Notes under the pieces: model-generated
Told to the model about the DNA's origin: nothing
The model's input: only the letters and a program-made list of their open reading frames with translations
Database searches by the model: none
DNA from: Eledone cirrhosa
Lineage: Eukaryota
Length of the DNA stretch: 64,000 nucleotides
NCBI GenBank assembly: GCA_964016885.1
Contig: OZ024744.1
Location: forward strand, 13,950,001-14,014,000
Direction: 5' to 3'
Made by a program: the position numbers and the translations under genes
Shown: positions 1-64,000 of the stretch, one piece after another
How positions within the stretch are numbered: position 1 is the first letter of the stretch
How the letters are laid out: each line of letters starts with the position of its first letter

Positions 1-3000
1 TGTCTCAGTAGATCAGAGTGTCACTCCAGTTAAACCCACTCTCTAAATTGAGAGATCACAACTCCCATACTATGGACATGTGGTTAGAATGTCTCTGTAG
101 ATCAGAGAGTCACTCCAGTTAAAGCTACTCTCTAAATTGAGAGATAACAACTCCCATAGTATGGACATGTGGTTAGAATGTCTCAGTAGATCATAGAGTC
201 ACTCCAGTTAAAGCCACTCTCTAAATTGAGAGATCACAACTCCTATACTATGGACATGGGGTTAGAATGTCTCAGTAGATCAGAGAGTCACTCCAGTTAA
301 AGCTTCTCTATAAATTGAGAGATTACAACTCCAATACTATGGACATGTGGTTAGAATGTCTCAGTAGATTAGAGAGTCACTCCAGTTAAAGCCACTCTCT
401 AAATTGAGAGATCACAACTCCAATACTATGGACATGTGGTTAGAATGTCTCAGTAGATCAGAGTGACACTCCAGTTAAAGCCACTCTCTAAATTGAGAGA
501 TCATAACTTCCATACTATGGTCATGTGGTTAGAATGTCTCAGTAGATCAGAGTGTCACTCCAGTTAAAGCTAATCTCTAAATTGAGAGATCACAACTCCA
601 ATACTATGGACATGGGGTTTGAATGTCTCAGTAGATCAGAGAGTCACTTCAGTTAAAGCTACTCTCTAAATTGAGAGATCACAACTCCAATACTATGGAC
701 ATGGGGTTTGAAAGTCTCAGTAGATCAGAGTGTCACTCCAGTTAAAGCTACTCTCTAAATTGAGAGATTACAACTCCAATACTATGGACATGTGGTTAGA
801 ATGTCTCAGTAGATTAGAGAGTCACTCCAGTTAAAGCCACTCTCTAAATTGAGAGATCACAACTCCAATACTATGGACATGTGGTTAGAATGTCTTAGTA
901 GATCAGAGTGTCACTCCAGTTAAAGCCACTCTCTAAATTGAGAGATCATAACTTCCATACTATGGACATGTGGTTAGAATGTCTCAGTAGATCAGAGATT
1001 CACTCCAGTTAAAGCCACTCTCTAAATTGAGAGCTCACAACTCCAATACTATGGTCATGTGGTTAGAATGTCTCAGTAGATCAGAGAGTCACTCCAGTTA
1101 AAGCCACTCTCTAAATTGAGAGATCACAACTCCAATACTATGGACATGGGGTTTGAATGTCTCAGTACATCAGAGTGTCACTCCAGTTAAAGCCACTCTC
1201 TAAATTGAGAGATCACAACTCCAATACTATGGTCATGTGGTTAGAATGTCTCAGAAGATCAGAGAGTCACTCCAGTTAAAGCCACTCTCTAAATTGAGAG
1301 ATCACAACTCCCATACTATGGACATGTGGGTATAATGTCTCAGTAGATCAGAGAGTCACTCCAGTTAAAGCCACTAATTCTCTAAATTGAGAGATCACAA
1401 CTCCCATACTATGGACATGTGGTTAGAATGTCTCAGTAGATCAGGGACTCACTCCAGTTAAAGCCACTCTCTAAATTGAGAGATCACAACTCCAATACTA
1501 TGGACATGGGGTTTGAATGTCTCAGTAGATCAGATTGTCACTCCAGTTAAACCCACTCTCTAAATTGAGAGATCACAACTCCCATACTATGGAGATGTGG
1601 TTAGAATGTCTCTGTAGATCAGAGAGTCACTCCAATTAAAGCTACTCTCTAAATTGAGAGATAACAACTCCCATAGTATGGACATGTGGTTAGAATGTCT
1701 CAGTAGATCATAGAGTCACTCCAGTTAAAGCCACTCTCTAAATTGAGAGATCACAACTCCTATACTATGGACATGGGGTTAGAATGTCTCAGTAGATCAG
1801 AGAGTCACTCCAGTTAAAGCTTCTCTCTAAATTGAGAGATTACAACTCCAATACTATGGACATGTGGTTAGAATGTCTCAGTAGATTAGAGAGTCACTCC
1901 AGTTAAAGCCACTCTCTAAATTGAGAGATCACAACTCCAATACTATGGACATGTGGTTAGAATGTCTCAGTAGATCAGAGTGACACTCCAGTTAAAGCCA
2001 CTCTCTAAATTGAGAGATCATAACTTCCATACTATGGTCATGTGGTTAGAATGTCTCAGTAGATCAGAGTGTCACTCCAGTTAAAGCGAATCTCTAAATT
2101 GAGAGATCACAACTCCAATACTATGGACATGGGGTTTGAATGTCTCAGTAGATCAGAGTGTCACTCCAGTTAAAGCTACTCTCTAAATTGAGAGATCACA
2201 ACTCCAATACTATGGACATGGGGTTTGAATGTCTCAGTAGATCAGAGAGTCACTTCAGTTAAAGCTACTCTCTAAATTGAGAGATCACAACTCCAATACT
2301 ATGGACATGGGGTTTGAAAGTCTCAGTAGATCAGAGTGTCACTCCAGTTAAAGCTACTCTCTAAATTGAGAGATTACAACTCCAATACTATGGACATGTG
2401 GTTAGAATGTCTCAGTAGATTAGAGAGTCACTCCAGTTAAAGCCACTCTCTAAATTGAGAGATCACAACTCCAATACTATGGACATGTGGTTAGAATGTC
2501 TCAGTAGATCAGAGTGTCACTCCAGTTAAAGCCACTCTCTAAATTGAGAGATCATAACTTCCATACTATGGACATGTGGTTAGAATGTCTCAGTAGATCA
2601 GAGAATCACTCCAGTTAAAACTACTCTTTAAATTGAGAGATCACAACTCCTATACTATGGACATGGGTTAGAATGTCTCAGTAGATCAGAGAGTCACTCC
2701 AGTTAAAGCTACTCTCTAAATTGAGAGATCACAACTCCCATACTATGGACATGTGGTTAGAATGTCTCAGTAGATCAGAGAGTCATTCCAGTTAAAGCCA
2801 CTCTCTTAATTGAGAGATCACAACTCCCATACTATGGACGTGTGGTTAGAATGTCTCAGTAGATCAGAGAGTCACTCCAGTTAAAGCCACTCTCTAAATT
2901 CAGAGATCACAACTCCCATACTCTGGACGTGTGGTTAGAATGTCTCAGTACATCAGAGAATCACTCCAGTTAAAACTACTCTCTAAAGTGAGAGATCACA

Positions 3001-6000
3001 ACTCCCATACTATGGACATGTGGTTAGAATGTCTCAGTAGATCAGAGAGTCACTCCAGTTAAAGCTACTCTCTAAATTGAGAGATCACAACTCCCATACT
3101 ATGGACATGTGGTTAGAATGTCTCAGTAGATCAGAGAGTCACTCCAGTTAAAGCTACTCTCTAAATTGAGAGATCACAACTCCTATACTATGGACATGGG
3201 GTTAGAATGTCTCAGTAGATCAGAGTGTCACTCCAGTTAAAGCCACTCTCTAAATTGAGAGATCACAACTCTCATACTATGGACATGTGGTTAGAATGTC
3301 TCAGTAGATCAGAGAGTCACTCCAGTTAAAGCTACTCTCTAAATTGAGAGATCACAACTCCAATACTATGGACATGTGGTTAGAATGTCTCAGTAGATCA
3401 GAGAGTCATTCCAGTTAAAGCCACTCTCTAAATTGAGAGATCACAACTCCCGTACTATGGACGTGTGGTTAGAATGTCTCAGTAGATCAGAGAGTCACTC
3501 TTGTTAAAGCTACTCTCTAAATTGAGAGATCACAACTCCTATACTATGGACATGGGGTTAGAATGTCTCAGTAGATCAGAGTGTCACTCCAGTTAAAGCC
3601 ACTCTCTAAATTGAGAGATCACAACTCCCAAACTATGGACATGTCTTTAGAATGTCTCAGTAGATCAGAGAGTTACTCCAGTTAAAGCTACTCTCTAAAT
3701 TGAGAGATCACAACTCCAATACTATGGACATGGGGTTTGAATGTCTCAGTAGATCAGAGAGTCGCTCCAGTTAAAGCCACTCTCTAAATTGAGAGATCAC
3801 AACTCCAATACTATGGACATGTGGTTAGAATGTCTCAGTAGATCAGAGTGTCACTCCAGTTAAAGCTACTCTCTATATTGAGAGATCACAACTCCCATAC
3901 TATGGACATGTGGTTAGAATGTCTCAGTAGATTAGAGTGTCATTCCAGTTAAAGCTACTCTCTAAATTGAGAGATCACAACTCCAATAATATGGACATGG
4001 GGTTTGATTGTCTCTGTAGATCAGAGTGTCACTCCAGTTAAAGCTACTCTCTAAATTGAGAGGTCACAACTCCAATACTATGGACATGGGATTTGAAAGT
4101 CTCAGTAGATCAGAGTGTCACCCCAGTTAAAGCTACTCTCTAAATTGAGAGATTACAACTCCAATACTATGGACATGTGGTTAGAATGTCTCAGTAGATT
4201 AGAGAGTCACTCCAGTTAAAGCCACTCTCTAAATTGAGAGATCACAACTCCAATACTATGGACATGTGGTTAGAATGTCTCAGTAGATCAGAGTTTCACT
4301 CCAGTTAAAGCTACTCTCTAAATTGAGAGATCACAACTCCAATACTATGGACATGGTGTTTGAATGTCTCAGTAGATCAATGAGTCGCTCAAGTTAAAGC
4401 CACTCTCTAAATTGAGAGATCACAACTCCAATACTATGGACATGTGGTTAGAATGTCTCAGTAGATCAGAGTGTCACTCCAGTTAAAGCTACTCTCTATA
4501 TTGAGAGATCACAACTCCCATACTATGGACATGTGGTTAGAATGTCTCAGTAGATTAGAGTGTCATTCCAGTTAAAGCTACTCTCTAAATTGAGAGATCA
4601 CAACTCCCATACTATTGACATGTGGGTAGAATGTCTCAGTAGATCAGAGAGTCACTCCAGTTAAAGCCACTAATTCTCTAAATTGAGAGATCACAACTCC
4701 CATACTATGGACATATGGTTAGTATGTCTCAGTAGATCAGAGAGTCACTCCAGTTAAAGCCACTCTGTAAATTGACAGATCACAACTTCTATACTATGGA
4801 CATGTGGTTAGAATGTATCAGTAGATCAAAGAGTTACTCCAGTTAAAGCTACTCTCTAAATTCAGAGATCACAACTCCAATACTATGGACATGGGGTTTG
4901 ATTGTCTCAGTAGATCAGAGTGTCACTCCAGTTAAAGCTACTCTCTAAATTGAGAGGTCACAACTCCAATACTATGGACATGGGATTTGAAAGTCTCAGT
5001 AGATCAGAGTGTCACCCCAGTTAAAGCTACTCTCTAAATTGAGAGATTACAACTCCAATTCTATGGACATGTGGTTAGAATGTCTCAGTAGATTAGAGAG
5101 TCACTCCAGTTAAAGCCACTCTCTAAATTGAGAGATCACAACTCCAATACTATGGACATGTGGTTAGAATGTCTCAGTAGATCAGAGTTTCACTCCAGTT
5201 AAAGCTAATCTCTAAATTGAGAGATCACAACTCCAATACTATGGACATGGGGTTTGAATGTCTCAGTAGATCAGAGTGTCACTCCAGTTAAAGCTACTCT
5301 CTAAATTTAGAGATCACAACTCGAATACTATGGACATGGGGTTTGAATGTCTCAGTAGATCAGAGTGTCACTTCAGTTAAAGCTACTCTCTAAATTGAGA
5401 GATCACAACTCCAATACTATGGACATGGTGTTTGAAAGTCTCAGTAGATCAGAGTGTCACTCCAGTTAAAGCTACTCTCTAAATTGAGAGATTACAACTC
5501 CAATACTATGGACATGTGGTTAGAATGTCTCAGTAGATTAGAGAGTCACTCCAGTTAAAGCCACTCTCTAAATTGAGAGATCACAACTCCAATACTATGG
5601 ACATGTGGTTAGAATGTCTCAGTAGATCAGAGTGTCACTCCAGTTAAAGCCACTCTCTAAATTGAGAGATCATAACTTCCATACTATGGACATGTGGTTA
5701 GAATGTCTCAGTAGATCAGAGAGTCACTCCAGTTAAAGCCACTCTCTAAATTGAGAGATCACAACTCCAATACTATGGACATGGGGTCTGAAAGTCTCAG
5801 TACATCAGAGTGTCACTCCAGTTAAAGTTACTCTCTAAATTGAGAGATCACAACTCCAATACTATGGACATGGGGTTTGAATGTCTCAGTAGATCAGAGA
5901 ATCACTCCAGTTAAAGCTACTCTCTAAATTGAGAGATCACAACCCCAATACTATGGACATGGGGTTTGAAAGTCTCAGTAGATCAGAGTGTCACTCCAGT

Positions 6001-9000
6001 TAAAGCTATTCTCTAAATTGAGAGATTACAACTCCAATACTATGGACATGGGGTTTGAATGTCTCAGTAGATCAGAGAGTCACTCCAGTTAAAGCTACTC
6101 TCTAAATTGAGAGATCACAACTCCAATACTATGGACATGGGGTTTGAAAGTCTCAGTAGATCAGAGTGTCACTCCAGTTAAAGCTACTCTCTAAATTGAG
6201 AGATTACAACTCCAATACTATGGACATGGGGTTTGAAAGTCTCAGTAGATCAGAGTGTCACTCCAGTTAAAGCTACTCTCTAAATTGAGAGATTACAACT
6301 CCAATACTATGGACATGTGGTTAGAATGTCTCAGTAGATTAGAGAGTCACTCCAGTTAAAGCCACTCTCTAAATTGAGAGATCACAACTCCAATACTATG
6401 GACATGTGATTAGAATGTCTCAGTAGATTATAGAGTCACTCCAGTTAAAGCCACTCTCTAAATTGAGAGATCACAACTCCAATACTATGGACATGTGGTT
6501 AGAAAGTCTCAGTAGATCAGAGTGTCACTCCAGTTAAAGCTAATCTCTAAATTGAGAGATCACAACTCCAATACTATGGACATGGGGTTTGAATGTCTCA
6601 GTAGATCAGAGTGTCACTCCAGTTAAAGCTACTCTCTAAATTGAGAGATCACAACTCCAATACTATGGACATGGGGTTTGAATGTCTCAGTAGATCAGCG
6701 AGTCACTTCAGTTAAAGCTACTCTCTAAATTGAGAGATCACAACTCCAATACTATGGACATGGGGTTTGAAAGTTTCAGTAGATCAGAGTGTCACTCCAG
6801 TTAAAGCTACTCTCTAAATTGAGAGATTACAACTCCAATACTATGGACATGTGGTTAGAATGTCTTAGTAGATCAGAGTGTCACTCCAGTTAAAGCCACT
6901 CTCTAAATTGAGAGATCATAACTTCCATACTATGGACATGTGGTTAGAATGTCTCAGTAGATCAGAGATTCACTCCAGTTAAAGCCACTCTCTAAATTGA
7001 GAGCTCACAACTCCAATACTATGGTCATGTGGTTAGAATGTCTCAGTAGATCAGAGAGTCACTCCAGTTAAAGCCACTCTCTAAATTGAGAGATCACAAC
7101 TCCAATACTATGGACATGGGGTTTGAATGTCTCAGTACATCAGAGTGTCACTCCAGTTAAAGCCACTCTCTAAATTGAGAGATCACAACTCCAATACTAT
7201 GGTCATGTGGTTAGAATGTCTCAGAAGATCAGAGAGTCACTCCAGTTAAAGCCACTCTCTAAATTGAGAGATCACAACTCCCATACTATGGACATGTGGG
7301 TATAATGTCTCAGTAGATCAGAGAGTCACTCCAGTTAAAGCCACTAATTCTCTAAATTGAGAGATCACAACTCCCATACTATGGACATGTGGTTAGAATG
7401 TCTCAGTAGATCAGAGACTCACTCCAGTTAAAGCCACTCTCTAAATTGAGAGATCACAACTCCAATACTATGGACATGGGGTTTGAATGTCTCAGTAGAT
7501 CAGAGTGTCACTCCAGTTAAACCCACTCTCTAAATTGAGAGATCACAACTCCCATACTATGGACATGTGGTTAGAATGTCTCTGTAGATCAGAGAGTCAC
7601 TCCAGTTAAAGCTACTCTCTAAATTGAGAGATAACAACTCCCATAGTATGGACATGTGGTTAGAATGTCTCAGTAGATCATAGAGTCACTCCAGTTAAAG
7701 CCACTCTCTAAATTGAGAGATCACAACTCCTATACTATGGACATGGGGTTAGAATGTCTCAGTAGATCAGAGAGTCACTCCAGTTAAAGCTTCTCTCTAA
7801 ATTGAGAGATCACAACTCCCATACTATGGACATGTGGTTAGAACGTCTCAGTAGATCAGAGAGTCACTTCAGTTAAAGCCACTCTCTAAATTGAGAGATC
7901 ACAACTCCCATACTATGGACATGTGGTTAGAATGTCTCAGTAGATCAGAGTGTCACTCCAGTTAAAGCTACTCTCTATATTGAGAGATCACAACTCCCAT
8001 ACTATGGACATGTGGTTAGAATGTCTCAGTAGATTAGAGTGTCATTCCAGTTAAAGCTACTCTCTAAATTGAGAGATCACAACTCCCATACTATTGACAT
8101 GTGGGTAGAACGTCTCAGTAGATCAGAGAGTCACTCCAGTTAAAGCCACTAATTCTCTAAATTGAGAGATCACAACTCCCATACTATGGACATATGGTTA
8201 GCATGTCTCAGTAGATCAGAGAGTCACTCCAGTTAAAGCCACTCTGTAAATTGACAGATCACAACTTCTATACTATGGACATGTGGTTAGAATGTCTCAG
8301 TAGATCAGAGAGTTACTCCAGTTAAAGCTACACTCTAAATTGAGAGATCACAACTCCAATACTATGGACATGTGGTTAGAATGTCTCAGTAGATTAGAGA
8401 GTCACTCCAGTTAAAGCCACTCTCTAAATTGAGAGATCACAACTCCAATACTATGGACATGTGATTAGAATGTCTCAGTAGATTATAGAGTCACTCCAGT
8501 TAAAGCCACTCTCTAAATTGAGAGATAACAACTCCAATACTATGGACATGTGGTTAGAAAGTCTCAGTAGATCAGAGTGTCACTCCAGTTAAAGCTAATC
8601 TCTAAATTGAGAGATCACAACTCCAATACTATGGACATGGGGTTTGAATGTCTCAGTAGATCAGAGTGTCACTCCAGTTAAAGCTACTCTCTAAATTGAG
8701 AGATTACAACTCCAATACTATGGACATGTGGTTAGAATGTCTCAGTAGATTAGAGAGTCACTCCAGTTAAAGCCACTCTCTAAATTGAGAGATTACAACT
8801 CCAATACTATGGACATGTGGTTAGAATGTCTCAGTAGATTAGAGAGTCACTCCAGTTAAAGCCACTCTCTAAATTGAGAGATCACAACTCCAATACTATG
8901 GACATGTGGTTAGAATGTCTTAGTAGATCAGAGTGTCACTCCAGTTAAAGCCACTCTCTAAATTGAGAGATCATAGCTTCCATACTATGGACATGTGGTT

Positions 9001-12000
9001 AGAATGTCTCAGTAGATCAGAGATTCACTCCAGTTAAAGCCACTCTCTAAATTGAGAGCTCACAACTCCAATACTATGGTCATGTGGTTAGAATGTCTCA
9101 GTAGATCAGAGAGTCACTCCAGTTAAAGCCACTCTCTAAATTGAGAGATCACAACTCCAATACTATGGACATGGGGTTTGAATGTCTCAGTACATCAGAG
9201 TGTCACTCCAGTTAAAGCCACTCTCTAAATTGAGAGATCACAACTCCAATACTATGGTCATGTGGTTAGAATGTCTCAGAAGATCAGAGAGTCACTCCAG
9301 TTAAAGCCACTCTCTAAATTGAGAGATCACAACTCCCATACTATGGACATGTGGGTATAATGTCTCAGTAGATCAGAGAGTCACTCCAGTTAAAGCCACT
9401 AATTCTCTAAATTGAGAGATCACAACTCCCATACTATGGACATGTGGTTAGAATGTCTCAGTAGATCAGGGACTCACTCCAGTTAAAGCCACTCTCTAAA
9501 TTGAGAGATCACAACTCCAATACTATGGACATGGGGTTTGAATGTCTCAGTAGATCAGAGTGTCACTCCAGTTAAACCCACTCTCTAAATTGAGAGATCA
9601 CAACTCCCATACTATGGAGATGTGGTTAGAATGTCTCTGTAGATCAGAGAGTCACTCCAATTAAAGCTACTCTCTAAATTGAGAGATAACAACTCCCATA
9701 GTATGGACATGTGGTTAGAATGTCTCAGTAGATCATAGAGTCACTCCAGTTAAAGCCACTCTCTAAATTGAGAGATCACAACTCCTATACTATGGACATG
9801 GGGTTAGAATGTCTCAGTAGATCAGAGAGTCACTCCAGTTAAAGCTTCTCTCTAAATTGAGAGATTACAACTCCAATACTATGGACATGTGGTTAGAATG
9901 TCTCAGTAGATTAGAGAGTCACTCCAGTTAAAGCCACTCTCTAAATTGAGAGATCACAACTCCAATACTATGGACATGTGGTTAGAATGTCTCAGTAGAT
10001 CAGAGTGACACTCCAGTTAAAGCCACTCTCTAAATTGAGAGATCATAACTTCCATACTATGGTCATGTGGTTAGAATGTCTCAGTAGATCAGAGTGTCAC
10101 TCCAGTTAAAGCGAATCTCTAAATTGAGAGATCACAACTCCAATACTATGGACATGGGGTTTGAATGTCTCAGTAGATCAGAGTGTCACTCCAGTTAAAG
10201 CTACTCTCTAAATTGAGAGATCACAACTCCAATACTATGGACATGGGGTTTGAATGTCTCAGTAGATCAGAGAGTCACTTCAGTTAAAGCTACTCTCTAA
10301 ATTGAGAGATCACAACTCCAATACTATGGACATGGTGTTTGAAAGTCTCAGTAGATCAGAGTGTCACTCCAGTTAAAGCTACTCTCTAAATTGAGAGATT
10401 ACAACTCCAATACTATGGACATGTGGTTAGAATGTCTCAGTAGATTAGAGAGTCACTCCAGTTAAAGCCACTCTCTAAATTGAGAGATCACAACTCCAAT
10501 ACTATGGACATGTGGTTAGAATGTCTCAGTAGATCAGAGTGTCACTCCAGTTAAAGCCACTCTCTAAATTGAGAGATCATAACTTCCATACTATGGACAT
10601 GTGGTTAGAATGTCTCAGTAGATCAGAGAATCACTCCAGTTAAAACTACTCTTTAAATTGAGAGATCACAACTCCTATACTATGGACATGGGTTAGAATG
10701 TCTCAGTAGATCAGAGTGTCACTCCAGTTAAAGCCACTCTCTAAATTGAGAGATCACAACTCCAATACTATGGACATGGGGTTTGAATGTCTCAGTAGAT
10801 CAGAGAGTCACTCCAGTTAAAGCTACTCTCTAAATTGAGAGATCACAACTCCCATACTATGGACATGTGGTTAGAATGTCTCAGTAGATCAGAGAGTCAT
10901 TCCAGTTAAAGCCACTCTCTTAATTGAGAGATCACAACTCCCATACTATGGACGTGTGGTTAGAATGTCTCAGTAGATCAGAGAGTCACTCCAGTTAAAG
11001 CCACTCTCTAAATTCAGAGATCACAACTCCCATACTCTGGACGTGTGGTTAGAATGTCTCAGTACATCAGAGAATCACTCCAGTTAAAACTACTCTCTAA
11101 AGTGAGAGATCACAACTCCCATACTATGGACATGTGGTTAGAATGTCTCAGTAGATCAGAGAGTCACTCCAGTTAAAGCTACTCTCTAAATTGAGAGATC
11201 ACAACTCCCATACTATGGACATGTGGTTAGAATGTCTCAGTAGATCAGAGAGTCACTCCAGTTAAAGCTACTCTCTAAATTGAGAGATCACAACTCCTAT
11301 ACTATGGACATGGGGTTAGAATGTCTCAGTAGATCAGAGTGTCACTCCAGTTAAAGCCACTCTCTAAATTGAGAGATCACAACTCTCATACTATGGACAT
11401 GTGGTTAGAATGTCTCAGTAGATCAGAGAGTCACTCCAGTTAAAGCTACTCTCTAAATTGAGAGATCACAACTCCAATACTATGGACATGTGGTTAGAAT
11501 GTCTCAGTAGATCAGAGAGTCATTCCAGTTAAAGCCACTCTCTAAATTGAGAGATCACAACTCCCGTACTATGGACGTGTGGTTAGAATGTCTCAGTAGA
11601 TCAGAGAGTCACTCTTGTTAAAGCTACTCTCTAAATTGAGAGATCACAACTCCTATACTATGGACATGGGGTTAGAATGTCTCAGTAGATCAGAGTGTCA
11701 CTCCAGTTAAAGCCACTCTCTAAATTGAGAGATCACAACTCCCAAACTATGGACATGTCTTTAGAATGTCTCAGTAGATCAGAGAGTTACTCCAGTTAAA
11801 GCTACTCTCTAAATTGAGAGATCACAACTCCAATACTATGGACATGGGGTTTGAATGTCTCAGTAGATCAGAGAGTCGCTCCAGTTAAAGCCACTCTCTA
11901 AATTGAGAGATCACAACTCCAATACTATGGACATGTGGTTAGAATGTCTCAGTAGATCAGAGTGTCACTCCAGTTAAAGCTACTCTCTATATTGAGAGAT

Positions 12001-15000
12001 CACAACTCCCATACTATGGACATGTGGTTAGAATGTCTCAGTAGATTAGAGTGTCATTCCAGTTAAAGCTACTCTCTAAATTGAGAGATCACAACTCCAA
12101 TAATATGGACATGGGGTTTGATTGTCTCTGTAGATCAGAGTGTCACTCCAGTTAAAGCTACTCTCTAAATTGAGAGGTCACAACTCCAATACTATGGACA
12201 TGGGATTTGAAAGTCTCAGTAGATCAGAGTGTCACCCCAGTTAAAGCTACTCTCTAAATTGAGAGATTACAACTCCAATACTATGGACATGTGGTTAGAA
12301 TGTCTCAGTAGATTAGAGAGTCACTCCAGTTAAAGCCACTCTCTAAATTGAGAGATCACAACTCCAATACTATGGACATGTGGTTAGAATGTCTCAGTAG
12401 ATCAGAGTTTCACTCCAGTTAAAGCTACTCTCTAAATTGAGAGATCACAACTCCAATACTATGGACATGGTGTTTGAATGTCTCAGTAGATCAATGAGTC
12501 GCTCAAGTTAAAGCCACTCTCTAAATTGAGAGATCACAACTCCAATACTATGGACATGTGGTTAGAATGTCTCAGTAGATCAGAGTGTCACTCCAGTTAA
12601 AGCTACTCTCTATATTGAGAGATCACAACTCCCATACTATGGACATGTGGTTAGAATGTCTCAGTAGATTAGAGTGTCATTCCAGTTAAAGCTACTCTCT
12701 AAATTGAGAGATCACAACTCCCATACTATTGACATGTGGGTAGAATGTCTCAGTAGATCAGAGAGTCACTCCAGTTAAAGCCACTAATTCTCTAAATTGA
12801 GAGATCACAACTCCCATACTATGGACATATGGTTAGTATGTCTCAGTAGATCAGAGAGTCACTCCAGTTAAAGCCACTCTGTAAATTGACAGATCACAAC
12901 TTCTATACTATGGACATGTGGTTAGAATGTATCAGTAGATCAAAGAGTTACTCCAGTTAAAGCTACTCTCTAAATTCAGAGATCACAACTCCAATACTAT
13001 GGACATGGGGTTTGATTGTCTCAGTAGATCAGAGTGTCACTCCAGTTAAAGCTACTCTCTAAATTGAGAGGTCACAACTCCAATACTATGGACATGGGAT
13101 TTGAAAGTCTCAGTAGATCAGAGTGTCACCCCAGTTAAAGCTACTCTCTAAATTGAGAGATTACAACTCCAATTCTATGGACATGTGGTTAGAATGTCTC
13201 AGTAGATTAGAGAGTCACTCCAGTTAAAGCCACTCTCTAAATTGAGAGATCACAACTCCAATACTATGGACATGTGGTTAGAATGTCTCAGTAGATCAGA
13301 GTTTCACTCCAGTTAAAGCTAATCTCTAAATTGAGAGATCACAACTCCAATACTATGGACATGGGGTTTGAATGTCTCAGTAGATCAGAGTGTCACTCCA
13401 GTTAAAGCTACTCTCTAAATTGAGAGATCACAACTCGAATACTATGGACATGGGGTTTGAATGTCTCAGTAGATCAGAGTGTCACTTCAGTTAAAGCTAC
13501 TCTCTAAATTGAGAGATCACAACTCCAATACTATGGACATGGTGTTTGAAAGTCTCAGTAGATCAGAGTGTCACTCCAGTTAAAGCTACTCTCTAAATTG
13601 AGAGATTACAACTCCAATACTATGGACATGTGGTTAGAATGTCTCAGTAGATTAGAGAGTCACTCCAGTTAAAGCCACTCTCTAAATTGAGAGATCACAA
13701 CTCCAATACTATGGACATGTGGTTAGAATGTCTCAGTAGATCAGAGTGTCACTCCAGTTAAAGCCACTCTCTAAATTGAGAGATCATAACTTCCATACTA
13801 TGGACATGTGGTTAGAATGTCTCAGTAGATCAGAGAGTCACTCCAGTTAAAGCCACTCTCTAAATTGAGAGATCACAACTCCAATACTATGGACATGGGG
13901 TCTGAAAGTCTCAGTACATCAGAGTGTCACTCCAGTTAAAGTTACTCTCTAAATTGAGAGATCACAACTCCAATACTATGGACATGGGGTTTGAATGTCT
14001 CAGTAGATCAGAGAATCACTCCAGTTAAAGCTACTCTCTAAATTGAGAGATCACAACCCCAATACTATGGACATGGGGTTTGAAAGTCTCAGTAGATCAG
14101 AGTGTCACTCCAGTTAAAGCTATTCTCTAAATTGAGAGATTACAACTCCAATACTATGGACATGGGGTTTGAATGTCTCAGTAGATCAGAGAGTCACTCC
14201 AGTTAAAGCTACTCTCTAAATTGAGAGATCACAACTCCAATACTATGGACATGGGGTTTGAAAGTCTCAGTAGATCAGAGTGTCACTCCAGTTAAAGCTA
14301 CTCTCTAAATTGAGAGATTACAACTCCAATACTATGGACATGGGGTTTGAAAGTCTCAGTAGATCAGAGTGTCACTCCAGTTAAAGCTACTCTCTAAATT
14401 GAGAGATTACAACTCCAATACTATGGACATGTGGTTAGAATGTCTCAGTAGATTAGAGAGTCACTCCAGTTAAAGCCACTCTCTAAATTGAGAGATCACA
14501 ACTCCAATACTATGGACATGTGATTAGAATGTCTCAGTAGATTATAGAGTCACTCCAGTTAAAGCCACTCTCTAAATTGAGAGATCACAACTCCAATACT
14601 ATGGACATGTGGTTAGAAAGTCTCAGTAGATCAGAGTGTCACTCCAGTTAAAGCTAATCTCTAAATTGAGAGATCACAACTCCAATACTATGGACATGGG
14701 GTTTGAATGTCTCAGTAGATCAGAGTGTCACTCCAGTTAAAGCTACTCTCTAAATTGAGAGATCACAACTCCAATACTATGGACATGGGGTTTGAATGTC
14801 TCAGTAGATCAGCGAGTCACTTCAGTTAAAGCTACTCTCTAAATTGAGAGATCACAACTCCAATACTATGGACATGGGGTTTGAAAGTTTCAGTAGATCA
14901 GAGTGTCACTCCAGTTAAAGCTACTCTCTAAATTGAGAGATTACAACTCCAATACTATGGACATGTGGTTAGAATGTCTTAGTAGATCAGAGTGTCACTC

Positions 15001-18000
15001 CAGTTAAAGCCACTCTCTAAATTGAGAGATCATAACTTCCATACTATGGACATGTGGTTAGAATGTCTCAGTAGATCAGAGATTCACTCCAGTTAAAGCC
15101 ACTCTCTAAATTGAGAGCTCACAACTCCAATACTATGGTCATGTGGTTAGAATGTCTCAGTAGATCAGAGAGTCACTCCAGTTAAAGCCACTCTCTAAAT
15201 TGAGAGATCACAACTCCAATACTATGGACATGGGGTTTGAATGTCTCAGTACATCAGAGTGTCACTCCAGTTAAAGCCACTCTCTAAATTGAGAGATCAC
15301 AACTCCAATACTATGGTCATGTGGTTAGAATGTCTCAGAAGATCAGAGAGTCACTCCAGTTAAAGCCACTCTCTAAATTGAGAGATCACAACTCCCATAC
15401 TATGGACATGTGGGTATAATGTCTCAGTAGATCAGAGAGTCACTCCAGTTAAAGCCACTAATTCTCTAAATTGAGAGATCACAACTCCCATACTATGGAC
15501 ATGTGGTTAGAATGTCTCAGTAGATCAGAGACTCACTCCAGTTAAAGCCACTCTCTAAATTGAGAGATCACAACTCCAATACTATGGACATGGGGTTTGA
15601 ATGTCTCAGTAGATCAGAGTGTCACTCCAGTTAAACCCACTCTCTAAATTGAGAGATCACAACTCCCATACTATGGACATGTGGTTAGAATGTCTCTGTA
15701 GATCAGAGAGTCACTCCAGTTAAAGCTACTCTCTAAATTGAGAGATAACAACTCCCATAGTATGGACATGTGGTTAGAATGTCTCAGTAGATCATAGAGT
15801 CACTCCAGTTAAAGCCACTCTCTAAATTGAGAGATCACAACTCCTATACTATGGACATGGGGTTAGAATGTCTCAGTAGATCAGAGAGTCACTCCAGTTA
15901 AAGCTTCTCTCTAAATTGAGAGATCACAACTCCCATACTATGGACATGTGGTTAGAACGTCTCAGTAGATCAGAGAGTCACTTCAGTTAAAGCCACTCTC
16001 TAAATTGAGAGATCACAACTCCCATACTATGGACATGTGGTTAGAATGTCTCAGTAGATCAGAGTGTCACTCCAGTTAAAGCTACTCTCTATATTGAGAG
16101 ATCACAACTCCCATACTATGGACATGTGGTTAGAATGTCTCAGTAGATTAGAGTGTCATTCCAGTTAAAGCTACTCTCTAAATTGAGAGATCACAACTCC
16201 CATACTATTGACATGTGGGTAGAACGTCTCAGTAGATCAGAGAGTCACTCCAGTTAAAGCCACTAATTCTCTAAATTGAGAGATCACAACTCCCATACTA
16301 TGGACATATGGTTAGCATGTCTCAGTAGATCAGAGAGTCACTCCAGTTAAAGCCACTCTGTAAATTGACAGATCACAACTTCTATACTATGGACATGTGG
16401 TTAGAATGTCTCAGTAGATCAGAGAGTTACTCCAGTTAAAGCTACACTCTAAATTGAGAGATCACAACTCCAATACTATGGACATGTGGTTAGAATGTCT
16501 CAGTAGATTAGAGAGTCACTCCAGTTAAAGCCACTCTCTAAATTGAGAGATCACAACTCCAATACTATGGACATGTGGTTAGAATGTCTCAGTAGATCAG
16601 AGTGTCACTCCAGTTAAAGCCACTCTCTAAATTGAGAGATCATAACTTCCATACTATGGACATGTGGTTAGAATGTCTCAGTAGATCAGAGAGTCACTCC
16701 AGTTAAAGCCACTCTCTAAATTGAGAGATCACAACTCCAATACTATGGACATGGGGTCTGAAAGTCTCAGTACATCAGAGTGTCACTCCAGTTAAAGTTA
16801 CTCTCTAAATTGAGAGATCACAACTCCAATACTATGGACATGGGGTTTGAATGTCTCAGTAGATCAGAGAATCACTCCAGTTAAAGCTACTCTCTAAATT
16901 GAGAGATCACAACCCCAATACTATGGACATGGGGTTTGAAAGTCTCAGTAGATCAGAGTGTCACTCCAGTTAAAGCTATTCTCTAAATTGAGAGATTACA
17001 ACTCCAATACTATGGACATGGGGTTTGAATGTCTCAGTAGATCAGAGAGTCACTCCAGTTAAAGCTACTCTCTAAATTGAGAGATCACAACTCCAATACT
17101 ATGGACATGGGGTTTGAAAGTCTCAGTAGATCAGAGTGTCACTCCAGTTAAAGCTACTCTCTAAATTGAGAGATTACAACTCCAATACTATGGACATGGG
17201 GTTTGAATGTCTCAGTAGATCAGAGTGTCACTCCAGTTAAAGCTACTCTCTAAATTGAGAGATTACAACTCCAATACTATGGACATGTGGTTAGAATGTC
17301 TCAGTAGATTAGAGAGTCACTCCAGTTAAAGCCACTCTCTAAATTGAGAGATCACAACTCCAATACTATGGACATGTGATTAGAATGTCTCAGTAGATTA
17401 TAGAGTCACTCCAGTTAAAGCCACTCTCTAAATTGAGAGATCACAACTCCAATACTATGGACATGTGGTTAGAAAGTCTCAGTAGATCAGAGTGTCACTC
17501 CAGTTAAAGCTAATCTCTAAATTGAGAGATCACAACTCCAATACTATGGACATGGGGTTTGAATGTCTCAGTAGATCAGAGTGTCACTCCAGTTAAAGCT
17601 ACTCTCTAAATTGAGAGATCACAACTCCAATACTATGGACATGGGGTTTGAATGTCTCAGTAGATCAGCGAGTCACTTCAGTTAAAGCTACTCTCTAAAT
17701 TGAGAGATCACAACTCCAATACTATGGACATGGGGTTTGAAAGTTTCAGTAGATCAGAGTGTCACTCCAGTTAAAGCTACTCTCTAAATTGAGAGATTAC
17801 AACTCCAATACTATGGACATGTGGTTAGAATGTCTCAGTAGATTAGAGAGTCACTCCAGTTAAAGCCACTCTCTAAATTGAGAGATCACAACTCCAATAC
17901 TATGGACATGTGGTTAGAATGTCTTAGTAGATCAGAGTGTCACTCCAGTTAAAGCCACTCTCTAAATTGAGAGATCATAACTTCCATACTATGGACATGT

Positions 18001-21000
18001 GGTTAGAATGTCTCAGTAGATCAGAGATTCACTCCAGTTAAAGCCACTCTCTAAATTGAGAGCTCACAACTCCAATACTATGGTCATGTGGTTAGAATGT
18101 CTCAGTAGATCAGAGAGTCACTCCAGTTAAAGCCACTCTCTAAATTGAGAGATCACAACTCCAATACTATGGACATGGGGTTTGAATGTCTCAGTAGATC
18201 AGAGTGTCACTCCAGTTAAAGCCACTCTCTAAATTGAGAGATCACAACTCCAATACTATGGTCATGTGGTTAGAATGTCTCAGAAGATCAGAGAGTCACT
18301 CCAGTTAAAGCCACTCTCTAAATTGAGAGATCACAACTCCCACACTATGGACATGTGGGTATAATGTCTCAGTAGATCAGAGAGTCACTCCAGTTAAAGC
18401 CACTAATTCTCTAAATTGAGAGATCACAACTCCCATACTATGGACATGTGGTTAGAATGTCTCAGTAGATCAGAGACTCACTCCAGTTAAAGCCACTCTC
18501 TAAATTGAGAGATCACAACTCCAATACTATGGACATGGGGTTTGAATGTCTCAGTAGATCAGAGTGTCACTCCAGTTAAACCCACTCTCTAAATTGAGAG
18601 ATCACAACTCCCATACTATGGACATGTGGTTAGAATGTCTCTGTAGATCAGAGAGTCACTCCAGTTAAAGCTACTCTCTAAATTGAGAGATAACAACTCC
18701 CATAGTATGGACATGTGGTTAGAATGTCTCAGTAGATCATAGAGTCACTCCAGTTAAAGCCACTCTCTAAATTGAGAGATCACAACTCCTATACTATGGA
18801 CATGGGGTTAGAATGTCTCAGTAGATCAGAGAGTCACTCCAGTTAAAGCTTCTCTCTAAATTGAGAGATCACAACTCCCATACTATGGACATGTGGTTAG
18901 AACGTCTCAGTAGATCAGAGAGTCACTTCAGTTAAAGCCACTCTCTAAATTGAGAGATCACAACTCCCATACTATGGACATGTGGTTAGAATGTCTCAGT
19001 AGATCAGAGTGTCACTCCAGTTAAAGCTACTCTCTATATTGAGAGATCACAACTCCCATACTATGGACATGTGGTTAGAATGTCTCAGTAGATTAGAGTG
19101 TCATTCCAGTTAAAGCTACTCTCTAAATTGAGAGATCACAACTCCCATACTATTGACATGTGGGTAGAACGTCTCAGTAGATCAGAGAGTCACTCCAGTT
19201 AAAGCCACTAATTCTCTAAATTGAGAGATCACAACTCCCATACTATGGACATATGGTTAGTATGTCTCAGTAGATCAGAGAGTCACTCCAGTTAAAGCCA
19301 CTCTGTAAATTGACAGATCACAACTTCTATACTATGGACATGTGGTTAGAATGTCTCAGTAGATCAGAGAGTTACTCCAGTTAAAGCTACACTCTAAATT
19401 GAGAGATCACAACTCCAATACTATGGACATGTGGTTAGAATGTCTCAGTAGATTAGAGAGTCACTCCAGTTAAAGCCACTCTCTAAATTGAGAGATCACA
19501 ACTCCAATACTATGGACATGTGATTAGAATGTCTCAGTAGATTATAGAGTCACTCCAGTTAAAGCCACTCTCTAAATTGAGAGATCACAACTCCAATACT
19601 ATGGACATGTGGTTAGAAAGTCTCAGTAGATCAGAGTGTCACTCCAGTTAAAGCTAATCTCTAAATTGAGAGATCACAACTCCAATACTATGGACATGGG
19701 GTTTGAATGTCTCAGTAGATCAGAGTGTCACTCCAGTTAAAGCTACTCTCTAAATTGAGAGATCACAACTCCAATACTATGGACATGGGGTTTGAATGTC
19801 TCAGTAGATCAGAGAGTCACTTCAGTTAAAGCTACTCTCTAAATTGAGAGATCACAACTCCAATACTATGGACATGGGGTTTGAAAGTCTCAGTAGATCA
19901 GAGTGTCACTCCAGTTAAAGCTACTCTCTAAATTGAGAGATTACAACTCCAATACTATGGACATGTGGTTAGAATGTCTCAGTAGATTAGAGAGTCACTC
20001 CAGTTAAAGCCACTCTCTAAATTGAGAGATCACAACTCCAATACTATGGACATGTGGTTAGAATGTCTTAGTAGATCAGAGTGTCACTCCAGTTAAAGCC
20101 ACTCTCTAAATTGAGAGATCATAACTTCCATACTATGGACATGTGGTTAGAATGTCTCAGTAGATCAGAGATTCACTCCAGTTAAAGCCACTCTCTAAAT
20201 TGAGAGCTCACAACTCCAATACTATGGTCATGTGGTTAGAATGTCTCAGTAGATCAGAGAGTCACTCCAGTTAAAGCCACTCTCTAAATTGAGAGATCAC
20301 AACTCCAATACTATGGACATGGGGTTTGAATGTCTCAGTACATCAGAGTGTCACTCCAGTTAAAGCCACTCTCTAAATTGAGAGATCACAACTCCAATAC
20401 TATGGTCATGTGGTTAGAATGTCTCAGAAGATCAGAGAGTCACTCCAGTTAAAGCCACTCTCTAAATTGAGAGATCACAACTCCCATACTATGGACATGT
20501 GGGTATAATGTCTCAGTAGATCAGAGAGTCACTCCAGTTAAAGCCACTAATTCTCTAAATTGAGAGATCACAACTCCCATACTATGGACATGTGGTTAGA
20601 ATGTCTCAGTAGATCAGAGACTCACTCCAGTTAAAGCCACTCTCTAAATTGAGAGATCACAACTCCAATACTATGGACATGGGGTTTGAATGTCTCAGTA
20701 GATCAGAGTGTCACTCCAGTTAAACCCACTCTCTAAATTGAGAGATCACAACTCCCATACTATGGACATGTGGTTAGAATGTCTCTGTAGATCAGAGAGT
20801 CACTCCAGTTAAAGCTTCTCTCTAAATTGAGAGATCACAACTCCCATACTATGGACATGTGGTTAGAACGTCTCAGTAGATCAGAGAGTCACTTCAGTTA
20901 AAGCCACTCTCTAAATTGAGAGATCACAACTCCCATACTATGGACATGTGGTTAGAATGTCTCAGTAGATCAGAGTGTCACTCCAGTTAAAGCTACTCTC

Positions 21001-24000
21001 TATATTGAGAGATCACAACTCCCATACTATGGACATGTGGTTAGAATGTCTCAGTAGATTAGAGTGTCATTCCAGTTAAAGCTACTCTCTAAATTGAGAG
21101 ATCACAACTCCCATACTATTGACATGTGGGTAGAACGTCTCAGTAGATCAGAGAGTCACTCCAGTTAAAGCCACTAATTCTCTAAATTGAGAGATCACAA
21201 CTCCCATACTATGGACATATGGTTAGTATGTCTCAGTAGATCAGAGAGTCACTCCAGTTAAAGCCACTCTGTAAATTGACAGATCACAACTTCTATACTA
21301 TGGACATGTGGTTAGAATGTCTCAGTAGATCAGAGAGTTACTCCAGTTAAAGCTACACTCTAAATTGAGAGATCACAACTCCAATACTATGGACATGGGG
21401 TTTGATTGTCTCAGTAGATCAGAGTGTCACTCCAGTTAAAGCTACTCTCTAAATTGAGAGGTCACAACTCCAATACTATGGACATGGGATTTGAAAGTCT
21501 CAGTAGATCAGAGTGTCACCCCAGTTAAAGCGACTCTCTAAATTGAGAGATTACAACTCCAATACTATGGACATGGGGTTTGAAAGTCTCAGTAGATCAG
21601 AGTGTCACTCCAGGTAAAGCTACTCTCTAAATTGAGAGATTACAACTCCAATACTATGGACATGTGGTTAGAATGTCTCAGTAGATTAGAGAGTCACTCC
21701 AGTTAAAGCCACTCTCTAAATTGAGAGATCACAACTCCAATACTATGGACATGTGATTAGAATGTCTCAGTAGATTATAGAGTCACTCCAGTTAAAGCCA
21801 CTCTCTAAATTGAGAGATCACAACTCCAATACTATGGACATGTGGTTAGAAAGTCTCAGTAGATCAGAGTGTCACTCCAGTTAAAGCTAATCTCTAAATT
21901 GAGAGATCACAACTCCAATACTATGGACATGGGGTTTGAATGTCTCAGTAGATCAGAGTGTCACTCCAGTTAAAGCTACTCTCTAAATTGAGAGATCACA
22001 ACTCCAATACTATGGACATGGGGTTTGAATGTCTCAGTAGATCAGAGAGTCACTTCAGTTAAAGCTACTCTCTAAATTGAGAGATCACAACTCCAATACT
22101 ATGGACATGGGGTTTGAAAGTCTCAGTAGATCAGAGTGTCACTCCAGTTAAAGCTACTCTCTAAATTGAGAGATTACAACTCCAATACTATGGACATGTG
22201 GTTAGAATGTCTCAGTAGATCAGAGTGTCACTCCAGTTAAAGCTACTCTCTATATTGAGAGATCACAACTCCCATACTATGGACATGTGGTTAGAATGTC
22301 TCAGTAGATTAGAGTGTCATTCCAGTTAAAGCTACTCTCTAAATTGAGAGATCACAACTCCCATACTATTGACATGTGGGTAGAATGTCTCAGTAGATCA
22401 GAGAGTCACTCCAGTTAAAGCCACTCTGTAAATTGACAGATCACAACTTCCATACTATGGACATGTGGTTAGAATGTCTCAGTAGATCAGAGAGTTACTC
22501 CAGTTAAAGCTACTCTCTAAATTGAGAGATCACAACTCCAATAATATGGACATGGGGTTTGATTGTCTCTGTAGATCAGAGTGTCACTCCAGTTAAAGCT
22601 ACTCTCTAAATTGAGAGGTCACAACTCCAATACTATGGACATGGGATTTGAAAGTCTCAGTAGATCAGAGTGTCACCCCAGTTAAAGCTACTCTCTAAAT
22701 TGAGAGATTACAACTCCAATACTATGGACATGTGGTTAGAATGTCTCAGTAGATTAGAGAGTCACTCCAGTTAAAGCCACTCTCTAAATTGAGAGATCAC
22801 AACTCCAATACTATGGACATGTGGTTAGAATGTCTCAGTAGATCAGAGTTTCACTCCAGTTAAAGCTACTCTCTAAATTGAGAGATCACAACTCCAATAC
22901 TATGGACATGGTGTTTGAATGTCTCAGTAGATCAATGAGTCGCTCAAGTTAAAGCCACTCTCTAAATTGAGAGATCACAACTCCAATACTATGGACATGT
23001 GGTTAGAATGTCTCAGTAGATCAGAGTGTCACTCCAGTTAAAGCTACTCTCTATATTGAGAGATCACAACTCCCATACTATGGACATGTGGTTAGAATGT
23101 CTCAGTAGATTAGAGTGTCATTCCAGTTAAAGCTACTCTCTAAATTGAGAGATCACAACTCCCATACTATTGACATGTGGGTAGAATGTCTCAGTAGATC
23201 AGAGAGTCACTCCAGTTAAAGCCACTAATTCTCTAAATTGAGAGATCACAACTCCCATACTATGGACATATGGTTAGTATGTCTCAGTAGATCAGAGAGT
23301 CACTCCAGTTAAAGCCACTCTGTAAATTGACAGATCACAACTTCTATACTATGGACATGTGGTTAGAATGTCTCAGTAGATCAAAGAGTTACTCCAGTTA
23401 AAGCTACTCTCTAAATTGAGAGATCACAACTCCAATACTATGGACATGGGGTTTGATTGTCTCAGTAGATCAGAGTGTCACTCCAGTTAAAGCTACTCTC
23501 TAAATTGAGAGGTCACAACTCCAATACTATGGACATGGGATTTGAAAGTCTCAGTAGATCAGAGTGTCACCCCAGTTAAAGCTACTCTCTAAATTGAGAG
23601 ATTACAACTCCAATTCTATGGACATGTGGTTAGAATGTCTCAGTAGATTAGAGAGTCACTCCAGTTAAAGCCACTCTCTAAATTGAGAGATCACAACTCC
23701 AATACTATGGACATGTGGTTAGAATGTCTCAGTAGATCAGAGTTTCACTCCAGTTAAAGCTAATCTCTAAATTGAGAGATCACAACTCCAATACTATGGA
23801 CATGGGGTTTGAATGTCTCAGTAGATCAGAGTGTCACTCCAGTTAAAGCTACTCTCTAAATTGAGAGATCACAACTCGAATACTATGGACATGGGGTTTG
23901 AATGTCTCAGTAGATCAGAGTGTCACTTCAGTTAAAGCTACTCTCTAAATTGAGAGATCACAACTCCAATACTATGGACATGGTGTTTGAAAGTCTCAGT

Positions 24001-27000
24001 AGATCAGAGTGTCACTCCAGTTAAAGCTACTCTCTAAATTGAGAGATTACAACTCCAATATTATGGACATGTAGTTAGAATGTCTCAGTAGATTAGAGAG
24101 TCACTCCAGTTAAAGCCACTCTCTAAATTGAGAGTTCACAACTCCAATACTATGGACATGTGGTTAGAATGTCTCAGTAGATCAGAGTGTCACTCCAGTT
24201 AAAGCCACTCTCTAAATTGAGAGATCATAACTTCCATACTATGGACATGTGGTTAGAATGTCTCAGTAGATCAGAGAGTCACTCCAGTTAAAGCCACTCA
24301 CTAAATTGAGAGATCACAACTCCAATACTATGGACATGGGGTCTGAAAGTCTCAGTACATCAGAGTGTCACTCCAGTTAAAGTTACTCTCTAAATTGAGA
24401 GATCACAACTCCAATACTTTGGACATGGGGTTTGAATGTCTCAGTAGATCAGAGAATCACTCCAGTTAAAGCTACTCTCTAAATTGAGAGATCACAACCC
24501 CAATACTATGGACATGGGGTTTGAAAGTCTCAGTAGATCAGAGTGTCACTCCAGTTAAAGCTATTCTCTAAATTGAGAGATTACAACTCCAATACTATGG
24601 ACATGGGATTTGAATGTCTCAGTAGATCAGAGAGTCACTCCAGTTAAGGCTACTCTCTAAATTGAGAGATCACAACTCCAATACTATGGACATGGGGTTT
24701 GAAAGTCTCAGTAGATCAGAGTGTCACTCCAGTTAAAGCTACTCTCTAAATTGAGAGATTACAACTCCAATACTATGGACATGGGGTTTGAAAGTCTCAG
24801 TAGATCAGAGTGTCACTCCAGTTAAAGCTACTCTCTAAATTGAGAGATTACAACTCCAATACTATGGACATGTGGTTAGAATGTCTCAGTAGATTAGAGA
24901 GTCACTCCAGTTAAAGCCACTCTCTAAATTGAGAGATCACAACTCCAATACTATGGACATGTGATTAGAATGTCTCAGTAGATTATAGAGTCACTCCAGT
25001 TAAAGCCACTCTCTAAATTGAGAGATCACAACTCCAATACTATGGACATGTGGTTAGAAAGTCTCAGTAGATCAGAGTGTCACTCCAGTTAAAGCTAATC
25101 TCTAAATTGAGAGATTACAACTCCAATACTATGGACATGGGGTTTGAATGTCTCAGTAGATCAGAGTGTCACTCCAGTTAAAGCTACTCTCTAAATTGAG
25201 AGATCACAACTCCAATACTATGGACATGGGGTTTGAATGTCTCAGTAGATCAGAGAGTCACTTCAGTTAAAGCTACTCTCTAAATTGAGAGATCACAACT
25301 CCAATACTATGGACATGGGGTTTGAAAGTCTCAGTAGATCAGAGTGTCACTCCAGTTAAAGCTACTCTCTAAATTGAGAGATTACAACTCCAATACTATG
25401 GACATGTGGTTAGAATGTCTCAGTAGATTAGAGAGTCACTCCAGTTAAAGCCACTCTCTAAATTGAGAGATCACAACTCCAATACTATGGACATGTGGTT
25501 AGAATGTCTTAATAGATCAGAGTGTCACTCCAGTTAAAGCCACTCTCTAAATTGAGAGATCATAACTTCCATACTATGGACATGTGGTTAGAATGTCTCA
25601 GTAGATCAGAGATTCACTCCAGTTAAAGCCACTCTCTAAATTGAGAGCTCACAACTCCAATACTATGGTCATGTGGTTAGAATGTCTCAGTAGATCAGAG
25701 AGTCACTCCAGTTAAAGCCACTCTCTAAATTGAGAGATCACAACTCCAATACTATGGACATGGGGTTTGAATGTCTCAGTACATCAGAGTGTCACTCCAG
25801 TTAAAGCCACTCTCTAAATTGAGAGATCACAACTCCAATACTATGGTCATGTGGTTAGAATGTCTCAGAAGATCAGAGAGTCACTCCAGTTAAAGCCACT
25901 CTCTAAATTGAGAGATCACAACTCCCATACTATGGACATGTGGGTATAATGTCTCAGTAGATCAGAGAGTCACTCCAGTTAAAGCCACTAATTCTCTAAA
26001 TTGAGAGATCACAACTCCCATACTATGGACATGTGGTTAGAATGTCTCAGTAGATCAGAGACTCACTCCAGTTAAAGCCACCCTCTAAATTGAGAGATCA
26101 CAACTCCAATACTATGGACATGGGGTTTGAATGTCTCAGTAGATCAGAGTGTCACTCCAGTTAAACCCACTCTCTAAATTGAGAGATCACAACTCCCATA
26201 CTATGGACATGTGGTTAGAATGTCTCTGTAGATCAGAGAGTCACTCCAGTTAAAGCTACTCTCTAAATTGAGAGATAACAACTCCCATAGTATGGACATG
26301 TGGTTAGAATGTCTCAGTAGATCATAGAGTCACTCCAGTTAAAGCCACTCTCTAAATTGAGAGATCACAACTCCTATACTATGGACATGGGGTTAGAATG
26401 TCTCAGTAGATCAGAGAGTCACTCCAGTTAAAGCTTCTCTCTAAATTGAGAGATCACAACTCCCATACTATGGACATGTGGTTAGAACGTCTCAGTAGAT
26501 CAGAGAGTCACTTCAGTTAAAGCCACTCTCTAAATTGAGAGATCACAACTCGCATACTATGGACATGTGGTTAGAATGTCTCAGTAGATCAGAGTGTCAC
26601 TCCAGTTAAAGCTACTCTCTATATTGAGAGATCACAACTCCCATACTATGGACATGTGGTTAGAATGTCTCAGTAGATTAGAGTGTCATTCCAGTTAAAG
26701 CTACTCTCTAAATTGAGAGATCACAACTCCCATACTATTGACATGTGGGTAGAACGTCTCAGTAGATCAGAGAGTCACTCCAGTTAAAGCCACTAATTCT
26801 CTAAATTGAGAGATCACAACTCCCATACTATGGACATATGGTTAGTATGTCTCAGTAGATCAGAGAGTCACTCCAGTTAAAGCCACTCTGTAAATTGACA
26901 GATCACAACTTCTATACTATGGACATGTGGTTAGAATGTCTCAGTAGATCAGAGAGTTACTCCAGTTAAAGCTACACTCTAAATTGAGAGATCACAACTC

Positions 27001-30000
27001 CAATACTATGGACATGTGGTTAGAATGTCTCAGTAGATTAGAGAGTCACTCCAGTTAAAGCCACTCTCTAAATTGAGAGATCACAACTCCAATACTATGG
27101 ACATGTGATTAGAATGTCTCAGTAGATTATAGAGTCACTCCAGTTAAAGCCACTCTCTAAATTGAGAGATCACAACTCCAATACTATGGACATGTGGTTA
27201 GAAAGTCTCAGTAGATCAGAGTGTCACTCCAGTTAAAGCTAATCTCTAAATTGAGAGATCACAACTCCAATACTATGGACATGGGGTTTGAATGTCTCAG
27301 TAGATCAGAGTGTCACTCCAGTTAAAGCTACTCTCTAAATTGAGAGATCACAACTCCAATACTATGGACATGGGGTTTGAATGTCTCAGTAGATCAGAGA
27401 GTCACTTCAGTTAAAGCTACTCTCTAAATTGAGAGATCACAACTCCAATACTATGGACATGGGGTTTGAAAGTCTCAGTAGATCAGAGTGTCACTCCAGT
27501 TAAAGCTACTCTCTAAATTGAGAGATTACAACTCCAATACTATGGACATGTGGTTAGAATGTCTCAGTAGATTAGAGAGTCACTCCAGTTAAAGCCACTC
27601 TCTAAATTGAGAGATCACAACTCCAATACTATGGACATGTGGTTAGAATGTCTTAGTAGATCAGAGTGTCACTCCAGTTAAAGCCACTCTCTAAATTGAG
27701 AGATCATAACTTCCATACTATGGACATGTGGTTAGAATGTCTCAGTAGATCAGAGATTCACTCCAGTTAAAGCCACTCTCTAAATTGAGAGCTCACAACT
27801 CCAATACTATGGTCATGTGGTTAGAATGTCTCAGTAGATCAGAGAGTCACTCCAGTTAAAGCCACTCTCTAAATTGAGAGATCACAACTCCAATACTATG
27901 GACATGGGGTTTGAATGTCTCAGTACATCAGAGTGTCACTCCAGTTAAAGCCACTCTCTAAATTGAGAGATCACAACTCCAATACTATGGTCATGTGGTT
28001 AGAATGTCTCAGAAGATCAGAGAGTCACTCCAGTTAAAGCCACTCTCTAAATTGAGAGATCACAACTCCCATACTATGGACATGTGGGTATAATGTCTCA
28101 GTAGATCAGAGAGTCACTCCAGTTAAAGCCACTAATTCTCTAAATTGAGAGATCACAACTCCCATACTATGGACATGTGGTTAGAATGTCTCAGTAGATC
28201 AGAGACTCACTCCAGTTAAAGCCACTCTCTAAATTGAGAGATCACAACTCCAATACTATGGACATGGGGTTTGAATGTCTCAGTAGATCAGAGTGTCACT
28301 CCAGTTAAACCCACTCTCTAAATTGAGAGATCACAACTCCCATACTATGGACATGTGGTTAGAATGTCTCTGTAGATCAGAGAGTCACTCCAGTTAAAGC
28401 TTCTCTCTAAATTGAGAGATCACAACTCCCATACTATGGACATGTGGTTAGAACGTCTCAGTAGATCAGAGAGTCACTTCAGTTAAAGCCACTCTCTAAA
28501 TTGAGAGATCACAACTCCCATACTATGGACATGTGGTTAGAATGTCTCAGTAGATCAGAGTGTCACTCCAGTTAAAGCTACTCTCTATATTGAGAGATCA
28601 CAACTCCCATACTATGGACATGTGGTTAGAATGTCTCAGTAGATTAGAGTGTCATTCCAGTTAAAGCCACTCTGTAAATTGACAGATCACAACTTCTATA
28701 CTATGGACATGTGGTTAGAATGTCTCAGTAGATCAGAGAGTTACTCCAGTTAAAGCTACACTCTAAATTGAGAGATCACAACTCCAATACTATGGACATG
28801 GGGTTTGATTGTCTCAGTAGATCAGAGTGTCACTCCAGTTAAAGCTACTCTCTAAATTGAGAGGTCACAACTCCAATACTATGGACATGGGATTTGAAAG
28901 TCTCAGTAGATCAGAGTGTCACCCCAGTTAAAGCGACTCTCTAAATTGAGAGATTACAACTCCAATACTATGGACATGGGGTTTGAAAGTCTCAGTAGAT
29001 CAGAGTGTCACTCCAGGTAAAGCTACTCTCTAAATTGAGAGATTACAACTCCAATACTATGGACATGTGGTTAGAATGTCTCAGTAGATTAGAGAGTCAC
29101 TCCAGTTAAAGCCACTCTCTAAATTGAGAGATCACAACTCCAATACTATGGACATGTGATTAGAATGTCTCAGTAGATTATAGAGTCACTCCAGTTAAAG
29201 CCACTCTCTAAATTGAGAGATCACAACTCCAATACTATGGACATGTGGTTAGAAAGTCTCAGTAGATCAGAGTGTCACTCCAGTTAAAGCTAATCTCTAA
29301 ATTGAGAGATCACAACTCCAATACTATGGACATGGGGTTTGAATGTCTCAGTAGATCAGAGTGTCACTCCAGTTAAAGCTACTCTCTAAATTGAGAGATC
29401 ACAACTCCAATACTATGGACATGGGGTTTGAATGTCTCAGTAGATCAGAGAGTCACTTCAGTTAAAGCTACTCTCTAAATTGAGAGATCACAACTCCAAT
29501 ACTATGGACATGGGGTTTGAAAGTCTCAGTAGATCAGAGTGTCACTCCAGTTAAAGCTACTCTCTAAATTGAGAGATTACAACTCCAATACTATGGACAT
29601 GTGGTTAGAATGTCTCAGTAGATCAGAGTGTCACTCCAGTTAAAGCTACTCTCTATATTGAGAGATCACAACTCCCATACTATGGACATGTGGTTAGAAT
29701 GTCTCAGTAGATTAGAGTGTCATTCCAGTTAAAGCTACTCTCTAAATTGAGAGATCACAACTCCCATACTATTGACATGTGGGTAGAATGTCTCAGTAGA
29801 TCAGAGAGTCACTCCAGTTAAAGCCACTCTGTAAATTGACAGATCACAACTTCCATACTATGGACATGTGGTTAGAATGTCTCAGTAGATCAGAGAGTTA
29901 CTCCAGTTAAAGCTACTCTCTAAATTGAGAGATCACAACTCCAATAATATGGACATGGGGTTTGATTGTCTCTGTAGATCAGAGTGTCACTCCAGTTAAA

Positions 30001-33000
30001 GCTACTCTCTAAATTGAGAGGTCACAACTCCAATACTATGGACATGGGATTTGAAAGTCTCAGTAGATCAGAGTGTCACCCCAGTTAAAGCTACTCTCTA
30101 AATTGAGAGATTACAACTCCAATACTATGGACATGTGGTTAGAATGTCTCAGTAGATTAGAGAGTCACTCCAGTTAAAGCCACTCTCTAAATTGAGAGAT
30201 CACAACTCCAATACTATGGACATGTGGTTAGAATGTCTCAGTAGATCAGAGTTTCACTCCAGTTAAAGCTACTCTCTAAATTGAGAGATCACAACTCCAA
30301 TACTATGGACATGGTGTTTGAATGTCTCAGTAGATCAATGAGTCGCTCAAGTTAAAGCCACTCTCTAAATTGAGAGATCACAACTCCAATACTATGGACA
30401 TGTGGTTAGAATGTCTCAGTAGATCAGAGTGTCACTCCAGTTAAAGCTACTCTCTATATTGAGAGATCACAACTCCCATACTATGGACATGTGGTTAGAA
30501 TGTCTCAGTAGATTAGAGTGTCATTCCAGTTAAAGCTACTCTCTAAATTGAGAGATCACAACTCCCATACTATTGACATGTGGGTAGAATGTCTCAGTAG
30601 ATCAGAGAGTCACTCCAGTTAAAGCCACTAATTCTCTAAATTGAGAGATCACAACTCCCATACTATGGACATATGGTTAGTATGTCTCAGTAGATCAGAG
30701 AGTCACTCCAGTTAAAGCCACTCTGTAAATTGACAGATCACAACTTCTATACTATGGACATGTGGTTAGAATGTCTCAGTAGATCAAAGAGTTACTCCAG
30801 TTAAAGCTACTCTCTAAATTGAGAGATCACAACTCCAATACTATGGACATGGGGTTTGATTGTCTCAGTAGATCAGAGTGTCACTCCAGTTAAAGCTACT
30901 CTCTAAATTGAGAGGTCACAACTCCAATACTATGGACATGGGATTTGAAAGTCTCAGTAGATCAGAGTGTCACCCCAGTTAAAGCTACTCTCTAAATTGA
31001 GAGATTACAACTCCAATTCTATGGACATGTGGTTAGAATGTCTCAGTAGATTAGAGAGTCACTCCAGTTAAAGCCACTCTCTAAATTGAGAGATCACAAC
31101 TCCAATACTATGGACATGTGGTTAGAATGTCTCAGTAGATCAGAGTTTCACTCCAGTTAAAGCTAATCTCTAAATTGAGAGATCACAACTCCAATACTAT
31201 GGACATGGGGTTTGAATGTCTCAGTAGATCAGAGTGTCACTCCAGTTAAAGCTACTCTCTAAATTGAGAGATCACAACTCGAATACTATGGACATGGGGT
31301 TTGAATGTCTCAGTAGATCAGAGTGTCACTTCAGTTAAAGCTACTCTCTAAATTGAGAGATCACAACTCCAATACTATGGACATGGTGTTTGAAAGTCTC
31401 AGTAGATCAGAGTGTCACTCCAGTTAAAGCTACTCTCTAAATTGAGAGATTACAACTCCAATATTATGGACATGTAGTTAGAATGTCTCAGTAGATTAGA
31501 GAGTCACTCCAGTTAAAGCCACTCTCTAAATTGAGAGTTCACAACTCCAATACTATGGACATGTGGTTAGAATGTCTCAGTAGATCAGAGTGTCACTCCA
31601 GTTAAAGCCACTCTCTAAATTGAGAGATCATAACTTCCATACTATGGACATGTGGTTAGAATGTCTCAGTAGATCAGAGAGTCACTCCAGTTAAAGCCAC
31701 TCACTAAATTGAGAGATCACAACTCCAATACTATGGACATGGGGTCTGAAAGTCTCAGTACATCAGAGTGTCACTCCAGTTAAAGTTACTCTCTAAATTG
31801 AGAGATCACAACTCCAATACTTTGGACATGGGGTTTGAATGTCTCAGTAGATCAGAGAATCACTCCAGTTAAAGCTACTCTCTAAATTGAGAGATCACAA
31901 CCCCAATACTATGGACATGGGGTTTGAAAGTCTCAGTAGATCAGAGTGTCACTCCAGTTAAAGCTATTCTCTAAATTGAGAGATTACAACTCCAATACTA
32001 TGGACATGGGATTTGAATGTCTCAGTAGATCAGAGAGTCACTCCAGTTAAGGCTACTCTCTAAATTGAGAGATCACAACTCCAATACTATGGACATGGGG
32101 TTTGAAAGTCTCAGTAGATCAGAGTGTCACTCCAGTTAAAGCTACTCTCTAAATTGAGAGATTACAACTCCAATACTATGGACATGGGGTTTGAAAGTCT
32201 CAGTAGATCAGAGTGTCACTCCAGTTAAAGCTACTCTCTAAATTGAGAGATTACAACTCCAATACTATGGACATGTGGTTAGAATGTCTCAGTAGATTAG
32301 AGAGTCACTCCAGTTAAAGCCACTCTCTAAATTGAGAGATCACAACTCCAATACTATGGACATGTGATTAGAATGTCTCAGTAGATTATAGAGTCACTCC
32401 AGTTAAAGCCACTCTCTAAATTGAGAGATCACAACTCCAATACTATGGACATGTGGTTAGAAAGTCTCAGTAGATCAGAGTGTCACTCCAGTTAAAGCTA
32501 ATCTCTAAATTGAGAGATTACAACTCCAATACTATGGACATGGGGTTTGAATGTCTCAGTAGATCAGAGTGTCACTCCAGTTAAAGCTACTCTCTAAATT
32601 GAGAGATCACAACTCCAATACTATGGACATGGGGTTTGAATGTCTCAGTAGATCAGAGAGTCACTTCAGTTAAAGCTACTCTCTAAATTGAGAGATCACA
32701 ACTCCAATACTATGGACATGGGGTTTGAAAGTCTCAGTAGATCAGAGTGTCACTCCAGTTAAAGCTACTCTCTAAATTGAGAGATTACAACTCCAATACT
32801 ATGGACATGTGGTTAGAATGTCTCAGTAGATTAGAGAGTCACTCCAGTTAAAGCCACTCTCTAAATTGAGAGATCACAACTCCAATACTATGGACATGTG
32901 GTTAGAATGTCTTAATAGATCAGAGTGTCACTCCAGTTAAAGCCACTCTCTAAATTGAGAGATCATAACTTCCATACTATGGACATGTGGTTAGAATGTC

Positions 33001-36000
33001 TCAGTAGATCAGAGATTCACTCCAGTTAAAGCCACTCTCTAAATTGAGAGCTCACAACTCCAATACTATGGTCATGTGGTTAGAATGTCTCAGTAGATCA
33101 GAGAGTCACTCCAGTTAAAGCCACTCTCTAAATTGAGAGATCACAACTCCAATACTATGGACATGGGGTTTGAATGTCTCAGTACATCAGAGTGTCACTC
33201 CAGTTAAAGCCACTCTCTAAATTGAGAGATCACAACTCCAATACTATGGTCATGTGGTTAGAATGTCTCAGAAGATCAGAGAGTCACTCCAGTTAAAGCC
33301 ACTCTCTAAATTGAGAGATCACAACTCCCATACTATGGACATGTGGGTATAATGTCTCAGTAGATCAGAGAGTCACTCCAGTTAAAGCCACTAATTCTCT
33401 AAATTGAGAGATCACAACTCCCATACTATGGACATGTGGTTAGAATGTCTCAGTAGATCAGAGACTCACTCCAGTTAAAGCCACCCTCTAAATTGAGAGA
33501 TCACAACTCCAATACTATGGACATGGGGTTTGAATGTCTCAGTAGATCAGAGTGTCACTCCAGTTAAACCCACTCTCTAAATTGAGAGATCACAACTCCC
33601 ATACTATGGACATGTGGTTAGAATGTCTCTGTAGATCAGAGAGTCACTCCAGTTAAAGCTACTCTCTAAATTGAGAGATAACAACTCCCATAGTATGGAC
33701 ATGTGGTTAGAATGTCTCAGTAGATCATAGAGTCACTCCAGTTAAAGCCACTCTCTAAATTGAGAGATCACAACTCCTATACTATGGACATGGGGTTAGA
33801 ATGTCTCAGTAGATCAGAGAGTCACTCCAGTTAAAGCTTCTCTCTAAATTGAGAGATCACAACTCCCATACTATGGACATGTGGTTAGAACGTCTCAGTA
33901 GATCAGAGAGTCACTTCAGTTAAAGCCACTCTCTAAATTGAGAGATCACAACTCCCATACTATGGACATGTGGTTAGAATGTCTCAGTAGATCAGAGTGT
34001 CACTCCAGTTAAAGCTACTCTCTATATTGAGAGATCACAACTCCCATACTATGGACATGTGGTTAGAATGTCTCAGTAGATTAGAGTGTCATTCCAGTTA
34101 AAGCTACTCTCTAAATTGAGAGATCACAACTCCCATACTATTGACATGTGGGTAGAACGTCTCAGTAGATCAGAGAGTCACTCCAGTTAAAGCCACTAAT
34201 TCTCTAAATTGAGAGATCACAACTCCCATACTATGGACATATGGTTAGTATGTCTCAGTAGATCAGAGAGTCACTCCAGTTAAAGCCACTCTGTAAATTG
34301 ACAGATCACAACTTCTATACTATGGACATGTGGTTAGAATGTCTCAGTAGATCAGAGAGTTACTCCAGTTAAAGCTACACTCTAAATTGAGAGATCACAA
34401 CTCCAATACTATGGACATGGGGTTTGATTGTCTCAGTAGATCAGAGTGTCACTCCAGTTAAAGCTACTCTCTAAATTGAGAGGTCACAACTCCAATACTA
34501 TGGACATGGGATTTGAAAGTCTCAGTAGATCAGAGTGTCACCCCAGTTAAAGCTACTCTCTAAATTGAGAGATTACAACTCCAATACTATGGACATGTGG
34601 TTAGAATGTCTCATTAGATTAGAGAGTCACTCCAGTTAAAGCCACTCTCTAAGTTGAGAGATCACAACTCCAATACTATGGACATGTGGTTAGAATGTCT
34701 CAGTAGATCAGAGTTTCACTCCAGTTAAAGCTAATCTCTAAATTGAGAGATCACAACTCCAATACTATGGACATGGGGTTTGAATGTCTCAGTAGATCAG
34801 AGTGTCACTCCAGTTAAAGCTACTCTCTAAATTGAGAGATCACAACTCCAATACTATGGACATGGGGTTTGAATGTCTCAGTAGATCAGAGAGTCACTTC
34901 AGTTAAAGCTACTCTCTAAATTGAGAGATCACAACTCCAATACTATGGACATGGGGTTTGAAAGTCTCAGTAGATCAGAGTGTCACTCCAGTTAAAGCTA
35001 CTCTCTAAATTGAGAGATTACAACTCCAATACTATGGACATGTGGTTAGAATGTCTCAGTAGATTAGAGAGTCACTCCAGTTAAAGCCACTCTCTAAATT
35101 GAGAGATCACAACTCCAATACTATGGACATGTGGTTAGAATGTCTCAGTAGATCAGAGTGTCACTCCAGTTAAAGCCACTCTCTAAATTGAGAGATCATA
35201 ACTTCCATACTATGGACATGTGGTTAGAATGTCTCAGTAGATCAGAGAGTCACTCCAGTTAAAGCCACTCTCTAAATTGAGAGATCACAACTCCAATACT
35301 ATGGACATGGGGTCTGAATGTCTCAGTAGATCAGAGAATCACTCCAGTTAAAGCTACTCTCTAAATTGAGAGATCACAACCCCAATACTATGGACATGGG
35401 GTTTGAAAGTCTCAGTAGATCAGAGTGTCACTCCAGTTAAAGCTATTCTCTAAATTGAGAGATTACAACTCCAATACTATGGACATGGGGTTTGAATGTC
35501 TCAGTAGATCAGAGAGTCACTCCAGTTAAAGCTACTCTCTAAATTGAGAGATCACAACTCCAATACTATGGACATGGGGTTTGAAAGTCTCAGTAGATCA
35601 GAGTGTCACTCCAGTTAAAGCTACTCTCTAAATTGAGAGATTACAACTCCAATACTATGGACATGGGGTTTGAAAGTCTCAGTAGATCAGAGTGTCACTC
35701 CAGTTAAAGCTACTCTGTAAATTGAGAGATTACAACTCCAATACTATGGACATGTGGTTAGAATGTCTCAGTAGATTAGAGAGTCACTCCAGTTAAAGCC
35801 ACTCTCTAAATTGAGAGATCACAACTCCAATACTATGGACATGTGATTAGAATGTCTCAGTAGATTAGAGAGTCACTCCAGTTAAAGCCACTCTCTAAAT
35901 TGAGAGATCACAACTCCAATACTATGGACATGTGGTTAGAAAGTCTCAGTAGATCAGAGTGTCACTCCAGTTAAAGCTAATCTCTAAATTGAGAGATCAC

Positions 36001-37195
36001 AACTCCAATACTATGGACATGGGGTTTGAATGTCTCAGTAGATCAGAGATTCACTCCAGTTAAAGCCACTCTCTAAATTGAGAGATCACAACTCCAATAC
36101 TATGGACATGGGGTTTGAATGTCTCAGTAGATCAGAGTGTCACTCCAGTTAAACCCACTCTCTAAATTGAGAGATCACAACTCCCATACTATGGACATGT
36201 GGTTAGAATGTCTCTGTAGATCAGAGAGTCACTCCAGTTAAAGCTACTCTCTAAATTGAGAGATAACAACTCCCATAGTATGGACATGTGGTTAGAATGT
36301 CTCAGTAGATCAGAGAGTCACTTCAGTTAAAGCCACTCTCTAAATTGAGAGATCACAACTCCCATACTATGGACATGTGGTTAGAATGTCTCAGTAGATC
36401 ATAGAGTCTCTCCAGTTAAAGCCACTCTCTAAATTGAGAGATCACAACTCCCATACTATGGACATGTGGTTAGAATGTCTCAGTAGATCAGAGAGTCACT
36501 CCAGTTGAAGCTACTCTCTAAATTGAGAGATCACAACTCCTATACTATGGACATGGGGTTAGAATGTCTCAGTAGATCAGAGAGTCACTCCAGTTAAAGC
36601 TTCTCTCTAAATTGAGAGATCACAACTCCCATACTATGGACATGTGGTTAGAATGTCTCAGTAGATCTGAGAGTCACTTCAGTTAAAGCCACTCTCTAAA
36701 TTGAGAGATCACAACTCCCATACTATGGACATGTGGTTAGAATGTCTCAGTAGATCAGAGAGTCACTCCAGTTAAAGCCTCTCTCTAAATTGAGAGATCA
36801 CAACTGCCATACTATGGACATGTGGTTAGAATGTCTCAGTAGATCAGAGTGTCAATCCAGTTAAAGCTACTCTCTAAATTGAGAGATCACAACTCCAATA
36901 CTATGGACATGTGGTTAGAATGTCTCAGTAGATCAGAGAGTCACTCCAGTTAAAGCCTCTCTCTAAATTGAGAGATCACAACTGCCATACTATGGACATG
37001 GGGTTTGAATGTCTCAGTAGATCAGAGTGTCACTCCAGTTAAAGCTACTCTCTAAATTGAGAGATCACAACTCCCATACTATGGACATGTGGTTAGAATG
37101 TCTCAGTAGATCAGAGTGTCACTCCAGTTAAAGCTACTCTCTAAATTGAGAGATCACAACTCCCATACTATGGACATGTGGTTAGAATGTCTCAG
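1..37195 (+). repeat. 89-bp satellite array (~417 copies, open at the window's left edge) with interspersed 93-bp variants
   Basis: Consensus TGTCTCAGTAGATCAGAGWGTCACTCCAGTTAAAGCYACTCTCTAAATTGAGAGATCACAACTCCMATACTATGGACATGTGGTTAGAA recurs with period 89 (starts at 1, 90, 179...). The last copy ends ...ATGTCTCAG at 37195. The 93-bp variant carries CCACTAATTCTCT (e.g. 1371, 7341, 12781, 21171). Confidence 0.99.
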
Positions 37196-37531
37196 GAAAG
37201 TACTGCTGGACAGATTTTACGGGTAAAACTAACCAATCGGGGTTGACTCCAAGCAACATGGTTGGATAACATCCACGGCTTGGGGATCTAGCCGGATCAG
37301 TTGGAGATGGTTGCCCTTGACAGGACCTGCTGGAAGGAGTGTTTGGGGACTCTGGCGCATTACTCTCTCTGGAAAGAAGAAGAAGAAGAAGGAGGAGGAG
37401 GAGGAGGAGAAGAAGAAGAAGAAGAAGAAGAAGAAGAAGAAGGAGAAGAAGAAGAAGAAGAAGAAGAAGAAGAGAAGAAGAAGAAGAAGAAGAAGAAGAA
37501 GAAGAAGAAGAAGAAGAAGAAGAAGAGAAGA
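37196..37531 (+). mobile_element. 3' end of an RTE-clade (Rex3/Expander-like) LINE with (GAA)n tail, degenerate
   Basis: Continues the last monomer in frame: IERSQLPYYGHVVRMSQ|ESTAGQILRVKLTNRG*LQATWLDNIHGLGI*PDQLEMVALDRTCWKECLG. This resembles the RTE C-terminal pattern IERSQLRW.GH..RM...RW.D...LGI...L..VA..R..W. It is followed by (GAA/GGA)n at ~37376-37531. Confidence 0.82.
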
Positions 37532-37620
37532 GCCAAAGCTGACGTTGGTTGGATTTGAACTCAGAATGTAAAAATACCAGAGTTGCATTTTATCCAACAC
37601 TTAACTCCATTCTGCCAGTA
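37532..37620 (+). mobile_element. SINE fragment (3' part)
   Basis: GCCAAAGCTGACGTTGGTTGGATTTGAACTCAGAATG aligns with GGCAAAGTTAACCTCGG.GGGATTTGAACTCAGAATG in the copies at 37.9 kb and 49.8 kb. Confidence 0.65.
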
Positions 37621-37829
37621 CATTTGTCTGTATCGCACCAAAATATTAATACGGAATGATTTGTAAGCAAGCACGTGTCTACGTGTTCAAACATCGTAGT
37701 TGAGGATTTCCTCCTGAATATCTGTGTTTTTGTACCTGGAATTGCCTCAACACTTCATTAGGGAAGAAACTACAAATATACACAACCAAGTTGGAATTGT
37801 CCTTCATTCAATATAAATAAATTATATGA

Positions 37830-38011
37830 TTGTTTTATTTCAGGCACAAGACCAGCAATTATACCAGTACATTACTGGTACTTTATTTTATCGACCCCCG
37901 TAGGGATGAAAGGCAAAGTTAACCTCGGCGTGATTTGAACTCTGAATGGCAAGGGCCGTAACTCTATGCGTCAAAGCGTCCGGCCCGCAACTGATACTGT
38001 CAATCCACCGC
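37830..38011 (+). mobile_element. SINE copy (family I recognise from cephalopod genomes)
   Basis: GGCACAAG.CCAGCAATT...ACTGGTACTTTATTTTATCGACCCC...GATGAAAGGCAAAGTTAACCTCGG..GATTTGAACTC, closely similar to the copy at 49754-49932. Confidence 0.8.
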
Positions 38012-38171
38012 ATAATGTATGTATGCATGGATCAGTAACTGACATACAGCGTTTCTAGGGTATTTCATTAAACGTGGTGGAGCATCTCCTCTCCAACACT
38101 GTATACAGCAGATTTCTCCCAGAAAAGGATAGAGAAGGAGAGAATGGAACTGAGAATGTGATATAAAGGAA

Positions 38172-38302
38172 GAATCGATCCCAGTACTAGACTGGTACTT
38201 TTTATCGACCTCGGTGGGATTTGAACTCAGAGAGCAGAGAGCCGGAATGAATACCATAAAACATTCTATCTGACATTCTAACGACTCTGCCAATTCGCTG
38301 CC
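38172..38302 (+). mobile_element. SINE copy, internally deleted
   Basis: CCAGTACTAGACTGGTACTTTTTATCGACCTCGGTGGGATTTGAACTCAG shares the core of the other SINE copies. Confidence 0.7.
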
Positions 38303-38303
38303 A

Positions 38304-38470
38304 TCTATATATATAAAACTGAGGATGTGTGTGTATGTCTACAGTTTGCAGCCGATTTTCTTCAAATTTGGAACAAACATGCATTATGTTCCCAGGATTG
38401 TTTTGGACTCATAAAGATTTCAAGTTTTTGTCTAATGCGTCCCCTAGATAAATATTGGTTGGTTGCACGA
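38304..38470 (+). mobile_element. Probable 5' end of a non-autonomous Helitron
   Basis: A|TCTATATATATAAAA start, followed by a short GT tract and CCGATTTTCTTCAAATTTGG, a pattern typical of invertebrate Helitron-N 5' ends. No 3' CTRR end was identified. Confidence 0.4.
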
Positions 38471-38672
38471 AAACTATACACACACATATACATACATATA
38501 TATATATATCTAAAGAGAGAGAGAGCGAGAGAGGGAGATGCAGAGAGAGAGAGTGAGAGGTAAAGAGAGAGGGAGATAACCCGTTATACAGAGAGAGGTA
38601 CAAGATATTCAGATAGAGAGAGAGAGAGAATGGCGACGAACGCTGGTTTACACGCACGCACGCACGCACACG

Positions 38673-39410
<738 letters not shown>

Positions 39411-39653
39411 GAGAAAGAGAGAGAGGGGATATGAGAGAGAGAGGGCTTGAGAAATAAAGAGAGTGACTAACTTTTAATTATTTATTTATTTTTTACACAT
39501 TGTTCAACTCTCCCCTTTCCCCAGCCTTACGCCTGTTCCTCTCTTTCACACAAGACGTACTGTGTGTTGTGTCAGGGGAAGTTACAATGTCCGTACACAT
39601 ACACAAACACGCATCTATATATATATATACATGTATATATATACACACACACC

Positions 39654-39732
<79 letters not shown>

Positions 39733-39935
39733 CGGATGGTGCAGTGCACCTTACTGCTGCATTAGTGCGGTCGAAACTCGAGTCTGGGAACTACTATAGG
39801 CACTCGTTCTACGTGTGTTGTATTGAAGCGAATAACTATGTGTATACTCTGGGAATGTATCTTACATTACCCATGGAGTACGTTAAGATACAACCGGTCC
39901 TGACATTGATAAATATGCTGGGTCCGTCAAATCCT

Positions 39936-39972
<37 letters not shown>

Positions 39973-40166
39973 GATAAATCTACCAAGAGTTTACGGTAGT
40001 GTCCAATCCGTATGAAGAACTCAATGTAATCCGGATATCATGGAAAGAAGAGATGCAATGAAATATCACTTTCGGTGAAAGATAAACGGAATACAGAGTC
40101 AAGATAAAATATTAAAAAAATAATGAATAAAACAATGAAACAGTTCCTTATATTAAACAAAAAAAG

Positions 40167-40320
40167 TTCATTATTTAACGATCGTTTCTAGGATATATAT
40201 GTGTTAGAATTGGCATGCATATTCAACAGATCTATGTACAAAATTATACAAAATTATACAAACTATCAAAATTAAATATACATACCAACACATATATATG
40301 CCGTCTTCAGAAATAATGAA
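40167..40320 (-). ncRNA. Type I hammerhead ribozyme with very long stem-loop II (sense pLTR of element B)
   Basis: Minus strand: TTCATTATTT-CTGAAGA-[CGGC ATATATATGTGTT...AACACATATATAT CCTA]-GAAA-C GATC G-TT-AAATAATGAA. Perfect 10-bp stem I, palindromic stem III, GUU cleavage triplet. Confidence 0.8.
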
Positions 40321-40899
40321 ATATATTTATTGATAATAACACAATTCAAAATTACAGGTCTGTTTGGGAACAGAATTCAAATTGACCAATGAAAATACAA
40401 AAAGTTTATACAGTTAAGTGTGTGTATATATGTAATTAACTTCGTTCACAGATATGCATAAAGATGTATGTTCACATGCATACGCATGCCAAAAAGATGT
40501 ATGTAAATACAAAAATTCAAGGCTAATGTCTCTGTATGTTTATAATCTACAGATAAAATACGTATAAAAACAAATATACACACACATTTTTATATACTCA
40601 CACATATACGTACATTCACACACACACGCGCGTATACGCATAAACATACACACAACCACGAACATACATACACACACACACACCCACGCACATATATATG
40701 TGTGTATATACTATTATCATAAGCATATGGACATTAATGCGCGCACATAAACACTGCCACACATATTTAGATCCAGATACAGAAAGTAGGTGGGGGGGGG
40801 AGAGGTCAGTATTTAGCGGTGTCAGCAAGCTGCCTATTTATAAATGTATCTATAAATTTAGAAATAAAAATAAAATAAAAATAAAAAAGAAATATATCA

Positions 40900-42630
<1,731 letters not shown>

Positions 42631-42809
42631 TTACAAATACAAATAATAATAGTGGGGGGAAGGGGGGAGGGGGGGGGGATTATAGTAAATATAGGTTTCA
42701 AGAAACATAGAATATTAATCTGTATTTAGATCATAATATGCGTTTACATAGTAGTTTCAGTATTAGGAAATGTAAGAAAGAAGGCAAAATTATGCATTTC
42801 AATATAAGT

Positions 42810-43199
42810 ATACCATTAATTATAGGTTAACTAAATTAAAGATAGTTAATATATTGATTTCTAAAGTGTATACTACTTAGGTTTATAATATTTGAAGCGG
42901 AATTTTGAAGTTAAATAGTAGTAGGGTATTAATTATAGTATAACTAAATTAAAATTATTAACGTTATGGTATCAATATTAGGAAATGAATTTAGTAATAG
43001 GGAAAAAACAAATAAAGTATTACATCGGTAGTAGAATATAAATTATAGGTTAACGAAATTAAAAATTATATATTAATTTCTATAGTATATGTTAATTAGG
43101 TTTATAATAATTAAAACAGATATTGTATTTTATCCATAGTAGAATATAATTATAGGTAAACAGAAATTAAAATTAATACATACACACATACATATACAC

Positions 43200-43262
<63 letters not shown>

Positions 43263-43800
43263 TACACATACATATACATATTTTTTCAAAAATTGCAAAG
43301 AATATATTAACTAGGTATACATCCAAAACCTATCTCAGTCTATGATTACATGACACTCTGCAATCCATCTGTATTAGGATATTAATTTTAAGCCAATTAA
43401 ATTAAGTTTTTAGGTTAACCAAATTTAAAACCAAATTATAAATATATTTCTAAAATGTACATTAATTAGGTCTATAATACTAAAAATTATTTCTCTGTCA
43501 TTGAATACACGATATTTTGTTATATTTTATCTGTAAAGGAATTTTAATAAAAGGTTAAATAAATTAAAATTAATCTATAAATTAATTTACGAAGTATATA
43601 TTAGTAATATTTAAAAGTTTTTCATAATTTATGATTACACAATATTTTATAATCTCATCTGTAGTAGAATTTTAATTAAATTAAATTTATAGGTTAACTA
43701 ACATTTAAATTAAAATATATATTAATTTCTAGAATAATGTTATTAATTAGGTTTATAATATTTAAATGTTTTTCTTAGTTTATGATTACACGATATAATT
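42810..43800 (-). repeat. Degenerate ~110-140-bp AT-rich tandem repeat overlapping the stop codon of element B
   Basis: The motif TATAGGTTAAC.AAATTAAA...ATTAATTTCTA...TTAATTAGGTTTATAATA recurs near 42820, 43045, 43410 and 43690, with weaker copies between. Confidence 0.75.
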
Positions 43801-45770
43801 AATTCCTGTCGTTTATTTAATAGGATATCCTTAGATTTCATTATTTCAAATAGTTCTTGGGAACATAATCTACATTCATTTCTATTATTTTGATAAGGGG
43901 TGGCTCTTTTGAGCACACTCCAGGTCATATCATATTCTATATTCTTATTTTTATAACTATTGATTTTTTCTGCTAGAGATGTTGTATTAGCCAGTGCGGC
44001 ATTTTTAAAACTATGTTTGTGGGTATTAAACCTTGCCTTAAAATTGTTAGAAGTAGCTCCTATATATGAACAAATAGAATCTTTAGTTTTAACATTACAT
44101 TTATAAACTATGTTGTTAACAAGACAATTTCCTTTTAATGGGCAGTTTGCTTTGTTTCTACAGTTACAACCTTTCGTTAATTCTGTATTTGAGGAGATAT
44201 TATGGTTAGTTTGATGTATTGGTGGTATACTTATGGTATTCTTACATTTATATGCATTATAGGCACTTATATTTTGTTTTATGTTATTTGTTGTTGAGTA
44301 TGAGAATTTAACTGTAGACCTATTTAAGATTTGATGGTATTTGTGGTTTGGCGGGAAGTTTTTCTCCAGGATATAAAAAAAATTTTTTAGCAATATTATC
44401 CTTAATTTGTAAATTAAATGGAGCATTATACCAAGTAACCCGTCTATTACGGTTTCTATGTTGTTTATTATTTTTATAGGTTGTATCGTGATGTTTACTA
44501 GGAGGATTAATGTTAATGATCTCACCACGCACATTTTTAGTTAGATTTGTAGATTTAGGTGTTTTATCTTGTTTATTAGGAGTTTTATTATTAACATTTA
44601 TTAGAGTTGTATGATGAGTAGTTTTTTGAGAGTTACTATACTTTATATTAGAAGAGTTGTTGGTATTTTGGGGTATAGTGTGGGTGGCATTTAGGTGTGT
44701 ACTTTTCATTTGGTGTTTGTTGGTAATATTAGGTTGTATGTTTATAGTATTTTTAGTAGAAGGTATATATTCTAATCTATTTTTGTGGCCACTTCTATCT
44801 AGAGCTTCATTATAAAAGGTCGCATTTTTATCAAATATATCTTGGTTAGAAGAAAGGTTAGAAATTCTAAGTGATATATTATATGCAAGGTTTTTAAGGA
44901 TAGATTTAGGGTGATTAGATTGTGAGTGTATGTAGTGTAAGTTTTGGTTGGGTTTATGGTAAGGTTGGTAGATACCCGTAGCTAAGTCTAAAGTTATATC
45001 TAGGAAATTTACTACTTTACTTGTTTTTTCAAAAGTAATATGAAGACCATAATAGTCTTTAAGGAAAGTTCTAATATGCTTTTTGTTTTTTTCTATTTCT
45101 GAAATGCTAAGGTTGTTGGAAAGAAGAAGACAGTCATCACGATATAAACCACCTTTAAGGTGGGGAAAGGAGGCATTTATGTTGAAAAGGAGAAAGAGGC
45201 CCACAAGATCAGTAATTTGGGCGGAATCGCTTGAACCCATAGTAATATCGAATAGATTAGTATATGTGTTTCTGGTCCAGTATTCATTCTGAAATTCAAT
45301 AAGTGTTAGTCTAGCATGTGTAATAATATTAATGTCATCCAAAGTTAAGTTAGATCTATTTTTAGCAAATATCAAAGCTTTGTTCAGGAGTATAGGTGAT
45401 ATAGAAGAATAGTAATTATCTATATCAAATTGTAGAAATGAAGCAGAAGATTTACATCTAATATTTTTAAACCAGTTAATTACCTGGGAAGTGTTTTCCC
45501 AGAGTGGTAAAATAACGTGTTTTCTTATTTGTGGGATGACTCTATCCAAAATTCTTTTGCTAATTATTCCAATATCAGATTTGGAGGGACATATAAGTCT
45601 TATAGAAGGATTTGAGTTAAAGTTTGATTTATGATCCTTCAGGTTGAAGTGTGGTCTTTTCAATGCCAAAGGTTCAGTTCTATCTTCAATGTTTAGTTTT
45701 TTTACTATGTTGTGTGATTTGTTGTTGATGTTGGTGAGTGACGCATTATTAGATTTTTTATAATTTTTCC
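43743..45770 (-). pseudogene. Penelope-like reverse transcriptase / GIY-YIG endonuclease ORF, 5'-truncated, one frameshift
   Basis: RT motifs FLQFDIDNYYSSI, FDITMGSSDSAQITDLVG, GLYRDDCL, VNFLDITLDL. Frameshift in the A/T homopolymers at ~44375-44388. Then CNCRNKANCPLKGNCL, IVYKC...SYIGAT..FKARFNTH, CRLCSQE, LLNKRQE..SCNH. Confidence 0.95.
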
Positions 45771-46012
45771 TATATATATGTATGTGTGTTGTGAATGTAT
45801 GTATATATATATATATATATATATGCATGCGTGTATGTGTGTATATATATATATATGTCTGTATGTGTGTATATGTCTATGTATTTATGTGTATATGTAT
45901 GTGTCTCTATATGTATGTGTGTGTGTATGTGTATGCGTATTTATATGGTGTGTGTATGTATATGTATGTGTATGTATGTGTTTATGTATATGTCTATGTA
46001 TGTGTATGTATA

Positions 46013-46059
<47 letters not shown>

Positions 46060-46074
46060 TTTATATTTTACTTG

Positions 46075-46164
<90 letters not shown>

Positions 46165-46744
46165 CTTGATATATTTCTTTTTTATTTTTATTTTATTTTT
46201 ATTTCTAAATTTATAGATACATTTATAAATAGGCAGCTTGCTGACACCGCTAAATACTGACCTCCCCCCCCCCACCTACTTTCTGTATCTGGATCTAAAT
46301 ATGTGTGGCAGTGTTTATGTGCGCGCATTAATGTCCATATGCTTATGATAATAGTATATACACACATATATATGTGCGTGGGGGTGTGTGTGTGTATGTA
46401 TGTTCGTGGTTGTGTGTATGTTTATGCGTATACGCGCGTGTGTGTGTGAATGTACGTATATGTGTGAGTATATAAAAATGTGTGTGTATATTTGTTTTTA
46501 TACGTATTTTATCTGTAGATTATAAACATACAGAGACATTAGCCTTGAATTTTTGTATTTACATACATCTTTTTGGCATGCGTATGCATGTGAACATACA
46601 TCTTTATGCATATCTGTGAACGAAGTTAATTACATATATACACACACTTAACTGTATAAACTTTTTGTATTTTCATTGGTCAATTTGAATTCTGTTCCCA
46701 AACAGACCTGTAATTTTGAATTGTGTTATTATCAATAAATATAT

Positions 46745-46898
46745 TTCATTATTTCTGAAGACGGCATATATATGTGTTGGTATGTATATTTAATTTTGAT
46801 AGTTTGTATAATTTTGTATAATTTTGTACATAGATCTGTTGAATATGCATGCCAATTCTAACACATATATATCCTAGAAACGATCGTTAAATAATGAA
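46745..46898 (+). ncRNA. Hammerhead ribozyme, inverted-pLTR copy of element B
   Basis: Reverse complement of 40167-40320, same 154-nt length, core intact. Confidence 0.8.
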
Positions 46899-46958
46899 CT
46901 TTTTTTGTTTAATATAAGGAACTGTTTCATTGTTTTATTCATTATTTTTTTAATATTT

Positions 46959-46989
<31 letters not shown>

Positions 46990-47120
46990 ACTCGGGCGAG
47001 AGCTAAATTCGTTTTGTGCTGTTTTTGCAAATTTTTGCAATAGCTACACATGCTGAATTCATTGGCTAAAATAGGGGTTTCCTCTCCTTAGAACCTCACA
47101 TGTACTTTCATAACCTGTGA

Positions 47121-47165
47121 GATTCTGTCGCACGAAGAGCAAAATGCTCTTCGTGCGCCAGAATC
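47121..47165. other. Strong hairpin/palindrome with 21-bp arms
   Basis: GATTCTG T CGCACGAAGAGCA AAA TGCTCTTCGTGCG C CAGAATC; one mismatch, 3-nt loop. Confidence 0.85.
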
Positions 47166-47608
47166 GATCATTATACCAAAAGCTTATATTTATAAGCAGG
47201 CAGTATTATTGATTTATGTGTTGCAGAAACCCAAATATCGGAGTAGTCCATCTTCCCCGAGGGTCTGGTAACTATTTCAATCATATCTTATTTTGTTTGC
47301 CCGTTTAGCTTGTTCGCTTTTTTGGCTAAGGTGGTTAATGGCTTCTTAACCATCGTATCAGTTTGTATGACCATTTTAACTTATGTTTATAGCTCTGGTA
47401 TCTTCATATCCATTGAGCGCTTGTCAGCACAATACAGAAGTTGCGTTTCGCCAAATTCTACCCGCCGAAATGCGATTCTCGCTAAATTTATATATATATA
47501 TATATATGTGTGAATGAAGTAATTCCGTCGGAAAAGTCCAGGAAAAAAGAGTGCTCTATGTAGGTAACAGAGCTTAATAGTTATGTAATAAACAACACAA
47601 GGCAATTA

Positions 47609-47668
47609 TTCCATTTACCAGTGGTTTCTTAAAAGCAAAAGATTTTGCTTTCAATCCTCAGAATGAAA
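47609..47668 (-). ncRNA. Type I hammerhead ribozyme, canonical core, GUA site
   Basis: Minus strand: TTTCATT-CTGAGGA-TTGAAAGCAAAA TC TTTTGCTTTTAA-GAAA-CC ACT GG-TA-AATGGAA. Confidence 0.85.
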
Positions 47669-47826
47669 AAAATCCTGGTCTGTTTATTGAATTTGGATTT
47701 TTAAAAAAAAATGCAATCTATATGAAAGTGAGGCTGGAGAAGGAAGAAGGAAAGGAAAAATAAAATAAAACTACACATGCAAACACACACACAAAAACAC
47801 GCACACTCACACACAAAAGCATACAT

Positions 47827-47869
<43 letters not shown>

Positions 47870-48056
47870 TATATATATACATATACTTACACACACACAT
47901 ATATGTGTATATAAATACACACAAACATATAAATACACATATATACATACGCACATAAATATCAACACATCCATACATACACATACATATATACAACCAC
48001 ACACATATATATACACACATACATACATAGAAACATAAATATAAATACATATACAT

Positions 48057-48154
<98 letters not shown>

Positions 48155-48725
48155 ATGTGTACAAGCATACACATACACAAACATAGCCATACACACATAC
48201 ATATACATACATACATGCACACAATCATACATATATACACACGTACATACATACACATACATAAATGCACTCCTCTACATATTCACACACGCAAATAAAT
48301 ATAATAAAAAAACAATATATATATATATATAACAACATTTTTGACAGCGATACAAACGGCAGGTAACTGGATAGACACGCGTGGTAAGTAATACACACAA
48401 ATGCACGTATACATACGTACGAAATAGTAAATACATACACACACTCTCACACATAAATATACATATACAAATACATAAACACATACATACACATACACAA
48501 ATACATGTACAAACACGCACACGCACACGTATACAATTATACACACACATATACACACACATATGTATATGTAATTATATACACATACATATATATATAT
48601 ACATAAATATAAAAATACACACACACACATATATGTATACATACACACACACATATACATACATAGCTATACAATTATACACATACAAATACGTACATAT
48701 CATAAACACGCACAACCAAATAAAA

Positions 48726-48756
<31 letters not shown>

Positions 48757-48887
48757 AATACATACACATACATACACATATACATGTGTGTGTGTGTAAA
48801 ACTCAGTATTAGATAATTCATATGAACCTTACATATACATATATATAGTAGTAAAGTAATAAAGTAATAAGCAAAATAAGGCAATTA

Positions 48888-48948
48888 TTCCATTCACCAG
48901 TGGTTTCTTAAAAGCAAAAATATTTTTCCTTCAATCTTCAGAATGAAA
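48888..48948 (-). ncRNA. Hammerhead ribozyme paralog with GUG site (predicted non-cleaving)
   Basis: Minus strand: TTTCATT-CTGAAGA-TTGAAGGAAAAATATTTTTGCTTTTAA-GAAA-CC ACT GG-TG-AATGGAA. Confidence 0.75.
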
Positions 48949-48989
48949 AAAACCTGGTCTATCTACATATACATACATATACACACACA

Positions 48990-49091
<102 letters not shown>

Positions 49092-49661
49092 CATATATAT
49101 ATATATACACACAAATATACATACACATACACATAGGTATGTGAAGGGCAAGGCAAAAAGAATATATGGGGGGGGGGGGGGGCATAGGAAAAGGTGAAAT
49201 ATAAGGGGAGGTAAGGGAGAAAAATATATATATACAAGAGTACAGAACGTAGATTCAGCAAAATAAAAACCGTAGCAGAAGTAAAGAGCAGGAAAGGAGT
49301 TCAAGGCGGTTGATTTATCATAGGAGTGTCAATCCAGTTACAGATCAGATGCGATTTCAGATGAGGACAGCATCTGAAGATCTCAGTCTTTGAGTTAAGG
49401 CAAGCGGAAGTGGCTCTCAAGTTTTACAAAATCCTATATTTTTCTGTGGTACACAAAGAACAATTCTTTGTGCCCCTTTGGTACTCCCTCGAATGGTCTA
49501 ATATAGACCAATCAATAGAGAACGGGATGTTACTATCCTTGAGTTCCCACACCTTACTTGCGAGGGCCGTTGATGTTCGTTTATCGGAGTGCTTAAAAGA
49601 AGCGACATGTGAGTAAAATCTGGTTTTAAACCTGTCCTGGGTCATACCGACATATCGCTCA

Positions 49662-49712
<51 letters not shown>

Positions 49713-49714
<2 letters not shown>

Positions 49715-50062
49715 TAGCTGAGATACCCAGTTTCGCCAAGGTTAACAAATAATTGTTTCTACTTTTGGCACAAGGCCAGCAATTAACTAGTGCATTAGTG
49801 GTACTTTATTTTATCGACCCCATAAGGATGAAAGGCAAAGTTAACCTCGGTGGGATTTGAACTCAGAATGGCAAGGGCCGTAACTCTATGCGTCAAAGCA
49901 TGGCGTCCGACCCTCTACCGATACTGCCAATCCGCCAAGGTTAACAAATAATAAGAGAAGACCGGCAGAAGAGAAAACGTCTGTATTGAATGCATTGTCT
50001 TGTTTACAGTGTGTGTGTATTGTGTGTGTTGTGTGTGTGCGTGTGTTGTGTGTGTGTTTGTG

Positions 50063-50094
<32 letters not shown>

Positions 50095-50101
50095 AGTGTT
50101 C

Positions 50102-50148
<47 letters not shown>

Positions 50149-50168
50149 CCTGTGTGAATGTTCGTGTA

Positions 50169-50238
<70 letters not shown>

Positions 50239-51075
50239 CCACCGTTGGAAACGGAGACCTAGGCCGCGAAACACGATCATCACTGACAACGAACTCGAGA
50301 GAGAATCCCTTATGATTGATTCTCAGCCTGCTAGAAATAGCAGTCAGGTTGGTATGTCTTTCTCCTTCTTTGGTGTTATAAAATTAGTATAAATAAACTT
50401 TCCTGGATATACTCTTATCCCAATCCTGTACATACTTTCCGATTGTCATTTTTCGTTTTTTTCGTGTGATACGCGAAGGAACCAACCAACAAACATCTCT
50501 TTTATATCTCTTTTATTTGTTCATTCAAAATATTTTTCAGCTAATTCTGTCGTACAATATACATCAGCAATCGTTATCTAATGTTTAAAACATATGAATA
50601 GCTGCGATATATGCACCATATCAATCAAAAACGATGTGAGAATTGAATACCATACTAAAGCGCCAGTAAGCTTGCTAAGAACCTGCAGATAGAAATGTTA
50701 ACAAATACAACATTTGGCTTGGGTAAACTTTAAGATGTTCTATCATTGTAGGTTTCCTTTCTCCTTCTCTCCTTCCTCTCCTCTTCATCCTACATACAAT
50801 TGACCATGGTTTTCCCAGATGAAGGCCAGTCAGTTTTAGGGTTTGACCCTGAGCTTTGTTGATGGTAATCGCGAAGCTTAGTCTCTCTGTTGCTCTAGTA
50901 ACATTTTTTCTTCTGGAAAATCTGATCTTGCGGCCAGGCTGGGACTTTTTGGGTGGCATATCGGCAGTAACAATGACGATAAGCCGTATGTGCTTTCGTG
51001 AAATAAATACGTTGGTTTATATTTTGTTTTTGTGTATGCAAAAATATCTGTACACGAATATATAATTATATATAT
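49713..51075 (-). mobile_element. Non-autonomous Helitron-derived sequence with Pif1-like helicase remnant
   Basis: LSFAITINKAQGQTLKLTGLHL at ~50810-50885 is a C-terminal motif of Pif1/Helitron helicases. A candidate 3' end ...CCTTGGCGAAACTGGGTATCTCAGCTAG|T lies at 49713-49742. Whether the whole span is one element is uncertain. Confidence 0.55.
49754..49932 (+). mobile_element. SINE copy with target-site duplication
   Basis: Same family as 37830. Flanked by the direct repeat CGCCAAGGTTAACAAATAAT at 49734-49753 and 49933-49952. Confidence 0.85.
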
Positions 51076-51124
51076 ATATATATATATCAAAATAAAGATC
51101 CGAATGCATGGTATAAATTTCCAA

Positions 51125-51214
51125 TCATTTTAATCACGACACATGTTTCAATAAGAGATAGATCGATCGTGTGGTCATGATCGATTATCACTGATCTCAT
51201 CAGGTGAATAATGA
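51125..51214 (-). ncRNA. Type I hammerhead ribozyme, canonical core, GUC site, long stem II
   Basis: Minus strand: TCATTATTCAC-CTGATGA-GATCAGTGATAATCGATC ATGACCACAC GATCGATCTATCTCTTATT-GAAA-C ATGT G-TC-GTGATTAAAATGA. Confidence 0.85.
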
Positions 51215-52318
51215 ATTGTCTTCAAATCTTTGATATGAGGGAGGAAAAACTAACGATGTTCACTCACTAGAGTTGTGTTGCCTATATGAAGATTCAGCAG
51301 CCAAAACACGCCGACTGCCACCGTCTCTAGTCAGGGTCATAAATCTACCAAGTCTCTATCTCTCAATAGCTGTAAAAGACGTTGGACAGGTCTAATCTCA
51401 ACATCAAATCTGTAGAATTTCGGTCGGTCACAATTAGTGTGAGTGAGTACACACACCGACGCGAGGTCAGAGAAAAAATATATATACCAACATAGTTTAC
51501 ACCGAAAGTTAGGTTACGAAACAACAAATATTGGTCAAATCTTAATTTTAACGATGTAAATTAGAAAGAATTGGGTCAACTACAACCCTATACACACGCA
51601 AGTAAATTCCGTTCAACGTTCTGCTATACGTGCATCGATTGAATTTGTGGTAAAATGATTGTATCCTAGTTGGATTGTTTATCGACATAGACGTGAGGGA
51701 AGGTCCCTCGTCTATTTACCATTTTTGTAAGTGAGAATTATAACAAAGTGAGTGGCGTGTGTGCGTAAACAAGACAATAACCACAACGAGAGTTATATTC
51801 AACAAATGTAAATAATGGTAATGTTTATTTTGTTTATATGTGTTTATTATATTACAAATGAAACATACCAAATATAGACGCGGTCAGTTGTGGTGAAAGG
51901 AGCGTATTACAATTACAAAGGTATTGTGGGGTTTGCTGTTTGCTGTTCCCTTGGCTGTTTATCGTTTCGTGGTACAGAGGCTGTTTTCTGTGGCGTGTGT
52001 TTAGTCTGCTTTCCGGTGGCTGTCTCTGTTTACCTCTGGTGTTCTCAACCAGGGGGAGACAACTAGGGTTGTTCTATTATCCGACAGGGGACGTGAGGTG
52101 TCTTACTACAGTATCTCCTGCCAGATTTTCAAATCATCGAAAATCGATGTTATTACTCACACGTGGAGTAAGATGGCGAACAATGCAACAAGGGGGAGCT
52201 ATTCGCTCTACCAATCATTAAATCCAAAATAAGGATTTGAAAAATGTTAAAAAAACAACATGCGTGAAAAACAAAGCAAAGAAAAAAGCAGAAACGCAGA
52301 GGCAAAAAAAAGGTGCAG

Positions 52319-53935
52319 CTAACATAGTCTAAATATAGACGGTGCTGCAAACGTTTTGGGCCAGTGGACCCTACGACCTGAACGGGTCGTGGTCTTGTAA
52401 CGTGGCGATGGTGGTGGTGTAGGGACAGGCGATGATGGTGGTTCAGGAACAGGCGTTCGCTCAACAGGCAAATACGAAGGGGTTCGTGGATCAGGAACCA
52501 CAGCGTCCGTATCAAGGTGCGCCTGCTTAAGCCTGTCTATTGTAACTGTCTCCCTGGACCCTTTAATATCTAAAGTGAAATGCTTAGCCGAGCGCGCTAA
52601 GACACGGTAAGGTCCAGTGTAAGGCTGTGTGAGCTGGGGCTTCACAGAATCTTTCCTTACAAAGACATGCGTCCACGAGGCAACATCCCTCGGGACAGCA
52701 GTCTTGACAGTTTGTTTCCTAGTGTCCATTGGCGGCAAATCCTGGAAATATGAGCGCAAACGGGACACGTAGGAAGCGTGATCTTGGGCATCAAGATCGA
52801 TAGGGGCAAGCATTTGCCCGGGCAACGTCAGAGGGGCACCGTACAGTACTTCGGCCGGTGAAAATCCAAAGTCGAACCTCACCGTTGACCGAATCCCTAA
52901 TAGCACAATAAGGAGGTACTCGCTCCAATGCGCCGAGTCCATTGAGGCCATTAAGGAGGCCTTCAGTTGTCGGTGAAAATGCTCCACCATACCATTCGAA
53001 GCGGGATGGTACGCCGAGGTTCTAATGCGTTTAGCACCAATTAATTTTGACAGTTCGAGGAAAAGGCTCGACTCGAACTGTCGTCCACGGTCGGTAGTTA
53101 TTGTGGATGGAAATCCATAACGAGAGATCCATCCAGACACAAGAGCACGCGCTGTTGTCTCAGCTGTGATGTTTTTCAAGGGGATGGCTTCAGGCCATCT
53201 CGAAAAACGGTCAATTATGGTCAGCAGATAAGAATAACCATCGCTGACAAGCCAAGGTCCCACTATATCAATATGAATGTGCGAAAAACGCGCATCTGGG
53301 TTAGTAAAGGTACCCGATTTCTGGCAAGCGACGCAGGAACGGCACCAAGCAGCAATTTCACGCCTCATATTTGGCCAGAAAAATCTAGCTGATATGAGCT
53401 TTGCTGTGACAGAAGATCCTGGATGCGAGAAACCATGTAATGCCAGAAACACGGTCCGACGATGATTCTCTGGAACGAAGGGCCTAGGCACGTCCAAAGA
53501 GACGTCGCAGAGAATTTGGCTAACTGCAGTCGACAGAGGCAAGTATTTCATCTCGCAAGTCGCAAACTCGGGCGATGTAACATCCAATGACTCAAGGGGA
53601 GGCTGATCCGCAGCCAAACGAGTCAGATCTATGTCAGAGGGTGACGAGATAGCTGTCACGGGTAAGCGGGACAAAGCATCGGCCGCTGTATTTAGTGAAC
53701 CCGGAATGTGTTGGATATCACTCGTATATTGCGAGATGAAATCAAGGTGTCTCGTCTCTCTGGGCGAGTATTTATCAGCCTTCGCTCTCAACGCAAAAGT
53801 CAATGGTTTATGGTCAGTGAGGATAGTAAATAGTCTACCCTCTAGCATATGTGAAAAATGTTTCACGGCTAAATAGATGGCCAAAAGCTCTCTTCCAAAG
53901 GTGCTGTAGCGCGTCTCAGCAGGTTTCAGCTTTCT
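52319..53935 (-). pseudogene. Gypsy RNase H - integrase (frameshifted from RT)
   Basis: [32 protein letters not shown] zinc finger (H..SHPG...CVAC), [36 protein letters not shown]. Confidence 0.95.
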
Positions 53936-55520
53936 GGAAAAAAAACTCCAGCGGTTGCTGGTAACCATTGATGTTTTGCTGTAGCACTGCGCCCACAGCG
54001 ATATCCGATACATCAACACAAAGCGTTAGCTTTGCACCGGGTAGCGGGTGAGCCAGTAACGAAGTATTAGCCAAAGCAGTTTTGGCGTGCTGAAAATCAG
54101 CAAGTTGAGTGTCTGTCAAAGAAATGTCTTTGTTCTTCCTCCGACAATTTTTTTTAATTTCTGTCAGGGAGAAAAGCAATCTTGCACAATTTGGCACGAA
54201 ACGCTTATAAAAGTTAATCAGACCTAAGAACTGGCGTAACTGACGTAGTGAGGTCGGTGGAGGCAAATCCTCTATGACCTTAACTCGCTCTAGCCGGGGT
54301 CGAATACCGTCAGCATCGATGACGTGACCCAAGAAAGTCAGTGACTCAGCACCAAAAACACATTTGGGTGCATTAATCTGCACGCTATACGCCTTCAATC
54401 GGCGGAAAAGAAGATTCAAATGGTGCGTATGTTGCTCTTGAGAAGAACTAGCAATGAGCTGGTCGTCAATATAGGTATAGACGAAATCGAGGCCACGAGT
54501 AACCTCATCCATAAACCGCTGAAACGTACTAGCGGCATTCCTTAATCCGAACGGCATGGTCAAAAACTCAAATGACCCAAATGGCGTAACTATAGCCGTT
54601 TTTGGAATGTCCTTTTTATGGACAGGAATTTGATGGTACGCACGAATTAAATCCAGTTTGGAGAATATCTTGCATCCCTGCAACGAAGACGCAAAGTCTT
54701 GCAGATGAGGGATAGGATAACGGTCCGGTTCCGTTATCGAATTTAGGCGTCGATAATCTCCAGTAGGTCTCCAATCGCCAGTCGCTTTCGGTACCATGTG
54801 AAATGGGGACGCCCACGGGCTCGTGGACGGACGAATAATCCCCAACTGCAGCATATGATCAAACTCTGATCGTGCTGCTTTGAGTTTGTCCGGAGGCAAG
54901 CGACGAGGACGAGAAAAAACGGGAGCACCAGTTGTAGATATGAAGTGCTCCGTGGTATAAGTTGGCTCATCAACTCGAAAATTTCCCTGAGTCAGTTGCG
55001 GGAACGAGTTCAACAACGCATGGTAAGTATCACCGGTGTTAGCAAGAAAAAAGGTCGGGCTAACCGTTGGAAATCCTGCTGCCTTGCCAACCACAGTTAA
55101 ACCAGTGATGCCATCAATTAGGCGTTTACGACAGAGGTCCACCGTCAATGAAAAATGGTGGAGAAAATCCGCGCCTAGAATCGGATACGGCAAGGCAGCG
55201 ACAGTAAATATCCATTTAAATTCACGCCGCAGATTAGCACAAGGAGGCCTACAACGGGCGGCTTTGTCACCATATTTGTCATGGTAATAACAATATGGTG
55301 GTTTTGGTGTTTTGGAAAGGCTACGATGGCGAGGAGTTGAATAAGTTCGTGAGCGGCTCCTCTGCCGTCCAAAAGACCTGAATTCCTGGCACAACTCCGC
55401 CATTTGACGAGTCATGGCTTCCATTGTGGTGACTAATTTCTCATCACTCGCTGATGAACGCGATTGAGGAAGAGAAGAGGAAGCAACGTACTTTGGCTTC
55501 GAAGTGTCTCTCTTCGTCAC
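53916..55520 (-). pseudogene. Gypsy gag C-terminus fused to partial protease and RT
   Basis: [18 protein letters not shown] (C-X2-H-X9-C-X3-C), then ILGADFL with no DTG motif, then [35 protein letters not shown]. Frameshift at the A run ~53938-53945. Confidence 0.95.
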
Positions 55521-55522
55521 TT

Positions 55523-55985
55523 CTACAATTTTGTCAGCAGAGACAGCATGTGGTCGAGGGTATTTACCTCTAGCATATGGGCTAGGATCGCCTGTACCTC
55601 TTGAGGTAGGCGAGAGAAGAACAATTGCTTCAGGAAAGGGCTATCCTGATCTTGGGAATCGCTCAATTCCCGCAAATGCCGGAGAAAAGCGGTAGGGGTC
55701 CTGTCACCTAATCGTTCGTCCTCGATCAATGACCGAAAACGACTCTCTACCGACTTACAGTTCCTTCTCAAGATCTCGCCTTTTAAAGACTCATACGTTA
55801 AGTCAGAGGGGGGGGGGGTCTATAATTGGGTATTGGACCGAATCTGCTAGATTAGGGGGAAGTCCGCTAATCAAGACAGCGAGGTGCTGGTCAGACTCGG
55901 TCTTACAGACCGTAAAATACGCCTGTAACTGGGCAAACCACAGCTTAGGTTTTCCGGTAAAGGCGGGAAAATGTGGCGCATTCAT
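55523..55985 (-). pseudogene. Gypsy gag N-terminal part, frameshifted
   Basis: MNAPHFPAFTGKPKLWFAQLQAYF... and LIEDERLGDRTPTAFLRHLREL...[11 protein letters not shown] lie in different frames; G run at ~55807-55818. Confidence 0.85.
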
Positions 55986-57635
55986 GGTAAAACGTTTAAA
56001 ATTAAAAAATATATATATATATAAACAGCAATTAATGTACCCTCGTACAGGGAAAAGCAAACACCCAAACTGGAAAAAAAAATGAAAGGTCAAAAAGAAA
56101 CAGACATTCAAAACATTAGGAAATAAGAAAAATACATAAAATACATATATATATTTTTTTTTTTAATTTTGATTCAACGTCTGTCCCCTTGTGTTTCTTC
56201 AACGAGCCAGCCAAATCAAATAACCCGTGAAAAAGGGAAGAAAAAAAAATGTTTGTTTTAGAATATATCCACGTTGGATATCAACAATAGGTAGCCTGTG
56301 GCTAAAAATCCCTTAGGAAAAAAGTAAGGCATGTATATCCCCTGCGGGGCAGTAATTTTCATAAAAAAGTTTTTTTCCCTTGATCAAATATGGAACACAC
56401 ACGCAATACAAAATGTCCCTGTCCTGGCGGAAAATTACAAAACGGGGAAGGAAAGCACACCATCTTGGAAACATTTTTTTGGCTGGTTTGTATACCTTGT
56501 CAATACGGTATAAACACTTTATTATTTCTCTGTCTTTTTTTTGTATTTTCGTAAGTTGCGAAAAGGTTGGCAACGTGGTAATAACAGTGAAGTTCAACTG
56601 AATAAAAAGGCTGCGTAAAATTCTTACGTTTGCTGTTCCCTTGGCTGTTTATCGTTTCGTGGTACAGAGGCTGTTTTCTGTGGCGTGTGTTTAGTCTGCT
56701 TTCCGGTGGCTGTCTCTGTTTACCTCTGGTGTTATCAACCAGGGTGAGACAACTAGGGTTGTTCTATTATCCGACAGGGGGCGCGAGGCCTCTTACTACA
56801 AATTGTAACATCCGTATCGTCTAAATAGTGTATGTTTTGGTATATACACATCCATGTGTAGAGCAAGTAGTCAGCTCGTATCGAACTCTGTATGTGCCGT
56901 TGTGCCGTTGTCCCGTTGAGAATCTGAGTCCCCGAGTCTGTGCGTGTAAGCACCCGCCATGTAAGCCACCAAGGGGCTCCATGTAAGGTTGGGTATTTGA
57001 GTTAAGGTGTCAGTGTGTGCGTGTTACCGTCATATGGACCCTCGGGCTTTTAAGATAAGTGTTTGAGTGGGGGAGGTGTGTTACCCAACACAAAAATAAA
57101 AGTGAAATAAAATAAAATAAAATAACAAAACCCCGGGGATGTGTGTAGGTGTCATGTGCCCATTGATGGCGTGTAAGTAGTATTGTCAATTCAGCAACTG
57201 TGAGCACTCCATGGTTAGAGGATCACAGACCAAAAACCTAGTGTAGTATTCAATTGATAAGATCGTGACTAGTCATAACTGTGGGAACTCTGTGTATAAA
57301 GAAACCGGAACTGTGTGTAGAATTATGTATAAAGAGCGTAATCGTTCTTAACTGAGTGTGTAATACGTCTAACTATTTACTAACTGAGAGAACTCTATGG
57401 TTAGGGTATTCTAAAGTAATGGTGAGTGCGCGTAATCGGTCTTAACTGAGTGTGTAATTGTTCTAACTATTTACTAACTAGGTATTCTAAAGTAATGGTA
57501 AATGTGCACTCAGCTGTGAGAACTCTGTGGAAGCAAACCAAGTATCGTGTGTAAGTGCGCAAACGATCTTAGCTGTTTACTACCTGAGTGTGTGATTGTC
57601 TATGGCTAAGGTAAAAAGGGTAGAGTTAGTGGTAG

Positions 57636-58325
57636 GTTACTTTCTAAAAATCCTGAGGAAGGTTTTCGAGGTTCTCTTCTGGCAGGTGCTGAAAATGTCC
57701 GCTCTCCTATTGATTAGTAGGGGGCCGCCTCTAATTATATTAAAGGTTTCAGCTATACATAATTACAAACGCCCTTGCTGCCGTTATATGGCTGGGCTGA
57801 GCAAACTATGGTCCAGGATAAGGAGTGCTCTATATTCTGTTGTTTAAGCTTCCAGACTAATTCAGAAAGCACTGTGCTATTTTTTTTTATCTAATATATT
57901 AAAGGTATGGTGGTGATTATACCATCTATCCTTAAATTCAATGGCAGTCGCCCCAACATACCTGAACGTTCTATCTAAAGTGGAGACCTTACAGTCGTAG
58001 ACTATGTTTTTGGTGAGGCATTTCCCAACCAAGGGGCAAGCAGCGGTGTTCCTGCAATTACATTTTCTGCTACCGACCGGAGTTGTTCCTGAGGAACCAC
58101 GGTGCCTCTGGTGTCGAGTCTCACTTCTTGTCTACTCGATGGGTAAGTTCCCAGGGGGTGGGGTGACCCGACTCACCTCACGCGTATGAGTCCGTTCATG
58201 CATAGAATTGCCATTAGTTCTGCCATGCCTCATCCCGCCCTGGGCTGTTCTAAGTCTACTATAATTCATTTTAACTATATTCTGAGCTATGTTATTGGTT
58301 GTGAGGTAGGACAGCTTGATGTTGA
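57636..58325 (-). pseudogene. Degenerate Penelope-like linker plus GIY-YIG endonuclease (element D)
   Basis: Manual translation gives IKLSYLTTNNIAQNI ... KCNCRNTAACPLVGKCLTKNIVYDCKV...RYVGATAIEFKDRWYNHHHTF...LVWKLK...LSWTIV...PYNG...LLINRRADIFSTC. It contains an internal stop and a frameshift, so the ORF track mostly misses it. Confidence 0.88.
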
Positions 58326-58508
58326 GATTAGACCTGTCCAACGTCTTTTACAGCTATTGAGAGATAGAGACTTGGTAGATTTATGACCCTGACTGAAAAC
58401 GATAGCAGTTGGTGTGTTTTGGCTGCTGATTCTTCATATGGGGAACAGAACTCTAGTGAGTGAACATCGTTAGTTTTTCCTCCCTCATATCAAAGATTTG
58501 AAGAAAAT

Positions 58509-58598
58509 TCATTATTCACCTAATGAGATCAGTGATAATCGATCATGACCACACGATCGATCTATCTCTTATTAAAACATGTGTCGTGATTAAAATGA
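58509..58598 (+). ncRNA. Inactivated hammerhead copy (inverted pLTR of element D)
   Basis: Same as 51125-51214 but the core reads CTAATGA and AAAA. Confidence 0.7.
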
Positions 58599-58778
58599 TT
58601 GGAAATTTATACCATGCCTTCGGATCTTTATTTTGATACAAATACTCCGCTGTACATCATATGGCTGTTCCCATAAATGGAACTGGAGATATACAAAAGC
58701 GTGAAGAAATTAGTATTGCTAACAAAAGTTTATTGGACCGTATGACACAACCAATAATACACCTTACTATATAAAAAC

Positions 58779-59509
<731 letters not shown>

Positions 59510-59669
59510 TATGTACACGTACATACGTATATATATACAGACGTACAGTAGTATGTATATATATATACATACATGCACACATATATATATGCACGTATGG
59601 ATTCACCGAACATTTATTATAATGCTCGGTGTGTTTGTAAACAAATGAAATATCGTTTCATTTTTTCCG

Positions 59670-59703
<34 letters not shown>

Positions 59704-60068
59704 TAACAGATTAAATTTTAAGCAAAGAATCGCTGCTTTCATCCTTAACGCGATCTTCTGAAACTAAAAAATCAATTTGTGAACGCAGAACTAAATATTT
59801 CGAAAAGCGTTGCAACCTAAAAAAAAAAACAGGAAGATGATACTTTAGTTCGTGAAGACGTTAGGAATGTCGTATAACCGGAAGTGTTGACATTTGAATA
59901 TTTTAAAGAAGTGAATATTTAAATAATGTCTTTAATCTTTTAACAAAATTCAGTAGACGAAAATACCTTCACTTTTTTACTTGGAAAAAGTTACATCTAG
60001 GGTGCAAATTTGGTGGTGTCTGGTCCAGCCGTTTGGCAGGAAGTTTGTTACATACACACGGCCGTCAG

Positions 60069-60148
<80 letters not shown>

Positions 60149-60196
60149 ATTTTAGAAAATAGCATATATTTTCACTAGCTCTGACACTTGGTAGGT

Positions 60197-60258
60197 GAAC
60201 AGTGAGCTGTACTGATGAAGGGTGATACCTAGAAACATTAGTGTCTGCAGTTCTGTTT
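60197..60258 (+). ncRNA. Type I hammerhead ribozyme, canonical core, GUC site
   Basis: GAACA GT GAGCTGTA-CTGATGA-A GGGT GAT ACCT A-GAAA-CA TTAG TG-TC-TGCAGTTC TGTTT. Confidence 0.82.
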
Positions 60259-60343
60259 AGATGCCAACACAATAGCAAGAATGAGGGGCTCATTCTACTG
60301 ACATGGCTATAAAATTGAGGCTTGTTTGCATAATTTACCGCTC

Positions 60344-60391
<48 letters not shown>

Positions 60392-60595
60392 GAGCGGTAA
60401 ATGGTCGGCTTCGCCACATTCAAATAATAATTTTTTTAAATATTCATTCTACATGACTGAATACAATAAATGTAATCTGAGTTTTTCGAATATTAGTAAT
60501 AACATTCGATTCGTTTGCAATTATGCAAACAAGCCTCAATTTTATAGCCATGTCAGTAGAATGAGCCCCTCATTCTTGCTATTGTGTTGGCATGT

Positions 60596-60657
60596 AAACA
60601 GAACTGCAGACACTAATGTTTCTAGGTATCACCCTTCATCAGTACAGCTCACTGTTC
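60596..60657 (-). ncRNA. Hammerhead ribozyme, inverted copy of 60197-60258
   Basis: Reverse complement of the plus-strand motif, core intact. Confidence 0.82.
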
Positions 60658-60711
60658 ACCTACCAAGTGTCAGAGCTAGTGAAAATATATGCTATTTTCT
60701 AAAATACACAG

Positions 60712-60815
60712 TGACTGATCGGCCTGATTTGCATATTAGCAGACTGGTTGATCAGTCAAATTTGCATATTAGCAGATCCACTGATCAGTCAGATTTGCAT
60801 ATCAGCAGACTGGCC
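60712..60815. repeat. Three 33-bp tandem repeats, each containing the octamer ATTTGCAT
   Basis: ATTTGCAT at 60727, 60760 and 60793 within TGATC.G.C..ATTTGCATAT.AGCAGA. Confidence 0.85.
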
Positions 60816-60828
60816 AATCAGTTTCCTG

Positions 60829-61150
60829 TATACGAGCGGTAAAGGCCAGCTTTGCCACATTCAAATAATAATTTTTAAAAAATTTCGCTCTATATGGCTG
60901 AATACAATAAATGTGATCTGAGTTTTTCGAATATTAATAATTGTTTCTACTTTTGGCACAAGGCCATCAATTACCCAGTACTTGACTGGTACTTTATTTT
61001 ATCGAACCCGTATTATACAAACAAGCCTCATTTTTATAGCCATGTCAGTAGAATGAACCCTTCATTCTTGCTCGTGTTGGCATGTAGAGCTAAAATTAAA
61101 AAAATAATATTATTTGAATGTGGCAAAGCCGGCCATTTATTGCTCATATA
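60829..61150. mobile_element. MITE with ~40-bp terminal inverted repeats and TA flanks
   Basis: TACGAGCGGTAAAGGCCAGCTTTGCCACATTCAAATAATA ... TATTATTTGAATGTGGCAAAGCCGGCCATTTATTGCTCATA. A second left end lies at ~60389, and an internal SINE fragment at ~60940-61010. Confidence 0.7.
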
Positions 61151-61988
61151 GAGGAAACTGACTGGCCAATAACGAAGGAAGTGTGGTAAGGAACCAGATG
61201 GACAATAACGCACCAGAGTACTCAATACTTAGGGTAGTAGAGTGGGTAATAGGAAAATGTTTAACCCCGACGGCAGAGCTCAAACCGTTTCGATGGCTAT
61301 TTCTGGACTAAATTAGAATTTTTAGCGTGGTAATAAATAGCCGAACTTTTCAAGGGGTAATTCCTTATATGGGAAGATTGTAGTTGTCAAAAGGATTGGT
61401 CAAAATTTCTTGTAAACACAATTAAGTCTATCATGGCAGTGGGTAGGAGGTAGGGATGGCTGAATTTGCCTGTAGAACAATGAGGGAGTGGGTGGAGCCG
61501 GTCAAGCGTTGAAAGTGAATTCTATAAAGCAAATTCTAAGGAGTGTGTATGAAATTAGGCTAGTTAGAAAGCAGGCGAAAAAGAATTCTGGGGATATTTG
61601 AGAGTGGGACGTTATAAAGTTAAAAGGTTAATAAATTGAGATTAAAAGATAATAAATAAAAAATAATAGAAAAACTTAAATAGTAATAAATAATAAAAAA
61701 TAAAAAATCTAGAGTCTAAAGCAGCTGCTATATTTTTAGCTGGTAATGCGTTATCGGCTAATGCTATATAGAATTTACTGGAGTGGGGTACAGAGGCTAC
61801 CGAAGCCCGATGGGTTGCCTCAGGGTAGGCGAAAGAAGAAAAAAGGAAAAGGAAGAGGAGAGGGAGTGGAAGGAAGTGATAAGAAGAGATAAAGGGAAAA
61901 AAGAAAAGAAGTACATCTACCTATGTATGGTGGTGTTTCCCCTATCTTGTTTGACAAGTGGGGAAAAGAAGGATGTTGCAGTCATTGT

Positions 61989-63345
61989 CTACACACCCGG
62001 GTCATGAGGGGGTTTGAGGGCGAGGTAAGTCCTATGCAATCGGTGTTTACATGCAGATACGAGTTCGTCTTTTTTGTTTAGGAGTTGGTCCTTCGTAAAC
62101 AGCATTTGTATTGTTTCCTCCGAGCATAAGTTACACGGACGTCATCCTCCCGTGTAGGAATTAGCCCTGGAAAGTAAGCTCCAAGTAAGATTGTATGTTA
62201 TGTTGTTATATTAGAGGTCCCAGATGTGGCCCGAAACTGTAGTGGCATGTCGCCGGGCCGGGTTTCGGAACGTATGTTGGTGTTGGTAGAGCCGGGTCTT
62301 AAAGTCACAAGCGGTTAATCCTATATAGGCTTTGTTTGAGTTTTCCGCCCTCGCGTTGTATTGGTAGATCACATTACGTCCTCGGCATCTGTTATTGAGG
62401 GGGCACGCAGATCTATCAGGGCAGTTACACCTCCTGGTCGGCTCTCCACTAATGTCTAGGTTGTTTCTTCCATAGGAGTTGAGTTTCTTGTTGTTTCAGG
62501 GGGCGATGTTTTGTGCGAAGTTGGGTGTGGTGCTGTAAGAGAGTTTGATAGTGTTTTTGTTGATTATGTTGTGGTAGCGGTGTTGTGGTGGGAAGTGTTT
62601 TTAGAGGGGCCTAAAGAAGATTTCCCGATTGGTGTTGCCACCGCGGTATTGTGGGGAGGGTTAAACCACGTTACGTGGCGTGAGCGGCGGTGTCGCCTGC
62701 TGGTTCCGCTAAGGGAAGCTGGATAAAAATGGATTTCCTCCCGAAAGCCGCTTCGATTGAGGGCCTGGTTGTAATAAGGCGCATGTTCATCGAATATCTG
62801 TTCATTAGTGGACAAACGAGATTTGCGGAGGGAGATCTTTTTAACCAGGTTATTGGTGATGTTTCCAGGATGGTTAGAGCGGCGGTGGATGTAGTGAAGG
62901 TTGTCGTTTGGTTTCCTGTGTGGGTAGTACAGATCATTTTCGAGGTTGAGGGTAACGTCTAGGAAATTGATTCGGGTTAGAGACGTTTGTAAGGTGATTT
63001 TAAATCCCCAGTCCCGGAAGAAGTTGATTAGTTGTTTACGGACCCGGTCTGTACTACTGGCGTTGTACCCTTTGAGGGTAAATAGCCCATCGTCTCGGTA
63101 CAATCCACCGCCGAATGCAGGAAACATTTCGGTGAGTTTATATAGTAGGAACAATCCTTTAAGATCGGTCACCTCGGCCGAGTCGGTCGCGCCCATACTG
63201 ACGTCAAAGGAGGAGTCGGGAGCTCTCTTTATCCACTTGGAGTTGTCGAAAAGTAGGACTGTCTTCCTCGCGTGGAGAATGATGTTTCTTTCCTGGTCGG
63301 TAATGGGTGTGAGTGTTTTGACAAAGTCCAAAGTGGCCGTAAGGA
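61989..63345 (-). pseudogene. Penelope-like RT plus GIY-YIG (element E), truncated and frameshifted
   Basis: FDVSMGATDSAEVTDL, GLYRDDGL, INFLDVTLNL, VTWFNPP. Downstream: KLSYSTTPN, CNCPDRSACPLNNRC, VIYQ...AYIGLT..FKTRLYQH, CNLCSEE, LLNKKDELVSACKH, with stops. Confidence 0.93.
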
Positions 63346-63464
63346 GCGTTTTTCGAAATATTTACTTCTGCATTCACAGATTGATTTTTTTTAGTTTCAG
63401 AAAATCCCGTTAAGAGTGAAAGCAGCGATTCTTTGCTTAAACTTTAATCTGTTATTTTAATATA

Positions 63465-64000
63465 TATATATAATTATATATTCGTGTACAGATATTTTTA
63501 CATACACAAAAACAAAATATAAACAAACGTATTTATTTCACGAAAGCACAGACGGCTTATCGTCATTGTTACCGCCGATATGCCACCCAAAATGTCCCAC
63601 TACTTTTGGCACATGGCCAGCAATTACATAGTCAACGGTTCGGAAATCACATGCATCACTGACGAGCTTACTCCTTACTCTACCAGTTAGTCTTAGTGTA
63701 CTTCGTCCTGCTTTTAGGTCATACCTTGATGGAAAAGATACTCCATTGGCCGAAAAAGAACAAGGCGGGCAAATGAATCGTCAGTGGAATCTGCTATTCG
63801 ACGGTCGCAAGATGCCACCAAAAGAGCACGTGAAACAGACAACCAGCGAACCATTCGCCGAACCGTGTCAGCTTTGCAATGTCTATCAACAAATCCCAGG
63901 GTCAGACTCTAGCTGTTGCTGGTCTTCTTTTGGAAGAGTCATGTTTTTCACACGGGCAACTATACGTTGGCTGCTCAAGAGTGGGAAGCAAGACAAATCT
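63465..64000 (+). mobile_element. Helitron-derived sequence with Pif1-like helicase C-terminal motifs (runs off the window)
   Basis: RVSFAMSINKSQGQTLAVAGLLLEESCFSHGQLYVGCSRVG at ~63863-63985. The first ~135 bp is an inverted homolog of 50940-51075. Confidence 0.8.

Follow-up and report, generated by a model that had tools for sequence, protein, structure and literature searches.

A megabase satellite derived from the coding end of a Rex3/RTE-type LINE and the probable spread of its units among resident LINE copies

How satellites are born and how they spread to new sites is poorly understood, since the traces of their origin vanish as arrays age. Several satellites have been traced to LINEs: PROsat of Phodopus, chicken HinfI/CR1 and seal Pvc 20 derive from ORF2, and the cetacean common satellite derives from the 3' end of L1, according to the accessible portions of two reports (PMC9659126, PMC6947457). 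The anatomy that we describe here is already known from the SINE-derived satellites (sSat) of squamates. As in our case, the available text on sSat describes tandem repeats of an internal segment in which the terminal unit is longer and extends to the element end. They are present at many loci in several unit variants, with units that are more alike between loci than their parent elements are (PMC10702118). The Rsp-like satellites of Drosophila simulans and D. mauritiana also resemble the present system in having one microhomology junction at many loci, and their spread into pre-existing 1.688 clusters, for which the accessible part of the source proposes interlocus conversion or circle re-integration, has a counterpart here (PMC7403614).

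The window, which is the whole 64,000-nucleotide stretch that was analysed, contains on its forward strand, at positions 1 to 37,195, the right-hand 37 kb of a satellite designated array A. An earlier note, made from the letters of the window, had reported a satellite of more than 37 kb. The tandem array was confirmed, but its true size is 1,133,681 bp (C28:12,853,515 to 13,987,195; about 12,700 units), as it extends another 1.096 Mb upstream of the window. TRF on 1-37,195 returned a period of 89, 417.1 copies and 92% matches. The 416 complete units in the window consisted of 395 of 89 bp (95%), 19 of 93 bp and 2 of 88 bp, and the 89-bp form is derived from the 93-bp form by a 4-bp deletion. 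The proposed reading of a 93-bp monomer as 31 codons holds, as seen in the unit of ancestral length at 1,336-1,428 on the forward strand, which corresponds to 31 codons of the LINE ORF end, but this coding-length variant makes up only 4.6% of the window units. The last unit (37,108-37,195, forward strand) is of the derived 89-bp type and runs gap-free into the LINE 3' end. Because it is an 89-mer, its first half is out of frame with the flank and its second half in frame; thus, the passage into ESTAGQIL...WLDNIH...CWKECL is gap-free as proposed, and in frame for that half unit alone.

Higher-order blocks in array A are irregular, with 83 and 91 units as the commonest lags between identical units. 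A regular higher-order repeat was absent, the best lag giving 6.5% identical units over 137 kb. The array adjoins a 12.8-Mb satellite-rich block, and the simplest reading is that it is non-coding heterochromatic DNA. Megabase arrays are difficult to assemble, our sampling covered 29% of array A (40 stretches, 333,195 bp, all of them satellite) and none of the contigs compared spans the right joint whole, so an assembly artefact behind the size or the joints was considered. We give it practically no weight, since the units vary and their variants are structured by position (445 distinct ones in a run of 1,524 contiguous units), raw reads from two further individuals contain the 89-bp junction in abundance (2,103 and 764 reads), the left edge lies whole within one short-read contig, possibly from the source individual, and many short arrays share the same anatomy.

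The earlier note had derived the satellite from a Rex3/RTE-type LINE, and specifically from its coding 3' end, and this was borne out. The unit and the flank at 37,196-37,373 (forward strand) follow each other directly in the ORF end of such an element, now decayed. The 93-bp unit matched 14 of the 15 relatives listed (best 70% identity over 30 aa, E 2e-12), and the flank alone matched the next residues in 7 of them. Dispersed LINE copies are colinear across the array/flank joint, with no unrelated sequence upstream of it. The flank differs from the family majority at 27 of 176 aligned sites and carries 9- and 15-bp in-frame deletions as well as internal stops. It is followed at 37,374-37,531 (forward strand) by the (GAA)n tail that had been noted, with a short GGA stretch, which is the expanded 3' repeat of the LINE. 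A very short 3' UTR with simple repeats at the end is a feature of Rex3 (PMC2887409), and GAA-type ends were also found in the dispersed copies. The C-terminal pattern agrees, in a by-eye comparison, with the published Rex3 proteins GaRex3-a01 and the preceding Danio entry (PMC2887409, Additional file 2). Named relatives of the element are mostly teleost RT proteins at ~60% identity, and a Pfam search of the 50-aa and 24-aa C-terminal pieces returned no family. Upstream of the segment, RVT_1 matches were found in three of four stop-free stretches of the genome copy L005, one above Pfam's cut-off. One relative (P0003, 1,047 aa) carries both AP endonuclease and RT domains and is matched from residue 9 or 28 to 971 or 1,046 by two genome copies, L395 and L400, which are ~80% identical to L005; L400 also matches the window's last unit plus tail. 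Since the near copies are all broken, the parent's single ORF of ~1,000 aa, with AP endonuclease followed by RT, is inferred from the relatives.

The left boundary did not yield the preceding LINE sequence and the target duplication that the earlier note expected there. The 20 kb left of the edge contained no upstream LINE sequence, and a target-site duplication of 6-12 bp around array A was not found, the longest word common to its flanks being 5 letters and away from the edges. This lowers the case for one intact insertion and leaves the family assignment untouched. Secondary structure of the unit or segment was unremarkable (z-scores 0.08-0.57). A reverse-transcription pause at the unit start was suggested as the seed by 5 of the 19 top BLAST hits ending there, and this idea was dropped because the 5' ends of 28 unselected single copies scatter from element position 399 to 1034.

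Array A is not uniform along its length. Units of 93 bp make up 33-46% of the left 90 kb compared to 0-9% elsewhere, and the ancestral junction base occurs only in the left 50 kb, at ~6-11%. The leftmost unit is 93 bp long and element-like, has the ancestral junction, differs from the family at 14 of 93 sites and is about as decayed as the tail. It has 4 of 11 satellite-derived states compared to 1-3 in 20 single copies, which gives modest support to an origin of the lineage in array A's own LINE copy and also fits the story told in the earlier note.

A second array, array B, lies inverted 357 kb from array A and consists of 28 units that are nearly identical to those of array A but sit on an unrelated LINE tail: between the two arrays, the last unit shows 3 differences in 88 sites and the tail 40 in 161. 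Two arrays facing each other with common units and different tails could be explained by an inversion through crossover between them, which would have swapped the tails so that the window's tail was originally the neighbour's. We regard this as very improbable. The sole flank match near an edge is a 5-letter word joining array B's own left and right flanks, while the cross pairings gave nothing near the edges; moreover, array B lacks a 5' part of its own, and its units mix early and late variants of array A.

Outside these two arrays, the 93-bp junction of array A was found at 9 other loci on 7 contigs, and the units there lack array A's derived changes where visible. The 89-bp, T-junction lineage was found only at arrays A and B. 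Its confinement to the neighbourhood of array A, together with the element-like leftmost unit, suggests that this lineage probably matured at array A's site. Growth of the array in place, which the earlier note had claimed, is supported. Its view of a birth site still attached to the parent finds support in part, but not as regards a unique birth site or a tail that proves parentage. These data also bear on the possibility that the 93-bp duplication was born de novo in array A's copy when a 3-nt microhomology led to slippage or unequal exchange, with the tail as the true parent and the junction elsewhere recurring or exported. A short-repeat-mediated origin is a described route for satellites in the available text of one report (PMC6947457), and both the character of the leftmost unit and the restricted range of the derived lineage would be expected from it. 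Even so, this birth is unlikely given the identical junction at the 9 other loci, a microhomology at chance level, the lack of any target duplication found to tie the left edge to the tail, and array B, where attachment to a tail can be seen to be secondary. Our results are a warning that an array joined to an element tail does not prove its birthplace.

Array A is not alone: tandems of this ORF segment stand on their own tails in at least 176 LINE copies. In this genome they range from two-unit loci, beside single copies, through kilobase arrays and a 170-kb array to two arrays of more than 1.1 Mb, both on array A's chromosome and 13-17 Mb from contig ends. The duplication junctions include 65, 93, 99, 111 and 123 bp, and 7 of 11 junction types preserve the reading frame (P 0.04). 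Each unit class occurs on many chromosomes, and several arrays start mid-unit. For comparison with the subtelomeric preference of sSat, the raw locus density, not scaled to LINE-copy density, is higher on small chromosomes (0.016/Mb on C1 compared to 0.29-0.34/Mb on C15 and C17). Exclusive use of this segment was rejected, since tandems of a downstream control word exist as well (138 + 132 matches, at least ~14 loci, C1-C20); the core word gave 4,154 + 18,762 matches, and 123 loci on C1-C18, in a comparison with this single control word. Direct repeats were examined as a feature of the element that might set the unit lengths, but they were not above other lags, and the element's self-similarity at unit lengths was not above chance, which makes repeated independent birth of one junction unlikely.

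The unit classes cluster regionally. Among neighbouring tandem loci within 2 Mb, 26 of 43 pairs share the unit class (expected fraction 0.277; 0 of 10,000 permutations). For 57 tandem loci in 8 chromosome/unit groups, which were picked in one genome from clusters visible among the matches listed, the unit distance within groups was 0.072 compared to 0.093 when permuted (0 of 2,000), while the tails did not differ (0.198 compared to 0.197, P 0.63) and had no excess of shared derived sites (P 0.32). The effect was clearest on C25, where the array-majority cores of ten arrays up to 8 Mb apart differ by 0.006, single units by 0.048 and tails by 0.21; in 27 matched single copies the values are 0.172 for the core and 0.203 for the tail. 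A diagnostic variant is dominant in all ten C25 arrays and in none of the 27 singles. The cluster variant is present already in the first unit of these arrays, and no resident-type first unit was caught. When 400 kb of C25 was taken blind, the local 65-bp tandem was present in 4 of 6 core-bearing copies, compared to 2 of 30 consecutive copies on C1 (Fisher P 0.003). Homogenisation was weak or absent in the 123-bp group on C17 (0.162) and the 99-bp group on C6 (0.149), so an older spread or another route is needed there.

Active source elements with in-frame internal duplications could also have scattered two-unit copies by retrotransposition, followed by local expansion and with exchange between loci only secondary. 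The unit lengths 93, 99, 111 and 123 are divisible by three, and the wide distribution of every class and the mid-unit starts, which 5' truncation would produce, agree with such a source; transposition has also been proposed to propagate ready-made tandems of LTR12, in the accessible part of that study (PMC3389668). This is nevertheless an unlikely explanation, because 65 bp, a very common class, is out of frame, tails of the same class lack shared derived sites while the C25 units are 11.7% derived and closely similar to one another, and retrotransposition does not explain the regional clustering. Retrotransposition may account for the first long-range seeding.

We consider it probable that units spread among old LINE copies by ectopic conversion and expanded locally afterwards, and that array A grew by unequal exchange in an old 5'-truncated copy. 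A few duplication junctions would each have arisen rarely at microhomologies of 1-3 nt. Thousands of resident dead copies share homology with the unit, so that an array nearby, or a circle released from that array, could serve as the template when one of these copies breaks. Through such repair the recipient would acquire an array while keeping its own flanks, for the most part in the chromosome region of the donor, as the permutation results strongly suggest. The tandem seed of array A was likely copied in from another LINE copy by homology-directed repair. Array A may then have fixed the G-to-T junction change and the 4-bp deletion and expanded, leaving the old 93-bp units at its left edge, a history consistent with the gradient, and it may have exported units into the second LINE copy 357 kb away. 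As in the Rsp-like case, one junction occurs at many loci inside pre-existing host repeats. The seven in-frame junction types count against conversion, because a coding source predicts the same, and in this one genome neither the conversion event itself was observed nor the donor of array A's seed found. A wider reading is possible, though somewhat short of probable: dead LINE copies could form a genome-wide docking network in which competing units sweep chromosome regions by conversion, take over most local resident copies and occasionally reach megabase arrays, with the same ORF segment predisposed in two separate LINE families.

Every stage is assembled here in one genome, and the host flanks of each array serve as independent clocks. 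They allow spread by conversion to be told from spread by retrotransposition, with a range that can be measured against Hi-C. In the literature searched, mostly outside subscription journals, we found no description of this repeat or of a regional takeover of LINE copies, nor of its coding origin, megabase size and evidence of local takeover.

In its workings the window satellite resembles an sSat without belonging to that class, as it derives from a LINE ORF. The sSat parent is a SINE, whereas the coding ORF end of a LINE gave rise to the satellite here, and the largest array has ~12,700 units compared to ~1,200 in sSat; sSat homogeneity was ascribed to concerted evolution, and the regional clustering and unrelated host tails examined here are not among the tests in the available text (PMC10702118). 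Unlike Rsp-like, as described in the accessible part of its source, the system described here has its docking sites in dead LINE copies that share homology with the unit itself and are dispersed over all chromosomes examined, and competing unit types dominate different regions (PMC7403614). PROsat, HinfI/CR1, Pvc 20 and the cetacean common satellite share with our case a LINE-derived unit that is partly reading frame. In contrast to those satellites, as far as the available text of the two reports goes, the unit here consists of LINE ORF throughout, the assembly contains the array's two ends, and one genome shows the range from two-unit loci up to megabase arrays (PMC9659126, PMC6947457). Parts of the element consensus are tandem-repeat hotspots among human TE-derived tandem repeats as well; however, the accessible part of that study reported no genomic hotspots and explained initiation in only 6% of cases, whereas the unit types described here cluster regionally (PMC3389668).

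Positions 1-37195 of the window (C28:13,950,001-14,014,000; C28 is contig OZ024744.1) form a tandem array. After it come the 3′ end of its host LINE (the tail, 37196-37373) and, at 37374-37531, a (GAA)n run. The earlier note's description of this array and run is partly confirmed; it translated a 93-bp monomer variant and gave a size of more than 37 kb. Among complete units, 395 of 416 were 89 bp, 19 were 93 bp and 2 were 88 bp. Alignment against dispersed copies showed that the ancestral length is 93 bp and the 89-mer reflects a 4-bp loss; the form translated in the note is thus ancestral but rare here. This array, array A, reaches upstream to C28:12,853,515. Its full length is 1,133,681 bp, equivalent to some 12,700 units, in a genome of 3.0 Gb. 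All 40 stretches sampled from it (333,195 bp) consisted of satellite and diverged from the majority unit by 4.3-5.8%. Its unit-to-unit junction was abundant in raw reads from two other individuals, and three contigs from a second organism also contained it. One short-read contig spans the left edge, and its source individual may be that of the assembly.

The last unit plus flank was used as a query, and 40 of 3,555 candidates were scored. These dispersed copies were 75-83% identical to the query and most crossed the array/flank joint uninterrupted. Upstream parts of one longer LINE copy gave RVT_1 matches. In relatives of the LINE, one ORF of about 1,000 aa encodes both endonuclease and RT; residues 953-982 of one relative matched the 93-bp unit (70%) and the flank carried on to residue 1043, bearing out the claim that the unit came from a LINE coding end. 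A by-eye comparison with part of the supplement of PMC2887409 showed a C-terminal pattern common to published Rex3 proteins and the window LINE. Excerpts of that paper name as RTE features a short 3′ UTR carrying simple repeats, along with target duplications of 6-12 bp. Every close genome copy found was broken.

Only 13 of 4,913 exact junction matches lay on the minus strand, all within array B (locus L094), an inverted array of 28 units 357 kb to the right of array A. The last units of the two arrays differed at 3 of 88 sites and their tails at 40 of 161, above the 15% mean of dispersed pairs. A last-unit pattern gave 19 matches, with the A/B type confined to these two arrays. Since array B carries the same derived units on a differing tail, and the 93-bp junction is present at nine other loci (on C1, C2, C5, C13, C19, C21 and C23), the attached tail of array A is not proof of parentage. 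An element-type stretch was present in 4 of the 28 units of array B but in none of the 22 array A samples; the units with it are perhaps chimeras with the recipient copy.

Array A begins on the left at a unit boundary. No LINE sequence of the parent family was found in the 20 kb upstream of this edge, and no target duplication was found between the array's flanks. The leftmost unit, 93 bp long, retains the ancestral junction as well as element states; it carries 4 of 11 satellite-derived states compared to 1-3 in 20 single copies. Within the left 90 kb, 33-46% of units were of the 93-bp form, compared to 0-9% elsewhere. Because the leftmost unit is element-like and the 93-bp units are concentrated on the left, the lineage likely matured and expanded at its present site. 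The earlier proposal that the array marks a satellite's birth site beside its parent is partly supported: the LINE origin and likely local growth stand, but the tail as evidence of parentage does not. Fragments of an abundant dispersed repeat, probably a SINE, directly follow the (GAA)n run (37532-37620 and 37805-38304); the 5′ half of this repeat was absent at the left edge.

A strict pattern of two units and then the tail gave 148 and 300 matches (176 distinct loci among 200 matches listed) against 3,912 for the one-unit version, so roughly one-tenth of pattern-matching LINE copies are tandem. Five unit-length classes dominated (65, 93, 99, 111 and 123 bp), with 1-3 nt of microhomology at junctions; element self-similarity at unit-length lags was not unusual. 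A control word further 3′ was also tandem, at about 14 loci among the matches listed compared to 123 for the core (the tandem segment), and the large core-word totals were driven by a few big arrays. On C2, a 170-kb array of 93-bp units with the ancestral junction (12,186,0xx-12,356,5xx; loci L123 and L387-L390) has LINE sequence on both sides. Loci L110 and L111, 20 kb apart on C20, arose from one LINE copy by segmental duplication. One of them has two 123-bp units and the other has one, a gain or loss that took place after insertion, at the DNA level. A second array of the same segment lies on the minus strand at C28:119.8-120.95 Mb (loci L375-L383 and L290-L304; 64-bp unit, at least 1.15 Mb, 9 of 9 samples satellite). 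A 90-bp satellite at C28:121.1-121.3 Mb (L384, L385) can be read as 30 codons, nearly free of stops, that surround an RWLGHVLR motif. It apparently derives from the homologous ORF segment in a different LINE family (E about 1e-5 in tblastn, against 3e-3 for a reversed control).

Clustering was assessed with 114 loci on C1-C18 (from an initial 123, nine neighbours of the same class less than 100 kb apart were merged; one locus with a short unit was excluded). Of 43 neighbouring pairs within 2 Mb, 26 were of the same class (expected fraction 0.277; 0 of 10,000 permutations). Units and tails were then compared at 57 loci in eight chromosome/class groups, with L239 (duplicate) and L283 (misaligned) dropped. 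Within groups, units were more alike and tails were not. Reference singles found by the array-locus pattern (n = 27) differed by 0.172 in the core and 0.203 in the tail. Array-majority cores differed by 0.006 (C25), 0.019 (C19), 0.022 (C18), 0.043 (C2), 0.057 (C8) and 0.068 (C15), while tails differed by 0.18-0.21 in all eight groups. The C25 likeness is no artefact of taking majorities, since single units there differed by just 0.048. A source element with the C25 unit, which is 11.7% derived, would be expected to leave about 20 shared tail changes; shared tail sites were at background. A 400-kb stretch of C25, selected for having no listed hits, held six core-bearing copies; 4 of these 6 had the local 65-bp tandem, compared to 2 of 30 on C1. 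The simplest reading of these sequences would be exchange between old, unrelated host LINE copies, and the vehicle may be either a DNA circle or conversion templated by an array nearby, both compatible with the sequence. Counting against exchange are the little-homogenised groups on C6 (core difference 0.149) and C17 (0.162) and the 7 of 11 junction types that are in frame (P 0.04). Given the latter, coding source elements may have seeded distant sites early on.

Array A adjoins a 12.8-Mb satellite block, making a centromeric role possible. This block (C28:1-12.8 Mb; L041-L060, L392) is a mosaic of other satellites with periods of 6, 23, 32, 35, 40, 45, 48 and 72; tandem arrays made up 17 of 20 samples, and many dispersed loci matched three of the units. 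C28 is possibly a separately named sex chromosome, since it is 136.5 Mb yet numbered after contigs of 22-30 Mb; C16 likewise breaks size order. Elsewhere in the window, a frameshifted LTR retrotransposon pol (RT, RNase H, integrase) occupies 52319-55640 on the minus strand. RT-like and GIY-YIG-like minus-strand frames at 43743-45876 and 62564-63361, which we take to resemble Penelope elements, gave no match in a Pfam search.

The literature searched yielded no account of the present LINE repeat, nor any of LINE copies being taken over region by region. According to excerpts, LINE ORF2-derived satellites (PMC9659126, PMC6947457) and tandem hotspots in human elements (PMC3389668) are already known. 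As excerpted, the closest anatomy is that of the SINE-derived sSats of squamate reptiles, whose tandems end in the parent's terminus, reach at most about 1,200 units and are homogeneous between loci (PMC10702118). The closest mechanism, also from an excerpt, is the spread of Drosophila Rsp-like satellites into 1.688 clusters (PMC7403614).

Follow-up and report, generated by a model that had tools for sequence, protein, structure and literature searches.

A rare 93-bp monomer probably retains the reading frame of a parent LINE in a satellite array of Eledone cirrhosa dominated by an 89-bp unit

The window, a stretch of 64,000 nt from contig OZ024744.1 of Eledone cirrhosa, begins within a satellite array that reaches its left end, where the array stays open (Table 1). 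The array is a long head-to-tail run of a unit homologous to part of a transposable element. Cutting at 417 anchors gave 416 whole monomers, 395 of them 89 bp, 19 of them 93 bp and two of them 88 bp in length. Higher-order blocks and duplications of 7.4-8.1 kb make up the array, with duplicated runs of 51-65 monomers recurring at offsets of 83-91 monomers. Higher-order structure and concerted evolution are apparent from these runs, which reach 65 monomers, from a mean pairwise monomer distance of 6.2 of 89 and from the failure of 22 of 28 common-site pairs in the four-gamete test. A long 18-nt motif occurs exactly 19 times, once in each 93-bp monomer. The first-pass annotation had estimated about 19 monomers of the longer form, which agrees with the exact count (19/416, each 93 bp), and its example, 1341..1433, does delimit a 93-bp unit, though with the phase shifted. 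The short motif quoted there is found exactly in 161 monomers and as a C>T variant in 145 more. The two 88-bp monomers (2586-2673 and 10611-10698) have a 1-bp deletion in common that was copied by an 8-kb duplication; this is the sole other indel in the array.

Table 1. Features of the satellite array and the adjoining LINE tail (positions in the window).
Feature	Position	Strand	Remark
Satellite array, period 89, ~417 copies	1..37195	+	TRF; monomer splitting
First 93-bp unit in LINE frame, 31 codons (stop, IRESLQLKPLIL, stop, IERSQLPYYGHVVRMSQ)	1344..1436	+	
Four bases in 93-bp units, missing from 89-bp units	1375..1378	+	equivalently 1376-1379; one-base placement ambiguity
TAA stop common to both monomer types	1383..1385	+	homologs have a residue, mostly R
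Slot A, 9 identical 93-bp copies	1336..33445	+	constant neighbours
Slot A starts	1336, 7306, 9361, 15420, 18365, 20509, 25950, 28094, 33353	+	
Slot B, 10 copies of 93 bp	4632..34250	+	slot A background plus 2-3 private changes
Slot B starts	4632, 8111, 12746, 16225, 19170, 21136, 23187, 26755, 30590, 34158	+	
Long-motif starts, first ten	1371, 4667, 7341, 8146, 9396, 12781, 15455, 16260, 18400, 19205	+	
Long-motif starts, last nine	20544, 21171, 23222, 25985, 26790, 28129, 30625, 33388, 34193	+	
Terminal monomer, 89-bp type, running on into LINE tail	37099..37195	+	
Unamplified 3' end of parent LINE ORF, in frame with IERSQL	37196..37375	+	
(GAA)n microsatellite tail, ~53 units, LINE 3' end	37374..37531	+	TRF

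In the 93-bp monomer IRESLQLKPLIL, a stop and IERSQLPYYGHVVRMSQ are read in a single frame, whereas in the 89-bp monomers the two halves lie in two different frames. The earlier claim that only the longer form keeps both protein halves together is thereby borne out. The four extra bases are not a tandem duplication of either neighbour. The TAA stop is present in 399 of the 416 monomers and a second, TAG stop in 392, and all 19 of the 93-bp monomers carry both.

The origin of the unit is visible at the right end of the array. The last monomer continues in frame for 180 bp and then into (GAA)n (37099-37531), and the terminal unit extends in this way through the parent element to its end. A phmmer query of the 77 tail residues, which included nothing upstream of IERSQL, matched 9 of 1.84 billion proteins at E values up to 0.001, while a direct word-index search with the tail returned no match. 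In a second round, an alignment of six first-round proteins and the tail retrieved 398 longer and 1,239 similar-sized relatives, the best 120 of each being listed. Full-length homologs carry endonuclease and reverse transcriptase (RT) domains in one ORF of about 1,030-1,060 aa: in the three tested (P0015, P0027 and P0068) Exo_endo_phos and RVT_1 scored above the gathering threshold and the C-termini align with monomer and tail. Closest to the tail among the matches listed is P0168, with 53% identity over the tail; relative to it the tail has two stops and lacks 3 residues at one place and 5 at another. Pfam has no family for the tail or for P0168, and an Atlas search with the P0168 C-terminus pointed, as a lead only, to eukaryotic 'endonuclease-reverse transcriptase' clusters at 0.94. 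Neither blastn nor tblastn found a second copy of the parent LINE in 37201-64000, and the 21 Rfam matches over 36000-40000 were all sub-threshold and on the dinucleotide runs at 38727-39770, with none on array or tail. One clear LINE protein of the set, P0062, is labelled as coming from a Fusobacterium species; that assembly is probably contaminated with eukaryotic DNA.

Judged by the endonuclease and RT of its homologs in one ORF and by the stops and gaps of its tail, the parent is a dead APE-type LINE. It may belong to the RTE clade and be Rex3/Expander-like, a putative label that fits the single ORF and the GAA tail; the homologs themselves bear no clade label, the window contains no RT domain of this element, and the element's 5' end falls outside the window. 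A short-tandem-repeat 3' tail, as for the RTE clade, is present in the (GAA)n at 37374-37531, and a single ORF is described as an RTE trait in PMC13295347. Shared with Rex3/Expander-type RTE LINEs, as far as their published description goes, are a C-terminal domain homologous to single-ORF endonuclease and RT proteins and a microsatellite 3' tail that includes GAA. Rex3 proper, of teleosts, was nonetheless ruled out: its signature is (GAA)2 followed by a GATG/GATC tandem tail (PMC6274825), whereas the tail here consists of GAA/GGA only. All that survives of the dead element is one 93-bp piece and the terminal 180 bp of its ORF.

The reading-frame register was then read against the homologs. 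In the first-round matches P0004, P0005, P0010 and P0011 four residues separate the P position from IERSQ, as in the 93-bp monomer; P0009 has three, and the four other matches of that round were either out of frame or not anchorable. Among the matches listed, 243 of 246 proteins were anchored and 241 had at least 17 residues upstream, P0009 (three) and P0011 (four) being omitted for their short upstream parts. In these 241 listed homologs the spacing is four residues in 233 and three in one, with no motif call in seven, and a second motif, IRxxL, stands 13 residues before IERSQ in 239 (in P0006 by chance). The set is redundant, shrinking to 38 rows at below 80% identity, and upstream columns of first-round hits were part of the profile used in the second round, so the spacing count is not fully independent; it suggests more independence than it has, but its direction is unchanged. 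In a pairwise BLASTP alignment to P0168 the 93-bp frame is identical at 24 of 30 residues with 0 gaps (E 4e-15). The codon retained in the 93-bp monomers is I, and the listed homologs have L in 232 of 238 and I in 3; I is one base away from L, and this fits the other differences of the unit.

An active parent had to be in frame, and this makes the 89-bp unit a frameshifting loss however the 93-bp monomers arose. Derivation of the 89-bp unit by deletion consequently appears almost certain from the frame comparison, in agreement with the polarity first proposed for this array (93 bp as the LINE state, 89 bp as a 4-bp deletion), for which homolog spacing, the gap-free 24/30 alignment, the simulated insertions and the six substitution sites described below all speak. 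That the four bases have been retained by descent in the 93-bp monomers is a separate claim, which on the same kind of evidence we consider probable, at roughly nine chances in ten. The parent family is known through proteins, the nearest 53% identical over the tail.

The 93-bp monomers occupy two slots of the higher-order repeat. Slot A consists of one monomer type (type 11) and slot B of three (types 32, 39 and 64). The 7.4-8.1 kb duplications multiplied these four types in two slots with fixed neighbours, and the nineteen copies therefore have one origin and an effective sample of one event. The number of long monomers on which the first-pass annotation relied is thus right, but they are not independent witnesses. 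Higher-order duplication likewise accounts for their homogeneity (mean pairwise distance 1.6 vs 6.2). The 2-3 private changes of slot B exceed the mean of 1.5 at non-common sites in 89-bp monomers, which argues against a recent arrival of the 93-bp lineage.

Six common sites could be polarised by the protein frame (monomer positions 1, 19, 37, 57, 81 and 86). The family-like allele is present at all six in 13 of the 19 long monomers, the remaining 6 differing by one minor allele, compared with 94 of 395 89-bp monomers (19/101 types). Among 105 types the slot A background ranks third in centrality, and it sits at zero branch length on an unresolved hub of the monomer tree. Such a pattern would follow had the deletion come first and the common derived alleles then arisen on 89-bp backgrounds, and we infer that it is worth a factor of about 4-5 for the polarity. 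The derived substitutions reach 16-51% and the deletion 95%; at position 37 (e.g. 37135) the derived allele is the majority, at 51%. A further site, position 66, has A in 256, C in 134 and T in 26 monomers and is the second base of a codon whose residue is R in homologs; no allele restores R, so the site cannot be polarised.

Of the pairs that fail the four-gamete test, 16 have their rarest haplotype in at least 4 copies. The monomers are recombinant mosaics, and what is ancestral is accordingly an allele and not a monomer: the proposal of an ancestral 93-bp monomer probably holds for the four bases but does not extend to the unit as a whole. The monomer tree (106 types, 89 columns) has 27 of 103 inner branches starred and 58 open. 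A one-clade test for the 93-bp monomers (AU p 0.51) neither established nor rejected a clade. The tree is uninformative for polarity, and nesting of the long monomers among the short ones, which had been suggested as a refutation, is not a valid test here.

Some observations at the right edge speak against retention. The unit that adjoins the LINE tail measures 89 bp, and there is no 93-bp monomer among the last 33. Old units are to be expected at the edge of an array, and in the edge zone (36031-37195) the last 12 whole monomers include 9 of the 25 single-copy types, mostly with 1-4 differences from the 93-bp background. But two derived alleles mark the terminal unit, one at position 19 and one at position 37, which is 3 bases from the indel; this implies that the unit's 5' half was overwritten and is not that of the founder.

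Together these data suggest the following history. A dead copy of an RTE-like LINE would have undergone internal tandem duplication of 93 bp, exactly 31 codons, in its C-terminal coding region, perhaps helped by microhomology between a pair of glutamate codons, 31 residues apart in homologs, at the unit's two boundaries. The two stops would have been fixed before the common ancestor of today's monomers, with the four bases still present. The 4-bp loss, the earliest surviving change, may then have occurred in one monomer early in array growth, and unequal exchange, gene conversion and multi-kilobase duplication would have spread the 89-bp allele, presumably neutrally, to 95% of copies, while the ancestral allele persisted in two slots of the higher-order repeat. 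The 93-bp form is on this account ancestral to the array yet already dead. The gap between the deletion at 95% and the six derived substitutions at 16-51% could also mean that the spread was not neutral, conversion or unequal exchange having favoured the shorter allele. We consider this rather unlikely; in one array, the deletion being simply the oldest change possibly explains the 95% as well, and biased spread is not needed. If the deletion proved to have risen independently in other arrays or individuals too, the satellite would offer a directly polarised test of deletion-biased molecular drive.

Among the explanations that compete with retention by descent, the one that survives best is an array that had become entirely 89 bp and regained the four bases by conversion from a sister array or a decayed copy that had kept the 93-bp state, in which case they would be ancestral without having descended locally. 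Recombination in the array is heavy, its edge units are all 89 bp, and conversion from a related element into an array derived from a transposable element is documented for maize CRM1TR in the part of PMC3648361 that describes it. However, four bases downstream of the indel all 19 of the 93-bp monomers have the stop of the satellite itself, so that the tract from an intact LINE donor would have to end within those four bases, and the rest of the window contains no other copy of the parent LINE. Such a re-import appears improbable, although a sister array outside the window may still have been the donor.

The four bases could instead have come back by chance: the founder was already short, and 4 bp later inserted into a single 89-bp monomer restored size, place and residue type, possibly through slippage templated by the similar CT-AAATT a little downstream. 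In favour of this, the long monomers are few and homogeneous and could form one clade, sequence close by is similar to the inserted bases, and the terminal unit is 89 bp. The homogeneity, however, follows from higher-order duplication, the terminal unit was overwritten, and the array contains one other indel in all. Insertions were simulated at all 89 positions of the background and scored, gap-free and with a fixed stop penalty, against a profile of 35 non-redundant homologs from which three mis-registered rows (P0006, P0010 and P0236) were left out. The 93-bp monomer scored 69.3 bits, and the same background without the four bases 20.1. The observed score was matched by 69 of 22,784 4-bp insertions (0.30%) and approached within 5 bits by 598 (2.6%), and was reached by none of the insertions of 1, 2, 3 or 5 bp (0/356, 0/1,424, 0/5,696 and 0/91,136). 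Tandem duplications of 1-10 bp never reached it (0/890) and came within 5 bits in 5 cases. A slip in the adjacent CT run adds 4 bases in the right register and scores 65.6 bits, but with other bases than those observed. With an earlier profile that included the mis-registered rows the 4-bp count was 105/23,040, and locally templated 4-mers fitted as well in 24 of 5,271 cases. Assuming that 5-10% of insertions are 4 bp long, we estimate the chance of such a mimic at about 1e-4 to 3e-3 per insertion event. Restoration of the family register by chance is thus very improbable.

A parent subfamily shorter by one codon would have founded a 90-bp unit, from which 89 bp arose by a 1-bp deletion and 93 bp by a separate 3-bp insertion. 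P0009 and P0236 have three residues at this place and a KLT word as in the tail. In a tree of 51 rows with the trait columns omitted, however, the tail groups with P0168, P0011 and P0007 (support 87/60, weak), whereas P0009 and P0236 fall inside a starred 17-row clade (96/93) from which the tail is excluded; the tail's nearest rows have the four-residue register, none of the 416 monomers is 90 bp long, and the scenario needs two events and, on top of them, a return by chance to the register of the majority. We give this alternative hardly any weight. Long satellite arrays are hard to assemble and copy numbers may be off, but an artefact of sequencing or assembly is just as implausible: the same four bases recur 19 times, next to fixed neighbours and together with linked private substitutions, and they restore a protein register that no error process can know.

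Two functional candidates were rejected. Although the 89-bp form completes a 5-bp hairpin stem next to the indel, the folding energies (-2.9 vs -1.9 kcal/mol; z -1.5 and -0.35) are within those of shuffles. A coding function does not agree with two stops in all 93-bp monomers, and synonymous changes are not in excess (28 of 99 variants vs 60 of 267 possible; p 0.18). We see no sign of function in the repeat, which looks neutral and non-coding.

Satellite variants are usually unrootable, and it is common to equate the ancestor with the majority consensus. In this array the conserved spacing of a LINE protein serves as an outgroup without parent DNA, and the protein frame polarises seven segregating characters. 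At two of them, the 4-bp deletion (95%) and position 37 (51%), the majority consensus is derived. The approach should suit any satellite cut from coding sequence, and it yields a polarised frequency spectrum for the array. We found no paper in the open-licence literature that polarises a satellite from a LINE reading frame and none that contains the 18-nt motif of the monomer; a text search for the protein motif gave unrelated papers alone among the matches listed, papers retrieved on octopus satellites were likewise unrelated, and the main text of PMC13282606 does not mention satellites. The protein frame had been put forward as a rare route to polarity. It does work here, but the use of a parent to polarise a satellite derived from a transposable element is not new, as the account of the maize arrays in PMC3648361 already indicates.

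Satellites that derive from transposable elements and end in a longer terminal unit are already known, and this array is a further case. The squamate SINE-derived satellites (sSats) are alike in being arrays of an internal non-LTR piece with a longer terminal unit that reaches the element's end; as portrayed in the relevant part of PMC10702118, they have up to 1000 units per locus, a unit of 126-151 nt and homogenisation in long arrays. The present array differs in its unit of 89/93 bp and in its LINE coding source, which makes the protein frame usable. Maize CRM1TR/CRM4TR are likewise arrays of a single retroelement whose variants are read against parent alleles; the portion of PMC3648361 concerned traces them to Ty3/gypsy LTR/UTR sequence, with 97-98% identity to parents that are still extant and with gene conversion as the main source of variation. 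There the comparison is made at the DNA level, whereas here the parent is decayed and known through protein homologs alone. An origin from LINE fragments is shared with the common cetacean satellite (LINE-1), chicken HinfI and Cen repeats (CR1/CR1-C) and PROsat (LINE-1), listed for cetaceans, chicken and Phodopus, which come from different LINE clades; no RTE-derived satellite stands among these table rows of PMC6947457.

Several other elements lie to the right of the array. A long inverted repeat (40104-41249 and 45771-46961), with an arm of 697 nt that is 100% complementary and about 1.15 kb at 94%, surrounds two minus-strand ORFs at 43743-45876. We take these ORFs to be Penelope-like, and Pfam gave no match for them. 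A second fragment on the minus strand, at 62211-63361, is presumably also Penelope-like, with no Pfam match for 62564-63358. A Gypsy-like LTR retrotransposon on the minus strand (51938-56800) has RT, RNase H and integrase domains in two overlapping ORFs and 173-nt direct repeats at 51938 and 56628 (97%). It lies within 329-nt inverted repeats (51079-51407 and 58316-58644, 95%), and these flanks suggest that it may have inserted into a DNA transposon. At 60144-60710 there is a 192-nt inverted repeat, 99% complementary, with arms 183 nt apart and (TA)n flanks, which could be MITE-like or a local fold-back duplication. Finally, a dispersed SINE-like repeat is present in several copies (37825-38250, 49748-49899 and 60936-61012).

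What the first reader, a model, noticed from the sequence alone, without database searches (positions are those of the whole stretch)
60144..60830. Ribozyme cassette with triple octamer motif inside a MITE-like frame
Seen: a canonical GUC hammerhead occurs twice in inverted orientation around (TA)n. It adjoins an AGAATGAG/CTCATTCT hairpin and MITE-like termini (TACGAGCGGTAAA), and no RT is attached. Three ATTTGCAT octamers lie 70-140 bp upstream of the minus-strand copy. Knowledge: octamers are distal elements of snRNA-type promoters, and the hammerhead-containing newt satellite 2 is reported to use such a promoter. Inference: this may be a self-transcribing, self-cleaving small element, possibly carried by a DNA transposon. 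The related MITE at 60829 lacks the ribozyme.
Basis: partly seen in the sequence, partly recalled or inferred. Interest (0 to 1): 0.7.

Follow-up and report, generated by a model that had tools for sequence, protein, structure and literature searches.

The report
Retrozyme carrying its own snRNA promoter
This is one copy of an abundant short jumping repeat that holds a hammerhead ribozyme motif and, inside each unit, the same short promoter motifs as the host's own small-nuclear-RNA genes; it is likely transcribed from them and likely pasted into TA repeats by Penelope-type enzymes, and it is not a DNA-transposon (MITE) cargo.

Summary
The motifs are real; the MITE frame is not. Window 60389-60830 (minus strand) is one 442-nt unit of a non-coding repeat with at least 1,148 exact ribozyme cores in this 3.0-Gb genome. 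Units run head-to-tail, end in (TA)n at two sites about 35 nt apart, and pair head-to-head (108 joins against 2 tail-to-tail). That is a Penelope-type insertion footprint; the 'TIRs' are unit tail reused by inversion. The type I hammerhead is intact but looks weak (A·A at the base of stem II, 3-bp palindromic stem III). Copy 5' ends pile up just 3' of its cut site (28 of 69, about four times background). The triple octamer is a 33-bp minisatellite and usually imperfect. The last repeat, however, matches the host's U6 octamer box, the ATCAGT box of host U1/U2/U4/U5 and a TATA box, and three other diverged hammerhead families keep octamer and TATA at nearly the same spacing. Best reading: a self-promoted metazoan retrozyme, like newt satellite 2. 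No transcript, cleavage or partner enzyme is shown. The scan noted this layout before on another piece of this genome.

The parts
60389..60830 (-). One complete 442-nt unit (u1 = 60830, u442 = 60389; window position = 60831 - u)
60715..60822 (-). 33-bp minisatellite, 3.3 copies, each with an octamer and a GATCA motif; up to 12 copies at another locus
60727..60734 (-). Proximal octamer ATGCAAAT (u97), same box as host U6 genes at -76 to -78
60714..60719 (-). ATCAGT box (u112), as in host U1/U2/U4/U5 at -55 to -59
60685..60689 (-). TATA-like box (u142)
60661..60664 (-). Predicted transcription start (u167-170, GGCAG in the family majority), also the outer end of stem I; inferred
60589..60664 (-). 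Type I hammerhead with extended stem I; core CUGAUGA 60642-60636; predicted cut between 60609 and 60608
60558..60576 (-). 8-bp hairpin whose innermost pair changes on both sides (A-T 211, G-C 50, G-T 15 copies)
60426..60470 (-). Zone where most family copies end (u361-405); many copies carry a T run at u391-405 (candidate terminator), this copy does not and runs on to u442
60345..60390 (.). (TA)23 between the two inverted copies
60144..60346 (+). Inverted duplicate of u121-312 joined to u430-442; has TATA and hammerhead (core 60212), lacks octamer and ATCAGT; 191 of 192 nt identical to the main copy
60831..60941 (-). Tail of the upstream tandem unit (u331-442); the left half of the supposed MITE
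60942..61011 (-). Remnant of a SINE-like repeat carried inside a subfamily of the unit; 88% like a free copy at 49748-49824 (SINE label is my reading)
61012..61086 (-). u235-311 of the upstream unit; the insertion's 5' end, 12 nt 3' of the upstream cut site
61081..61168 (+). Head-to-head inverted partner (u376-442 and u1-20); gives the false right TIR
60072..60138 (.). (TA)33 flank

Best explanation
The locus is a copy of a 442-nt, non-coding, tandemly joined repeat with a type I hammerhead motif and host-snRNA-like promoter motifs, likely a non-autonomous retroelement (metazoan retrozyme) that would be transcribed from its own promoter and copied into (TA)n by a Penelope-like reverse transcriptase/endonuclease supplied in trans. 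Shown: unit anatomy, copy number, tandem and head-to-head joins, end distributions, motif matches to host snRNA genes, and the same layout in three other families. Inferred steps: (1) octamer + ATCAGT + TATA start a roughly 230-nt RNA at u167-170; I favour Pol III (about 60:30 over snRNA-type Pol II, 10 neither), stopping leakily at the T run u391-405. (2) Because the promoter lies upstream of the start, only RNA that reads through into the next tandem unit (or a circle made from it) can rebuild a promoter; this is why copies are partial tandems. (3) The hammerhead cuts only part of the RNA (A·A mismatch, core-trapping fold, palindromic stem III suited to dimers); cut RNA gives the copies that begin at u223-236, uncut RNA gives promoter-bearing copies. 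(4) A Penelope-type protein primes cDNA on both strands of a cut (TA)n at u~365 or u~400; the two cDNAs join head-to-head. The window's tail-to-tail twin is likely a later local fold-back duplication.
For: 1,148 exact 34-nt cores and 2,473 exact 25-mers genome-wide, reversed controls 0. Longest continuous piece exceeds one unit in 35 of 78 loci. 262 of 365 segments end in u361-410, peaks 128 at u361-370 and 122 at u381-400, mostly into (TA)n; PLE 'tail' of 30-40 nt between two RT starts and extension of both strands in PMC11167929; tandem/inverted insertions and (TA)n targets in PMC8557442. Head-to-head 108, tail-to-tail 2. 5' ends in u219-236: 32 of 100 and 28 of 69 at risk against 0.0052 per nt elsewhere, binomial P 1.8e-12. 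Host ATCAGT (exact in 11, one mismatch in 5 of 16 promoter types) at -55 to -59; a matrix from them scores u112 best, 13.4 bits, 0 of 300 shuffles, predicting a start at u167-171. Host U6 octamer at -76 to -78 in three promoter types. Three families with no real similarity to the unit carry the octamer 88-100 nt before the core (target 92) and TATA 42-43 nt after it (target 45). 5' ends at u160-171: 8 of 78 at risk, and the 3 longest pooled copies. Common variants keep the pairing of stem I and the hairpin.
Against: No transcript, start site or cleavage was observed. No autonomous partner was found: Penelope-like fragments lie in some flanks at no fixed position (92 loci). The 5' pile-up also coincides with the 3' strand of a strong stem and with two 4-nt palindromes; at least 5 of the 28 are fold-backs at CATG; the two samples overlap and are the first 100 exact matches on one chromosome. 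The matrix window was chosen after seeing the match, TA-rich ends of another family score as high (14.7), and with the host's upstream AATTAAAT box included the unit fails. Octamer-to-TATA distance is 47-48 in host U6 (counted), 2-6 nt longer than in the repeats; 14 other U6 matches lack the box at that place. Absence of TTTT in u167-386 is not significant (1,630 of 5,000 shuffles). 7 of 26 long segments begin upstream of the predicted start, five of them apparently real. The active monomer fold is 7-8 kcal/mol above the minimum fold.
Confidence: 0.72

Rival explanations
1. Same retrozyme, but the promoter-like motifs are inactive or vestigial and the RNA comes from read-through host transcription; the 5' pile-up reflects reverse-transcriptase stalling and fold-back in stem I, not cleavage.
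For: No RNA evidence; pile-up zone equals the 3' strand of stem I; several junctions are fold-backs at TGCA or CATG; spacing differs from host U6; A·A mismatch and trapped core; hammerhead cleavage was dispensable for insertion in vitro in PMC11167929.
Against: Octamer and TATA kept at nearly fixed distance in four otherwise dissimilar families; sharp upstream edge at u221-223 with 6 ends at u223 in 145 pooled; some ends abut (TA)n or unique DNA at u223-228; other palindromes in the 33-bp repeats give no such peak.
Confidence: 0.15
2. The unit is the pseudo-LTR of an autonomous Penelope-like element, and the copies are its 5'-truncated ends.
For: Partial tandems, inversions, tail and hammerhead are all pLTR features; Penelope-like ORF fragments occur nearby.
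Against: Upstream of a unit lies another unit, never a constant ORF end; two 7-kb pairs held only broken, unrelated ORFs; the ribozyme is of the canonical long-stem-I type, not the minimal PLE type.
Confidence: 0.08
3. One reading: a ribozyme cassette carried by a MITE or DNA transposon with TACGAGCGGTAAA termini.
For: In this window the 13-mer faces itself across (TA)23, and 60811-60896 is 83% inverted to 61081-61168.
Against: Only 3 of 365 segments end there; both ends of copies vary; the 'TIRs' continue into unit sequence; tail-to-tail joins are 2 against 108.
Confidence: 0.03

Closest known systems
Metazoan non-LTR retrozymes (Cervera and de la Peña 2020, PMC7229834; parts 2-4 of 6 and term search read, supplement not read)
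   Same: Short non-coding tandem unit (their range 150-450 bp), canonical type I hammerhead with short palindromic stem III, thousands of copies, low GC; a mismatch at the base of stem II as in axolotl HHR_Amex2 (U·U there, A·A here); PLEs proposed as the mobiliser.
   Different: Here mostly dispersed partial tandems and head-to-head pairs in (TA)n, not long arrays; the main text names no promoter and no cephalopod; circular RNA and cleavage were shown there, not here.
Newt satellite 2 (Coats, Zhang, Epstein 1994; paper not held; known only from its title and citation in PMC2220036, and a remark in PMC6765202)
   Same: Hammerhead repeat with an internal snRNA-type promoter.
   Different: Reported as Pol II; here the conserved part is the host's U6-type proximal octamer plus TATA, mixed with the U1/U2-type ATCAGT box. 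That satellite 2 uses an octamer is recalled, not read.
Schistosoma Sm-alpha hammerhead SINEs (as reviewed in PMC6765202, passages read)
   Same: Pol III promoter plus hammerhead; the upstream unit of a tandem transcribes the next one.
   Different: That Sm-alpha uses a tRNA-type internal promoter is recalled; here the motifs are upstream snRNA-gene boxes.
Penelope-like elements and their non-autonomous forms (PMC8557442 passages; PMC11167929 parts 1-2 of 4; PMC4209133 part 1 of 4)
   Same: Partial tandem, 5'-truncated inverted partner, 30-40-nt optional tail, (TA)n preference (Naiad).
   Different: No ORF; canonical rather than minimal hammerhead; the donor family is not identified.

Membership tests
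Type I hammerhead ribozyme | Core CUGANGA...GAAA...UH with stems I-III | tested here: met
   8-bp stem I plus extension, 4-bp stem II, 3-bp stem III, GUC
Type I hammerhead ribozyme | Standard pair at 10.1-11.1 | tested here: not met
   A·A in 196 copies; a U·U variant still cleaves weakly in PMC7229834
Type I hammerhead ribozyme | Self-cleavage at the predicted site | not testable with these tools
   only indirect: 5' end pile-up
Metazoan non-LTR retrozyme | Short non-coding tandem unit with a canonical type I hammerhead, many copies | tested here: met
Metazoan non-LTR retrozyme | Expressed as linear and circular monomer RNA | not testable with these tools
   no run on record as RNA was listed
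Metazoan non-LTR retrozyme | No LTR, PBS or PPT | tested here: inconclusive
   no fixed ends or internal region seen; PBS and PPT were not searched for
Penelope-mobilised element | Partial tandem with inverted 5'-truncated partner | tested here: met
Penelope-mobilised element | Two 3' ends 30-40 nt apart (tail) | tested here: met
   peaks at u~365 and u~400; a terminator could explain the second
Penelope-mobilised element | Autonomous RT/GIY-YIG partner sharing end sequence | tested here: inconclusive
   none found in 92 loci; not searched genome-wide
MITE | Fixed terminal inverted repeats with target duplication | tested here: not met
snRNA-type promoter | Host proximal element at host spacing | tested here: met
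   ATCAGT + TATA matrix 13.4 bits, 0 of 300 shuffles, window chosen post hoc; octamer as in U6
snRNA-type promoter | Host upstream AATTAAAT box of U1/U2/U4/U5 | tested here: not met
   extended matrix fails
snRNA-type promoter | Octamer as distal enhancer element | tested here: not met
   proximal in host U6, absent upstream of U1/U2/U4/U5
snRNA-type promoter | Drives transcription; polymerase identity | not testable with these tools
   needs reporter and inhibitor tests

The most novel reading that the evidence does not exclude
A group of invertebrate retrozymes carries a hybrid snRNA promoter (U6-type octamer and TATA plus the U1/U2-type box) and solves the problem of an external promoter by leaky termination into the next tandem unit, with a deliberately weak hammerhead setting the share of cut RNA against promoter-bearing template. 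The genome's thousands of copy ends record the start site, the cut site and the two Penelope priming sites, which would be direct genomic evidence that Penelope-like enzymes mobilise metazoan retrozymes and that their ribozyme cuts in the germ line.
Probability: 0.35. Interest if true: 0.7.

Novelty: new variant of a known kind. Interest (0 to 1): 0.5.

Why it matters
Two questions are left open in the retrozyme literature I read: what transcribes metazoan retrozymes and which enzyme inserts them (PMC7229834 names PLEs as a candidate only). This family gives exact, testable positions for both: a predicted start, a cut site, two priming sites and host-matched promoter boxes, repeated in several families of one genome. 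It also yields candidate U1/U2/U4/U5 and U6 promoter boxes for this animal. I found no paper on this family or on an snRNA-type promoter in an invertebrate retrozyme, but the concept has a precedent in newt satellite 2, Repbase was not searchable, and supplements were not read.

Tried and rejected
MITE reading: rejected. Rfam: no hammerhead match, only miRNA models hitting (TA)n below cut-off. Autonomous partner: two loci with ribozyme copies 7 kb apart held only broken unrelated ORFs. Pfam on four window ORF fragments gave one weak GIY-YIG hit below cut-off and the PDB search gave nothing, so 'Penelope-like' for these fragments rests on my reading of their motifs. RNA: no RNA holder listed. 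Contigs of three runs of one sample cover the stretch but none spans it, so they say nothing on the inverted twin. Circle versus linear multimer: tandem units of one locus share diagnostic letters (19% differ against 45% between loci; head-to-head partners 15% against 47%), which fits both. TTTT avoidance: not significant. Extended promoter matrix: failed. Coats et al. 1994 is not held. Earlier-finding look-ups by sequence and relatives were empty. Rows dropped: 14 loci (12 overlapping or near-identical, and the two long ones); the two long loci and identical segments; near-identical snRNA upstreams and U6 loci were left out of the matrix.

Full report
Observation. The two inverted arms 60144-60335 and 60519-60710 differ at one of 192 bases. 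Each holds CUGAUGA, GAAA and GUC with an 8-bp stem I that extends to about 19 pairs, a 4-bp stem II and a 3-bp stem III. Rfam gave no hammerhead match. The three octamers are real but lie in a 33-bp tandem repeat; as a count they are within chance for 64 kb. No ORF is attached.

The family. The stretch is highly repeated in its 3.0-Gb genome: 1,494 first-look candidates, 1,148 exact 34-nt cores, 2,473 and 2,482 exact matches of two downstream motifs, with reversed controls at 0. The repeat landscape reminded me of an octopus; that is recalled and untested. Mapping loci on the window shows a 442-nt unit (u1 = 60830, minus strand) whose end joins its own start: the longest piece exceeds one unit in 35 of 78 loci. 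Of 365 unique segments from 209 loci, 262 end in u361-410, with peaks near u365 and u381-400; the second peak's true end lies near u400-407, and most ends run into (TA)n. Adjacent opposite-strand pieces are head-to-head 108 times and tail-to-tail twice, once being this window. These are the partial tandems, inverted partners, optional 30-40-nt tail and (TA)n preference described for Penelope-like elements (passages), and they fit two reverse-transcription starts and extension of both target strands in vitro (parts 1-2 of 4).

No MITE. Only 3 of 365 segments end at the supposed terminus. The 'MITE at 60829' resolves into the tail of the upstream unit, a SINE-like remnant that a subfamily carries at u330-345, u235-311, and a head-to-head partner whose u376-442 gives the false right TIR and which continues into u1-20. 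The twin at 60144 is 99.5% identical to the main copy while head-to-head partners differ by 7.3% on average, so it is likely a later local duplication or was homogenised. An assembly artefact is not excluded.

Ribozyme. A·A stands at the base of stem II in 196 copies; common variants in stem I keep pairing, and the downstream hairpin's inner pair switches A-T to G-C (211 and 50 copies). The minimum fold traps the core and is 7-8 kcal/mol below the active monomer fold, while the stem III decamer is self-complementary (-8.8 kcal/mol as a duplex). This resembles the weak, dimer-helped axolotl ribozymes. In samples anchored downstream of the ribozyme, 5' ends fall in u219-236 in 32 of 100 and 28 of 69 at risk, against 0.0052 per base elsewhere (P 1.8e-12); the cut site is u222/223. 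Against over-reading: the samples overlap, come from one chromosome and need exact motifs; the zone is also the 3' strand of the long stem; at least 5 of the 28 are fold-backs at a CATG palindrome.

Promoter. With the ribozyme as anchor, 15 of 30 loci had an exact octamer 60-200 nt upstream and none had three; the rest were mostly 5'-truncated. The middle octamer is usually ATGCAGAT. To test the snRNA idea I fetched host snRNA genes. U1, U2, U4 and U5 share ATCAGT at -55 to -59, an AATTAAAT-like box near -88 and a TATA-like stretch near -30, and have no octamer within 380 nt; three U6 promoter types have ATGC(A/T)AAT at -76 to -78 and TATA near -30, while 14 dispersed U6 matches do not. A matrix from 16 Pol II promoter types scores u112 on the ribozyme strand best (13.4 bits; 0 of 300 shuffles; host leave-family-out scores -15.6 to 18.0). 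The window was chosen post hoc, and the unit fails when the upstream box is included. The predicted start, u167-171, is the outer end of stem I, and RNA from there to u400 folds into the ribozyme hairpin plus a closed 3' domain. 5' ends are mildly enriched at u160-171 (8 of 78; the 3 longest pooled copies), but 7 of 26 long segments start further upstream.

Other families. Prompted by an earlier scan note, I scanned 869 kb of held loci and found three more canonical hammerhead families with no real similarity to the unit, each with the octamer 88-100 nt before the core and TATA 42-43 nt after it (target 92 and 45); two show tandem units of 470 and 484 nt. ATCAGT at octamer+15 is not kept in the three seed copies but appears in a relative of one and, by eye, in two decayed families among 30 loci selected for that motif. 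Host U6 spacing is 47-48, so the fit is close, not exact. I favour Pol III because the U6-type box is the conserved one and a T run coincides with the second 3' peak; TTTT avoidance alone is not significant.

Mechanism and verdict. Most likely a self-promoted, non-autonomous retrozyme: start near 60664, partial self-cleavage at 60609/60608, leaky stop near 60430, read-through over a tandem rebuilding the promoter, and two-sided Penelope-type priming in (TA)n. All steps involving RNA or protein are inferred. No partner ORF was found in 92 loci. It works like the retrozymes of PMC7229834 and like newt satellite 2 and Sm-alpha; membership lacks the RNA tests. Further papers seen as passages only: PMC6155905, PMC2837043, PMC10886601; PMC4209133 part 1 of 4. 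No supplement was read; that of PMC7229834 could list related elements. Rated a new variant of a known kind, interest 0.5.

Noticed in passing
window 1-37195: Satellite array, 89-bp unit, 417 copies, 92% matches.
   Followed up: no
window 59000-59430, 59691-59830, 63341-63470: A second (TA)n-flanked repeat family in inverted pairs with a hammerhead-like CAGAAGA...GAAA motif; one copy abuts a Penelope-like ORF fragment (62564-63361, minus) in inverted orientation. Earlier scan notes describe rearranged hammerheads in such families.
   Followed up: no
window 47600-47690 and 48860-48965 (minus): A third repeat with CTGA(A/G)GA...GAAA and flanking pairing.
   Followed up: no
window 43746-45873 (minus): Frameshifted Penelope-like RT followed by a GIY-YIG-like region; a further GIY-YIG fragment at 49427-49738 (labels mostly my reading).
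   Followed up: partly
window 49731-49947 (minus): Free copy of the SINE-like repeat with an 18-nt flanking duplication; the same repeat sits inside a subfamily of the target unit and in two U6 promoters (L266, L267).
   Followed up: partly
window 52319-55640 (minus): LTR-retrotransposon-like RT and integrase ORFs in two frames (label by eye).
   Followed up: no
L103/L194, L182/L219/L177/L041/L330, L080/L318/L226, L317/L341, L323/L330/L342: Further octamer-bearing hammerhead or decayed-hammerhead families; window 59500-59660 looks like an inverted 3' fragment of the L182 family.
   Followed up: partly
L248-L315 (host snRNA genes): Candidate promoter boxes of this animal: AATTAAAT near -88, ATCAGT at -55 to -59 and TATA near -30 for U1/U2/U4/U5; ATGC(A/T)AAT(T/G)AG at -76 to -78 and TATA for U6; TTACCTCCCTT about -260 in some U2 and U6 genes.
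   Followed up: partly
G000:C1:153407898-153408286 (L182): The 33-bp promoter repeat expanded to 12 copies.
   Followed up: no
window 61170-61345: Another very abundant repeat directly after the inverted partner.
   Followed up: no
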